A stretch of 64,000 nt of DNA from Octopus sinensis (lineage: Eukaryota): contig NC_043007.1 of assembly GCF_006345805.1 (NCBI RefSeq), positions 38,440,001-38,504,000 of the forward strand, given 5' to 3'. A program made the position numbers and the translations under genes. Positions within the stretch are counted from its first letter, which is position 1. The number at the start of each line of letters is the position of its first letter. Shown piece by piece: positions 1 to 64,000 of this stretch. Below the pieces are notes generated by a model, which searched no databases, had not been told where the DNA came from, and was given only the letters and a program-made list of their open reading frames with translations.

Positions 1-615
1 TGGATCCAAAATTTGGTTTGCTGGTACCTTACAAGCTATGACCGCAGTGCCTGGCATTGTAGTATGTGTAGTGAACGACTTGTGCTAGACAAAGGAAGAC
101 TACATTATGTGATGCAGCAAAAAAATTAGAAGTTTGGTTCCGGAAAACTAGACGCACCACCAATTATCCAATACTTTTCAGTTCAGACTACACCAGATCA
201 TCTGTTTTGTCAGATTAACAGAAGGCACATAACAGTAATTCAAGGTAAATACCTGAAATACTGCTGACACAGTATCAATAATCTTTTTGCTATTAAATTT
301 TCAGGGCACACTTGTTTATTCACTAGAAACAGGTTATAAAAATTAGAAATATTTTCAAATCTTTCAGCCATAATAATCTGAAGATGCAAATATTTAAAAC
401 AAAATCTAATGTTATGCACTACGCTTCTAACCACTAGGACCCCACAGGACTATAAAGGGTTAACATTTACTTTTTCGTCTTTCATACTGGGATGCTATAT
501 TCTCCACAATATACGCAAGTTATTTATTAACCTGTTCTTCACAGAGAGAAGATCCTTCACAGGTTAGCATTTGTTGTTAAATTTAGTTTTAAATATTTGC
601 ATCTTTATGTTATTA

Positions 616-1520
616 CTAGCTGACATAACTGGTAATTTCTGGGAAAGCAGGGCTTATCCCTTGGTTCTGTTCTCATAATTATTTCGCTAATCCAATAACA
701 ACAATATAAAGTATGTAGCCCTTAAAACAGTTTCTGTGCATTTACAGAGTATACCGAACTGTCCTACACAGGATCTTGTTTTTACGAATTCCCAATAAGA
801 TATGAATACCCAAATTGTGAAGTCAGATATGTAATAACATAAAATTAGTTACTTGATAGTAAGAATTCAAATAAAGTAGCCCTAAAAAAGGCTCTAATGC
901 ATTCCAAGAGTATATAGAACTGAGGAGGAAATACTAATAAGGTATGTATACTAAAATTATGAAGCATGTTACATAATAACAGGCTAATCAGATATGAGAT
1001 AATAACAATTCAAAGTAAATAACTCTGAAAAGGGATTTTGTGTGTTCCCAGAGAATATTATTCTTAACAGCGCTAGTGTTGGTATATTCGTGAATAAGTC
1101 ACTAACCAAAATAAGTGGGTCTACTGTTTAGGAAAATATCATTTACTTGTTTAAGGGTTGTACTGGATAAATTGCAAAAATAACTCGAACAGTTCAAATA
1201 CTAAGAAATAATAATACTCAATTTTATTTATACCAAATAATTTAGGAAAATGAATGGGTTATTTCCTTTGGCTGTTAAAATCTGAGCGAATGGGTTATTT
1301 CCCTTGGCTGTTAAAATGAAATATATGATATATATAAGGATCCCTTCTAGGGGCCCTATTATCGTTTTTTTTTCAACAATCTGAGTATGCCATGAGGTTT
1401 CCAGACACGAGTTCTACTCATGTGTCAAGTTTCATGAAAATCGGTAAAGCAACATAGGAGGAGTTAGCCAACAACTCGGCAAACATACCCACAGACAGAA
1501 TTTCCCACATATTTAGTAGA
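616..1520 (-). mobile_element. Non-autonomous Helitron-like element
   Basis: On the minus strand it starts A|TCTACTAAAT (1520) and ends CTAG|T (616), i.e. TC...CTAG inserted in AT. It has diverged ~150-bp internal repeats and a near-perfect ~30-bp duplication at about 1252-1317. Confidence 0.6.
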
Positions 1521-2756
1521 TAGCTAGGTGTAGGGAGAGTGTTTCCATCTCCAAAAGTTATAAGTTAATAAAGAAATTTGTGTCATGAAAGCTTGACAAC
1601 AACAAAGTTATTTATTAATGGCCACAGGAAATTTCAATGTGCTATCACATCTGAATAAAAAGAGGTACCAGATCAATTGCCAGAAAATCAGTAATGTACC
1701 AGTAGTATGTTCAGGTAGATCTTATAACAGAAAAAAGTCATTTCACTTTTTGAGTTGTTTTCACTGTCAGGATTTCAGTGGCCTGCAGACAGATGCATAA
1801 CCACTAGAGTAAATCACTTTAGCAGCAGATAATAACAGCCACTACAGAGTAGCTATTCAGATTGTCTTACAGCAATCATTTCAGCTATACAACTTACTGA
1901 CAATAACACAATATCTTGATGTTACAGCATATTGCAAGTTATTGAACAATGCACAAAATTAATGCCACAAGTCCAATTGCTGCTTAACTGGATAGCTACA
2001 AGCCATGCAGCTTCCTGCAGCTATTACAGGTTAACAAGCTACCAATGCTTAATACCAGAGACACACCACTTGTTAGTTTTATTTTGATGCCACACCCATT
2101 AATTGAACTTTGAATGGAATTCTCCTCTAAGCTAATCTCACCACAAGACGTGTTTACCTGAATAAATTTGCTAGTTCTAATACATATAGGAAAGTTTGTG
2201 AGTTTGAGCCACAAGGAAAAGAATATGCTGATATTTTGAGAGCAAAAAGAACAATCAGAATTCTTTTCTGCTCATGGAATACAAACTTATCTAAACTCAC
2301 AAACTTCAATGAATCATTTTAGGGTAGTTTGCTAAACTGCATTTGTTTCAGCTTTCATGTCAAATACAAATAAATATAATTTTAAATTATCATTTGTGTT
2401 GGTAGCATGAAAAAAGCATCCAGTACATGCTGTAAAGTGGTTGGTGTTACAAAGGGTATTCAGCTGTAGAAACATTGACAGAGTAAACACTGAAGCATGA
2501 TGCAGCCTTTAGGTTCATCAGATCCTGTCAAACAGTCCAACCCACCCAGCATGGAACATGAACATTAAATGACGATGATTCTGCAAAGAAAAGAGCTCCA
2601 GTAGCTAAGACAATTGAACAACAGGCTTCTTTCTTTGTTGCTAGAATATATTTGCGAACTCAATCCCAAACACAACCATATAGCAACTAAATTTACTAAG
2701 CTACAGAAACACAGAATAACTAACTAAAAAAGATATTGTCACAATAATTCCTGTTA

Positions 2757-3008
<252 letters not shown>

Positions 3009-4184
3009 TTAATTAATCAGTTTATTAATGAATTAATGGCTTTGTATATCTATGCATCTTCATTTACACAAACCAAAATACTGATAATCCTGAATAATGA
3101 AATTTTCTTAGGGCTATAAGATGCAAGTACACAAGTACCGTCATTGATCAAGGTGGAGAGTCATTACTACAGACATCCTCTTCAAGTAGAATATCTAGGC
3201 TAGCATAGGAGAACACTTTGATCAAAGTCAAAATTTTGTCTCCATCAAAATTTAAAACTGCCTACAGATGAGGTCTCTAAAAACTCATGGAAAAAAAAAT
3301 TTTATCACTTAAGGCAAAAACAGCAAATTATATTTAATTTGCATACATTTGCATATCATTTTCTTAATACAGACATATCTCCATAGGTTTTTATGTATTT
3401 AAAATGAACCCTTGTACTAAGGAAAAAAAAAGGTTCTAGGGCAAGTCAGTCTGTGTCGTCCCTCTCAAAGTTATATGCATGGTAAAATTTAAACATGCAT
3501 TAATACAGGAAAAAAAACTGCATTCATTCATTTCATGTTATGGTAGTAATTAACAATCAGGTGGTGTGTACTATTTAAAAATTAATCACTTCCACAAACG
3601 ATGGTGCCCCATAACATATGGGATTGCTTTTATTGTTATTATTATCTGAGGACAGTAAGGCAGCAGGCCAACAGAATTGTTATGACTCTGGGAAATCATT
3701 AGCAGCATTTCGCTCGTCCTTACGTTCTAAGTGCAAATTCTGCCACGCCTGCTTTGAGGAACAGAGGCCATTACAGCAGCAGCAGAAAAGGCAGAGAAAG
3801 AAGACAATGTATTTGTGGGCCAGAAGCAGGGACATGTCCGAGCGACTTTATGCCAAACAGTTAGGTGGCCTTTATATGGAATGGTAAGTGTCAAAGCAAA
3901 TATGACATCAACAACAAATGATTCTTGCTGGTAAAAATGAAGTTTCTAAATTGGATAGAGAAATCTGAAGGGTTGTTTTGGCCCAATGGTAGAAAACTTG
4001 TCAAGTTCACAGGAGATGTGACTTTGAATTTTTTCTATCCAGGTTTTTCAACCCAAACTTTACATGATATACAAATATACATGTGTGTGTGGGTGGGTGT
4101 TATGTATAATAGATATATACAGGCATCTTCTCCATCATTAAAAAAAAAAGTAAACAAAATCATTCTCAGAGGAAGATACATTAC

Positions 4185-4376
4185 CTTCAAATCTCTGTAT
4201 ACTATATTGTTTTCATGCAGGTAACCTAATGCGGAAATTATCTCTGCACCATAGAAACGTGTTCTGTCTTCAGTGAATACTCGCTCCCTCGATAAATGGA
4301 AAAACAGTTCTCCACCATTCACATATTCCATAACAAAACATAGTCGATCTGCTGTTTGGAATGAATATTTTAATTG
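4185..4376 (-). CDS. akt: Akt/PKB coding exon, hinge to catalytic loop
   Basis: tttcag|CAA...AAG|gtaatg, 192 nt, phase 0-0. Translates [64 protein letters not shown]. Confidence 0.97.
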
Positions 4377-4559
4377 CTGAAAGGAAATAAAAAGTGAGAA
4401 AGAGAGTGGGTGAGTGAAGAAAGGAGAATAATGACATTTATGTTGTGTGTTTGTGTGCATATATTTGTATCATGTCAAATAGAAGAGGCGGAACAGTACC
4501 CATATACTCCCTAAGCTGGTGCAGTTGATATTCAATTTACATATGTGAGTAAATGTTTG

Positions 4560-4910
4560 AGGGAGTCATGTGGAGTAGAAGGGTAGGGGAGCTTGCAGAG
4601 AGTGGAATCCTAAGGGAAGCTGGATTGGTATGCTCAGTGTGGCTGGGAGATGAGATACAGAAAGAATGATAGGAGAGGAGGTAAATGGAATGAGTTGACT
4701 TAGCTGAAGGTGTTATGCAGCTATGACTAGAAGGGCAGAGGTCATTGTAGTAGTGGCTAATTAGGAAGAAGAAAGACAGATAAATAGATAGGTGTCTGGC
4801 CTCCTATCAGATATGATCTAGGATGTTTGTGGGTGTAGAACAAGCATGGTTTCAGCTACATGACCAATACATCTATGTGAGTTTTACTTGTTTGTGTATA
4901 CATTTTTGTG
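4560..4910 (-). mobile_element. Degraded CR1/L2-group LINE ORF2 3' remnant
   Basis: Minus translation QVKLT*MYWSCS*NHACSTPTNILDHI**EARHL followed by HYYNDLCPS resembles the post-RT region of CR1-type LINEs. Confidence 0.45.
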
Positions 4911-4930
4911 CATTTCTGAGTATGAATGGT

Positions 4931-5065
4931 GAAGGCGCGTGGCTTAGTGATTAGGGTATTCAACTTATGAGTTTGATTCTTGGCAGTATATTATGTTCTT
5001 GAGTAAGACACTTTATTTCATGTTGCTCCAGTCCACTCAGCTGGCAAAAATGAGTTAGTACTTGT
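4931..5065 (+). mobile_element. tRNA-derived SINE, family C
   Basis: gaaggcgcgtggcttagtg (A-box-like)...ttgctccagtccactcagctggcaaaaatgag. Shared with the copy at 12829 and with degraded copies near 23500, 33260, 39810, 56833 and 61420. Confidence 0.7.
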
Positions 5066-5322
5066 ATTTCAAGAGGACACTATAGCATACTCAGCTATAT
5101 GCACATTAATTTTACGAGCAGGTTGTTCCCTTCATCAGATCAACAGAAAACCTCGTCATTATAACTGTTGGAGTGCCAGCTGAGTCTGAATGGACATACA
5201 TCTGTGTATGTATGAAAGTGTGTATGAATTAAGAATATGTATGTGCACAAGTACTTGCAAATGTGTGTGTGTGTGTGTGTGTGTGCAAATTTCAGCTCAA
5301 ATAAAGACAAATACAAGCTTAC

Positions 5323-5388
5323 TGTTAAAAATGGATGCCTGGTATTTTGTAAAACTCGGTTTTCTGTCAAAGTATGAGCAATTTCATC
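5323..5388 (-). CDS. akt: Akt/PKB coding exon, kinase alphaC region
   Basis: atacag|GAT...ACA|gtaagc, 66 nt, phase 0-0. Translates [22 protein letters not shown]. Confidence 0.97.
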
Positions 5389-6212
5389 CTGTATGGGAAA
5401 AAAGCACATCATCAGAAACAAATAAAAAAACAACAATACATATAAATAATTACATATTTTGCACATTATTAGTCATTGTTGATTGTTTTAATAACTCAAT
5501 CATGCCCCCTGTCCTATAGCTAATCACTCAACCATGAAAAGGGTGTGGAGACTACTGATAATCAAACAAGTTAAGTTACCTTAACTTGCTTAAGAACATA
5601 TTAATTAGAATGAAAATCATAATGGTAGTTGCTTATTTTGCCATATGAAGCAAGGAATTCTAGAAGAAACAGGATAGTTGATAAGACTGACCTCCAAATG
5701 CTTGCTTATTTATTTTACTGATGCAGAAGGATAAAAGACCAAAGTTGACAGATGGGATCTGAATGAAAAGCAACATTATCATATACCACAAGCCATTTTA
5801 TGTTCAGCTACTTCAATTAATAAATGTTCATTTTTACATCCATTTTCCATGCTAGCATGGGTGAGGTGAATATACAATTGAGGCATTGTTTTATAACCAG
5901 ATGCCTTTCCAGTAACTAACCCATATCTGATTTTTCAAGTAAGGGACATTGTATTCTGCAGTTCTTTGCAGGGTCAAAACCAGCAAATGATCTTGTTTAC
6001 AGAGGAAACAATAACAATGTTATTACTCATGGCTGACCAAATGTTTAGAAAAACACAAATGTAAACAAGCATATGTATACGATGGGCTTCTTTCAGCTTT
6101 TGCCTACTAAGTCCACTCAGAGGGTTTTTGGTTAGCCTAAGGCACTGCACAGTAGGACTGAACCCAAGACCATATGGTCTTTTAATCACACAGACATGCC
6201 TACAAATAATTT

Positions 6213-7096
6213 TTTCAAATTTTGGCATAGGCCAGAAATTTTAGTGGCAAGAGATTAGTTGATTACATCAAATCCAGTGCTTGACAGGTATTATTTTATC
6301 AACCCTGAAAGGAAGGTGAAATTGACCTCAGCAGGATTTGAACTCAGAACATAAAGAGACAGAAGAAATACCATTAAGTAACTTTTCCGAAGATTTAATG
6401 ATTCTGCCTACTCTAATAATCATAATAATAATTCTTTCTACTATAGGCACAAAATTTAGCAGGAGCTAGTTGAGTACATCAACCTCAGTGCCTGACTAGT
6501 ACTTATTTTATCGACCCCCACAAAAGGATGAAAAGTCGGCCTTGGTAGTATTTGAACTCAGAATGTAAAACCTAGATAAAGTAGTGAAGCATTTTGCCTG
6601 GGGTGCTAATGATTCTGCCAGCTTGCCACAATAATAAAAATAATAATAATAATGATTTCAAATTTTGGCACAAGACCACCAATTTCGGAGGAGGGTTAAG
6701 TCGACTACATCAACCCCAGTTCTCAACTGGTACTTATTTTACCGACCCCAAACAAATGAAAAGCAAAGTTCACCTCAGTGGGATTTGAACTTGAAATGTA
6801 GCAATGGATGAAATGCCACTAAGTATTTTGCCAAGCATGCTAACGATTCTACTGGCTTGCCACTTTAATAATAATAATAATCCTTTCTACTATAGGCACA
6901 AGGCCTGAAATTGTTGGGGAGGGAACTAGTTAATTACATCGATCCCAGTGTTTCACTGGTACTTAATTTATTAGCCCTGAAAGGATGAAAGGCAAAGTTG
7001 ACCTCAGCAGAATTTGAACTCAGAATGTAGCGATGGGCGAAATACTGCTAAGCATTTTGTCCAGTGTGCTAACAATTCTGCCAGCTCACTGCCTTA
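6213..7096 (-). mobile_element. Four tandem copies of a ~220-bp SINE, family B
   Basis: Repeated core gaaaggatgaaaggcaaagttgacctc...gaatttgaactcagaa...gattctgccagctc, with copies separated by (AAT)n tails. Confidence 0.8.
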
Positions 7097-7269
7097 ATAA
7101 TGATAGTAGTAATAGTTACTTTATTAACCACAAAAGTTTTACCTGAGACAAACAAAGGATAACACAGGACAAAACATTGAGTAGGTGTGTATGAGTGTGC
7201 ACTGGTGTGAGGGTTTTGCACATAAGCAGGTTTAACAAAAAAAAAAATTTTTTTTAATATTTATTTTAC

Positions 7270-7401
7270 CTTGGCAACAATTACAGCCTTTTTCAAAATT
7301 TTTATAGCATAAAGGTCGCTGGTAGTTTTCTCTCGGCACAAGATAACTTTACCAAATGTTCCTTTGCCTAATACCTTCAGGAACTCAAAGTCGTCTAGTG
7401 A
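7270..7401 (-). CDS. akt: Akt/PKB coding exon, kinase subdomains I-II
   Basis: ttttag|TCA CTA GAC...GCC AAG|gtaaaa, 132 nt, phase 0-0. Translates [44 protein letters not shown] (GxGxFG loop and catalytic Lys in AIK). Confidence 0.97.
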
Positions 7402-7676
7402 CTAAAAAGATAAAAATAAGCTTGAGAATAAAAACACATACACACACATATATATATATATATATATAAAATAAATATGTAATATGAATGCATTTTTTTT
7501 GTTGTGTAACTGTAGAATAGTCAAGACCAAACAGATCTAATAATCAAAGACACTCCAAACGTGACCACCTAAACTTTACTGTCAAGCAGTATAGTACATT
7601 AGCCAATACATCCTTGGTAGGGTGTGATGAAGGAAATTTGGTTGCTATTTCTAGCAGGCCAAGTGACCATGTAGAG

Positions 7677-7901
7677 CCGTGGTTCTCAACCAGGGTCCAT
7701 AACAGATTTTGTCATGTGTAACAAACTGGTTATACTTCTACAATGAACAAAATATTAAAATTTTTTTAAATATAATTTTCCTAATAATATTCAATTATAA
7801 AAATATATAATAGGATTTTAAAATATCAAATGACTAGGAGGGGCCATCCAAGAATATAGGAGCCAAAGGGGTCCATAGGTAGAAAAATGGTTGAGAAACA
7901 G
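7677..7901. mobile_element. hAT-type MITE (degraded)
   Basis: Ends ccgtggttctcaacc...ggttgagaaacag; 8-bp TSD atgtagag/aggtagag (7/8). Same family as 21313-21628. Confidence 0.65.
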
Positions 7902-8684
7902 AGGTAGAGGATCCATCATTAGCGTGTATGTGTGTGCATACATACACACACATACACAACTGTGTGTGTACATACACACACATGCAAACATACCAACCAA
8001 CAAAGGAGCGTCTATGTTTTTTTTCCTTGGAATAGCAACAAATTATATACTTCCTAAGTTTGATAGAGCTACACAACAAAAAAACACATACATATATACA
8101 CAACTATATTTACATAATGAAACATATATGTCAAGGTTTCAAGTGTCTATATCAATACAGTTCTGATCAAGTACATTAAAATAAGATATCATAATACACA
8201 TAAACTATAACATCAAAACAACAGGAACAAATTAATAATACTAAAGAAAATTGAGAATGTCTTTTGGTTACACATATACACCACCACCTTCTGTTTAAAA
8301 AAAGGAGGTTAAAGTTGATTATAATAGTATAGTACAGCATAGTAGTGCCCCATCATGATTACATACTGCCCTCTATTCCTCTCTATATGTGCATGAGTAC
8401 ATATATTTATATATATATGAACATACACTATATGTACATGAGATTCTAGTACACTGCAATTCAATGGCTTGCACCATGCAACTGACAAGGTACTGTGTCC
8501 ATTGCCGAAAGTATTTGATTCTCACTGTCCCAGTCTGTAAAGATGTAAAGCAGTGTTATGGCAGGGTGCATGCAGCCTATAAGACCTACATAACAAAGCC
8601 ATTTTTTAATTTATCAGTACATCTGCTGCTGAACTCTACTTTACATAGTACCTATCTACAGTTTGATACACTGGATTATATTTA

Positions 8685-8900
8685 ACCATTCTGGTACATT
8701 TCTGATGAAATACACTGTATTTGTTCCAATTTAGAGAATAATGAAAAATTTAGTAAAATAACTTTGTCATTATCAAGCTGGTGTTTGGAACATAAACTGA
8801 CATGAAATTTTGATGGAAGACTTTAATTTATAATACATTTAAACAAGAAGTTTGTATCATAAAACCAGGCATGGTCTCAGGCAGGTTGGTATCAAAAGAG
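8685..8900. mobile_element. Degraded piggyBac-type MITE
   Basis: Similar over its length to the TTAA-flanked element at 45997-46218. Confidence 0.55.
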
Positions 8901-10429
8901 TGAAATTAAGTGGACACAAGCATTGTAGTTCCAGCATTGTGATTTAAAAAATATATATGCAAAGGAAATAGGGAAGTGCATATAACCTTTTGTAAGGCCT
9001 CCTTTATGTGTGGAGGAAAGGCAATTACAAAAACAAATGACTTGCTAAAGGCATCCAAGGTTACAGTAAGTGGTCTTAATATGGGTGACAAATAAATTCT
9101 GCCAACTCAGATCAGATACGGTATACCTGATGGACTTCCACATAGTTTCTGCTGGCCTGGTTTCACTCGTTGAGTCAACTCAAGGCTATCATAGAAGATA
9201 CTTACCCAAAATTCCATGCAGTAAAATCAAATCTGGAATTGCATGATTGCAATACTGCCATGTCTGGATCCATACAAATTTACAGGCTTCTATAAATCTG
9301 ATAGCCAGTCTAATGTGATCAATCGTTAACAAGTACACAATCTTAATTGATCAGTAGAGAACAAAGCAACCGAATCAGGTATAGGAGACAATATCTTCAT
9401 TTCCAGGAAACAGTATTAAAATCAACCAAGTAAGGAAAAGCAACTTGGTTAAACAAAAGGATAAGTTAGATAGTAAGGAAGAAAAGAGAAAGATTAGGAA
9501 AAATAAAATGAAGAAGGACTGATACAGAGAGAATACTTTATATGTAAGACTTTTACAATTTCAGTCAAATTTTGAATTTGAAACTTTATACTTTATCTGT
9601 TGCCCACATTAACACCCGACACTTTGTGTGTTTTAGTGGAGCCTACTCTGTTACAAACACACACACACACACATAGTATGACCAGTTCACAGAAATATGA
9701 CTAGCCATCTAGAATCAAAAACTCAGTGTGATGTGTCAGTATATTTTATCAAAAACAATGAATCCAACAAAATATTACATCTGTCCCTGATTTGTGTTTG
9801 GGTAAAACAGGATATGCATTCCATTGGACTCTTGTTTTTGATAAAAAACACACACACACACAAAATTCTAAAAATGACACAAGGGCTGTGTTTCATGCAT
9901 GCTACACATACTGTTCTTATAGTAATGGTTTTTCTTCCCCAATTAGCATGGGCTAGGTAGATTATTTTTAAATCTAAGTTTTTTTTTCTCACAATTCTAT
10001 GCTTTGTCTTCAAGTGGAACCAGTCATCAGCTAGATACATAGAGTCAAGCAGATTTATAAGTTTAAAAAAAAACAACTATCAAGTTTTAAGGTTTGAACA
10101 CAAGACCAGATAGCCTGTAATCCAATTTCTCACCTATTGTACACTTTTTATTTGTTTATACATTCTCCTGCCTCACCTTTTTCAATAATAGTAGTCAAGT
10201 AATCAAATGACCTATTGGAAACGTATAGATTATTTGAACAATCTTATTTTACAGATAAATGCCTGGCCTTTTGCTTCTGCAGTGGATGTGACTAAAAAAT
10301 GATAAGGATATATTATTATTCTGTTACCAGAACCAGCCACTGGACTATTGCCATGTCAGGCACCACCATCACTAATTATTCACTTAAAAAATAAAAATAA
10401 ATAAACCTTTTAATATTTTTATTTGAAAT

Positions 10430-10645
10430 AAGATGGTGAGCTGGCAGAATCGTAAGCAAGCTGGGCAAAATGCTTAGCGGCATTATATCTGTCTTTATGC
10501 TCTGAGTTCAAATTTCACCGAGGTCAACTTTACCATTCATCCTTACAGAGTTGATAAAATAAGTACCAATTGAGTACTGGTGTTGACATAATCGACTTAC
10601 CCCTACCCTGAAGTTGCTGGCCTTGTGCCAAAATTTGAAACCAAT
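10430..10645 (+). mobile_element. SINE family B
   Basis: ggtgagctggcagaatcg...ctgagttcaaat...ccttgtgccaaaatttgaaa. Confidence 0.8.
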
Positions 10646-11615
10646 ATTTTTATTTGAATTAAGTAAAATTAAAGGTGTATTTTGCATGAGCAAAGTTTGA
10701 ACTCAGAGCAGTTAGATCAGTTGTAGTTTGGTGATAAGCACTTTTTGGTCAATTCTTAAATTTTATCTTTTCACAAAGGTGTAGCTTTAATTTTCTCCTT
10801 AGTAAGCAGTAAATTAAATTAGTTAATAATCTGCTCTCTCTCTAAGTTTGCAAATTAGTTGTATAAAGAGTAACAATAATATTAATAACACAAACTTAAA
10901 CACTGAACAATATTACATATAAAACTACTGCTGACACTTGCAAGCGAATATGACTGTATTATGTATCATGCTTTTGCTTAGTGTTTTAAGTGCCTGTGTC
11001 GTCACGAGCAGACACAGTCACACTCAAGGCTCTCCCAACTTTGACCCAGCAGAATATCCAAGATGTGATAGCTGTGAGGAGGAGGAGGAGACAGAGAGAG
11101 AGAGAGAGAGAGAGAAGTGGGGGCTACACAAGGCTGGAACTCCTTTTCAGTTGAGTAGTCTGGAGCAAACACAAACACTGAAACACACACGCATATACGC
11201 ACACACGCATGCACACACACGTCTATAGGTTATTGAAATGCACTTTCAGGTTCTTTACTTAAGAATATAACCATCTTGAATAGTTGCCATTTACACATCA
11301 CTGATTTATGTGTCTACTGATATTGATATGTGTGTGTATTCAGCATACGTAGCATGATTAGCAGTAGTAATACACACACACATACATACACACAAATGCG
11401 CACCTACAAATGAAAACAAAATCAGTTGACAAAACATTCTGATGACAAAGTGAGTGAGTGTGTGTGTAGAAAATCAGGAAACTGTTCTGCTATTACTGCC
11501 GCCACCTGACACAGTAATTACAGCTTGTAGCTCCACCCTCCACATCATTACCCACTTCATCTCCACTTGCTCGTTGTATCATGTTTTCACTTGACTTACT
11601 GCAACATTAACTACT

Positions 11616-11646
<31 letters not shown>

Positions 11647-11729
11647 ACCAAACCAACTAGTGCCACATTCGTAAAGTAGACAGATTAATACTTGAGGTGG
11701 TGGAATATTGTAATTGGTGGAAATACATG

Positions 11730-11932
11730 GGGCTTTGTGAGGAAAAAGGGCTTTGTGAGGGAAAAGGGCTTTATGAGGGAAAAGGGCTTTATGAAGAAAA
11801 AGGGCTTTATGAGGAAAAAGGGCTTTATGAAGAAAAAGGGCTTTATGAGGAAAAAGGGCTTTATGAAGAAAAAAGGCTTTATGAGGAAAAAGGGCTTTAT
11901 GAAGAAAAAGGGCTTTATGAGGAAAAAGGGCT
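11730..11932. repeat. 18-bp minisatellite, about 11.3 units
   Basis: Unit gggctttatga(g/a)gaaaaa; units 4-11 alternate gaag/gagg. Confidence 0.97.
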
Positions 11933-12828
11933 AGAGAGAGAAACACACACAATGGAGTGGTTGAGAAAATGGATTTTGTTTATTTTTGAGTTTGTATACA
12001 TGCTTGTTGTATATTTAGTCTAAGTTCCACCTAACTGAACAGATCTATTTGACCAACGATATCTTAGTTCAATGTGTATTTTTTATTTGAGGAGGATTAG
12101 CTACTACATATAGCAAGTCAAGCAACCACACAGTGATTCTTTCGTTAATTTGTGTTTGAAGTAACCGTAACTTAGCAGTTCGGCAAAAGAGACCGATAGA
12201 ATAAGTACTAGGCTTACAAAGAATAAGTCCTGGGGTTGATTTGCTCGACAAAAAGGTGGTGCTCCAGCATGGCCACAGTCAAATGACTGAAACAAGTAAA
12301 AAGAGTAAAGAGTGTAAGGTGATATAGTGGCAGTGATGGTCAAAAATCAGAGATTCTGACAGGACTAGATACAATACAGTTTTAATTCCTCATTCACAAT
12401 TTCATTTTCAAATTCTGTAGCAGTTAACTTAGAACTTTTTTTAAATGCTGGTCAACAAAGGATCTTATAGGAAGAGTGCAGATGGCTGTGACAATTGGGT
12501 ACTAGGCAACCAATGAAAATGAAAAGTTTGCTGATTTATGCCCTGTCATCGTATGAAGAAATCTCATTGCACTGAAATACCACACCCACGCATGCTAGTA
12601 ATTGCACTGATCACAGCTGGTTGGCTTTCATTTATACTTGCCACTCCTCAAAGTTGTTTTGTTAAAGTTAAAGGTGGGTACTGTGTAAACTTGATGAGTG
12701 ATTCATCAATTTGTGGTGCTGAGATTAATTCTCCCTACAGGAAAAATTATCAACAGATAAGCTTCTCAAGAGAGAAAGGTTGGTCAATCACAAAAAAATT
12801 AATCCAGTCTATAGGGGGGACAGTAGTG

Positions 12829-13060
12829 GAGGCGCGTGGCTTAGTGGTTAGGGTGTCAGCTCCATGATTGTAAGATTGTGGTTTCGATTCCTGGACCGGG
12901 CGACGCGTTGTGTTCTTGAGCAAAACACTTCATTTCACATTGCTCCAGTCCACTAAGCTGGCAAAAATGAGTAACGCTGCCATGGACTGGCGTCCCATCC
13001 AGCTGGGGAACACATAGAAACCGGGAAACCAGGCCCATGGGCTTGGCTAGGCTTTAAAAA
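12829..13060 (+). mobile_element. tRNA-derived SINE family C, well preserved
   Basis: ggaggcgcgtggcttagtggttagg (A box)...ggtttcgattcctgg (B box), then the family body. Confidence 0.75.
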
Positions 13061-14594
13061 GAGCGCATTTATTTTTTTTATAGTGGGAACAGCTGTATCA
13101 AATATTCCTTATAAAATTGGTCTTGTGCATAAAAAAGAAATCAATGATTGGAGGATGAGAGAGAGAGAGAGAGAGAAGTGGGAAGGGTAAACATAATATC
13201 TCTTGCACGACCCATACAAGAAGTGGCTGCAATCGTGTTGTCAAAGAAAGGAGAAGGAAAAAAAGGACATGACAGGAAAACAAGTTAATAGAAAGTTATG
13301 AATGAAAAGAAAGTTATCAAGTTATGAATGAAAATTTTTTGTGGTAGAATTGAAATGTGTGTTTCCGCTGAATGAAAAATATTCTTGTAGCACCTGTAAT
13401 AGTATTCCAGTTTCCACTAAAAGCAATGTATTTGCACGATGTGTTAAGAGGCAAGTCAGTCGTGACACAGACCAACTCACTCGTTAGTTCTCAATCTAGT
13501 GTAACCAGTGAATGCTGAACTTTCAGACATAGGGTGAGGGGCAAATTAAATAACTTCTACTGCAATTGAAACCAGAATGTAGAGTCAGCTGATGTAGGCA
13601 ATACTACTTTATCACAAATCTGCAAGTCTTGCAACACACAGAACCAACAACATTTGTGGAACTATATATAGATAGTAGAAGTATATATAAATCAAGCTAT
13701 CCTATGGTTGGTTGCAGAGCTTGAAAGCTGAAATATTTTGAGTTTGCATCACTATAGAGATTAAGTAGAAAATTACAAAGAAACAAGCACAAGAAAACTT
13801 ATTCCTCATTTACGATTCTACAATCCTCACCACCATCACCACAATAACAACCACCACCCCAACCTCACCACTGCTGCTGCCACCATTCCCTATCCCACCT
13901 CCCATGTTGGTGTAAGGAAATTCTAAGAAAAGCTGATTATCATATAAGAATAGTAAATATAAAATATATAGACCCAGAAACACACTAATAAATATACATG
14001 TGTATATACACACATAATGTGAAATAAACCCATAACCATAAAAAAAAAACCCACACACAAACATTAAAAAAAAGTATTCATTTTCCCCCCTCAAATACTC
14101 TTTAAGAAAAAAAATACATCACACATACCCTTGAAACACATAGCACAACACACATACACACACACACACACAGATAACATGAAAGTGTTGATACACCAAA
14201 GTGGTGAAGAGAAAATAATATTGACATTGTCTTAAGAAAAACAGGAAGTTACTCAGCCCAAACAAGCATGTAGTTATCAATATAGACATTTGGCACGATT
14301 CCCTTCAGTGAGATACAATTCCAAATACAAATAATTTTTTCGCCTTATTATCATAATATCAGAAATGATGAACCATCTTTTCTTTATCTTTTTACTAATT
14401 TTAATAACACATCCAAGTGTTGAGCCATCAGGTTATTATTATTGTTATGTATAACAGATGATGGGAGGGGAAATATCAGAGAATCCAACACTTTTGGAGA
14501 ACGAAAGCAATTTATGCATGTATGTGTCTGCATGCATGCAAGTACATGAAGTTGCATAAATAATGAGGTGTGGCACACATACAAACAAAATTAT

Positions 14595-14962
14595 ATCTTT
14601 TATCTTACTTGTTTCAGTCATTAGACTGTGGCCATGCTGGGGTGCTACCTCGAAGAATTCTTAGTTACGTGAATCAATGCCAGTATTTTTTTTTAATCCT
14701 GGTACTTATTCTATCGGTCTCTATTGCCAAACCGTTAAGTTACAAAGATGTAAACACACCAACACTGGTAAAATGGTAGTAGGGGACAAACATAAAGACA
14801 CACAAATATATGACAGTTTCCTTCTACCAAATCCACTCTGAAGGCTTTGGTTGGCCAGTGGCTATAGTAGAAGATACTTGCCCAAGGTGCCATGCAGTGA
14901 GATTGAACCCAGAACCATGATGTTGGAAAGCAACTTTCTTACCATACAACCATGTCTGCACC
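14595..14962 (-). mobile_element. tRNA-derived SINE family A
   Basis: Reverse-complement copy of the 22954-23352 element. Confidence 0.75.
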
Positions 14963-16189
14963 TGTATGTGTGTGTATATATACATAATATATCATCATTT
15001 AACATCTGCTTTCCATGCTGACATGGTTTAACTGAAACTGGTAAGCTGGAGGACTATGTCACGTTCCAATCTGATTTGGCATGGTTTCTATAGCTGGATG
15101 CCCTACGTAATGCCAACCACTCCAAGAAGATCTCAAGCATGGCATATCACCAAAGGTCTCAGTCACTTGCCATTGCCTCCACAAGGCCCAATGTTCGAAG
15201 ATCATGCTTCACCACCTTGTCCCATGTCTTCCTGGGTCTACCCCTGGCACAGGTTCCCTCCACAGATATTGGCACTTCTTTACACAGTTGTCCTTGTCCA
15301 TCTCATCAATTTTATTTGATGTCCACTTTTCCATATAAGCATGAATCAAAGGAAATTTGTGGAAGCAGATTTTCTATGGCCAGATGCCCTTATTGCCACC
15401 AACCCTAATCTGTTTCCCCTAGTCCTTCCAGCATGAACAGAACAATAGCCAGAAAGAATTTCTTAGAAGACTGCAAATGAATAACACTGCTTCTATAATG
15501 GTGATTTTCATTGAAAAGTAGTGTATTAACATGGGACATGAGCACACACAGAGACACACACATACATGATGGACTTCTTTCAGTTTCCATCTACAAATCC
15601 ACTCACAAGACTGGCTGCCTAAAGTTATAATAAAAGACACACAAGGTGCTATGCAGTGAGATTGTTGCTGCAAAGCCAATTACATGACCACACAGTTATG
15701 CCTGTGGCTGTACCTGGGTGTGTGATCATTCATATCATTGCTTTAACATCTACTCTTCAATGCTTGATTGTGTCAGATGAGACTACACTGAGGTAAGGTA
15801 TTCTATGGCTGGTTGCCCTTTCTGATGTCAATCATCATCTGTTTCCAGGTAAGATAAGCTGGACATGCTATTGTGATGAACTGCAAGTAAATGACAGTGC
15901 CTGTATAAACAGTGACACTTTCTGTTTCCTATCACCACACGTGTAAAGGTATGGGAAAATAACATGAATTCCCTCACACAACAGATTTCTTCTGTTTCCA
16001 ACATCAACTTCATTCACAAGGTTCAAGTGCTGTTGGCTATGATAGAAGTCAATTGGCAACAGCATCCACACAGCCAGGCCTGTATCTAATGTGTGCCTAA
16101 ATGCATGTATGTTAGTATATAACAAAGTATGTAAGTGTGTATACTGGATTTGACATAAAGCATATATATATATATATCTCAGAACAACA

Positions 16190-17250
16190 CATTCCATTTT
16201 TCATTAGATTCATTGACTTTACAAAAGCTTCCAACAGGGTGGGATGAGAGGGCTTATAAACCCTGCTCAAAACATATAGATGCCCAGATAAGCTTGTGGA
16301 GATTGTCAAGCAATGTTGCAATGATATGTCAGCCATTCTCTCTTGAAAACAGCAGCTCAGACCCTTTACCAGTTACCCATAGAATAAAACAAAGCTCTGT
16401 ATTCACTCCAATGCTATTTGCATTATTTCCAGGTACTGTGCTTAAAAAGCTAGCAAGTAATCACAGAGGTGGTGTGTATATCTGCATAAGAGTTGATGGT
16501 GGATTGTTGAACAATATGAGGACTAATATACATTGGAAGCGATGTGAAGTGTGTATTTGCAAACTTCTTTTCACCAATGACTTAGCTTTGGTAGCTTATT
16601 CCATAAAAGATACCCAGAAAATTATACGTTCTTTTCAATGTGTGGCATCACCTTTCACCCAATCAATAAATGTGAAAAAGCCTGATATCTTGCACCCACC
16701 GAAACCTGGAGTTCTGGCACACAAAATCCTGACCATTACAATTGCAAATAAGCCTCTAAGAAAGAAAATGCTTGCATATTTAGAGAGTACAATTACTTAC
16801 AACAGCCTGGATGTGAAGGTGAATCATAGAATACAATTGCGTTCATGAAGCTTGAAGATCAATCATGAAAATAATATGGCATAAAACTGTCATCAAAATG
16901 AAAAGTCTACCAAGCAGTTGCACTATCCTGACTGCTGTATTCTACTGAGACCTACACATTGTATCACTAGCATGTAAAAATGAGCTGTCAGTTATATCAG
17001 CCACAATCTAAAAGGGACAATCCTTGACAAGACTACATCATTGATCAAGAGGTCCTACATCATTGATCAAGAGGTCCTACAACATACCAAAAATATACCT
17101 GAAGTCAAGTCCATTCTGATGGAATAGCAGTTGCGCTGATGGGACATTTGATCCATATTAAAGACACCAAGATCTCTAAAACTGTCTTACAATGAATTGA
17201 GATGTGGAAACTATCAAAGAAAGTGTCCAAAACTCTGTTTAAGGATGTTA
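16190..17250 (+). mobile_element. Degraded RTE-like LINE reverse transcriptase remnant
   Basis: ORF 16213-16848 has decayed RT motifs: VTHRIKQSSVFTPMLF (GVKQGCVLAPxLF), LLFTNDLAL (LLFADD) and YLESTI (YLGS). Frameshifted ORF2 remnants continue downstream. Confidence 0.85.
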
Positions 17251-20200
17251 TAGGCACAATCCACCTGATAACCTTCTGCACAGTTTCCATCTATCCAATT
17301 TCACTCACAAGTCTTCAGTTTACCCAGAGTTGTGGTAGATAACACTTACCTAAGGTACTCTGCAATAGGGTCATTCTAAACAAATTTTCTTGTTTTATAA
17401 ACATCCTAATTACTTCCCTTGGAAATTTTTTCGTCTCTAATGAAAAGCAATAATCTACGAATTATTTCCCTTGATTCACTCTTCAAATGCTGCTTTAAAA
17501 TGGTTTTAAAATTTCATAATTTCGACTCCTATGAACATTTGTTTGTCTGAAAATTTGTTTGTGATCCACATTCATCCTCAGACAAGAAACTTGAGATTTT
17601 AGAATTTTGGAGAAAAAGTAACGAAACACAGCACTGTTCATACTGTTTGAAGAGCATTTTAGTGGCCTAAACCCACAGAAATGGTTTTAAGTAGGTATCA
17701 AAATGTGTTGTTGATTCTGCTTGCAAAACTAGGGTTGCAACCAGTACACTACAATGCCTTCCAGTAATGTCAGGAGAAAAACTTTCCATTATTTGTTTTA
17801 GAATACATAAGCTGTGCAAAAAAGGGTGCTGTTGATAGGTTAATTGACTGTCGAACAAAACCACCAAAGTATTAAGCATTTGCATCCTATTATTGGAACA
17901 GTACTTATGTTTATGGCTTAAAATATTACTTCAATTCTTGTTTGCTCATTTCAGTCAGCTGAAGACAGATACCATGCACTAAGCACAATGGAAAAAGTAA
18001 AATGGTACAGAATTGGTGAGGCCTGGGGCAAGAATTTTGTTGTTTCTTTGGTAAAACTATTATTCTACAGGCCTTAAAAATATATGAAGATTTGGTTTCT
18101 AATCTCCGTCAAGCCAAGGAAACAGAGCTAGATACTACACTAGCAGCCAAAAGTATAGATTGCTATTATAAACAATGTGTTTTGTTAGTTTTCAGTATTG
18201 TTCTCAAAATCTTCTGAATAGACCTAGATGATGTTAATAGGAAACCACTACTTTGAAAATCCAGCAGTTGTTTCATTGTCAGGATCCTTGAGTGTCCTGC
18301 AAAACTTGGTGGTAATTAGGACAGATTACAAAGAGAAACAACACATTAGAAGTATAATGGTTGTTTGTTTGTATAACTTGCAAAACTCAGGCATTGAAGT
18401 CAGATGCAGCAACAGTTTGTAACAAGACTAGTCAAATTGATGGGAACCAAAGGAATGACCCCTATCTGCTTCTCATTCTAAAGTAGAACTGAAATATATA
18501 AATAGAGACCACACAAAACAAACAAAATAGCTACAATTGAAAATAAAAAAAGAAACATGAAATCAATAGTTTCTGAAACTGAAAACACTTGTCAAAGTAT
18601 ACAAACCAAAACAACAAAAAATATAACTTCAAAGTCTCAAAATTAATTTAATGGACAAGCGAAATTAAAAATTCAATTTACTATTAAATCTTCATTGACA
18701 GATTTCTTTATATATATATATGTATATGTATCTATGTATGTCTGAGGTTACAAATATACAATAAGAGTTGTATAGTAGAGTAGGCTAGCAATACATACCC
18801 TGAAAAAATGATAAACATTCTGAAACCAATATTATGCCTTACTCTTGAAGAACTCTATGAAATATTTCTTACGAATTTACTTTAAAAAAATGATGGCCTC
18901 TCAAAAGGCAAATCAGTTACATATTCAGTGACTGACAGTTATGTTTGCTATTAAGAAGTCTCAAAACAAAAAACTAATCAGATTAGCTTTTTGATTCACA
19001 ACAATCAAAAATGCTTAATTGCATTTATAATGAACTTTTTTTTTTTTGAAGAATTCTTAGATGAGTATAGCCAAATATGGTTTTCAGAATATTTATTTCA
19101 ATAATCATGTATTTTGGGTATAAATGAATTTTATGACTTCTTTTGTTTGTATAATTACAACATCAACCATTACTATTTATAGAGAAAATGGTAAAACCTA
19201 AGTAAAAACAAAGGCACTGGCTCAAGTGCTGCTATTATGAAAATCTTAACTTATATGGCATTTGATCACCTAATTTCATTACCAACACTGCTATACCACT
19301 GAAAACTGGTTTCTGAAATTTGCTTGTGTAATACACTCAAACAATAATATCTACTAACTTCCTTCAGGCTATATATGCATTGTAGTTTAAACCTTATAGT
19401 ATGATATATACATATAACAATTAAGGGTTTTCTTCTCTGTCAGAACATACTTATACTTACATGTGTTGACTTTCACTAAGAAATTGGTTAAACTAGCACC
19501 AACTAGTGATTCCAGAATATGAGGATGAGATTGTAAGAGAAAAACTAATTCCAACTTACTTAGAGCCACAGCAACTTGAAGTAACAAGTTGCTGAACCTT
19601 CCAGCTGAAAACAAGTTATTTATATGTATCTAAGTATTACAAGCTATCTATATGTATTCCATCATTAGCACTATATTACACTTAGCAAAAGACCTATAAC
19701 ATTCAAAGACAATTGACCAAACAGTAAAAAGAAATTGGTACCACAGGGTAGTGCAACTCACTCCTATATGCAGTTGTGAGGAAAAAGGAGCAAGATGTTT
19801 TTTATGAGTGCTTTGTTTACTTGCAGTGTTAATCTGAAATCTTTCCATAGTTGCTGGAAAGCATTCCAGTAAAAAAAACCTTCAACGGTGCCTCGTTAAA
19901 TAACAGAATCACTCCCTCCCATTATTTGTAAATATTTTTCCATCTGAGTTCTGTGATTAGTGTTAGAAAAGATATACAAACAATTAACAAAACAAAAATA
20001 GGAAGAAAAAAAAAATTGTAATAAAAAAGCAAAAATTATTAAAACAGCAAAAACAGTAAACACCTGCTCCAACAATTCGTGCAAATGCCTGAATTTGCAG
20101 AACCATTCACCCACTAGTGACGAGAAGAATCAATGTAAACAAAACTGTTATGACATAAAACCACATAAGTAAGATAAACATGGATTATTATTATTGAACA

Positions 20201-20870
20201 TATAAAAAGTATTTAATTTGTTAGAAGAGAAAATAGGGGGTAGTGAAACAAATATAAAAACACCAAGTTAATTAACAAGAATATTAATTAGAAACAAGGG
20301 TTATTTCTATTAAACTAAAGAAGGTTAGTAGAAAAGAAAATTATTTCTGTATTGTTTTTGGAGGTGAGTGGGGGAGGGGAGTTCTAATTAAATTTGTATT
20401 CACAATAGATTTTTTTTTAAATCTAAATTTTTATTTTCTATTGAAGCAAACTGTTTGTATTTTCAAAATTTGTAAAAATGCATTTCCAGTTGAATTTTAA
20501 AAAAAACTGCCTATAGTTTTTGACTTAACCCTTATTGTTTCTGTATATATCATACATGCATTCATTTACCTGAATCCACACACACACTTAACACATAACA
20601 TATATACATGTAAACATTTTGTTTTTATATCATGTTATTTTATGCCGTTGCATTGTTGGGTATAACTGGTTCCACAAGGTACTTTTTGCTCAATGCACCT
20701 GATTTTCAATACAAACACACATATATACAAATCCATACCTTTCTATCATATCTACCTATCTTTTATATATATTATCAATAATAATAAAGGGTAAAATTAA
20801 TTAATCAATTTATAATTAATAATCTTACCAAGTAGTTCAGTATGTTAAAAGAACCATTATTGGTAAACTT

Positions 20871-21091
20871 ATACAAAAATATTATAATTATAAACATAAT
20901 TATAATTAAGGTTTAGCAAAATTGCTTCACCACGTATCAAAATTTAGAAATAGCAGTTAAATACTATTCTACTACCAAGATATCTTATGGTAGAATAGCA
21001 TTTAACTGCTATTTCTAAATTTCGGTATGTGGTGAAGCAATTTTGCTAAACCCTAATTATAATTATGTTTATAAGTATAAAATTTTTGTAT
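20871..21091. repeat. Long imperfect palindrome with ~110-bp arms and no spacer
   Basis: The left arm is the reverse complement of the right arm with about 10 differences; centre aagatatctt at 20977-20986. Confidence 0.95.
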
Positions 21092-21312
21092 GTGTTATAT
21101 ATATATGCAAGTATGCATACATGATGGACTTTCACACAATTTATGACAACTAAATGTTGATACAAATGCATTGGTCTACAAGATTGGAAACTTCCCCCAA
21201 GTTACTGCATAGTGTGATGGCAGTTGTGACCATATATGTGTGCATGTGTGAGTGCATACATACACGGACACACACACACATACATACACACACACACACA
21301 CACACACTAGAA

Positions 21313-21628
21313 CAGTGGTTCTCAACTGGGGTCCATATGATCCATGGAGGTCCATATAAAATTGGAGGGAGGTTCAACAAGCAAACTAGAAAATAGGGGA
21401 TCCACAGTAGTATATTAGGGATCAGTGAAAATTTTTTTTACTTTAGATGTATTTATTGCAAAAAACAGCTTGCTTTCTTTCTTTAATGTTTTATGAAAAA
21501 CGAAAGAGGAATTTTGAGAGAAATATCTATAAAATTAATTTTTAAACTTCGAGTAGCAATAGGGGTCCATCAGAGTACAATAGTAATCAAAGAGGTCCAT
21601 AGGTAAAAAAAACAGTTGAAAACCACTG
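21313..21628. mobile_element. hAT (Buster/Charlie-type) MITE
   Basis: TIRs cagtggttctcaact / agttgaaaaccactg; perfect 8-bp TSD CACTAGAA at 21305-21312 and 21629-21636 with central TA. Confidence 0.9.
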
Positions 21629-22025
21629 CACTAGAACATTACTTGGCATATAATGGGTAATTTAGAAAGTGTACTTTTGCCAACATAGATAACATCAGAA
21701 GATACAACACACATACAATAATCATAATTTAATTTTCATCAAATTTTTTTGGTGCTTATACAAAAAGATGAAATGAATGCTAATTTTCAAAAAGGTATTG
21801 CCTTAAAATAAAATTTAATAAACAAATTTCTTATTTGTGTAATTTTTCCCATGACAACTTTGTCATTTACTCCCTCTATTCCGCCTTCTCCTGCCACCAA
21901 GCCTTGTATGTGCACTCATCTTGCACCTCTTACTTTAACTCTCTTCTCCTCTCTCTTCATGATGTATAGTGTGACTGGAATATCGACCAACCAACCAACA
22001 TTTATATCAGCTACTATATATACAT

Positions 22026-22058
<33 letters not shown>

Positions 22059-22953
22059 CAAACATGTGCGTGCACACACACACACACATATACACACATA
22101 CAAACAGAATGAGAGAGAGAAGGGGAAGAAGGAGTGCAGTGTGAACTGGTGGATGAGTAATGTTAAACTGAGTACAAGTGAGCGGAGGAAGTGAGTAAAA
22201 CATTAGTCAAAAGGTAGAATTATGTAAGAGATGACTACACTACAGTTAGATCATATAATGTAAATAGAGAAATATGGCATAAGCTTGAGCGGAAAAGGGA
22301 TACCTAGTAGTCAAAGATACCCACATTAATAGAAAACAGATCAAAGAACACTCAAGATGGAAGACGTTAGGGTAGGTTTTTTGAAACCGACAAAACAAAA
22401 TGCTGATATAAGAGCTGAAGACATGGAGAAAAAAACTGTATTGTAAGACGAGTTAAGCCAGTAGTAACACTGAAAGAACTGATGTAAAAACTGATGAAAG
22501 ATACTGCTGCTGCTGCTGGTGGTGATATTAAAGAAATCCTTAGTTAATTATATTTAGATAGAGTAGACACCCAACATGCCTGCCTGTCTTGAGTCACCAC
22601 TGACTACTCCTACTCCCCTCTGTCTCCTACATTTCCATCTGAACTTTAGAGCAAGGATGAATGTAAACAGAGGTACTTTGGTAATACTAATAACTAATTT
22701 AACCACAAACTCTTGTCAAAACATTAACTGTACAACATTCACAACTGGTTACTGTACTACATATAATAATGTAACTGTTGTCAATGAGTTTGTCTTTCAG
22801 ACTCCTACTGCTGTTGCTGCTTGCATGGTCTGTAGTGTTTGCTCTGCCATTACATATAAATATTCATACAGTCAAAATTATGCTGTCATATGTTAACTCA
22901 TTCATAACCACAGCTGTTGTTAGCAGAATATAACAGTGTTTAAAAAAAAAAGT

Positions 22954-23352
22954 GCACAGGAGTGGCTGTGTGGTAAGTAGCTTGCTTACGAACCACATGG
23001 TTCCGGGTTCAGTCCCACTGCGTGGCACCTTGGGTAAGTGTCTTCTACTATAGCCTCGGGCCGACCAAAGCCTTGTGAGTGGATTTGGTAGACGGAAACT
23101 GAAAGAAGCCCGTCATATATATGTATATGTATGTATGTGCGTGTTTGTGTGTCTGTGTTTGTCCCCCCAACATCGCTTGACAACCAATGCTGGTGTGTTT
23201 ACATCCCCGTAACTTAGCGGTTCGGCAAAAGAGACCGATAGAATAAGTACTAGTCTTACAAAGAATAAGTCCTGGGGTCAATTTGATCGACTAAAGGCGG
23301 TGCTCCAGCATGGCCACAGTCACATGACTGAAACAAGTAAAAGAGTAAAGAG
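22954..23352 (+). mobile_element. tRNA-derived SINE family A, near full length
   Basis: A-box-like tggctgtgtggtaag, B-box-like gggttcagtccc, internal (TA/TG)n, and tail gactgaaacaagtaaaagagtaaagag. At least 10 copies in the window. Confidence 0.85.
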
Positions 23353-23877
23353 AACACACACACACAATAGGTGAGTATCATGTTTTTGCTAATTGTTTTC
23401 AGCATCCATGCAGCTGCAAACACATAGACATTCTACGCACTCCTACTTTTGACGTAGCAGGACATCCAGGATGAGACAGCTGGAAGGAAAGAGAGCTTTC
23501 CCTGCACTCAACTGGTACTCATTTTCAGTTGAGTAGACTGGGACAACATTGAAACAAGGTGTCTTACTCAAGAAACTTAATGCTCTGCATAATCCAGGAA
23601 TTGAACCCTCAACCTCATAATTGCAAGCCCAACACTCTAACCACTAGGCCACATGACTTCACTACATTTAACTATTAAGGCTAAAAAAAAAAAAGGGAAA
23701 TCCTATTACTTGTGTATTAAAAATAAGAACCAGAGTTGATTGAGTCAACTGGGTTTTTGACATTAAGGCAAGTCAGTGGTTTATGATAGATCTTTTTCTC
23801 TCAAGCTTGCTCCACTGAACTATAAAAAGGTGTGACAAGATGGACAAGATGCGACCAGACGTGAGCAGCAACAACAA

Positions 23878-24135
23878 TCTACTATAATAATACTCTTGTA
23901 TTTTCCTCCGTCACAACATATGAATGAGAAAGGAAGGGGTGATAGCAAACTGATAATGGGAGCATTTCAACTCTGTATGAGTATATGTGTGTGTGTACGT
24001 AAAAGAGAGGTGTGTGTGTGTGTGTGTGCAATAGAAGTGGGATGCTGAACATTCAACGCCGAAAAGAAAAATCATACAGCGTTTCAACTCTAAAATACAA
24101 TTAGCCGTCATTTTTGACGGCATGGGGTCAGCTGG
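23878..24135 (+). mobile_element. Short non-autonomous Helitron
   Basis: 5' A|TCTACTATAATAA; GC hairpin gccgtca-tttt-tgacggc (24104-24121) lies 10 nt before the 3' CTGG|T. Confidence 0.75.
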
Positions 24136-26989
24136 TAACATTATAAAATTGACAAGTACTTTGTTAGATTGCAGTGCTGAATTGGTGTCTTTCTGTGAAT
24201 TTAAAGCACAATTAAAAAGGCCAAACGACAAATCTTAATTTTAACTTTACTCCCAAGACAACAAGAAATCAACATATAAACTAAGATGAAGTTGATGAAG
24301 GGCTCTTGTGCTCTATATAGTATCAAACTAGACAAGAGACATTTCAAAGCAATCTTTGTTTTTTCTGTATACAAAAAAACAAGATGTATTTACATCTGTT
24401 TAAACTTCTACAGCAAAGATCTTTAAAAAAACCAAAAAAAAACTGTAGCTTAACTACTTTATCTTAAGTTTTCTAATACTGGCTGTGTTATGTATAAATA
24501 TTAATGAATATAATTAGTGTTTCTCATAGAAGGGTATCCAGCTATAGAAACCATGCCTTGAACAAGACATGGTCCTCCTATATACTGAGTCATGTTGAAC
24601 TGTGCAACTCATGCTAGCATGGAGAGTGGATGTATGATGATGGTGACACACACACACACACACACAAAATTGTCACTAAATGCGACTAAGGTGTTAGAAA
24701 CACCTACATTGCTAGAAATAAGAGCTAAAATGCTCTACTGCTGTAGTCAACGCATATACTTCTGTGTATATATATACAGACAGGGAATATAATCGTCTGA
24801 AAACACTGTTTGAAAATTCGTTATACTTATTTTAGTTTTGGCAATTTCCATTGCCTCATCAGTAAGGACTCGCTCTACTTCGGCAGATTTCAGACTTATT
24901 TCTCTGCCTTGCTGTACATTATAATTTTATATATATATATATCATTCACATTTATTTTTCTGTACTAGCATAGTCTAGACCATCATCATTATGAATGTCT
25001 CCTTTTCCATGCTTGCATAGGTCAGATGGGTTTGTTGATGTAGATTTTCTATGGCCAGATGTGTTTCCAGTTGCCAACCCTCACCCGTTTCCAAGAATGG
25101 CTAGAAGTGTTTCACAGGAGACTGGACACAAACAGCATTGTTATTATGATGGTGACACACATCCACAACCATCTCGTGACGTCAAGATGGGCATGGGTGT
25201 GCATGTGCGCACGCACACACATACACACACAACAAGCATCTTTCTACAAAATCCACTAACAAGACTTTGGTCGGCTCAGGGATAAAGTGGAAAGCACTTG
25301 CTCAAAGTGCCACACAATGCATCGGAAACCACAAGGATGGGAAGCAAACTTCTTAACCACAAAACCATGCTTGTTCCTATTTCTTAAAATCAAAACATTC
25401 ACGTCATTCCTGAAAATCTTGCCAGAATGTTAAAAAAAATTCTCAAGAAAAGTACAGTAGCATCCTCTTTATGTCTGCCTCACTGTAATGATTAAGCAAA
25501 ACAATAATGTGTCTTGTTTTAATAAGGATTCATAATGAACAGCTGACAGTAAGATTTGAAACATCTACATTGTAAGCCAACATGGTTCTGCTGCTATATT
25601 TCTTTTCAGGGTGTGTGCATGCTCAAACGTGTGTGTGTGCATGCGCTCACATTTTTATCACCTTGTGCATGTATAAATGCCTGATGTGTCTTTAACAGTC
25701 GTAGTATGTAGAATTGGCTGTACCATCAAGACAAAGCAAAACACCTGTAGAGAATTTGAATGTGAGCTTGTAAAATGATGATCAACACACACACAAATGT
25801 GTACACATGTATCTATACACACATATGTATGCATAAATATACACACACACTCAGTCATTTTACACCAACAGCACAGAACGATGCCAGTAATATGAGTCAA
25901 TTCACAAGGCTTAAAGCCAAGAGGCTAATAATATATTATTACCAATACAGCTGCTCCAACTCCTTATCATATGACTATATGTGAATATGTTTCTGTATGT
26001 CAAACTTACTGTTATTTTACCATCATTCAACCCATGACTATACAGTTTGTTTGTTTTTGGTACGTTATATTCAAGACTACTTAATCCAATAAGTATATTT
26101 ACCCATTTTTAAGACAAGTATTGTTATAAAATTTTAAGACAATATGGCTAAAAATTTTAGGAGTTTGGGAGCACTCACACAGAAGCCTTTTTACTGACTA
26201 CATGGCCAACAGTAAAAATTGAAGAGCAACTGAGATCACCTTGCTCCTTTACTGTAGCTGTTACCAGAATCTACAGGTATATAGAAATCCAATGGACAAA
26301 AGGAAGGCATGCAACATGTCCAGACTGACATCACTGCACTGTGTATGATTCATCACTCCATGTCAGAGTGTGCAGTATAGTTCTCTACTAAGCAGAGGCA
26401 GAATATATCTGAGAAAAAAAAACAAAACAAGTCTGCCTGATCTGAGCTCAACCAGAGTTACAGTAGGAACACTGTATGTAAATGCATACGAACCCATGTT
26501 AAATAGCTCCACTGAATCTCAAGATAGCTTAGACACTTCGATCATACACACAATATAAAGATTAAGATAGGGCATGACCTCACAAAGAATCAAAGCAGTA
26601 TAGTAGAGCAGTTCTATGAGCCAAGATTGGTTTATAAAAAAAAAAAAAAAATTAGAAGTAAAAAAATAACCTTCAGAAACAATAATGACCAAACCAATTA
26701 AAAACACACACTTATCAGACACAGCACAATCAGCATATTTCAATTACAACTTCAGCTATCTAGTAAACATGTAACTAAGAAGATAACATTAAATAGTCAA
26801 ATAATAAATAAATGCAATTAAAACATACAGCTATTAACATACAAAATATCCCTTGTCAAATTGTGGATGGGTACACAACACATTTAGATGCCTGCCAGTG
26901 ATATTGCAACTAGCAATTAATGAAATTTTGTTAAACTAAGTGTGTGTGTGTGTGTGTGTGCATGCATGCACATGTGTGCCCATTTATAT

Positions 26990-27430
26990 TACTGTTTTGA
27001 GCATGAGAAGCTCAAGAGAGGTGTTTGTAAGGGCGATCTCAATATGAATCTGCCTGAGTATGTTGGCACATGCTCCTGTTTTAACATGAAAGAAGTGTGG
27101 TCAAGTCGAAGTAAGGCAGACCTTAGAAGTCACTAGAAAAGGTGAGCACACACGCATTAACACACACAATGGAATCATTAACTATGTATTTTAAGGCATC
27201 TCTATTCACAAGGAGTGTGGAAAAGAATATGTATCCGGAAAGGGACTGAAATGTCGTATGAAATTTCATCAAAACACTACTGTAACACCTACTTCAAGAG
27301 GCACCCATCATTGCTACATTTGTGCAAAGGAGTGTAAGTCCTTGACAAGAGTGAAACACCACATCCGCCCAGCTCATATACAAGAGAACAATCAAGTGAT
27401 GGCTTTACTTGAAATCAAGTTGCAACCATT
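26990..27430 (+). mobile_element. LINE (RTE-like) 3' remnant with C-terminal zinc finger
   Basis: ORF 27258 contains HCYICAKECKSLTRVKHHIRPAH (CxxC...HxxxH-like), preceded by decayed ORF2 C-terminal sequence. Confidence 0.5.
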
Positions 27431-28849
27431 ACTATACACGCTCACACATACACACTTATAAATGAATTTATATGAATAACAACACGATACTCAATACAAA
27501 TACTCTGCTGAGTATTTGTATTGTGAGTACTTACTACAACAAGAGTAGAGTTTTAAAATGTGTTTAGATTATAGATTAATATCATTACTAATAGTTTCAT
27601 ATCGGACTGAATAACCTCAGGTATTTTTTGGATGATGTCAGATTAGTAACCTTCTATGGTTGTACATCTACTTGAATTTTTTTTTTTTGAAGCTAGGGAT
27701 TTACTTTTGTGCGTCGTCGTCATTTAACATCTGCTTTCCATGCTGGACAGCTTGACAGGAGTTGGCTAGGCAGGTGCCTGCATCAGACTTCTGTATCTAT
27801 TTTGGTAGTTTATACAGCTGGATGCCCTTCCTAACACCAACTGCCCAGCAGAGTGCTTTTCACATGGCACAACCACATTGAAAAATAAGTTGTAGTAGTG
27901 TCAGAATGAATTAGCAACTTTGAGTGAATAAATATACTGCACTTCAATGGTTCAGTACTTTCAATTATATACCAATTTGATGGTAAAAAGAAAGCTATCC
28001 AGAACATGGATCTAGAGAGGTGTGTGCAGGCATGAATGTAATGGCTCAATGCTAGTATTGCTCTGAACTCTGAAAGGCTGTGACTTGTGAGTATTTTGTA
28101 GAGAATTTTTGTTGAAGCAAACTATCTTCTGTGCTGTTGATAGCAAGTTTTTTGCTCCCCCTGCCACACACACAAACTGCAATGATCATCAGAGCATTCT
28201 TTTAGACTGCAGTGGCTAGACAAGTTTGAGTATGCTGGAAGAGACACTTATTCAGCATAGACTGTGCACTCCAAAATGCTTCAGATTTGTGCTTTGTAAA
28301 TCATAGTTCTTCCATGTATGGCCAGCTTGTTTACAATGTTTTGTAGTGCCCCAACCCACTATATAGCTCCATTATGTATAATGGAAATATGTCCTCCCCA
28401 CACCAGCCAGTTAGTCGTCAATAGTTACACCTAGAATCTGCAGCTTACTGTTCCTAAAACTTGATGAGTTTCTGTATTTTGGTAGAATCTTTGTTTTCTA
28501 CAACCAAAGTTGTCTCACTCCATCACAATTCTCTACAATCACGTGCTTTTTTTCCTTCCCATTCAATCTTTTGTTGTCTATCATTGTTGTTCTTCCATTA
28601 CCCTCTTCTGCATCACTTCTCACTCACATTTTTACTTTATTTTCACCCTCTAACCCTGGTTTACTCCTCTAATCACTCGTTCAGTCATGTTGCCTCAAAT
28701 GATCAGAGAGAATTTTGAGCAAAGAGGATTATTTAGTCATGCCTGGAACAAAGCAGCTTCTTTAGTGCTGGTGCCATAATAACATGCACCCAGTACATTC
28801 TGAGATTATGTACTCAAACTTCAGTTTCATTCATTCTAGCAGACAGTCT

Positions 28850-29800
28850 GTGATGTTTTCCAGGAAGTGATGACAAAATGAACCACTGTACTAGCGCTTA
28901 AAGAAGTGTCTTTATGCCATATATAGCTTGTTGGTGTGTTGGCTTTAGAGACATCATTCTGGTATCCAATACTTATCTCTAGGCATGTGCCTTGTATGTA
29001 GCAAAACTTATGTTTTGGCATTTGTATATCAGCTCTTAATTAGACATGCTTTTCATGCAGTTATAGCTCACCTTAATTCTGTCTTTGTTGAACAGCTGGT
29101 GGAATTCATAACTTTTTTCCAATTAGAGTAGACATGATTACAATGCCAGTTTTTACACCAATACAGTGAATTATGTTGTATAACATTTCCCTTTCTGGTT
29201 AGATGGTGATGGTGAATACTTTAGTCTTTTTAGCTGATTTATTGGAACATGTAGAGGACACTTGGCAGTGATCGGTTTGTGAGTGAATGTACAATGTGGT
29301 GTTATTTTGTTTCTTGAAAGGTTCAAATGATTCTGAGATCAGTTAAGCAATGACATAATAAACTGAACATGGAAGTTTAACATTATAAAGTATACTTCGA
29401 TTGTCACTGTCAGGCTAAATTTGTTGTACATTGTGATTTGCCTCTTGGGAGAGTCGGTTAAGTGCCTGTTCATACTGCTTCATTCAAATCATGAGCTCAG
29501 CATCCCTTTTGAAGACCTATGTTAAAGCCATTAAAACAGCTCTCCATTTTGTACAGTATGAACAAGCCTACTAACTCAGGTAATTTGGTCTAACTAAAAT
29601 TCCCCATGATAACATCAAAATTACTCATTCCAGCTTTCTTAATCTAGCAACACAGCAACAAGCTACACAGGACTTACAGAATACTCCCCAAAGAGTTAAC
29701 TGCATCAATACATCAACTCCTCAAATTATTACCATCTGCAAAGCATCACAGTACTTTCAAAGAGAAAATGTGAGATCAGCATATGATGGATAGCATTAGA
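28850..29800 (-). mobile_element. Degraded Penelope-like retroelement (RT to GIY-YIG)
   Basis: Minus-strand fragments FDVIMGNFS, ELVGLFILYK, FEPFKKQNNTTLYIHSQTDH and FHQLFNKDRIKVSYNCMKSM occur in the order expected for a Penelope-like ORF. Confidence 0.75.
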
Positions 29801-31296
29801 TAAAGCATGGTAATTTAAGAATGGGTCAATGTCCTGCAACCTCTGTGACAAAGAGAAGTTCTATTTCATCCTCTAACTCCAATTTTAAATGACAATGATA
29901 CAACTAAACCAGTTATTAGGGACATTACTGAACTACCAAAGGAGTTTCTGCAGTCATTTGACCTGCTGGAATAAACTACTGAATTTTCCTCAAATTATAT
30001 CCAACATCCTAGAAAAGGGAAGGCTACATTGGATAATGTTCCTAAAATATACAATGCCTGAGACAAGAACTGGCTTGTCATGGTTCAAACACTTTTGACT
30101 ATATATTTGTTCAGTTATGACTTGGACAAAGTAACAACAATAACAGCCTGGTTGACTATTAGAGTTACTAATACTGCTTCTATTTAGCTAAATATTTTTA
30201 GCATTTCAGTGTTTAATCCTGATAGAACTTAATATATAGAGTGCTTGGGAGGCAACAACAGTGACTCATGGGCCTAGAGTTTCATGCTGAAGCATTTGTC
30301 AAGTTGTAACAGGTTTGAAAGTTACTCTATGTGCACAAATATATGCATGTATATATATGTAAATCTAGATTTTGGCAAGTATATTTGCATTTCTCTAAAA
30401 TTAAGTAATTCTAATGAGATGTTAATTCAACGATTATTCCAAGATAATTAATTATTGAAAAGCAAAGAAATTTTTTTTATTTATTCCTAATTAAATACAC
30501 ACACAACACACACATACACACACAATACACACACACTAGCTCACAGAAACTGAAAGGTATCTCAATTAAAAATAATGAAGTTAATAAAATAAAATAAATG
30601 AAAATAAAATTTTAAAAAACAATTAAAAACAGGATTAATTAATTTTTTTGCTTTGTTATTCTACTTCAACAGTTCAAAATGTATTAACAAAACAAAAAGA
30701 ACACAGAACAAAACAAAAATTTTTTTTAATTCTTAATTAGTCCTGAAGCTGTATTAATTAAGGCAAGTTAGCATTAATTGTCTTGCCCTAAAGTCAGACA
30801 CAACACAATTTCCCACCTAGAGAACAACAGTAGGATGGATACAGCAAACCACGAAGGGAGCCCCATTAAAAAGGGCTAAGTTTATTATTATGTCTATATT
30901 TTTATCCACTCAATTAGCCTGTCTTCAAGTGAACAAATAGTTAGATGGATGAATACACTTTTGCAAAAAATTCCAAAAAATTTTAATAATTTTTTTTTTT
31001 TTTAAATTAAATTAAACAAAAACAAAAGTCAGGGTTGGAAATGGGTTGGAAAAAAATAAATAAACCAAAAAACATGCCACATGTAACTTACTGTGGGTTC
31101 TTGACCATCCTGAATCCACCGGAAATGAAAAAGCTTAATCATTAGCAAGAAGGCTATAGCACAGTAATAATAATAATGATAATAATAATAACATAATAAT
31201 AAGGTGAAGAATATATATATATTATTAATATTATTACTAATAATATTTATTATGAATAATAAAAAAAAATAAGTAATAATAATAATAATAATAATG

Positions 31297-31510
31297 ATTT
31301 CAAATTTTGGCACAAGGCCATCAGTTTTGGGGAGGGAGTAAGTTAATTACATTGATCTCAGCGATCAGCTGGTGCTTATTTCATCCTTTTGACCCCAAAA
31401 CGATGAAAGCCAAAGTCACCCTCGGTGGAATTTGAACTCAGAATGTAAAGACTGATGAAATGCCGCTAAGCATTTTTGCCTGGTACACTAACGATTCTGC
31501 CAGCTTGCTG
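31297..31510 (-). mobile_element. SINE family B
   Basis: Same core as 6213-7096, flanked by (AAT)n/(ATT)n. Confidence 0.8.
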
Positions 31511-31605
31511 CATTATTATTATTATTATTATAATTATTATTATTATTATTATTACTATTATTATTAATCATCATCGTTTAACGTCCACTTTCCATGCTAG
31601 CATGG

Positions 31606-31640
<35 letters not shown>

Positions 31641-33639
31641 TAATAATCTCTAACATTTGTACAAGGTGACCACAAATTTGTTGGTCAAAAGAGTGGAAGG
31701 TGAGAAGTTGATTGATTCAAATGAATCAAGTCCTGTACACAGCTAGTAGTTATTTTTATCAAGTATAGTGGGGTTACACATTAAGTTCAATGTCAACAGG
31801 ATTTTAATTCATATTACTGAGGGACAAAATTAAACAGCTTAAGATATTCTAGTCTTATGTACCTTGAGCAAGGAAGCAGTTGATTAAATCAACTCCACTA
31901 TACCTCACTGATGATTATTGCAACAACCCTGGTGCAATCAGAATGTAAAGAGATAAAACTAGAGATAGATGTCCCACCCACATTATGGAAGTGTTGGGTC
32001 CCTAAAAATTTTGTCAGAACATGGAATTCCAGGTTTCCTTTTGACTTTCAATGTTATGTAGCAGTCAAAGAATATGAAAGTCAACAGGGAATATGAGTTT
32101 CACATTATAGAACTCCATCTAAATTACAGCAAGATTTTTAGGAACACAACACTTCCATGACAGAGAGGATGTCTGTAGTGTAAGACATAACATTCTATTG
32201 GTTCCTCCACTCAAAATAATAGTAGTAATGATGATTATAAGGATGATAACATAAGGATCTCAAAATTAAAATAAATTTTTGGAAATGAGTATACAGAGAA
32301 TACCAACAACAATAATTGTAATTATTGGTTGGCACACTGAGTATGGTTATCAAAAAAATAAATATAAATAAAATAGCAAAACAAAAAGAAAAGAAAAGAA
32401 ACAAAATGACGAAAACATGAATTAATACATGACAACACTGCCAAGTCTCACAACATTGCATATGGGCCCCTGAAACAGCGCAACTAAGCACTACACACAT
32501 TCTACACAGAATCCTCTCAATACAATTAACACAACATGTATAAATGACACTCTGAAGTGAAACTGAAAGTAACTTCTAATTAACATAATCAAAGAAAGTA
32601 AAAAAAATAAAAAAAGAAATGACAATACAATGAAACAATCTTCAATATAAATAATCCATTCGATACCAACCCAGTGAAAACTGCCCTTGGTATTCTGATA
32701 TAAATTCCCGGCTTTAAAGGAAATTAACTGAAAATTTTCCCTGAAAATTTCATGTTAATTTTTATTCTTAACACTAGTTTGATAATGACAGTTATTTTAC
32801 TAAATTCTTCATCATTTTCAGAATTTATTGAAAAAAAGTCAAAGTATTTTCCATAGAAATATGATACAAGGGGTTAAGTGATCTAAATTAAAACTACTCA
32901 TCAAAATTTCACGTTAATTATATGTTCCAAACACAAACTTAATATTACTACATTAAATTTGTCATTCTACTTAAAGTTTCAATAGAAATATGGTAACAAA
33001 GGGTGATGTAAATAAGTAAATAAATTGATTATGGTTTGATTGTTAGGAATTCATTTGTTCAATCAATTGAATTATCATCAGCTCACTGCCTTAATAAAAA
33101 TAATAGCTGTCACTCACATGTGAGAATGGCCTGATAGTATGTACCATGCCTTTGCTAATTGTTTTAGATGTCAATATAATCACAAGCGGACAGAGACATC
33201 CACTCCACCGTCCACCCTTGACCCAACAGAACATTGGGGATGTGAGAGCTAGTAATTATTTTCAGCTGAGCAGACTAGAGCAAAGACTGAAACGAAGTCT
33301 TTTGTTCAAGAGATTGGGAAGTGGGTGGGGATGACACTACCTGATCCAAGAATCAAATCCACAATCGTAATGATTGTGAGCCCAACACCCTAACAGCTAG
33401 GTCAAGTGCCCGAGGTACAAAAGTTTATAACAATTCTTGCCTGCATGAACAGAAGATCATAACTTTGTGGTGAAATAAATTTGATTCTATTTAAACCAGT
33501 AAACTGCTAGTTGTTAGCCTTGATAGAACAGACAGACCAATGATCAAAAGCATTCCAACCATGACAATCCAGTTTTTTTTCTACCATAATATATTTAAAA
33601 CTACATTGTCTAATAAGTGGTTCTTGTTTTTTTTTTTTA

Positions 33640-33980
33640 AGGTTCTGGGTTCAGTCCCATTGCGTGGCACCTTGAGCATGTGCCTTCTACTATAGCCCGG
33701 GCTGACCAAAGCCTTGTGAGTGAATTTGGTAAACAGCAACTGAAAGAAGTGTGTGTGCATGTATATATCTATATGTGTGCATGTGTTTGTGTCTGACCCC
33801 CCACTTGAAAACCAGAGTTAGTGTATTTACATCCCCATAACTTCACAGTTCGTCAAAAGACACCAATGGAATAAGTACTAGGCTATAAAAAATAAGTCCT
33901 GGGGTCAGTTTGTTCAACTAAAACACATCAAGGCAGTGTTCTAGCATGGCTGTAGTCATATGACTGAAACAAGTGAAAGA
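33640..33980 (+). mobile_element. SINE family A, 5'-truncated
   Basis: Aligns by eye to 22954-23352. Confidence 0.75.
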
Positions 33981-34320
33981 ATGTAGTTTCAAGAGAGATT
34001 TGGCTGCTATTTCTAACAGAGAGAGAACCACATAGAAGTTCCTTGTTGATTAGTCTCCTAGGCATGTGACCAGGTGGTCAGTCTCTATTAAAGAAATTTT
34101 ATAATCCAAGACATTCTAACTGGAACTATACCATGTATTTTTTTTCAGTGACAATATTGCTAAGATGACATTACTCAAGGTGTGCTTCACTTTTTAAGCT
34201 GATAGGGTTTGATTTCAGAGATATTTCACTTATTTCTGGAAGGTGTTTTACTTGTGTGTGTGATACATGAAACTGCATGGTTTATTTTTGGTTTGTGTGT
34301 GTGTTTGTATAGATATATAA

Positions 34321-34580
34321 GTGCAGGTATGACTGTGTGGTAAGAAGTTTGCTTCCCAACCACATGGTCCTGGATTCAATCCTGTTGCATGGCATCTTGG
34401 GCAAGTGTCTTCAACCAGAGCCTCAGGCTGACCAAAGCCTTGTGAGTAGATTTGGTCGACAGAAACTGACTGAAGCCCATCATATATGTGTGTGTCTTTG
34501 TGTCTGTTTTGTCCCCCCTCCCTTGCACAACTTGACAACTGGTGTTGGTGTGCTTATATCCCTGTAACTTAGTGGCTTGG
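34321..34580 (+). mobile_element. SINE family A, 5' part, interrupted
   Basis: Aligns to 22954-23225 and stops at the Penelope-like fragment. Confidence 0.75.
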
Positions 34581-34915
34581 CAGCTGTGGTAGGTTATACA
34601 AAGGCAAAACATGCCGCCTCCTCAAAATAGGAGTAGAGGAACATCGCAAAGCTGTGACATATTGATAAATCGGGTATAGCTGATCATGTATGGAAAATGG
34701 ATAATAATATCCCTCTGTGGATAATAACATCGAAAATAATAATATCGAAAAATACCTTAGGAATGAGAACCCAGGTTCAAAATTTTCCCCAAAACACCTG
34801 ATGAAGGCTGGAGGGTATATCAGGTGAAATGTTGTGTTAATAACATACAAGATGAGGACAAATATCCGTCAAATGTAAATAATGTACATAATTCCTCATC
34901 TCTTAAATATAGAAC
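34581..34915 (+). mobile_element. Short Penelope-like fragment: GIY-YIG remnant plus terminal region
   Basis: SCGRLYKGKTCRLLKIGVEEHRKAV / IDKSGIADHVWK matches the CGxxYIGETxRxLxxRxxEH...SxIAxH pattern, followed by a CTGATGA...GAAA motif. Confidence 0.8.
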
Positions 34916-34924
34916 TGAAAGAAA

Positions 34925-35241
34925 TTGACCTCTGGACTTATTCTTTGTAAGCCTGGTACGTATTCTATTGGTCTCTTTTGCCAAACCACTAAGTTACGGG
35001 GATATAAACACCATCGGTTGTCAAGCGATGGTGGGTGGACAAACACAGACACACAAACATATATATATATACATATATGACAGGGTTCTTTCAGTTTCCA
35101 TCTACCAAATCCACTCACAAGGCTTTGGTCGACCCGAGGCTATAGTAAAAGACACTTGCCCAAGGTGTCATACAGTGGGACTGAACCCGGAACCATGTGG
35201 TTGGGAAGCAAGCTTCTTATTACACAGCCATGCCTGCGCCT
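34925..35241 (-). mobile_element. SINE family A
   Basis: Reverse-complement copy, inverted relative to 34321-34580. Confidence 0.8.
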
Positions 35242-37756
35242 ATGTATATATATATATATTTTTTAAAATTCATTTTACTGGTTTCAGTCATTGCATTGTG
35301 ATCATGCTTGGACATTTCCTTCAAGAGTTTTAGACAATATTAACCCCAGTACTCATTTTATTAACTGGCTAAGTTCATGTGAGTTACATCCCATTAGGAA
35401 GTTATGAGCCTTTCACGAATGTAAATACTAGTATTGACACTAATACACACAAACTCATACATACTCAACCACACATATAATGGGCTTCTACACAGTTTCC
35501 ATCAAATTTCACTCAATATCATTGGTCATTCTAAAGGTTATGATATACGATATTTGCCCAAGGTCATATGAAGTGGAATAAATGATAGAACCACATAGCT
35601 GCAAAATAAACTTTTTAAGTCACACCCATGTCACACACACACACACCACACACACACACACACACACAATCAATAGCAATTGGTCAGTTACCTGCGTAGT
35701 TTCTACTTAGGTTACTTTGGTAGCATTCGTCATCACCCATTCCTCATAACCTCTCTATTACTAACATCACTGTCATCACCAGCAAATCAGCATTTGATGC
35801 TTGCATCCATTATTGATGTATTCGTCATCATATTATTTGATACTTTCACCTTCATCACAATTTTGTTAGTCATCATCATCAGAACAACCACTTTTCCATG
35901 TTTGCCTGGATTAGACAGAATTCATTGAGGCGGATTTTTCAATGGCCAAAAGCCTGTCCTGTTGCCAACCCTCACATGTTACCAAGCAAGGCAATATTTT
36001 TCCATGGCCAGACATGTTTTCACAAAATATTGGGAATGAATGACACTGTTTCTATGACAGTAACACAGTTTTTTCAGACATATTGTATCTAAGACTACAT
36101 TAGTTAATGAATTCTTCCTTTTAAAAAAAAAAAATATATATATAATAGAGAATGATTTGAAGGAGATCAGGTAGATGCTTCTAGAAGAACAAATGACCAT
36201 GGCTCATAGAAGATCCTTTAGTGCAGTCAGCGTTTTCATAATACTTTGAGAAGGAAAATATAGGGGTACCATAATTTTTTTTAAAATACCTCATAAAAAT
36301 CAGGTGTCCCATTTGTCAATCAGCATTTAAATTTCTTTTTTTGTTTGAAAACATGATGAAAGGAACACCATATATATATATACATACACACAATCTCACA
36401 CACATACATGCAAACATTAACAAACATAGGCATATGAATAAAAGCACATAAGCAAACACGATATGTACACACACACATACACACACTATGTTAATCTTTT
36501 TAGGTGTTGCAAGAATCTAAAAGACAAAGTATTCAGCTATGATTTCAGTAGGTTCAGCAACTTAGAGTCAAATCTCCTCCTTGTCTCGAACATAACATTA
36601 TATGTAAGATGCACGCACATATACAAACACACATAAGCACATACATGTCATTTAGTACATTGAAAAGCATACACATGTCGTTCTTTAATTCATTCATTCT
36701 GTCCATTCGGGAGCATTGCACACACACACACACACTAACTTATACATATAAATCATTGTGTATCTAAATTTCTATGTTGTGGCTTCCTGTTTGTTTAATA
36801 TTAAGTATGTGTGAATGTGTGTACTTTGTAGATTTTTCATGTGCCTTGAATGGGTGTGTGTATCACCGGGCGCATTTGTGAATATGCAGCTGCCTGTGTG
36901 TCTGCATATGTACTTGTACATGTGCAATTACTTGTGTCTGCGTGTGTACATGTCTACATGCAACTGCAGAGTGTGTGTGTGTGTTTAACTGCTTGTATGT
37001 AAGCGTCTCTGTGTATAAAACATCCAATGAACAAAGCTAAACTGTTATATTTCAGACAACAAACAACAAACAACAGCCTTCTTTCTCCCAATAAGAGACC
37101 TGCCCCACTGTGCAATAATAAAAAAAATGAGAAAAACAAACATACAACACAACACAATAACAAACACTTGACACTCCTGTGAATTTGTTATTGTCTATTG
37201 GTGGTGATGGTGGTGTTAGCAGTGGTGATGGTGGTGTTTTCATTTGTAAATGTCTACTTTTTTTTTTCATCCACCTCCTCCTCTTTCTCTATCTAAAAAC
37301 TTTTACATTTCACAGTTTTAAGGACAACAATATTAACAGAAGGGATTGGTGGTGTTACCTTTACCTGACAAGACTACAACAAAAAAAAAAAAAAATTAAA
37401 TTAAAATAAAAAAATGTATATAAAGTCAGTTAAATATAGAATAATAATAATAGCAAGAGTAATAGTAATTATCATTGTTATATGCAAAATATTGGTGCCT
37501 GTGTGTGTACATGCATGTACACACACAAAAGCACAAACACACATTCATAACATACATAAACTTGCATGAATACATATATAAACACATCAAAACATACATT
37601 ATTTGAGTACATTCTTATTTCATAATGTTTGTGTATGTGTGTCTGTGTTGTATTTTGGAAGTGTTATCTTTGTCAATAATTATACATAAACTGATTATTG
37701 CTATCGTCATCATCATCATCATTATTATTATTATTATTGTCACTGCCATTATTATT

Positions 37757-38600
37757 AAGGCGGTGAGCTGGCAGAATTGTTAGCATGCCAGACAAAAATA
37801 TCTAGTGAAAGTTCATTTGTCTTTATGTTGTGAGTTCAAGTTCTACAGAGGCCGACCCTGCCTTTCATCCTTCCTGGGATTGATGAATTAAGTACCAGCT
37901 GAGCACTGGGGTTGATGTAATTTCACTAACCCAACTTCCCTGCAAATTTCAAGCCATGTACCTATAGTAGAAAGGATTATCATCATCATCAATACTATTA
38001 TAGTAATTAGTTATGCTCTGAGTTCAAATCCTGCAATGGTTAATTATTTTCTATCCTTCTAAGATCAATAAAATAAGTATTAATCATGTACTGGGATTGT
38101 GCTCTGATAAAAGTCAATCTTCATCCCAAATTTCTGGTTTTACACCTATGTTAAAGATTATTTTGTTGAACTGGGAGAATCATTAGCACGTCAGACATAA
38201 TGCTTTACATATTTCCTTTGGCTCTTTACATTCTGAGTTCAAATCCTGCTTTACCTCTCATCCTTTTGGGATCTATAGAATAAAGTACTAGTCAAGTACT
38301 GGGGTCAATGGTACAGCGAGCTGGCAGAATTGTTAGCACGCCAGACAAAATGCTTAGTGGCATTTCGTCTGCCGCTACATTCTGAGTTCAAATTCGGCCG
38401 AGGTCAACTTTGCCTTTCATCCTTTCGGGGTCGATTAAATAAGTACAAGTTACGCACTGGGGTCAGTATAATCTACTTAATCCGTTTGTCTGTCCTTGTT
38501 TGTCCTCTCTGTGTTTAGCCCCTTGTGGGTAGTAAAGAAATAGGTACTGACTTGTCACCCCCACCTAAAATTGTTAGCCTTCAGCCAAAATTAGCAAGAA
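37757..38600 (+). mobile_element. Cluster of about 4 SINE family B copies, some nested or truncated
   Basis: Repeated gagctggcagaat...ctgagttcaaat cores. Confidence 0.75.
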
Positions 38601-39978
38601 TTATTATTTATTATTATTATTTTTCTTCAGTAGTTTCGTGCAAGTTTCTTCTGCACTACATGGTGTACCATGTTCCTGATGAGGTTACAGTATTGAGTTC
38701 TTATTTTTGTGAAGATTGAGGAAGTAGAGACTCCACCTGCAGGTGTTTTGCACCTGTTTGTTTTGTTTAGTCTCTTGCTTCTTGTTATATTAATCTTCTA
38801 CTGTGTGTGTAATGTGTGCTGTTATTATCATTATTATTATTATTATTATACTTTTATTATTGTTATCATCATTTATTGTTATTATTATTAAAAAGACATA
38901 AAACTGACAGAAATGTTAGAGCAGAAGGCAAAATGTTTTACTGTATTAGTTCCGGCTGTTTATATTCTGAGTTTAATTCCCAAGGTCAACTTTCCCTTTT
39001 GGGGGATCACTAGTTTAATGTAAACTTTTTCATGCACCACCAAGTGCATGTATCTATTCTTCATGTAGAGGTAGTATCACCATTTGCAGGAATGGGACAT
39101 GTTTGTATGTGTGTGTGTGTGTATGTTTTCTGGCTTGTCAACATTGTTTCATGTTATGTATGCATTTTCTTGTGTCTTCACACAATGCAAAGACAGGAAA
39201 TGTAAACATAAACACATACATACAAATACACACAACTAGGAATGGCTGACCAAAGTCCACTGAGTGTGCATGTGTGTGTGAGTGTATTCCTGTTTCCTTA
39301 TTTTGATATTGTGTACTAGTTGAAAACAAATATCACCATCAGTGCCATTCAAATGCAATCTTCCCTCAAAACATGTCCAGCTATTGTGTTGTTCAGGTTC
39401 AAACAAGGGATAATATTACCTTGCTTGGAAACAAATGAAGGTTGGCAACAGGAAGAGCATCTGGTCATTAAAAAAATCCTGCCCCAACATACTCTCATTT
39501 GACCCATGCAAAAACAGATAAGTAAACATTAAAATGATAATGATGATTGCACACAAGTCAAACTTCATTTATTAAAAGCTTGATAAAATGCAAAACTTAG
39601 AGGTGATGGAAGGAAAAGCTCAGATGATGATGATGATGATGGGATCTCCCACCAAAGATGACATATGAGCATTCAGTTTGCATTGAACAACCTGTACAAA
39701 TGATTTGTTCAGTGATCAAATGCATGTGTTTACTAACGCATGTACATTAGCTCACTCCCACCATTAAATCGATGTTGCCTGAACAGGTGCACAGTGTACC
39801 ACACATCAGGTGTCAAAATGACCACAGAGCAATGTGAGATGAAGTGTTTTGCTCAAAAACACAATGCACCACCCAGACCAGGAATTGATTTCACGATTTT
39901 GAGTGTGACATCCGAACCACTAGGATATGCATCCTCACTACTACTACTACTAATAATACTCCTACTACTACTACTACG

Positions 39979-40014
<36 letters not shown>

Positions 40015-40027
40015 TAATAATAATAAT

Positions 40028-40212
40028 TGTTTCAAGTTTTGGTACAAGACCAAAAATTTAAGTTGATTATATCAACCCCAGTGTTCAACTGCTGCTTAAG
40101 ATGAAAGGCAAAGTCAACCTTGGTGGGATAATGAACTCAGAACATAAAGACAAATGAAATGATGCTAAGTGTTTCATCCAGTGTGCCAACAATTTTGCCA
40201 GCTCACCACTTT
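40028..40212 (-). mobile_element. SINE family B
   Basis: gatgaaaggcaaagtcaacc...gaactcagaac...gccagctcacc. Confidence 0.7.
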
Positions 40213-43200
40213 AATAATGATGCTGATGCTGCTGATGCTGCTGCTGCTGATGATGATGATGATGCTGATAATAATCCATTCATCTCTAATTATTGGCAAA
40301 GATAAAAACTTCTGAAGTACAATATTTGTTTCAATGCATCAATTTCAGATTGAAATTCTTGTCAATATATATACACAGATATATACACAAACTTACATGC
40401 ACACAAACATATGCTCATAAACATGTTAACGTAACAGTGAATTGTCAACAAAATTTTTTTCTTAATGTTTTTATGCAGCTTATGAAGAAAATGTAACCAT
40501 TATTTCCATGGGAGTCATATATCAATGAGGGACTGGCCATCTGCACTTATCTGCCTTTCATAACAGAAATGAGCAGTGGGGAGCAGAGAGTGTAAAAAAC
40601 AAAGTTAATGATTACAAGAAGCATAAAAAGTGATGAAATAATGATGGGAATACAGAAAAGATGTGGTAAGAAGGAAGGGAAACTGAAAACGAATAAGAGA
40701 AGGAGAGATAGGGAATGACAAACGAAAAAAGGGGAGATAATGAGAGAAAAACTAGTTGGAAGGGATAAGAAAACTGATGCAGAATGGGAAGAAAGAGAAA
40801 GAAAAAGTACTGTAATGATACAGTGGGGTGATATTTTAACATAATCAAAAATAATTATTCCTAAATAGAAGAGAGAAAAAGAAGAAATGGGTGCTTGTGT
40901 GAGGAGGACGAGAGAGAGGGTAAAAGAGGATAGACAGAGATTGTATAGGTATAGGATAGTGAAACAGAATTTTGTAGAAGAGACAAGAGACAACTAGTTT
41001 ATACTATACAAAAGTCAACATGTACAATATTAAATTAGTTAAATCTCATAACTAATGACATGAAAATTAAGTTTGTTGTGGAGAGAGAAATAGACAGACA
41101 ATACCTGTTTCAGGTAAGATTCTTTCATTCTCTAGTGTTTGCAAAATATTCTTGCCAGCACAGACTATTCTTAGTTCTCTAGAATCCTAGTGATTAATAT
41201 TATAGTCAATAGTGGTTTCTTTTTTAGCAGACAGTGGCCAATCAATATTTTTAAGAGAGAGTCTTTAAGTAGGAGTACAACATTGTCAGAAAGTCAGTAG
41301 TTCATATCCAGTTACAGGCAATGCGTGACTAAACTGGCCCAGTCCACCTAACTGAAAATGGGTTTAAGAAAAGCTTACTGCTCTAAGCAATAGCAACACT
41401 GTAAAATCAACAAGTGGTTTGATAGCTTGCAATATTCTGTTCATTTCTATGGTAAGTATAGCTCAGCGAAACTGGTATGCTAATTTTCCCAAGACACACT
41501 ACAAGAAGATGAAGTTATCCATGGTGTCACTATGAACTAAGGATTAAGGAACTAGAAAGAGTTAATTCAAATTATTATAGGATATTTATCATTAGTACTA
41601 TAGTGTCAGTAAAGCTACTATAGTATACTTAAGTTGATGTTAAAATTTTCAATAGAGGAAGCAGTAAAGAGCTACCTAAAAGCAATTAGTGATAAAATTA
41701 ATATCAGTCATAGAATTATATTATTTTAAATCTTTTAGCAAGTGTAAGAGATAATTCCAAATATTAACTTGATTAACCAGGGGTGGACTAAGCAGCATTG
41801 ATTGAATATAGGTGTGTACTACTATATTCAACTCATTTGCGTACACTCAAACCTGGATAGTTCTTCACTAAAGAAATTGTCTCAGGAGAGAAATTCTCCT
41901 TTTACACAATATGAAAAACATACAACTGAGTTATGAATGACAGTATTGAACTTCAGGACACATGCTTCTGTGTAGCTATGCTTCATCAAACATAGACACA
42001 GAATCCATTCTTCATAGTGCACCAAGAACTGCCAATTTTACATTTAAACTGCATATAGTAAATTTGCTGATGTGTGCTGGGATTAATTAATGAGAGTGCA
42101 TTAAACAACATTGACTGAAATAGAGGTGTGTATGATTATATTTCTATCTTATCAAACCTTGTCAGCAAAGCTATACTTGTAGTAGGAATGAAGAGAATTA
42201 TTAAATAACTTTACAATAATGCAGGTACAGAAAAATAGAAATGTTCAGGTAATAAATTCCCTCTCAGATGTTCTCTAAATTAAAATACAATAGTTAATAT
42301 AGACATTTTTAATGTAAAGTGCATAAAAAAATCTATGCAACTAAATCTGAACCAGCAAATACTTATAGTCTTTGAAATTGGGATACCATGAACCATTAGA
42401 AAAAATAGCACAAAAGCTTAAAATCTCACAAGGGAAGATAAATAGTTCAATCTCATTTATCTTCTCTTGTAAGAAGTACTCCATATGCTATTTACCCAGG
42501 CTTGTACCCTGGTAGTGCAGACCAGTGTCAACAGTGATAGGAAATATAGATTAAAATTTACGCTTCTACTCCAATTACCATGCCTAAACTATAATCTGAT
42601 AAAATTTAAATGTTTTCATAAAACTATTGCTTCCATGGAAACATAATTATTTCTTTAGTGTCCTTTCACTTCATTAAAAAGAGAGAAAAAAAAGGGGGGA
42701 TTTTTGGCAAGATGATTCTTTCCCTTAACATAGGGAATAATCAATCAACTAAGATATTATTACATCAATAAAGAAAATTTTCGCAAGAACTGTGTATGAA
42801 AACATCTCCAGAAATGGCTGGAATTAACTTTTAAAACTTGAAGAATGTCTACAAGAAAACCATAGTTCTAATTACAAAGAAGGGGAACAGCATTAGTTAT
42901 ATTTACAGGAGACATGAACTGGATTGTTTTGAATAACATTGCAACATGTACATACATGTGTAAATTTCAAATTAAGGTAACTACTATCACTTTCTCTCTC
43001 CATCTCTTATACTACTAATGAACTATGAATAATAATGACCTCATTATATGCCTTCCCTCTACCTACTTCTAAAATGTTGATAATTTAATTTCATATAATG
43101 CAATGTTTAATAAGACCCTCGTTCTTAATGACATCATACTGAAGAAATCCAACTAGATCAAAATAGCAGCTATATACAAAAATTTGAATAAAGAACATTT

Positions 43201-43822
43201 AATCAAATAAATGCATAAAGATAAATTTCATTCACTTCACTAATGGATTCTTGGCAAGAAACAAAACCATGTCCATATATTTATTCTATGGAATTCCAAA
43301 TATCTGACAACAGATGAAACAGTAGAACACCTCATCAAACAATGTTTTTTACCCACACCTATGAACACTTTTTGAAGAACTACCAAAAGTTTGTTAATTT
43401 CTTAACTGAACTGATATCACACTCACACATTTTATATGGCATATGAATCAGTCACTGGTACTTTTCATATGACATATTGAGTAACACTCTGGTAACTAGT
43501 GCACAGAAAGTTTGCTTGAAGTGTATACAAACATCTGTAGTGAAAGACCTGTGCAAATGTGACCAGACTGATAGCCCACCACCACTTTCAGAGGATGTAA
43601 CTACAAAAGAAACACATTCTATATTGCATCATCTTTAACAAAAAATAGCCAGCTGGTTGATAGGCAAAGATTAATTCACCAAATGCATTGCATCCACTAA
43701 CAGGGTGTTGGTCATTTTTGTCACTTTTCTGCTCAATCTGAATAAGCAGGAAGCATAATATTCCTGCTGAAATCCAACACCTATCATCCTTATTGTATTT
43801 CACTCTCCTAACACAATATTAG

Positions 43823-44034
43823 CCCTTTAACGTTTAAACCAGCCATATCTGGGCAAAATATTCTATCTGTTTTATCTTCAGATCAGCCAGATCTGGACTC
43901 TCACACCTACTCTACAATGTCATTTTAAAAGTAAACAATCGCATTACTGAAATCTCAAAGCTATGAGATAGTGCATGACCAATTAAAAACAATGTAAATA
44001 AATACTTTGACAAAATAATCTGAATGCTAAAGGG
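43823..44034. mobile_element. piggyBac-type MITE, second family
   Basis: ttag|cccttta...taaaggg|ttaa ends; a related degraded copy lies at about 48812-49020. Confidence 0.65.
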
Positions 44035-45996
44035 TTAAACACTACCCAATAATGCCCTACATTAAACACTCTGTCCCACCCTGAAATTCAACTGTCTTTA
44101 AATCATTCCATGTCACACATTGCATGCAGACATTTCACCTGAATGTCAACATGGGAGGATCTGTATAGATTGAGTGATATTCTCTCTTCTTAATTACAAT
44201 AACATGTACACAATATTAAATTTCCTTACTTGAATCTTAAATAAACTCTATAACCTTACTCTCGCGTTCTCTCTTATTTGCTTGTACATACCATATATAA
44301 TTACTGGTACATACATGGATACATAGTTGCAAAACTTTTGTGTCCAAATAACAGATCCATGAAGCATCCGTCACTATTATAATTGACCCTTTCCACATTT
44401 ATAAACAAAACACACACATATTACACACTCACAGAAAGGCATACATACATATATTTTGAAGACATGTCTGCGCATGAGTTTAATATTTTTTATTAACAAG
44501 TTTTCATATTTCCATAATTATTGATTCAAACTAAACATAAAGGCCTGATAAAGATATATGGAAAATCTTTAGTAAAAGATTTGATGAAACATGCTTAAAG
44601 AAAATAGTTCTTTATAAATATAGACACAGGCATAACTGTGAAAAAAAGGGTTTGTTTCCCAACTGCGTTGCTCAGGGTTCAATTCCATTGTGTGTCATAT
44701 TGGGCAAATGCCTTCTGTTATAAAACCCTGGGCTGAGCAAAGCCTTTTAAGTAGATTTGGTAGAGAGATATTGAAGGAAGTCTGGCGTGCATGCATGCAT
44801 GTGTAAATGCACCTGTCTCTTTACCTTGACAATGCATGATAGTAGTAAACAAATGTCACCGTCATGCAAGGCTTGATTTCCATTTCAAAACTTCCTTGAA
44901 AACATGTCCGTCTATGGGGAAAATTTACCTTACTTGGAAACAGGTGATGGTTGGTGATGGGAAGGACATCCAGCTGTAGAAAATCCACCTCAGTAAAATT
45001 CTGTCCAACCCATGTGTGCATGGATTAGTGGATATATGAACAATGACGATGATGAAGATGATGATGATGATGATGTGTGTGAGGGGGGAGTGATTCTCTA
45101 TTGGTTTCAGTAATGAGCACAAGGTTGTTCAATCAACTGAATTACCTGCTCAATGTATTACCATGAGTCACTGGGCATTCTCCTAACATAGTTCTCAATC
45201 AGAATCAGCATGACAAGGCTGTACCTTTGAATCACAAGTACAGTCAATCCAATGGGCTTCCATATAGTTTTCTCTACCCAATTTCATTCACAAAGGCTAT
45301 AGAAAATGATGTTTGCATAAGATGCTATGCTGTGGGATTGATCCTGGTTCCTCATGGTTACAAAGCAATCTTTAATCATTCATTCATTTTTACAATTTTT
45401 TTTTTCTAATGTTAGCAATGGGTTACATGAATGTAACATTGTTTTACAGCCTGATGCCCTTCCAATCACTAGCCTGTATCTTTCAAGTAAAGGATCTGTG
45501 CTTTGATAAGCCTTCAAAAGCACAAAGTTGGTAGAACATTTGTTCAGCAGAGAAATGATATCACTGTTTGTAGCTCAGCAAATTTTCAGCGAACACACAC
45601 AAATCCATATACAATGGACTTCTTTCAGTTCCTATCTCCCAAAACCACCGACAAGGATTTGGTTGGCATAGAGCTGAAGAAGGAATCTCCTTACTTAAGG
45701 TAACATGCAGCGAACTTCTTAATGACATAGCTATATCTGCACTTATATAACACACACTATGTATAAATGTATTGCACAGTTACATACACAACTTTTTTCT
45801 TCTTTGGAATGTTAAATCCTGAAGCAGGTAAGCTATAAATAATACCATGTAAACACTGGGTTAAAAACACTTTTGATGAAAAAAGTTGAAACTGCCCTTG
45901 GGTTACAAACTTACACCTGTAAACATGACTTTTTTATAGACAAAGTGATTTTTAACCTGAAATTTACATGCCTTTATTTATAGCTTATCTCCTTAA

Positions 45997-46218
45997 CCCT
46001 TTCGTTACCATATTTATTTTGAGATGCTCTGTGTTTCATTCAATTAATTTTAAATATAACAAAGAATTTAATAAAAGAACTTAGTTATCATTAAGCTAGT
46101 GTTGGGAACATAAATTGTGACTAAGGTTTGGTGGAAGATTTTAATTCAATACTTATGAAAACAAGACATTTGTACTACAGAGCCAGAGGTGATTTTGGCC
46201 GGGTTGGTATCAAAAGGG
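45997..46218. mobile_element. piggyBac-type MITE
   Basis: TTAA on both sides (45993-96 and 46219-22); TIRs ccctttcgttacc / ggtatcaaaaggg. Confidence 0.85.
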
Positions 46219-46688
46219 TTAAAGATCCAATATTCCAAAACAGAATTCATGTCCCCTTAAGTTCATAAATTCTTATGATGTCAATAGCATATACTATTTT
46301 ATTTTATAAAGGAGTGTCTGTAACTTACTGCAAAACAAATGTTGCAAGAGACTGGTTTTTCAGTGTTCTTGCTCCATGTTTACATCTTTCACCAATATAT
46401 ACACCCACAAAAATTACACACACACACACACACACACACGCATATGCAAGCTATGAACCTCCACACAGTTTTTCCAGCAACCAAATTCTACCTACAAAGC
46501 ATTGATTAACTCACACTCATAGCTAAAGTTCTTCGGCCCAATGGGATTAAATTCAGAACCACATGGTTTAGAAAGTGATATTCTTAACCACCTAGTCATG
46601 CTTATATATATATGTTTACATAGACAAACACATACATATTTACATACAGGTACTCTTCCTCTTTCTTACATTCTCTTTCTCTTTCTCT

Positions 46689-46720
<32 letters not shown>

Positions 46721-46905
46721 GATTTACACCTATACACAGCATTATTGAAAGATGAAGATGATAGCAAATATAGTAAAACTTTGAAAGGGACAAAAGAGAG
46801 ACTGACAGAGGGGATAGAGGTAGGGAAAGATAGATAGATAGATAGATAGAGAGGGAGAGAGAGAGGGGGAGAAGGGATGGAGGAAATGGAAACCATTATA
46901 ATTAC

Positions 46906-47002
46906 CACTTTTTTTCGAGATTTATTTAATTCAGCACAACCAATTCCTTCCGTTTCTGCTAAAGATTCCGCAATCGAGCGTATGGCTTGCATCCATTCTT
47001 CC
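46906..47002 (-). CDS. akt: Akt/PKB coding exon, PH C-terminal helix and linker
   Basis: ttttag|G GAA GAA TGG...AAA GTG|gtaatt, 97 nt, phase 2-0. Translates (R)EEWMQAIRSIAESLAETEGIGCAELNKSRKKV. Confidence 0.93.
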
Positions 47003-47299
47003 CTAAAAAGAATTATATACATATAAAAATATAAATACTTTGCAGAAAGATTGAAGTTTGCAAACATAATATAAAATACTCTGTTATACAAAACTAATGG
47101 CATTAAAAACACTTTTATAGAACTAATATTTTGTCATCACTCGTGAAATATTGTTAGAAAACAGAAACCTCATCTAAATAGACCTTTTCACAAAGGGAGC
47201 ATCTTATAATGTACATAAAATCTGGACGACCAAAGATCACCATGAGCAAGTTTTTGCCATTCAGACTTATCATAGTAATGAAGCTGAAGAACACAGAGT

Positions 47300-47790
47300 G
47301 AAGCTACTTGGCACAAACTGACCTTGAACTCTGCTGCACATGTGCACTAAGTTTTAATGTTCTAGCTCACTTCCACTGTTTATGTCAGCGCTTGGAAGGA
47401 AGGTGTGTAGTGTGTGATCGTTGCAATGACCATGACAGAGAAAGCTGAGCAGAGGATCTGCATCAAATTTTGCCAAAAGCCTGGCGATACCTGCCCAGAG
47501 ACTTACACAAAGTTTTCAAAAAGTTTTCATTGTTCTCAACACAATCAAGGACATCTTGTGTAACTGAAACCCAAGTGTCGTTTTGGTCAGTTGAAAGCAG
47601 TTTTGGCACAAACTTGGCAGACACACGTCTCATACCCAAATCTTCAATGATAATGGACTAATCTGCACATCCTCTGTTAACTCATGGATGGAGATTCGAT
47701 GATTTCCTCTCTCAGCTGCACACACATCTGTGATGTTTTTCTCAGTTCTGCTGGCTGTAGGTCTCCCAGAAAGTTTGTCACTATCAAATG
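47300..47790. mobile_element. Mariner transposase remnant with internal inversion
   Basis: Plus strand from 47426: MTMTEKAEQRICIKFCQKPGDTCPETY. Minus strand 47790-47510: DSDKLSGRPTASRTEKNI...IIEDLGMRRVSAKFVPKLLSTDQ...ENNENFLKTL. Confidence 0.85.
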
Positions 47791-50008
47791 CAGAAATATC
47801 AAGTAAATAGGAATTAAAGAATTGACTTTATTCCTTTGTATATGAGGCTTGCATCTACATGCATTTTTTTCTTCTTACTAATAACAAAATTAACACCATC
47901 ATTTGATCTTTAGGTGCTTTTAATACAGCCTTGTTGCAACCAGTTTAGTACAGAACCCCCACCTAGTTTTGTCTCCAACCATGTTTTTCTCACAGACATT
48001 AACTTATAGATGCTGAGGTTAAACAATAGTCACATCTATGACACAACTCTAAAAAGGCCTACAAAAGCCATGGGTACTGCTCCCTTCAGTCTTATTTTAC
48101 AGGCTCATCTTCCCTTTTATATTTTGTATTACGTTTAGGAGATATTTCTATAATTCTTTAACACCAACCCACCATCACTGTCACCGAAAGACTTATCTTG
48201 TACCTAATTAACAGTTGGTTAAGATGGTTGACACCTCACATTTGTTTTGTTTTCATATTCCAGTACAAGAGCAAAAGAAAAGAAAAATCATCTTATTCTA
48301 CATAGCCTAACTATAATCAAAAGATGCGTAAAAGGATTAACATTATTACCAGGAATGCAACTCACCCAAGCAAATTCAAAGATTTAGTTTTCAAAGACTG
48401 CTAGTAATATATCTAAGCTAAATAACTATATAAATTGCTTAATGATGAGTGGGGGGATTAAAAATATAAAAACCTGAGTGCCGGTGACTTTTTCATATTT
48501 GCCCCTTAAAATGTTGTGTGTATATTTAAGAAACTAGATTCAAGCATTCACAGTCACTGATGTTTTAAAACATATATATAAGGGCTAATATAGTATCGTT
48601 TATATGATCACTCTATGTGCTAGAAGCAGCAATGAAATGGCCCTCAAACCACAACTTGTTTTTTTTAAAAAAAGACACTTTGGAAAATAACTAACAACAT
48701 TATATTACAAGCCAAGTAGGAATGCTCTATGTAGCCACCCAACCTGCTAGGAATACCAATCAAATCTCCATCACTGATTATGTCTTGAATCCTAAGCACA
48801 TATTACACACTAATCCATTTGCATTTAGACCAGCCATATTTGGTCCAAATATTCTACCTGTTTTATATTCAAACTGGCCAGATCCAGCCTCTCACACTTG
48901 CCCTATCATATAAAATAAACAACCACGTCCTGAAAAATTTTTATGCAATGAGATGGTGCACGATAAATTCAAAACAAAGTGAATAAATAAGTGTTGCATT
49001 TGATAGAGTAATCTGAATACAATACTAGTGCCAGTGGTGAAATTCAAACTCATTACCAACAAGCAATGAGGTCAATAGTATATCCAGAGACCAAAGCAGT
49101 AGATAGAGTCAATTAATATCATTAACTACAAGAAAATTTCCTGCTCTGTCCAAAAATGTTTGTCAACCTATCAGCTTCCTAGCATTGAGGACTTTACCAG
49201 GAAGTGCTAGTTTTAAACACAGTTGTAAACAAACTCTAAACATGATATTCTGATAATGTTTTCAGCTGTTTACATTCCTATCATCGTTTTGACTGTACTT
49301 CATTTTGACTATACCGTGTCTTTTCTACATACTATAGCTTCGATAACCAAGTTTCTTTGACTATAGATGAATTTGGTTATCTTCTTAAGGATTTCTTCTT
49401 TTATCTAATAGTCAGGAGGAAAGAAAAAAACCTATGACTCTTGAAAGGACATCTGAGACTGATAGAAGAGGGAGGGAGATATCCTCAAACCAAAAATTGG
49501 GCCTAAATACTAAGGGTACACAAGGTAGCAGGTGTTAGACTGGGAGATGTATGCTTTATGATGATAAAGGTATTACAGCCACCACTGCCATCATCATCAT
49601 CAATTTATTTATCTATAACCTCATGAGCCTCTATTGTTACTCAGCTTGCTAGAAATAGCAGCCAACACCATCAAATATCACACAGTTGTTTTATAAAAGG
49701 TAAGACAGATTAGATGAGCTAAAAAAGAAACAACAAAAAAACATCTTTCATGACAATATTGACCAGAAATTCAACCAATAAAAAAATTGACAAGTAAACT
49801 TTTTGAGCCAATGAAGGAATCTGTACAATGTCATGCAATATGCTAGAACAAACAACCAAATCTCCTTCAAATTTTTTCCCATTATCTTAAGAAAAAAAAT
49901 GAAGGATAACACTGGAAAGTAGCTTTGGATACACTATATGTTTATGACTGGAGCCCCTTTCATCTCAGTTCTGCTCAAGGCTGATCTGAAGATCAACAAC
50001 AGCAACTA

Positions 50009-50234
50009 TTGGGTTGGTGCATAATTATTGCGGCTTTTCAACAAATTATATTCAACAAAAACATCTTTAAATGATTATTCCGGAGCATATTCACCATCTA
50101 CTTCAATTACTGCTTCCCATTTGCTTGGGAGACGGTCAGACCGTCATTTAAAGATGTCTTTGTTAAATATTGTTGTTGTTTTTGTTGAATAAAATATATT
50201 GAAAAAAAACCGCAATAATTATGCACCAACCCAA
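50009..50234 (-). mobile_element. Mariner-derived MITE with Hsmar1/cecropia-like TIR
   Basis: Perfect 25-bp TIR ttgggttggtgcataattattgcgg and TA on both sides. Internal minus-strand DRLPSKWEAVIEVDGEYAPE* is a mariner transposase C-terminus. Confidence 0.92.
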
Positions 50235-50573
50235 TATAAGCTAATATATAGATTTGACCTGAGAACTGGGAAAATTTTAAGCTTCACTTACAATATATAT
50301 ATCCTTTATTAAGACAGGGATGTAAGAAATACCAAGAAGAGCTGTTCAAGAGACTGAGACACATTCAAACTGACATATTAATAAATGAAGTTGCAAACCA
50401 ACTATCAGTAAGAGACCTCATCAAACCTGCATGTACCTCATTCACTCTTTCTATACTTCTCACTTAGCCATTTGGTACAGACATCCATCGTTCACTCTCA
50501 CCATTTATCCACCTCTTGACAGTTATTCTCTTCTTCCTATTCTATCCAGTGCTGGTGTCAAATAAAATGCATA

Positions 50574-50912
50574 CTCTCTTTACTCTTTAACTTGTTTCAG
50601 TCATTTGACTGTGGCCATGCTGGAGGACCGCCTTTATTCGAGCAAATCGACCCCAGGACTTATTCTTTGTAAGCCTAGTACTTATTCTATCGGTCTCTTT
50701 TTGCCGAACTGCTAAGTTACGGGGACATGAACACACCAGCATCAGTTGTCAAGCGATGTTGGGAGGACAAACACAGACACACACATATATATACATATAC
50801 ACGACAGGCTTCTTTCAGTTTCTGTCTACCAAATCCACTCACAAGGCTTTGGTCAGCCTGAGGCTATAGTAGAAGACACTTGCCCAAAGTGCCACGCAGT
50901 GGGACTGAACCC
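50574..50912 (-). mobile_element. SINE family A
   Basis: Reverse-complement copy of 22954-23352. Confidence 0.8.
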
Positions 50913-51334
50913 GAATGCAATACATTCTATTAATTGTAGGGGCTTGAGGATCCTTTTGGTCTTCTCAAAGACATAACAACCTCTGTTGTGCAGGTGCCAT
51001 GAAAAAGTGCACCCAGTATGCTCTATAAAGTGGTTGATGTTAGGAAGGGCATCCTGTCATTGAAACCAAGCCCTAAACAAAACTTATGAGCAAGATATTG
51101 TTCCCCAATCCATCTAGGAAACCAGAAATGACTCATTCAGCCCAAGCAAGCATGGAAAGCAGATGTAAAATGATGCCAATGTCAGTTCTCATTTCAGTGA
51201 GAACTCTTAAAGTTCTGGGGTAAAGAAACTTACCACTAAAGGAATGAGTAATGGAGGAATGAGTTTGAAAAAAAAGGTTGGCATCAGCAAAAAGATGTTC
51301 AACTGTGTCAGAAGTACACTTACTCATACATTGT

Positions 51335-51710
51335 TTTATTTTTTTACTTGTTTCAGTCATCTGACTGTGGTTATACTGGACAAATCAACCCCAGGACTTA
51401 TTCTTGTAAGCCTAGTACTTATTCTTTTGTTCTCTTTTGCTGAACTGCTAAGCTACAGGGATGTAAACACACCAACATTAGTTGTCAAGCGATAGTGAGG
51501 GGGGGCAAATACACAAATACACACACACCGATATATATATATATGGACAACGAGCTTCTTTCAGTTTCCATCTACCAAATGCACTTACAAGGCTTTGATC
51601 GGCCTGAGGCTAAAGTAGAAGACACTTGCCCAGGATGCCACGCAATGGAACTGAACACAGAACCATGTGGTTGGGAAGCAAGCTTCTTACCACACAGCCA
51701 TTCCTGCACC
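51335..51710 (-). mobile_element. SINE family A
   Basis: Reverse-complement copy of 22954-23352. Confidence 0.75.
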
Positions 51711-52128
51711 ATACAAATTTTTTTTTTTTTTTGCAAAGCTAGTTTTGTGGCAAATCTAAATACTTATATGGTATTAGAGCTGAAGTTTTTATAGCAGGGT
51801 GGACTTTCTACCTTTAATCATTCAAATGTGATATAATGGAGCTTGTAATGAGCCAATAAAATTACTAAATCGAATGTCAGCTATTTAAATGTGACAAAAT
51901 GGAGTCAACTGTCAAAGAGATACAGCTCAATGTCTTCTACAAGCTATGAACTAATGATTATATAATCAGAAGTTCAATATATTGACTTCACAGCCATCAA
52001 GTAATTTCATGACAGATAATGAAATCACAGAGTTCATATCCTCTTTTTAAGTTTTGGAGTTTAATGGATAGGGACACAAACAGGCAAAAAGTTGCATAAA
52101 TAACATGAATGAAACGATCCAATCTTAC

Positions 52129-52240
52129 CTTTCTTCTGGGCTGTCGACACAGAACATGCGTTCTACGACTGTTGTCCATTGTAGTCCTCTGATAATAAAT
52201 GTATTGGGCCGAGGTTTATCCTGCTTCATCAACTGACATC
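52129..52240 (-). CDS. akt: Akt/PKB coding exon, PH domain central part
   Basis: ttgaag|GA TGT CAG...GAA AG|gtaaga, 112 nt, phase 1-2. Translates [38 protein letters not shown]. This frame is missed by the ORF track. Confidence 0.96.
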
Positions 52241-52599
52241 CTTCAAGAAGAAAAGTTAACAGAAGCAATTAGACAGGATTCTGACATTAAGAAGCCATTT
52301 TATAATAATAATAATAATGATGATAATGATGATGATGACAACAATAACAAGAGCACTCAGAGAGCGCAAAACTCCACCAAGGCAACACCAACATCCTCTC
52401 AACAATTAGCCAGGGATGATTTTTAAAATGAGAATACCTGAAATAAACTCAACTGCTCTCACGAATGAGAATATTAAAAATGAACCCAACTGCTCTGAAA
52501 AATTAAGTGAAAAAACTGGAAAAATAATCCAGAATTCTTGTCTGGTATCTGATCAATCCCAATGGTAGTCATGAAACGTGAAGGTAAGTGTGTGGGCTG

Positions 52600-52830
52600 T
52601 GTTTTTAATGCTGTGAGTCGTTTGCCTGGGAACAGGGACAGTTTTCTCAATGAAGGCCTTTTTTAGTCTATCCACTGATATAGTGTCTTTACAACCATTA
52701 AGGTCTATAGTGAAAAATTTATCCATGCCTGAAAGAAAATGGAAAGGACCTGCATACGGTGCTGTTAATGGAGGCTTAACAACACTGTTGCACACAAAAA
52801 CGGGAGTCCAAGAAGTAAAGCTTCCTTCAT
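52600..52830 (-). mobile_element. Gypsy LTR-retrotransposon integrase C-terminal fragment
   Basis: VKPPLTAPYAGPFHFLSGMDKFFTIDLNGCKDTISVDRLKKAF contains the GPY/F motif and the SxDRLK signature. Confidence 0.75.
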
Positions 52831-53269
52831 GGCAGAGCTAGAAATGCAATTGTCAAGTAGGTAATTTTCAAAAGTAACCATATAATTTTTTTTTTAATTT
52901 GCACTGATAATTTCCCTAAAACATTCAAGAAACTTCACCAATGAAAGATATTTTGTGTTCACAAGCAATTTGAAAGCATGGCCACAGACATGAAATGCAT
53001 GGTTAAGAAATTTGCTTCATAAGTGCCTGGTATTGCATTCAATGGGACCTTGGACAGTTGTCTTCTAAAATAGCTTCATATACACCAAAGCCTTGTGAGT
53101 GAAATTGGGAGATGGAAAGTGAGTAGAAACCTGTAAGAACTGTTCTTACAGGCAGTGTAGAACACACAACTTTGTAGCTGATGCACAGGAATAGTTGTAG
53201 CAAGACCATTCACAAAATAAATTCTTTCTAAAGTTTTCTAGAAGTAGTTAACAGCTTCTTTTACTGAGG

Positions 53270-53650
53270 TAACCTAAAGAATGGAAGATGTGTAAAGGCT
53301 GCATCGAAATGAGGAAGTAGGAGGCTCCATTGGATGCGTAGTATCAGTCCACATGAATGATGAACGCACAAATAAGCTGAAAGATAACCTGAGTACCCAA
53401 GGAATTAGCTGTAGTGTGCGAGGGGCAAGACCAAGCTTGTACAGACATGGGCACTGTAAAACACATGGAAGTTAAAAAGTGGCAAATGATCCAATTAGAA
53501 GAAACCTATGGAAAAGGAAGACCAATTAAAACATAGGAAAAAATGAGAAAGCTAATCTCAGGTGGCTGGACCTCACAAAAGAGATGACAAAAAAAAGTGA
53601 TTAGTGGGGTAATGTACTGGAAAGATTCTGTCAAATGCATGCAAGCAAGG
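53270..53650 (+). mobile_element. RTE-like LINE 3' remnant
   Basis: Decayed RLxRNE...LxWM and GKGRPIKT(W) motifs followed by LTKEMT. Confidence 0.6.
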
Positions 53651-54372
53651 AAAAAATGGACATAATATGATGATACAAAAGGAATGTCTGAAGCCCATCC
53701 CTTGAAGTGACCCAAATAGGATTTGCAATTGGTGTTTCAGAACGTTGACACAAACATCAATTATACAGTACTCCTGCTGCTTACAACAACTTATATCCAT
53801 GTACCTAACTTCATAACTCCTCTTGTATGTGTGTGTGCATGCATATTTATGTATTCATAACATACATATTTAAATAAGTAATTGAACAACCTTTATTTTA
53901 CTTATTGAAAACACAACATTCTACTTTCATTTTGTTTATAAATATTTCCTCCAAGTATTCTGTTCTTCAGAATACTTTGTTGTTGTTCCATTTGTAATAA
54001 TAATCTTCTGAGGTTCAGTGTAAGGTTAACATTCAAGACATACTTCACATTATAATCTGAATGAAAATAATTGCACAGGCAGTTGGGGTTGCTACTAAAA
54101 TTGCTTTTTCATATTTTTATTTCTATTTTTAATTTTCAATACAAGGAGAGAAAGAAAGGAATGCCATAGTTTCTGTTTCTCATTCGTTTAAATTTCCAAA
54201 CTTAAATTTTTCTGACAATTGGCGTCAGGTTGCTGTTTGCAATCAGGATGTGGTCAGGTTGCTAGCATTAGGTTTCAGTTTGTTTTTCTAGGATGTGTTG
54301 TTGTTGAGTTTTTGAGCCATATTTGCTACCAAGATTGATTCTACTACTGTTTTGTATTCTATTATTATTATT

Positions 54373-54820
54373 AAAGGTGGCAAGCTGACAGAATCATTAG
54401 CACGTTGGGCAAAATGCTTAGTGGCATTTCATCTGTCTTTGTGTTCTGAGTTCAAATTCTGCCAAGATTGACTTTGCCTTTCACCCTTTCAGGATCGATA
54501 AATTAAGTACCAGCTGCGTACTGGAGTTGATCTAATTGACTAGCTCCTTCTCTTAAAATTTCAGACCATGTACCTATAGTAGAAAGGATTATTATTATTA
54601 TTAAGGTGGTGAGCAGGCAGAATCGTTAGCATGCTGGATGAAATGCTTAGCGGTATTTCGTCTGTCACTACATTCTGAGTTCAAATTAAACCAAGGTCAA
54701 CTTTGCCTTTCATCCTTTCAGGGTCAATAAATTAAGTACCAGTGAAACACTGGAGTCAATGTAATTGATTAGTCCCCTTTCCACAAATTTTCAGGCCTTG
54801 TGCCTTTAGTAGAGAGGATT
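54373..54820 (+). mobile_element. Two tandem SINE family B copies
   Basis: Two complete cores separated by (ATT)n. Confidence 0.85.
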
Positions 54821-55187
54821 ATTATTATTATTAGATTCAATAATTTTTTTCCATCTGCACTATCAGTTAAAAAATATTTCCTCAAGAACTTAGAATTTTA
54901 GACCATGAATATCTTGAAACACTTGGAACATTAACCTTTTCAGGCCATATTCCTGGTTTACTGAAATAATCAATCTTTATACTTTATTGAATTGACAAAC
55001 CCTATTAAAATCTGGTCAAATTAAGAAAAAACATTGGTCTATCAGAAAAAAAGACAGGTCAGCAGTGCAGATTACATTGTTTATAAATGTCTGCTCAGAG
55101 ACAGTATAATGTTAGGTATTATTTGATCAAATATATCATGATAAATCGAAATCAATTGAAGATGAAAAGTTTAAAGCAGAAGGTAAT

Positions 55188-55382
55188 AACCTTTTCTACT
55201 CTAGGCACAAGGCCCGACATTTTGGGGAAGGGGCCAGTTAATTAGATTGACCCCAGTACGCAACTGGTACTTAATTAATTGACTCCGAAAGGATGAAAGG
55301 CAAAGTCAACCTCAGCAGAATTTGAACTCAGAACGTAATGATGAAATACTGCTAAGCAACGTTTCTGCCAGCTCACCACCTT
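55188..55382 (-). mobile_element. SINE family B
   Basis: Inverted relative to 54373-54820. Confidence 0.8.
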
Positions 55383-58300
55383 GTAGAAGATGATGCAATA
55401 CCAGTATTAAATGAACAGATAGCCAATTCCAGAAAATAACCTCAATCAATTGGGTGTTTTTGTTTAATAATTTTACTGCCAGTCTCTGTTTGTTTTCATT
55501 TCATATGTCCTCAATGAGGAGCTAAGATAAACACCAATTGCCTCCTCCCTCTCAGGGTAATAGGGTTAAAATTTTTAACAAAATATCATCACCATTTAGT
55601 GTCCATTTTCCATGCTGGCATGAGTTGGACATTTTGAGCTACGAAGCTGCAGCTTTGGAGTGGTTTCTATAACTGGGTGTCCTTCTTAATGCAAACCACT
55701 TTACAGTATATACTGGGTGCATTTTTTTGTGACATTAGCGATTGTGAAATCAGCAAATAACTTGCAAGACAAGGAAAAGAAAGGATAAAAGTACCCTTGA
55801 TTGAATGAGTGATGCATTTCAGATGGGAGGAGGTAGCTTTATGCCAATATTGAAGGCTAAAGTATGATAGAAAGACAAGCCCAGCTGTCTTCTTATAGAG
55901 GTAATATATGGCCACCCTACACTGATGATGGGTGGGAGTAAGTGGAAGGCAGATAACGATGGTGGTGATAGGATGCCAGAGCATACTCTCAAGGTACAAG
56001 GTGAGTATACATCACTCAAAGCTATTGAAAGCCTCTACATGCTAGAGACAACAACCAAATTTTTCTGGAATAACCCCTATAGTCTTAAATAAAGCAAGAT
56101 AAAATAGCCAATGAATGTAGTCCCTAGTGTACAAAATGATGAGATGGTCATGACTGAAACATATCTGATCCTAATCTGCTTCATTGGGACTAAATTGGGG
56201 GTTAAATATATCACAGACCCCAGTCAAACATATGTAGACTAAACATCATCTATATGTCTGGCCCTTATTTTGCATACTTTCTCCCCTTACATCTTACTAT
56301 TTTCCTCTATCTTTTGCCAAGTTGTTCTCTTGATAATCATTACAAGTTTAGCAAATCACCCTTACAAAATATTCTTAACATGACACACATTCAAGATGTG
56401 TTCATGTAGTAGGTCACTGTGTTAAACACACTCATGCATGCACACAAACATGCACATGCATGCATGTACACACACACAGATGTAAGCATATACATACACA
56501 ATACATGCACATACATGTTCACACTTTCTGTGACATACATCTTACAATTATCATTGTTCTTGGCTTCTATTCTATACAACTGTTAAATGCCAATGTTTTG
56601 TCGTTGTTGTACTATTGTCCTCATCTTTACCACCACTACAACCACTGTCAAGACAGATACTGTAATGAATTCACAGTTCAGTCAAGCAGAGCACTAAATA
56701 GGTAGTACTCTTGAATCCAGATACTAAACTTGAATGGAAATCAATATATTTTCAAACTTTTCTGAAGCAATAACATAAATAATCCCTAATATAATGAGAT
56801 CAAAAGAAACTGTGTCCCTACTTCAAAGTTTGTGAAGGCACATGGCCTGGTGGTTTGTGTGTTATGTTGACAATCTTTAAGCCATGGGTTCAATTCCTGG
56901 ACCAGGTGGTGTATTATGTCTTTGAGCAAGGCACTTAATTTCACATTTCTTCAATCAACTTAGTTGTAAATGAGTATCAACACAGCTACAGTCAGGAAGT
57001 AGGTTTAACCTTGGGATGGAATAGCACTTCATCCAGGAAGGGGGTCTTTACTCTCAGTTTTATCTAAGCACTATGGAAATTGAGATAGGCTATGCTTGAC
57101 CTAATTAATCTCTAAGTTTGAAAAAAGAGACTTTACAACTATGTTTGAAACTATAGCTATAATTATAATTTCATCACTATCATCACTATCAACGTATTAA
57201 TGTCTACTGTTCCAAGCTTATATTGATCAAATGAGAGTATGTTGAGGCAGAGATCTCCTATGGCGAAATTGCCCTCTGTGTTGCCAAACCCCACTAGTTC
57301 CTGAGTGAGGTAATGATCTCCTAGTCTACTGAACAGCTAACAGCTTGGACATATTCTATGTGGAAAACTGGAAACAAACAACATCGTTTAAGGAGCCTTT
57401 TGTTTACAAAGATCATGCAACATGTCAAGACATGTCAGGAAGACCAGATTATCCTTTCGTGGTGGACTGCAAGATAACAACACCAGTAGGAAGCCATTGT
57501 TTACAAACTGCTGAACATAGGGAAACAAACATACATTTATATTTTATGCATGTGTGTATATGTTTATATGTTGTTTGTCTTCAGCTATTGCTTAACAACT
57601 AGTGATGGTTTGTTATGTCCCTACAACTTAGCAGTTTGGCATAGACCAATAGAATAAGTACCAGAATTAAAAAAAAAAATACTGGGGTCAATTCATTTGA
57701 CTAAGAACCCTTTAAGGTAGTACCCCAGCATAGCTTCAGTTCAATGACTGAAACAAGTAAAAGATAAACACACACATGCACACACTGATAGATTCTTCAG
57801 TTTCCATCTACCAAATCCACTCAAGGCTTTGGCCTGGGGCTATAGTAGAAAGCAAACTTTCCAACCACATAGTTATTAACTGCATCTATAATAAGAGTAA
57901 TAGTAATGATGATGAAGATACAACAATAAATAAACCTTATAATAACTGTCATCATTGTTATAGCTTAATGGTAGAATTGGTAAAGTACTGGACAAAATGC
58001 CATACGAATCCCACTGACATTAGCTTTGCCTTTCATCATCATCCTCATCATCATTCATGGGTTCGATGGGTTTACTGAAGTGGATTGTCTACAACCAGCT
58101 GCCTTTTCTGTTGCCAACCCTCAAGGTCTACAAAGCAATTAAGTACTATGGCTGATTTAATCAACCACATCCAAAACTAAACTAGAATCAAAGGCCAAAT
58201 TACGTAAGATAAGTAATTCTTGGATGTTACCATAATCTATATATAGATTATGGATTGGACGTAGAGTAAGGCTACAAGCAGGGTGGCCATTCTGATTCAG

Positions 58301-58961
58301 AAATGGGTGGAGAGAAAGCTACTCATGAAAAGTTAAGCAGAAGTGGTGAATATACACATTGTTTCCCTTGTATATTACCTTCTGAGGCTCATGTTATGTT
58401 TTACCCAAATTTTCATCTCACCAAATTGGAGCATCTGCTCATTCGCTTAATATAGAAGTGACTTGTTACACTGGTCATGTGGTCCATCTGTTGCCAACAC
58501 CTTTGCACAGAGGGATCAGTATACCTTGGTTAATCATGATTTTGCCTGATGTCTTTCTAGGGTTGATAAAATAGATACCAGTGCAGCACAGGGGATCAAT
58601 TAACTGGAAACCCATCCTCCCAAGTTTGCAGCCTTGTCCCTACATTAGCAATTGTTATTATTAAAACAGTAATGTGGTATAAACAGTAGAACACCAGATT
58701 AAAAGCATGTGATACTTAGCTACAATTGTTTGCATTCTGAGTTCAACTTCTGTGCAATTCAACTTCAGCTTTCACACCTCCAAAGTCAATGGAGTAAAAG
58801 CCAGTCAGGCTGATTAAATCAACTACACCCTCCCACTAAATCTGTGGCCTTCGCCACTATCATCCCGAGATTCCTCATCATTTTACATGTTTTCCATGCT
58901 GGTTTGAAGTGGACAGGCATCAAGGTCTGAGTCACCTAAGTTAAAAACCACTATCAATATT

Positions 58962-59342
58962 TATGGCTGTGTAGTAAGAAGTTCTGGGTTCAACCCACTG
59001 TGTGACATCTTAGGCAGTGTCTTCTACTATAGCCCTGGACCAATCACAGCTTTGTGAGTGGATAAGTTAGACAGAAACTGAAAGAAGACCATCATATAGA
59101 TGTGTGTGTGTGTGTGTGTGTGTGTATGAGCGTATCTTGTGTGAGCGTGTCTGTTTCCTTAACATTTCTTGAAAATAAGTGTTGGTTTGATTACACCCCA
59201 GTAACTTAGCATTTCAGCAAGAAACCAACAGAATAGATACCAGACCTTAAAAAAATAAGTACTGGGGTCGATTCATTCGACTAAAACTCTTTAAGGAAGT
59301 GCCCCAGCATGGCCGCAGTCCATGACTGGAAAATGTAAAAGA
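58962..59342 (+). mobile_element. SINE family A
   Basis: Aligns by eye to 22954-23352. Confidence 0.75.
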
Positions 59343-59854
59343 CAAAACTAAATACTATTTGGTATTTCATTTGTGTCCACCTACTGCTAAATTAAAATTA
59401 TGCCGAGTCAAAAATGTCTTTCATCTCTCAAAGGTCAATAAAATAAATAAATATCAATGAATTATTTAATTAAATACATGTCGCCCTCCCCTTAAAATTT
59501 GAAGCATGCATCAGAATTAATAAATACTGTATGTATATATACATATATTAACCACAATGACATAACTATATCCTTTAAGTCCAAATATTAACAGGTTAGG
59601 GTAGCCATGATTCATAATGGTCATATATGCTGAGTGCTTCATTATAAGAAATCTATTGATTAGTCTAATTGCAAACAGAGGAATCAGAGTAGGTGCTGCC
59701 ATAAATTGATGAGTCAGAGTTGAAAGTTTTTGTGATAAAACTAATAAGCAGTAGTTCATTAGTTAGAGATGAATTCTTCCAGTAGATATGATCAACCAAA
59801 AAAAGGCGCTAAAATACAGCTGGTTTCTGCTTGAAGTCACTGATTGATGAAGAC

Positions 59855-60340
59855 ATCATCATCATCATCATTTAACGTCCGCTTTCCATGCTAGCATGGG
59901 TTGGACGGTTCAACTGGAGTCTGGGGAGCCCGAAGGCTGCACCAGGCCAGTCAGATCTGGCAGTGTTTCTACAGCTGGATGCCCTTCCTAACGCCAACCA
60001 CTCCGAGGGTGTAGTGGGTGATTTTATGTGCCACTGACACAGGTGCCAGACGAGGCTGGCGAACGGCCACGCTCAGATGGTGTTTTTTATGTGCCACCAA
60101 CACAGGTGCCAGACGAGGCTGGCAGACGGCCACGCTCGGATGGTGTTTTTATGTGCCACGGACACAGGTGCCAGATGAGGCTAGCGAACGGCCACAATCG
60201 GATGGTGTTTGTTACGTGCCCACAGCACGGAGGCCAGTCGATGCGGTACTGGCTACGGCCACGTTCGGATGGTTTTCTTGTGTGCCACCGGCACTGGTAC
60301 CCCAAAGATACAAATTCCATTGACGTTAATTTATTTTGAT
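59855..60340 (-). repeat. Dispersed retroposon tail (gatgat-ended) carrying a ~62-bp tandem repeat of 3-4.5 units
   Basis: Head catcatttaacgtccgctttccatgctagcatgg is shared with about 14995, 27720 and 31570. Unit ttttatgtgccac...acacaggtgccagacgaggctggc...acggccacgctcggatggtg occurs at about 60022, 60085 and 60147. Confidence 0.8.
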
Positions 60341-60884
60341 TCGTTTTGATTTTGATCGACCACAAAAAGTAACAGGGCACAACTATTTGACTAGAAGACA
60401 ATATGACTGAGAAGGACAGTATTCCAACACAAGAATAGTTTGTGGACTTGACTGAACAACTATTTTTGATATACTTACAGAATATTTCCCACTTCATATT
60501 ACAGCCATCTTCTATGTATCTGGGCTAGTTAACCGAAAGAAGTACCAGTAATCTGTCAGGATCAAGTCTATCGACCATTTTCCAGCTCAACACAACCACC
60601 CGACAAAAGGTGTGTTAAAACCAGTTGACAGATCAAACCTACCAACTCAGAGACAAGTACGACCAAATCAGCAGACTTCAGCACAGTTTCCATCAACCTA
60701 ACTCCATTTACAAGCCTTGGATGACCCGAGCACATGATACTTCAACAAGGTACTGTGCAATGGGACTACCCAAAAGCCAGGAGGTGGATAGCAGAATCAT
60801 CATACAGCATCAGAGAAAATGCCATGCAACATGCAGACCTTTCTTTGTATTCTGAGTTTTTGTTATTGATACCTGAATAGGAGA

Positions 60885-61255
60885 GAAACTGTATGGTAAG
60901 AAGCCTGCTTCCCAACAACATGGTTCCAGGTTGTCCCACTGTGTAGCATCTTGGACAAATGTCTTCTACTATAGTCTTAGACTGATCAAAGCCATGAGTG
61001 GATTTAGTAGATGGAAACTGAAGGAAGCTTGTGTATGTGTGTGTGTGTCTTTGTATGTGCTTGTCCTCCACCCTCACATACTGTTTGATAGTTGGTGCTG
61101 GTGGGTGAATGTCTTCATAACAGTGGTTTGGCAAAAGTGACCAATGGAATAAGTACCAGTCTTTAAAAAAAATAAATACTGGGATCAATACATTCAACTA
61201 AAAATTCTTCAGCACTGTGGTCGCAGTCTAATGTCTGAAACAAGTAAAATATAAA
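60885..61255 (+). mobile_element. SINE family A
   Basis: Aligns by eye to 22954-23352. Confidence 0.7.
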
Positions 61256-61267
61256 AGCTATATATAT

Positions 61268-61310
<43 letters not shown>

Positions 61311-62097
61311 TACAACCTTAGAAAAGGACACATTGAATAATACAGGCTTGTATTGAGTATCAATAGGCATGTTAGGCCAGAGCTAACTCCAGTTTTTATA
61401 GCTTTTAAATGACTCACACTGCTACCCATTTTCAACTGAGTGGACAGGAATAATGTGAAAATGAGTGACTTGCTCAAGAACACGATGCTGCCTCATCTGA
61501 GAACTGAACCCATGACTTTAACAATTGTCAGCCCAGCACACAAACCACTGTGCCCCATGTGTCTCCACACTGCATTCAGTGTACATTGGGAAATAGATAT
61601 GATGGTCAAGGCTGGAATAGTATTGCTCATAAGCCAGTTTACCCAAGGCTGCTGCACTGAGGCTAAACTATTTCTGTGAGTAAACTAAGGAAAAGACAAA
61701 TGGTAACTTAAATGAAGAAAATTTTGAAAACAACAGGTGAAACCTGGAGTAAAGAGAATTTGTAAAGAGAATAACAACAAAAGGCCTCTGACGAAGCAAT
61801 TCATTGATTAACCAAGTGGTCAGTCAAACAGGTGAGTAGTTGATTGATCATCATCATAATAATAATAATACTAATAATAATAATAGGTACAGTAGAATTA
61901 GCATGCATGCATATTTATTGGAAAAATGACTCTTCACATACAATGTGTTTCAACATGATTTTACATTAAGAATCTCACAAAAGAAAAATCCTACATTTTA
62001 AAAAAAAAAACCCATCCCACCTAAAAAATAATTGAAAAATCCTACAACATTAAAAGACCAAAAAAAAAACCAAAGAAAAAGTGAAAGAGAAGCTTAC

Positions 62098-62220
62098 CCT
62101 TAACTGTGAAATTATTAAGAGGTTCTGTGGCGTCATTCTCAGGTTTCGCCCGAAAACCGAAGAAGGCACCATTTTTCCGTAGAAGGAAATATCGTTTCCT
62201 CCAATTTTTAATATGTTCTC
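62098..62220 (-). CDS. akt: Akt/PKB coding exon, PH domain N-terminal part
   Basis: ttgcag|GA...AAG G|gtaagc, 123 nt, phase 1-1. Translates (G)EHIKNWRKRYFLLRKNGAFFGFRAKPENDATEPLNNFTVK, matching the Akt PH motif GExIKxWRxRYF...PLNNF. Confidence 0.96.
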
Positions 62221-62283
62221 CTGCAATGAAATAAAACAACAGAATTTTCATTTTAAGAATTCAATATTATTAAAGGCTTAAAA

Positions 62284-64000
62284 CAGTGGTTCTCAAACTG
62301 GGGTCCATGGTCCCCTAGGGGACTGCAAAGAGATTTTAGGGGGACCGCAAGGAGACACTGAAGTATTATGAAAACAGGTGGCTTGGGACAGTTAAGTTTT
62401 AAAATTTCAAGACTTTCAATTTTTTGCATGCTATCATCCTTTTTTGTCATTGATCTCAAAACCCATGCCACTCCTACACACTCATTTAAAAAGCCAATGG
62501 AAAATATGCAGGTATAACGGTTGATAGTGCATATGCTGTCAATATTTTACACTCACATGATTAACTACTCCACTATTGCGATCCACACATTTGCCTGTCT
62601 CTTGTTGTTATCCTCACTGTTGCATGTTCCCACATGACCTTGCCAGACACCCACTCTCATCCTGCATGGTGGCTGGGCTTTATAAGGCATAGTTATTTTG
62701 CATTGACAACGTGCTCTGACAGAACTGTCTTCTCAGCAGTTATCAATTCACAGAGGTTTATCTACAGACAAAACAACACTCACATGCACTTTGGATTTCT
62801 TCCAAAATAGTGAGAGGCAAGCTTTATTGTTAACAGAAGCATTATTGGGACTCAAAAAAAGTTTATGTGGAGAAGTTCCATGTGGCTCAAGAGAATTAAG
62901 GAACTCTGTTGGGTAATGGACAGCTTGATTTTCATCAAGGACTGAATCAACTGATTTGTACTGTTGGAAACTTATTCATTAATTCATGGTTAATCTTTGC
63001 TTCTGTCTCACTTTTTGGAGCAAGAATTGCCCTTTCACACAACCATTTATATGAAATATAATTGTTACTTAAGTCTAGAAATACCCTGTTCTTCAATTCA
63101 GCTGGGGAATTCACTGTGATAGCAATATGAGCCAAACTGATATCACCATAATATACATACACTCAGTAACAAATTCCTGTTTTCGAAACCCTCAGCACCA
63201 AAACAACTGCAAGGGAAACATTTAACAAAGTGGACAAATTTTTCGAGGCACATGATATCAACTGGGAGCATGTCATTGGCGTGTGTACTGACGGCGCTGC
63301 AGAGATGCTTGGCTGCTGTTCCAGTTTACACACTTCGGTGAAAGAAAAATCCCCAACTACTATTAGTAAACACTGCATAATTTATCAACAAGCACTAATG
63401 GTGAAAACCATGCCTGATGAGTTAAAAAAATGTTCTGAATTACGTAATTACAGCGGTGAACTTATCAAAGTGAATGCACTCATCTAAAACAAAAAGGCAA
63501 TGATCAAGGCAAGCATGCCTTTGATTAGTTTAATCACAAGTGAGATGGCTTTCAAGAGGAAAAACAATAGAGGGTCTTCCTTCTACAAAAAGGAGTCCAT
63601 GATTTTTTTTACAAGATGCCAAACCAGATTTGTATGCCAAATCCTCTGATGTTTATTTCCTAATCTGCTTGGCATTTTTGCTGGATATATTCAAGTCAGT
63701 GAATGCAGTCAATCTTTCACTGCAAGGGAAAGATATAACCATGTTTCATTCTTGTGAAAAAGTATGAAAAACTAATTACTTTCAAAATGAAGCCTGAACT
63801 TTGGCACCCAAAGTTGGATAGAAAGAACTTTGCATCATTTCTTCAACTTATCATGTTTATTGACGAAAATGAGCTTCAAGTTGATGATAATATCGTTGAA
63901 CTCATGAAACAATACATGTCAATAATTGGCAGAGAAATATTTTCTGTATTTTCCCCGATCATCATGACTTTGACAAATTCTTCCACTTCATCAGGAACCC
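62284..64000 (+). mobile_element. Degraded hAT (Buster/Charlie, ZBED5/SCAND3-like) transposon, running off the window
   Basis: Left TIR cagtggttctcaaactggggtcc after gcttaaaa. Transposase remnants from about 63165: VDKFFEAHDINWEHVIGVCTDGAAEMLG...HCIIYQQAL (CTDGA and HCxxH-like motifs). Confidence 0.85.
62820..63140 (-). mobile_element. Helitron PIF1-family helicase fragment
   Basis: ELKNRVFLDLSNNYISYKWLCERAILAPK...INHELM then [26 protein letters not shown], which are Helitron RepHel helicase motifs. Confidence 0.85.

What the first reader, a model, noticed from the sequence alone, without database searches (positions are those of the whole stretch)
7402..46905. The giant intron at the PH-kinase junction of Akt may hold a combinatorial microexon / alternative-start system
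Seen: this intron is 4-40 times longer than the others, is phase 0, and follows a short linker exon (32 codons). Outside recognisable transposons it contains several AG-(3n)-GT units that read through in frame: 37365-37373 SCQ (or SCQVK), 32452-32469 GPICNV, 31092-31109 DGQEPT, 13899-13922 NFLTPTWE and 8526-8534 TGT. It also has an ATG-initiated phase-0 exon (19762-19848) and stop-containing candidates. Established: neural microexons are typically 3-27 nt, frame-preserving and regulated by Srrm/eMIC (UGC near the 3' splice site) and Rbfox (UGCAUG); PH-kinase contact autoinhibits Akt. Inference: splicing here could tune linker length or uncouple PH from kinase. Caveat: 40 kb of AT-rich DNA yields some such motifs by chance, so probably only a subset are real.
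Basis: partly seen in the sequence, partly recalled or inferred. Interest (0 to 1): 0.75.

Follow-up and report, generated by a model that had tools for sequence, protein, structure and literature searches.

The report
Cephalopod Akt linker microexon switch
An octopus gene for the growth-signalling kinase Akt has two tiny optional exons, one shared with more distant cephalopod-like transcripts, which insert up to nine amino acids right where the protein's self-inhibiting domain joins its kinase and so likely retune how easily Akt is switched on.

Summary
The 39,504-nt phase-0 intron of octopus Akt is real (4.0-42x the other nine introns). Two of the five proposed microexons are spliced: RefSeq isoforms carry SCQ+DGQEPT, DGQEPT, SCQVK, SCQ or neither. 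DGQEPT is identical in O. vulgaris, O. bimaculoides, Argonauta and a sister clade 93% identical, and absent from 89 of 89 other mollusc rows. GPICNV, NFLTPTWE, TGT and the ATG exon are in 0 of 15 listed proteins; such motifs occur at chance level. PH-less starts are unsupported. The inserts fall between the basic patch and the kinase start. The Arg144-equivalent position is K/R in 105 of 110 other Akt junctions; DGQEPT puts Pro there and makes the segment acidic. A six-glycine linker insert raised basal and lowered pS473 activity of human Akt (PMC7438110), but another lab found Arg144 dispensable (PMC8379990). Amphioxus has an unrelated 11-residue insert at the same junction. Neural specificity, eMIC control and any kinase effect are untested. 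No earlier scan note covers this gene.

The parts
46906..47002 (-). Constitutive exon 4: end of PH helix and linker (EEW...SRKKV); K128 is the Arg144 equivalent
   Evidence: register against human AKT1/2
7402..46905 (-). Phase-0 intron 4, 39,504 nt; the two confirmed microexons split it into 9,532, 6,255 and 23,690 nt
   Evidence: lengths from exon coordinates
37365..37373 (-). Microexon A, 9 nt, SCQ; T-run acceptor, AG-free zone of 123 nt, donor GTAAAG
   Evidence: RefSeq O. sinensis X1 and X4 (P0001, P0006); rank 1 of 1025; indirect contig evidence in run X1
37359..37373 (-). Microexon A long form, 15 nt, SCQVK, second donor GTAACA 6 nt downstream
   Evidence: RefSeq O. sinensis X3 (P0010)
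31092..31109 (-). Microexon B, 18 nt, DGQEPT; weak acceptor, perfect GTAAGT donor
   Evidence: 6 of 15 listed cluster members: O. sinensis X1/X2, O. vulgaris, O. bimaculoides, Argonauta hians and unnamed P0012/P0015
31141..31145 (-). Branch-point-like CTAAT at -36 of microexon B; UGC at -38 and -52 only
   Evidence: function inferred
31073..31077 (-). GCATG (Rbfox-like) at +15 of microexon B's donor
   Evidence: function untested; TGCATG is common in this intron (25 sense, 32 antisense)
7270..7401 (-). Constitutive exon 5, first kinase exon (SLDD...VAK)
8526..8534 (-). Unconfirmed candidate TGT; best eMIC-like signature of all (UGC at -18, -29, -36, -40; TGCATG at -40 and +46) but in no protein record
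   Evidence: (rank 4); single-copy; two acceptor-region substitutions in runs X1 and X3
32452..32469 (-). Unconfirmed candidate GPICNV, likely chance
   Evidence: 0 of 15 proteins; rank 13
13899..13922 (-). Unconfirmed candidate NFLTPTWE, likely chance
   Evidence: 0 of 15 proteins; acceptor score negative
19762..19848 (-). ATG..GT unit, chance-level, no record
   Evidence: single-copy
9206..9217 (-). ATG unit MEFW + GTAAGT that begins an O. bimaculoides PH-less model; the donor lies in a dispersed repeat
   Evidence: P0008; 38 other genomic matches at query 248-334
7835..7876 (-). ATG unit matching the start of another O. bimaculoides PH-less model; weak donor GTCATT, next to repeat sequence
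   Evidence: P0005

Best explanation
Octopus Akt has two optional, frame-keeping microexons (SCQ or SCQVK, and DGQEPT) spliced between the linker's basic patch and the first kinase residue, and including them likely loosens autoinhibition and weakens activation by hydrophobic-motif phosphorylation. Shown: the exons, their combinations, the position of the insert, and retention of DGQEPT across cephalopod records. Inferred: DGQEPT moves K128 (Arg144 equivalent) from -2 to -8 and puts Glu-Pro-Thr in its place, so phospho-S459 (S473 equivalent) would lose its basic partner. The linker also grows by 6-9 residues, lowering the local PH concentration. The predicted result is an Akt with a higher floor and lower ceiling of activity in the tissues that include the exon, probably neural (untested). 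DGQEPT is the old, selected switch; SCQ(VK) is probably a younger exon built on a T-run.
For: Isoforms X1-X5 of O. sinensis differ only by these inserts. DGQEPT recurs in O. vulgaris, O. bimaculoides and Argonauta, and in unnamed transcript proteins that form a supported sister clade (31-32 substitutions from Octopus versus 4 for Argonauta). That clade shows both forms: P0011 direct on 85 contigs, P0012 with the insert on 22, otherwise identical. Four RNA-like runs resolve the acceptor in three different ways: an AG-ending upstream exon in X1, a G-ending one in X3, a non-G-ending one in X5 and X10. This fits sample-dependent majority isoforms (indirect). K/R sits at -2 in 105 of 110 distinct non-cephalopod junctions, and net charge at -6..-1 is never negative (110 of 110); DGQEPT gives Pro and -2. 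Q202, T291 and S459 are kept. The model puts the insert in a low-confidence coil between the PH helix and the kinase. Hexa-Gly in the human linker gave ~8-fold higher unphosphorylated and 3.4-fold lower pS473 activity (PMC7438110, passages). Simulations support a pS473-R144 contact (PMC12724016, passages).
Against: R144A had no effect, and a 7-residue-shorter linker behaved like wild type, in PMC8379990 (passages). Natural linkers span about 31-80 residues, so length alone is well tolerated. The hexa-Gly insert was mid-linker, upstream of the basic patch, not downstream as here. 0 of 6 changes in DGQEPT against 7 of 32 in the flanking exon is not by itself significant (about 0.23 by chance). 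No tissue labels were available and no junction read across either microexon was seen directly. Neither exon has a UGC between branch point and AG. SCQ(VK) appears only in O. sinensis models (3 of 15 listed). The AlphaFold model is mediocre (mean pLDDT 61).
Confidence: 0.55

Rival explanations
1. DGQEPT is a regulated, conserved microexon but works as an interaction or modification tag (a docking site, a new phospho-acceptor Thr, changed localisation or phosphatase access) and leaves autoinhibition unchanged.
For: R144A and linker shortening were neutral in PMC8379990. The insert lies in a disordered segment. Its sequence, not only its length, is kept in all 6 records that carry it. N1-Src changes ligand specificity as well as activity (PMC5577857).
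Against: The insert lands exactly between a nearly invariant basic residue and the kinase start and reverses the local charge. No partner or motif was identified here.
Confidence: 0.28
2. The microexons are tolerated splicing leakage from a long intron into a length-tolerant linker; SCQ in particular is a T-run cryptic exon or a recursive-splicing landing site (CAG|GTAAAG at 37364).
For: SCQ is seen only in O. sinensis models. Its acceptor is a simple T-run and its donors are weak in their intronic part. An AG|GT site exists there, though sense AG|GT sites score no better than antisense ones. The junction drifts by +/-Val in oyster, periwinkle and fish.
Against: DGQEPT persists across a deep cephalopod split and is the assembled form on 22 contigs of the sister clade. 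In run X1 the AG-ending path appears to carry most of the depth (446 against 15.7 for the intron).
Confidence: 0.12
3. The intron holds internal promoters that make a PH-less, lipid-independent Akt (MEFW, MDPF.. or MIKL..DGQEPT starts), and this is its main regulatory role.
For: Three O. bimaculoides RefSeq models start inside this intron, and all three starts map to the window with open frames. Low-depth contigs of two runs end at 9442, upstream of MEFW.
Against: That species' gene is split in its annotation (a separate 97-aa PH model without the linker exon). O. sinensis X1-X5 all keep the PH domain. The MEFW donor is part of a dispersed repeat. The contigs near MEFW run unspliced through the donor. 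ATG..GTRAG units are at chance level.
Confidence: 0.08

Closest known systems
N1-Src / N2-Src neuronal microexons of c-Src (PMC5577857, passages read)
   Same: A 6-residue microexon inserted into a regulatory part of a ubiquitous kinase; reported to raise constitutive activity.
   Different: N1 sits inside the SH3 domain of a vertebrate tyrosine kinase and is shown neural. Here the insert is in the PH-kinase linker of an AGC kinase, two sites combine, and tissue and effect are untested.
eMIC (Srrm234/SRRM3/4)-dependent neural microexons (PMC8797185 passages and section 16; 10.1101/2024.09.17.613571 passages)
   Same: 9-18 nt, frame-preserving. DGQEPT has a weak acceptor and a CUAAY-type branch point, SCQ a long AG-free zone. 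An SRRM_C exon is in the genome.
   Different: No UGC between branch point and AG in either exon (present in 74-79% of mammalian targets, not required). DGQEPT has a short AG-free zone (22 nt). Neural inclusion not shown.
Human AKT1 pS473-Arg144 basic-patch model and engineered hexa-Gly linker (PMC7438110, PMC9417420, PMC12724016; disputed by PMC8379990; passages read)
   Same: Same junction (R144-V145|T146 = K128-V129|S130) and the same insert length as DGQEPT.
   Different: A natural spliced insert, placed downstream of the basic patch and acidic, rather than a mid-linker glycine spacer.
Branchiostoma lanceolatum Akt isoforms X1/X2 (P0213, P0217)
   Same: Optional in-frame insert at the identical junction, removing the basic residue at -2.
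   Different: 11 residues, unrelated sequence, so likely convergent. Database models only; exon structure not checked.

Membership tests
Alternative frame-preserving microexon | Length 3-27 nt, multiple of 3, canonical AG/GT, no stop | tested here: met
   9, 15 and 18 nt
Alternative frame-preserving microexon | Both inclusion and skipping forms exist in transcript-based records | tested here: met
   SCQ, SCQVK, DGQEPT and direct forms; not met for GPICNV, NFLTPTWE, TGT (0 of 15)
Alternative frame-preserving microexon | Conserved across species | tested here: met
   DGQEPT in four named octopods and a sister clade; SCQ(VK) only in O. sinensis records
eMIC-dependent neural microexon | UGC between branch point and 3' AG | tested here: not met
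   DGQEPT: UGC at -38 and -52, upstream of CTAAT at -36; SCQ: none within 60 nt. The motif is not strictly required
eMIC-dependent neural microexon | Weak 3' site, strong CUAAY branch point, long AG-exclusion zone | tested here: inconclusive
   DGQEPT has the first two, zone only 22 nt; SCQ has a 123-nt zone but a strong acceptor
eMIC-dependent neural microexon | eMIC domain encoded in the genome | tested here: met
   PF15230 match over the cut-off, model positions 13-55 only
eMIC-dependent neural microexon | Neural-specific inclusion and response to Srrm234/eMIC | not testable with these tools
   runs carry coded labels, contigs only
Activity-tuning kinase microexon (N1-Src-like) | Insert in an element that mediates autoinhibition | tested here: inconclusive
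   position next to the Arg144 equivalent is shown; the role of Arg144 is disputed
Activity-tuning kinase microexon (N1-Src-like) | Measured change in catalytic activity | not testable with these tools
   needs kinase assays
Internal-promoter, regulatory-domain-less kinase | Spliced first exon inside the intron joined to the kinase exon | tested here: inconclusive
   models in O. bimaculoides only; no such joint among the rows shown for 7000-10300 (26 rows not shown); donor in a repeat
Recursive splice site | Polypyrimidine-AG|GT site above background in a long intron | tested here: not met
   best sense scores 4.4, 4.3, 4.2 against antisense 5.4, 5.1, 4.9; sawtooth read pattern not testable

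The most novel reading that the evidence does not exclude
Cephalopod neurons switch Akt by splicing. DGQEPT unhooks the conserved basic latch from the phospho-hydrophobic motif and gives an Akt with tonic activity and little dependence on mTORC2. Amphioxus reached the same switch independently at the same junction, which would make this intron a recurrent hotspot and a natural test of the disputed Arg144 mechanism.
Probability: 0.22. Interest if true: 0.8.

Novelty: new member of a known kind. Interest (0 to 1): 0.57.

Why it matters
How C-tail phosphorylation relieves Akt autoinhibition is disputed: one lab finds that pS473 pulls on linker Arg144, another finds R144A neutral. Cephalopods keep natural isoforms that differ only by a six-residue acidic insert at that position, which gives a clean, evolution-vetted pair to assay. 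It would also be a lineage-specific splicing switch on the insulin/PI3K pathway in the invertebrates with the largest brains. The isoforms are in RefSeq, but my searches found no paper describing them. Supplements of microexon surveys that include octopus could list the exon and were not seen.

Tried and rejected
GPICNV, NFLTPTWE, TGT, ATG unit 19762-19848: in no listed protein and at chance level. TGT stays open on its motif signature. Runs X5 and X10 had no cover over TGT, which is no evidence either way. No listed holder was on record as RNA; all laid runs were contigs. RNA was laid only on 7000-10300, so both confirmed microexons, GPICNV, NFLTPTWE and the ATG unit were not covered directly; the loose-end table was filled by repeats (763 rows not shown). 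A search for short fragments spanning the junction found no candidate. A degenerate microexon pattern in metagenome contigs gave one unrelated chance hit. Transposon bloat as the cause of intron size: local repeat share 22% against 17-28% in introns 1-3 (only 194 kb compared). Rfam: 0 matches in the window. Recursive splicing: not above antisense. No related eukaryote genome was available, so intron conservation was not tested. Torres-Mendez 2019 and Chu 2018 were not held. 10.64898/2026.09.05.749416 includes octopus but has 0 occurrences of 'akt' in its main text; its supplements were not seen. PMC8911335 mentions AKT3 only for a circular RNA in the passages shown.
Full report
Gene and intron. 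The window lies at G000:C11:38440001-38504000 and carries Akt on the minus strand. The linker exon finds one cluster, named RAC-gamma kinase of Octopus sinensis. Mapping the direct isoform on the window and its neighbours gives 11 coding exons and introns of 8251, 9857, 5126, 39504, 1881, 946, 1200, 3150, 2011 and 3295 nt. Intron 4 is phase 0 at KKV|SLDD and is 4.0-42 times the others. It is not richer in local dispersed repeats than introns 1-3 (22% against 17-28%).

Chance. The sense intron has 1025 stop-free AG-(3n, 3-30 nt)-GT units, the antisense 956 and block shuffles 995+-32. With a recalled generic splice matrix, the candidates rank 1 (SCQ), 2 (SCQVK), 4 (TGT), 6 (DGQEPT), 9 (NFLTPTWE) and 13 (GPICNV). 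Only the SCQ site exceeds the controls. In-frame ATG..GTRAG units number 26 sense and 20 antisense. Sequence alone therefore cannot pick the real exons.

Which are real. The cluster has 19 members, 15 listed. The O. sinensis isoforms read KKV-SCQ-DGQEPT-SLDD (X1), KKV-DGQEPT-SLDD (X2, shared with O. vulgaris), KKV-SCQVK-SLDD (X3), KKV-SCQ-SLDD (X4) and KKV-SLDD (X5, shared with O. vulgaris). DGQEPT is in 6 of 15, including O. bimaculoides, Argonauta hians and two unnamed transcript-derived proteins. SCQ(VK) is in 3 of 15, all O. sinensis. GPICNV, NFLTPTWE, TGT and the ATG unit are in 0 of 15. The unnamed proteins form a sister clade to Octopus plus Argonauta (support 97/94 within a 100/100 clade), 93% identical to Octopus against 99% for Argonauta (15 proteins chosen for the tree). 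That they are squid or cuttlefish is my inference. P0011 (85 contigs) and P0012 (22 contigs) differ only by DGQEPT. In other molluscs, 89 of 89 rows end the linker in KKV, RKV, KKK or RKK with no insert, so the exon looks cephalopod-specific within what these records show.

RNA contigs. Four RNA-like runs (coded, contigs only) were laid on 7000-10300. The tables were crowded by repeats, but the kinase-exon contigs are informative. In X1 the contig (depth 446) starts at 7403 and the intron contig (depth 15.7) overlaps it by exactly 30 nt. With 31-mers this implies a second, spliced path ending in AG, which fits SCQ or SCQVK (or NFLTPTWE) and not the direct or DGQEPT junction. In X3 the match stops at 7402, as the direct junction would. 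In X5 and X10 it stops at 7401, which fits DGQEPT but also other non-G ends. This is indirect, but it suggests that the majority isoform differs between samples. No joint to TGT, MEFW or the 7835 donor is among the rows shown (26 not shown). X1 and X3 carry two substitutions within 8 nt of the TGT acceptor.

Alternative starts. O. bimaculoides is annotated as a 97-aa PH piece plus three PH-less models. Their starts map here at 31142 (an extension of DGQEPT), 9217 (MEFW) and 7876. The MEFW donor lies in a dispersed repeat with 38 other matches, and contigs there run unspliced. I read these as products of a split annotation and cryptic sites, not as shown promoters.

Regulation. Fly eMIC targets have weak 3' sites, long AG-free zones, UGC near the AG and CUAAY branch points (PMC8797185, passage). 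UGC is present in 74-79% of mammalian targets and is not strictly needed (10.1101/2024.09.17.613571, passages). DGQEPT has CTAAT at -36, a weak acceptor, a GTAAGT donor and GCATG at +15, but no UGC after the branch point and a 22-nt AG-free zone. SCQ has a 123-nt zone and no UGC. TGT has the best signature. An SRRM_C exon is in the genome. Membership of the eMIC programme is open.

Protein effect. By register with human AKT (numbering from PMC12724016), S130 = T146, V129 = V145 and K128 = R144. Among 177 non-cephalopod rows (110 distinct junctions; 18 of 206 proteins lacked a readable kinase start) position -2 is K or R in 105 of 110, and the last six residues are never net negative. DGQEPT gives Pro at -2 and charge -2; SCQ gives Cys and SCQVK Val. 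The activation-loop, turn-motif and hydrophobic-motif residues and the Q218 equivalent are kept. AlphaFold2 (mean pLDDT 61) leaves 115-132 below 50, between the PH helix and the kinase start. In human Akt, pS473 is proposed to bind Arg144. A hexa-Gly insert in mid-linker lowered pS473 kcat/Km 3.4-fold and raised the unphosphorylated form about 8-fold (PMC7438110, passages). Against this, R144A changed nothing and a 7-residue-shorter linker behaved like wild type (PMC8379990, passages); the first lab attributes the difference to that construct (PMC9417420, passages). I therefore commit to a higher-floor, lower-ceiling Akt as the likeliest effect, at about even odds, with a docking-tag role as the main rival.

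Wider pattern. Branchiostoma lanceolatum isoforms X1 and X2 carry an unrelated 11-residue insert at the same junction, while 6 of the 8 amphioxus rows are direct. Oyster, periwinkle and fish Akt vary by +/-Val there. Recurrent new exons in orthologous genes have been called hotspots (PMC8797185, section 16 read). The closest functional precedent is N1-Src, a 6-residue neuronal microexon with higher constitutive activity (PMC5577857, passages).

Novelty. Searches for microexon+octopus, microexon+Akt linker, Akt+octopus+splicing, akt3+microexon, PH-less Akt with an alternative promoter, and neural microexons+amphioxus/octopus (listings seen) showed no paper on these exons. The 2019 eMIC paper was not held; from recall it included octopus, so its supplements may list them. 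Verdict: two real microexons of a known kind at an unusually informative position; function untested; interest 0.57.

Noticed in passing
P0213, P0217 (Branchiostoma lanceolatum Akt X1/X2): An 11-residue optional insert at the same PH-kinase junction, unrelated in sequence to the octopus ones.
   Followed up: partly
window 46903-46908; P0137/P0144, P0022/P0150, P0109/P0120/P0126: Tandem donor (GTG|GT) giving +/-Val at this junction in Ostrea edulis, Littorina saxatilis and fish akt3; the octopus exon end has the same GTGGT but no -Val record.
   Followed up: partly
L001 (window -5904 to -6137): Many other molluscs have two alternative last exons (one ending SFETTW-like, one ending YLS..ELF-like). 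Only the second type was found within 30 kb downstream in octopus, and all four cephalopod proteins checked use it.
   Followed up: partly
window 9206-9232: An AG 27 nt upstream of the MEFW donor would make a microexon with an in-frame TGA followed by an in-frame ATG (poison exon or re-initiation); no record supports it.
   Followed up: no
window 15665-20870, 27842-31228, 40323-43808: The longest locally repeat-free stretches of the intron; one holds DGQEPT, and the 23.7-kb remainder may hide further exons.
   Followed up: no
window 16159-16848 (+): 229-codon open stretch that looks by eye like a decayed LINE reverse-transcriptase piece; no Pfam match.
   Followed up: partly
window 63170-63487 (+): 105-codon stretch that looks by eye like a hAT-type transposase fragment; only a sub-threshold Pfam hit.
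   Followed up: partly
window 11730-11932 and 60022-60298: Tandem repeats of 18 nt x 11.3 and 63 nt x 4.4; the second is the most CpG-rich spot in the window.
   Followed up: no
L014:1501-1635: Exon encoding the first part of the Srrm234 eMIC (SRRM_C) domain on a small contig.
   Followed up: partly
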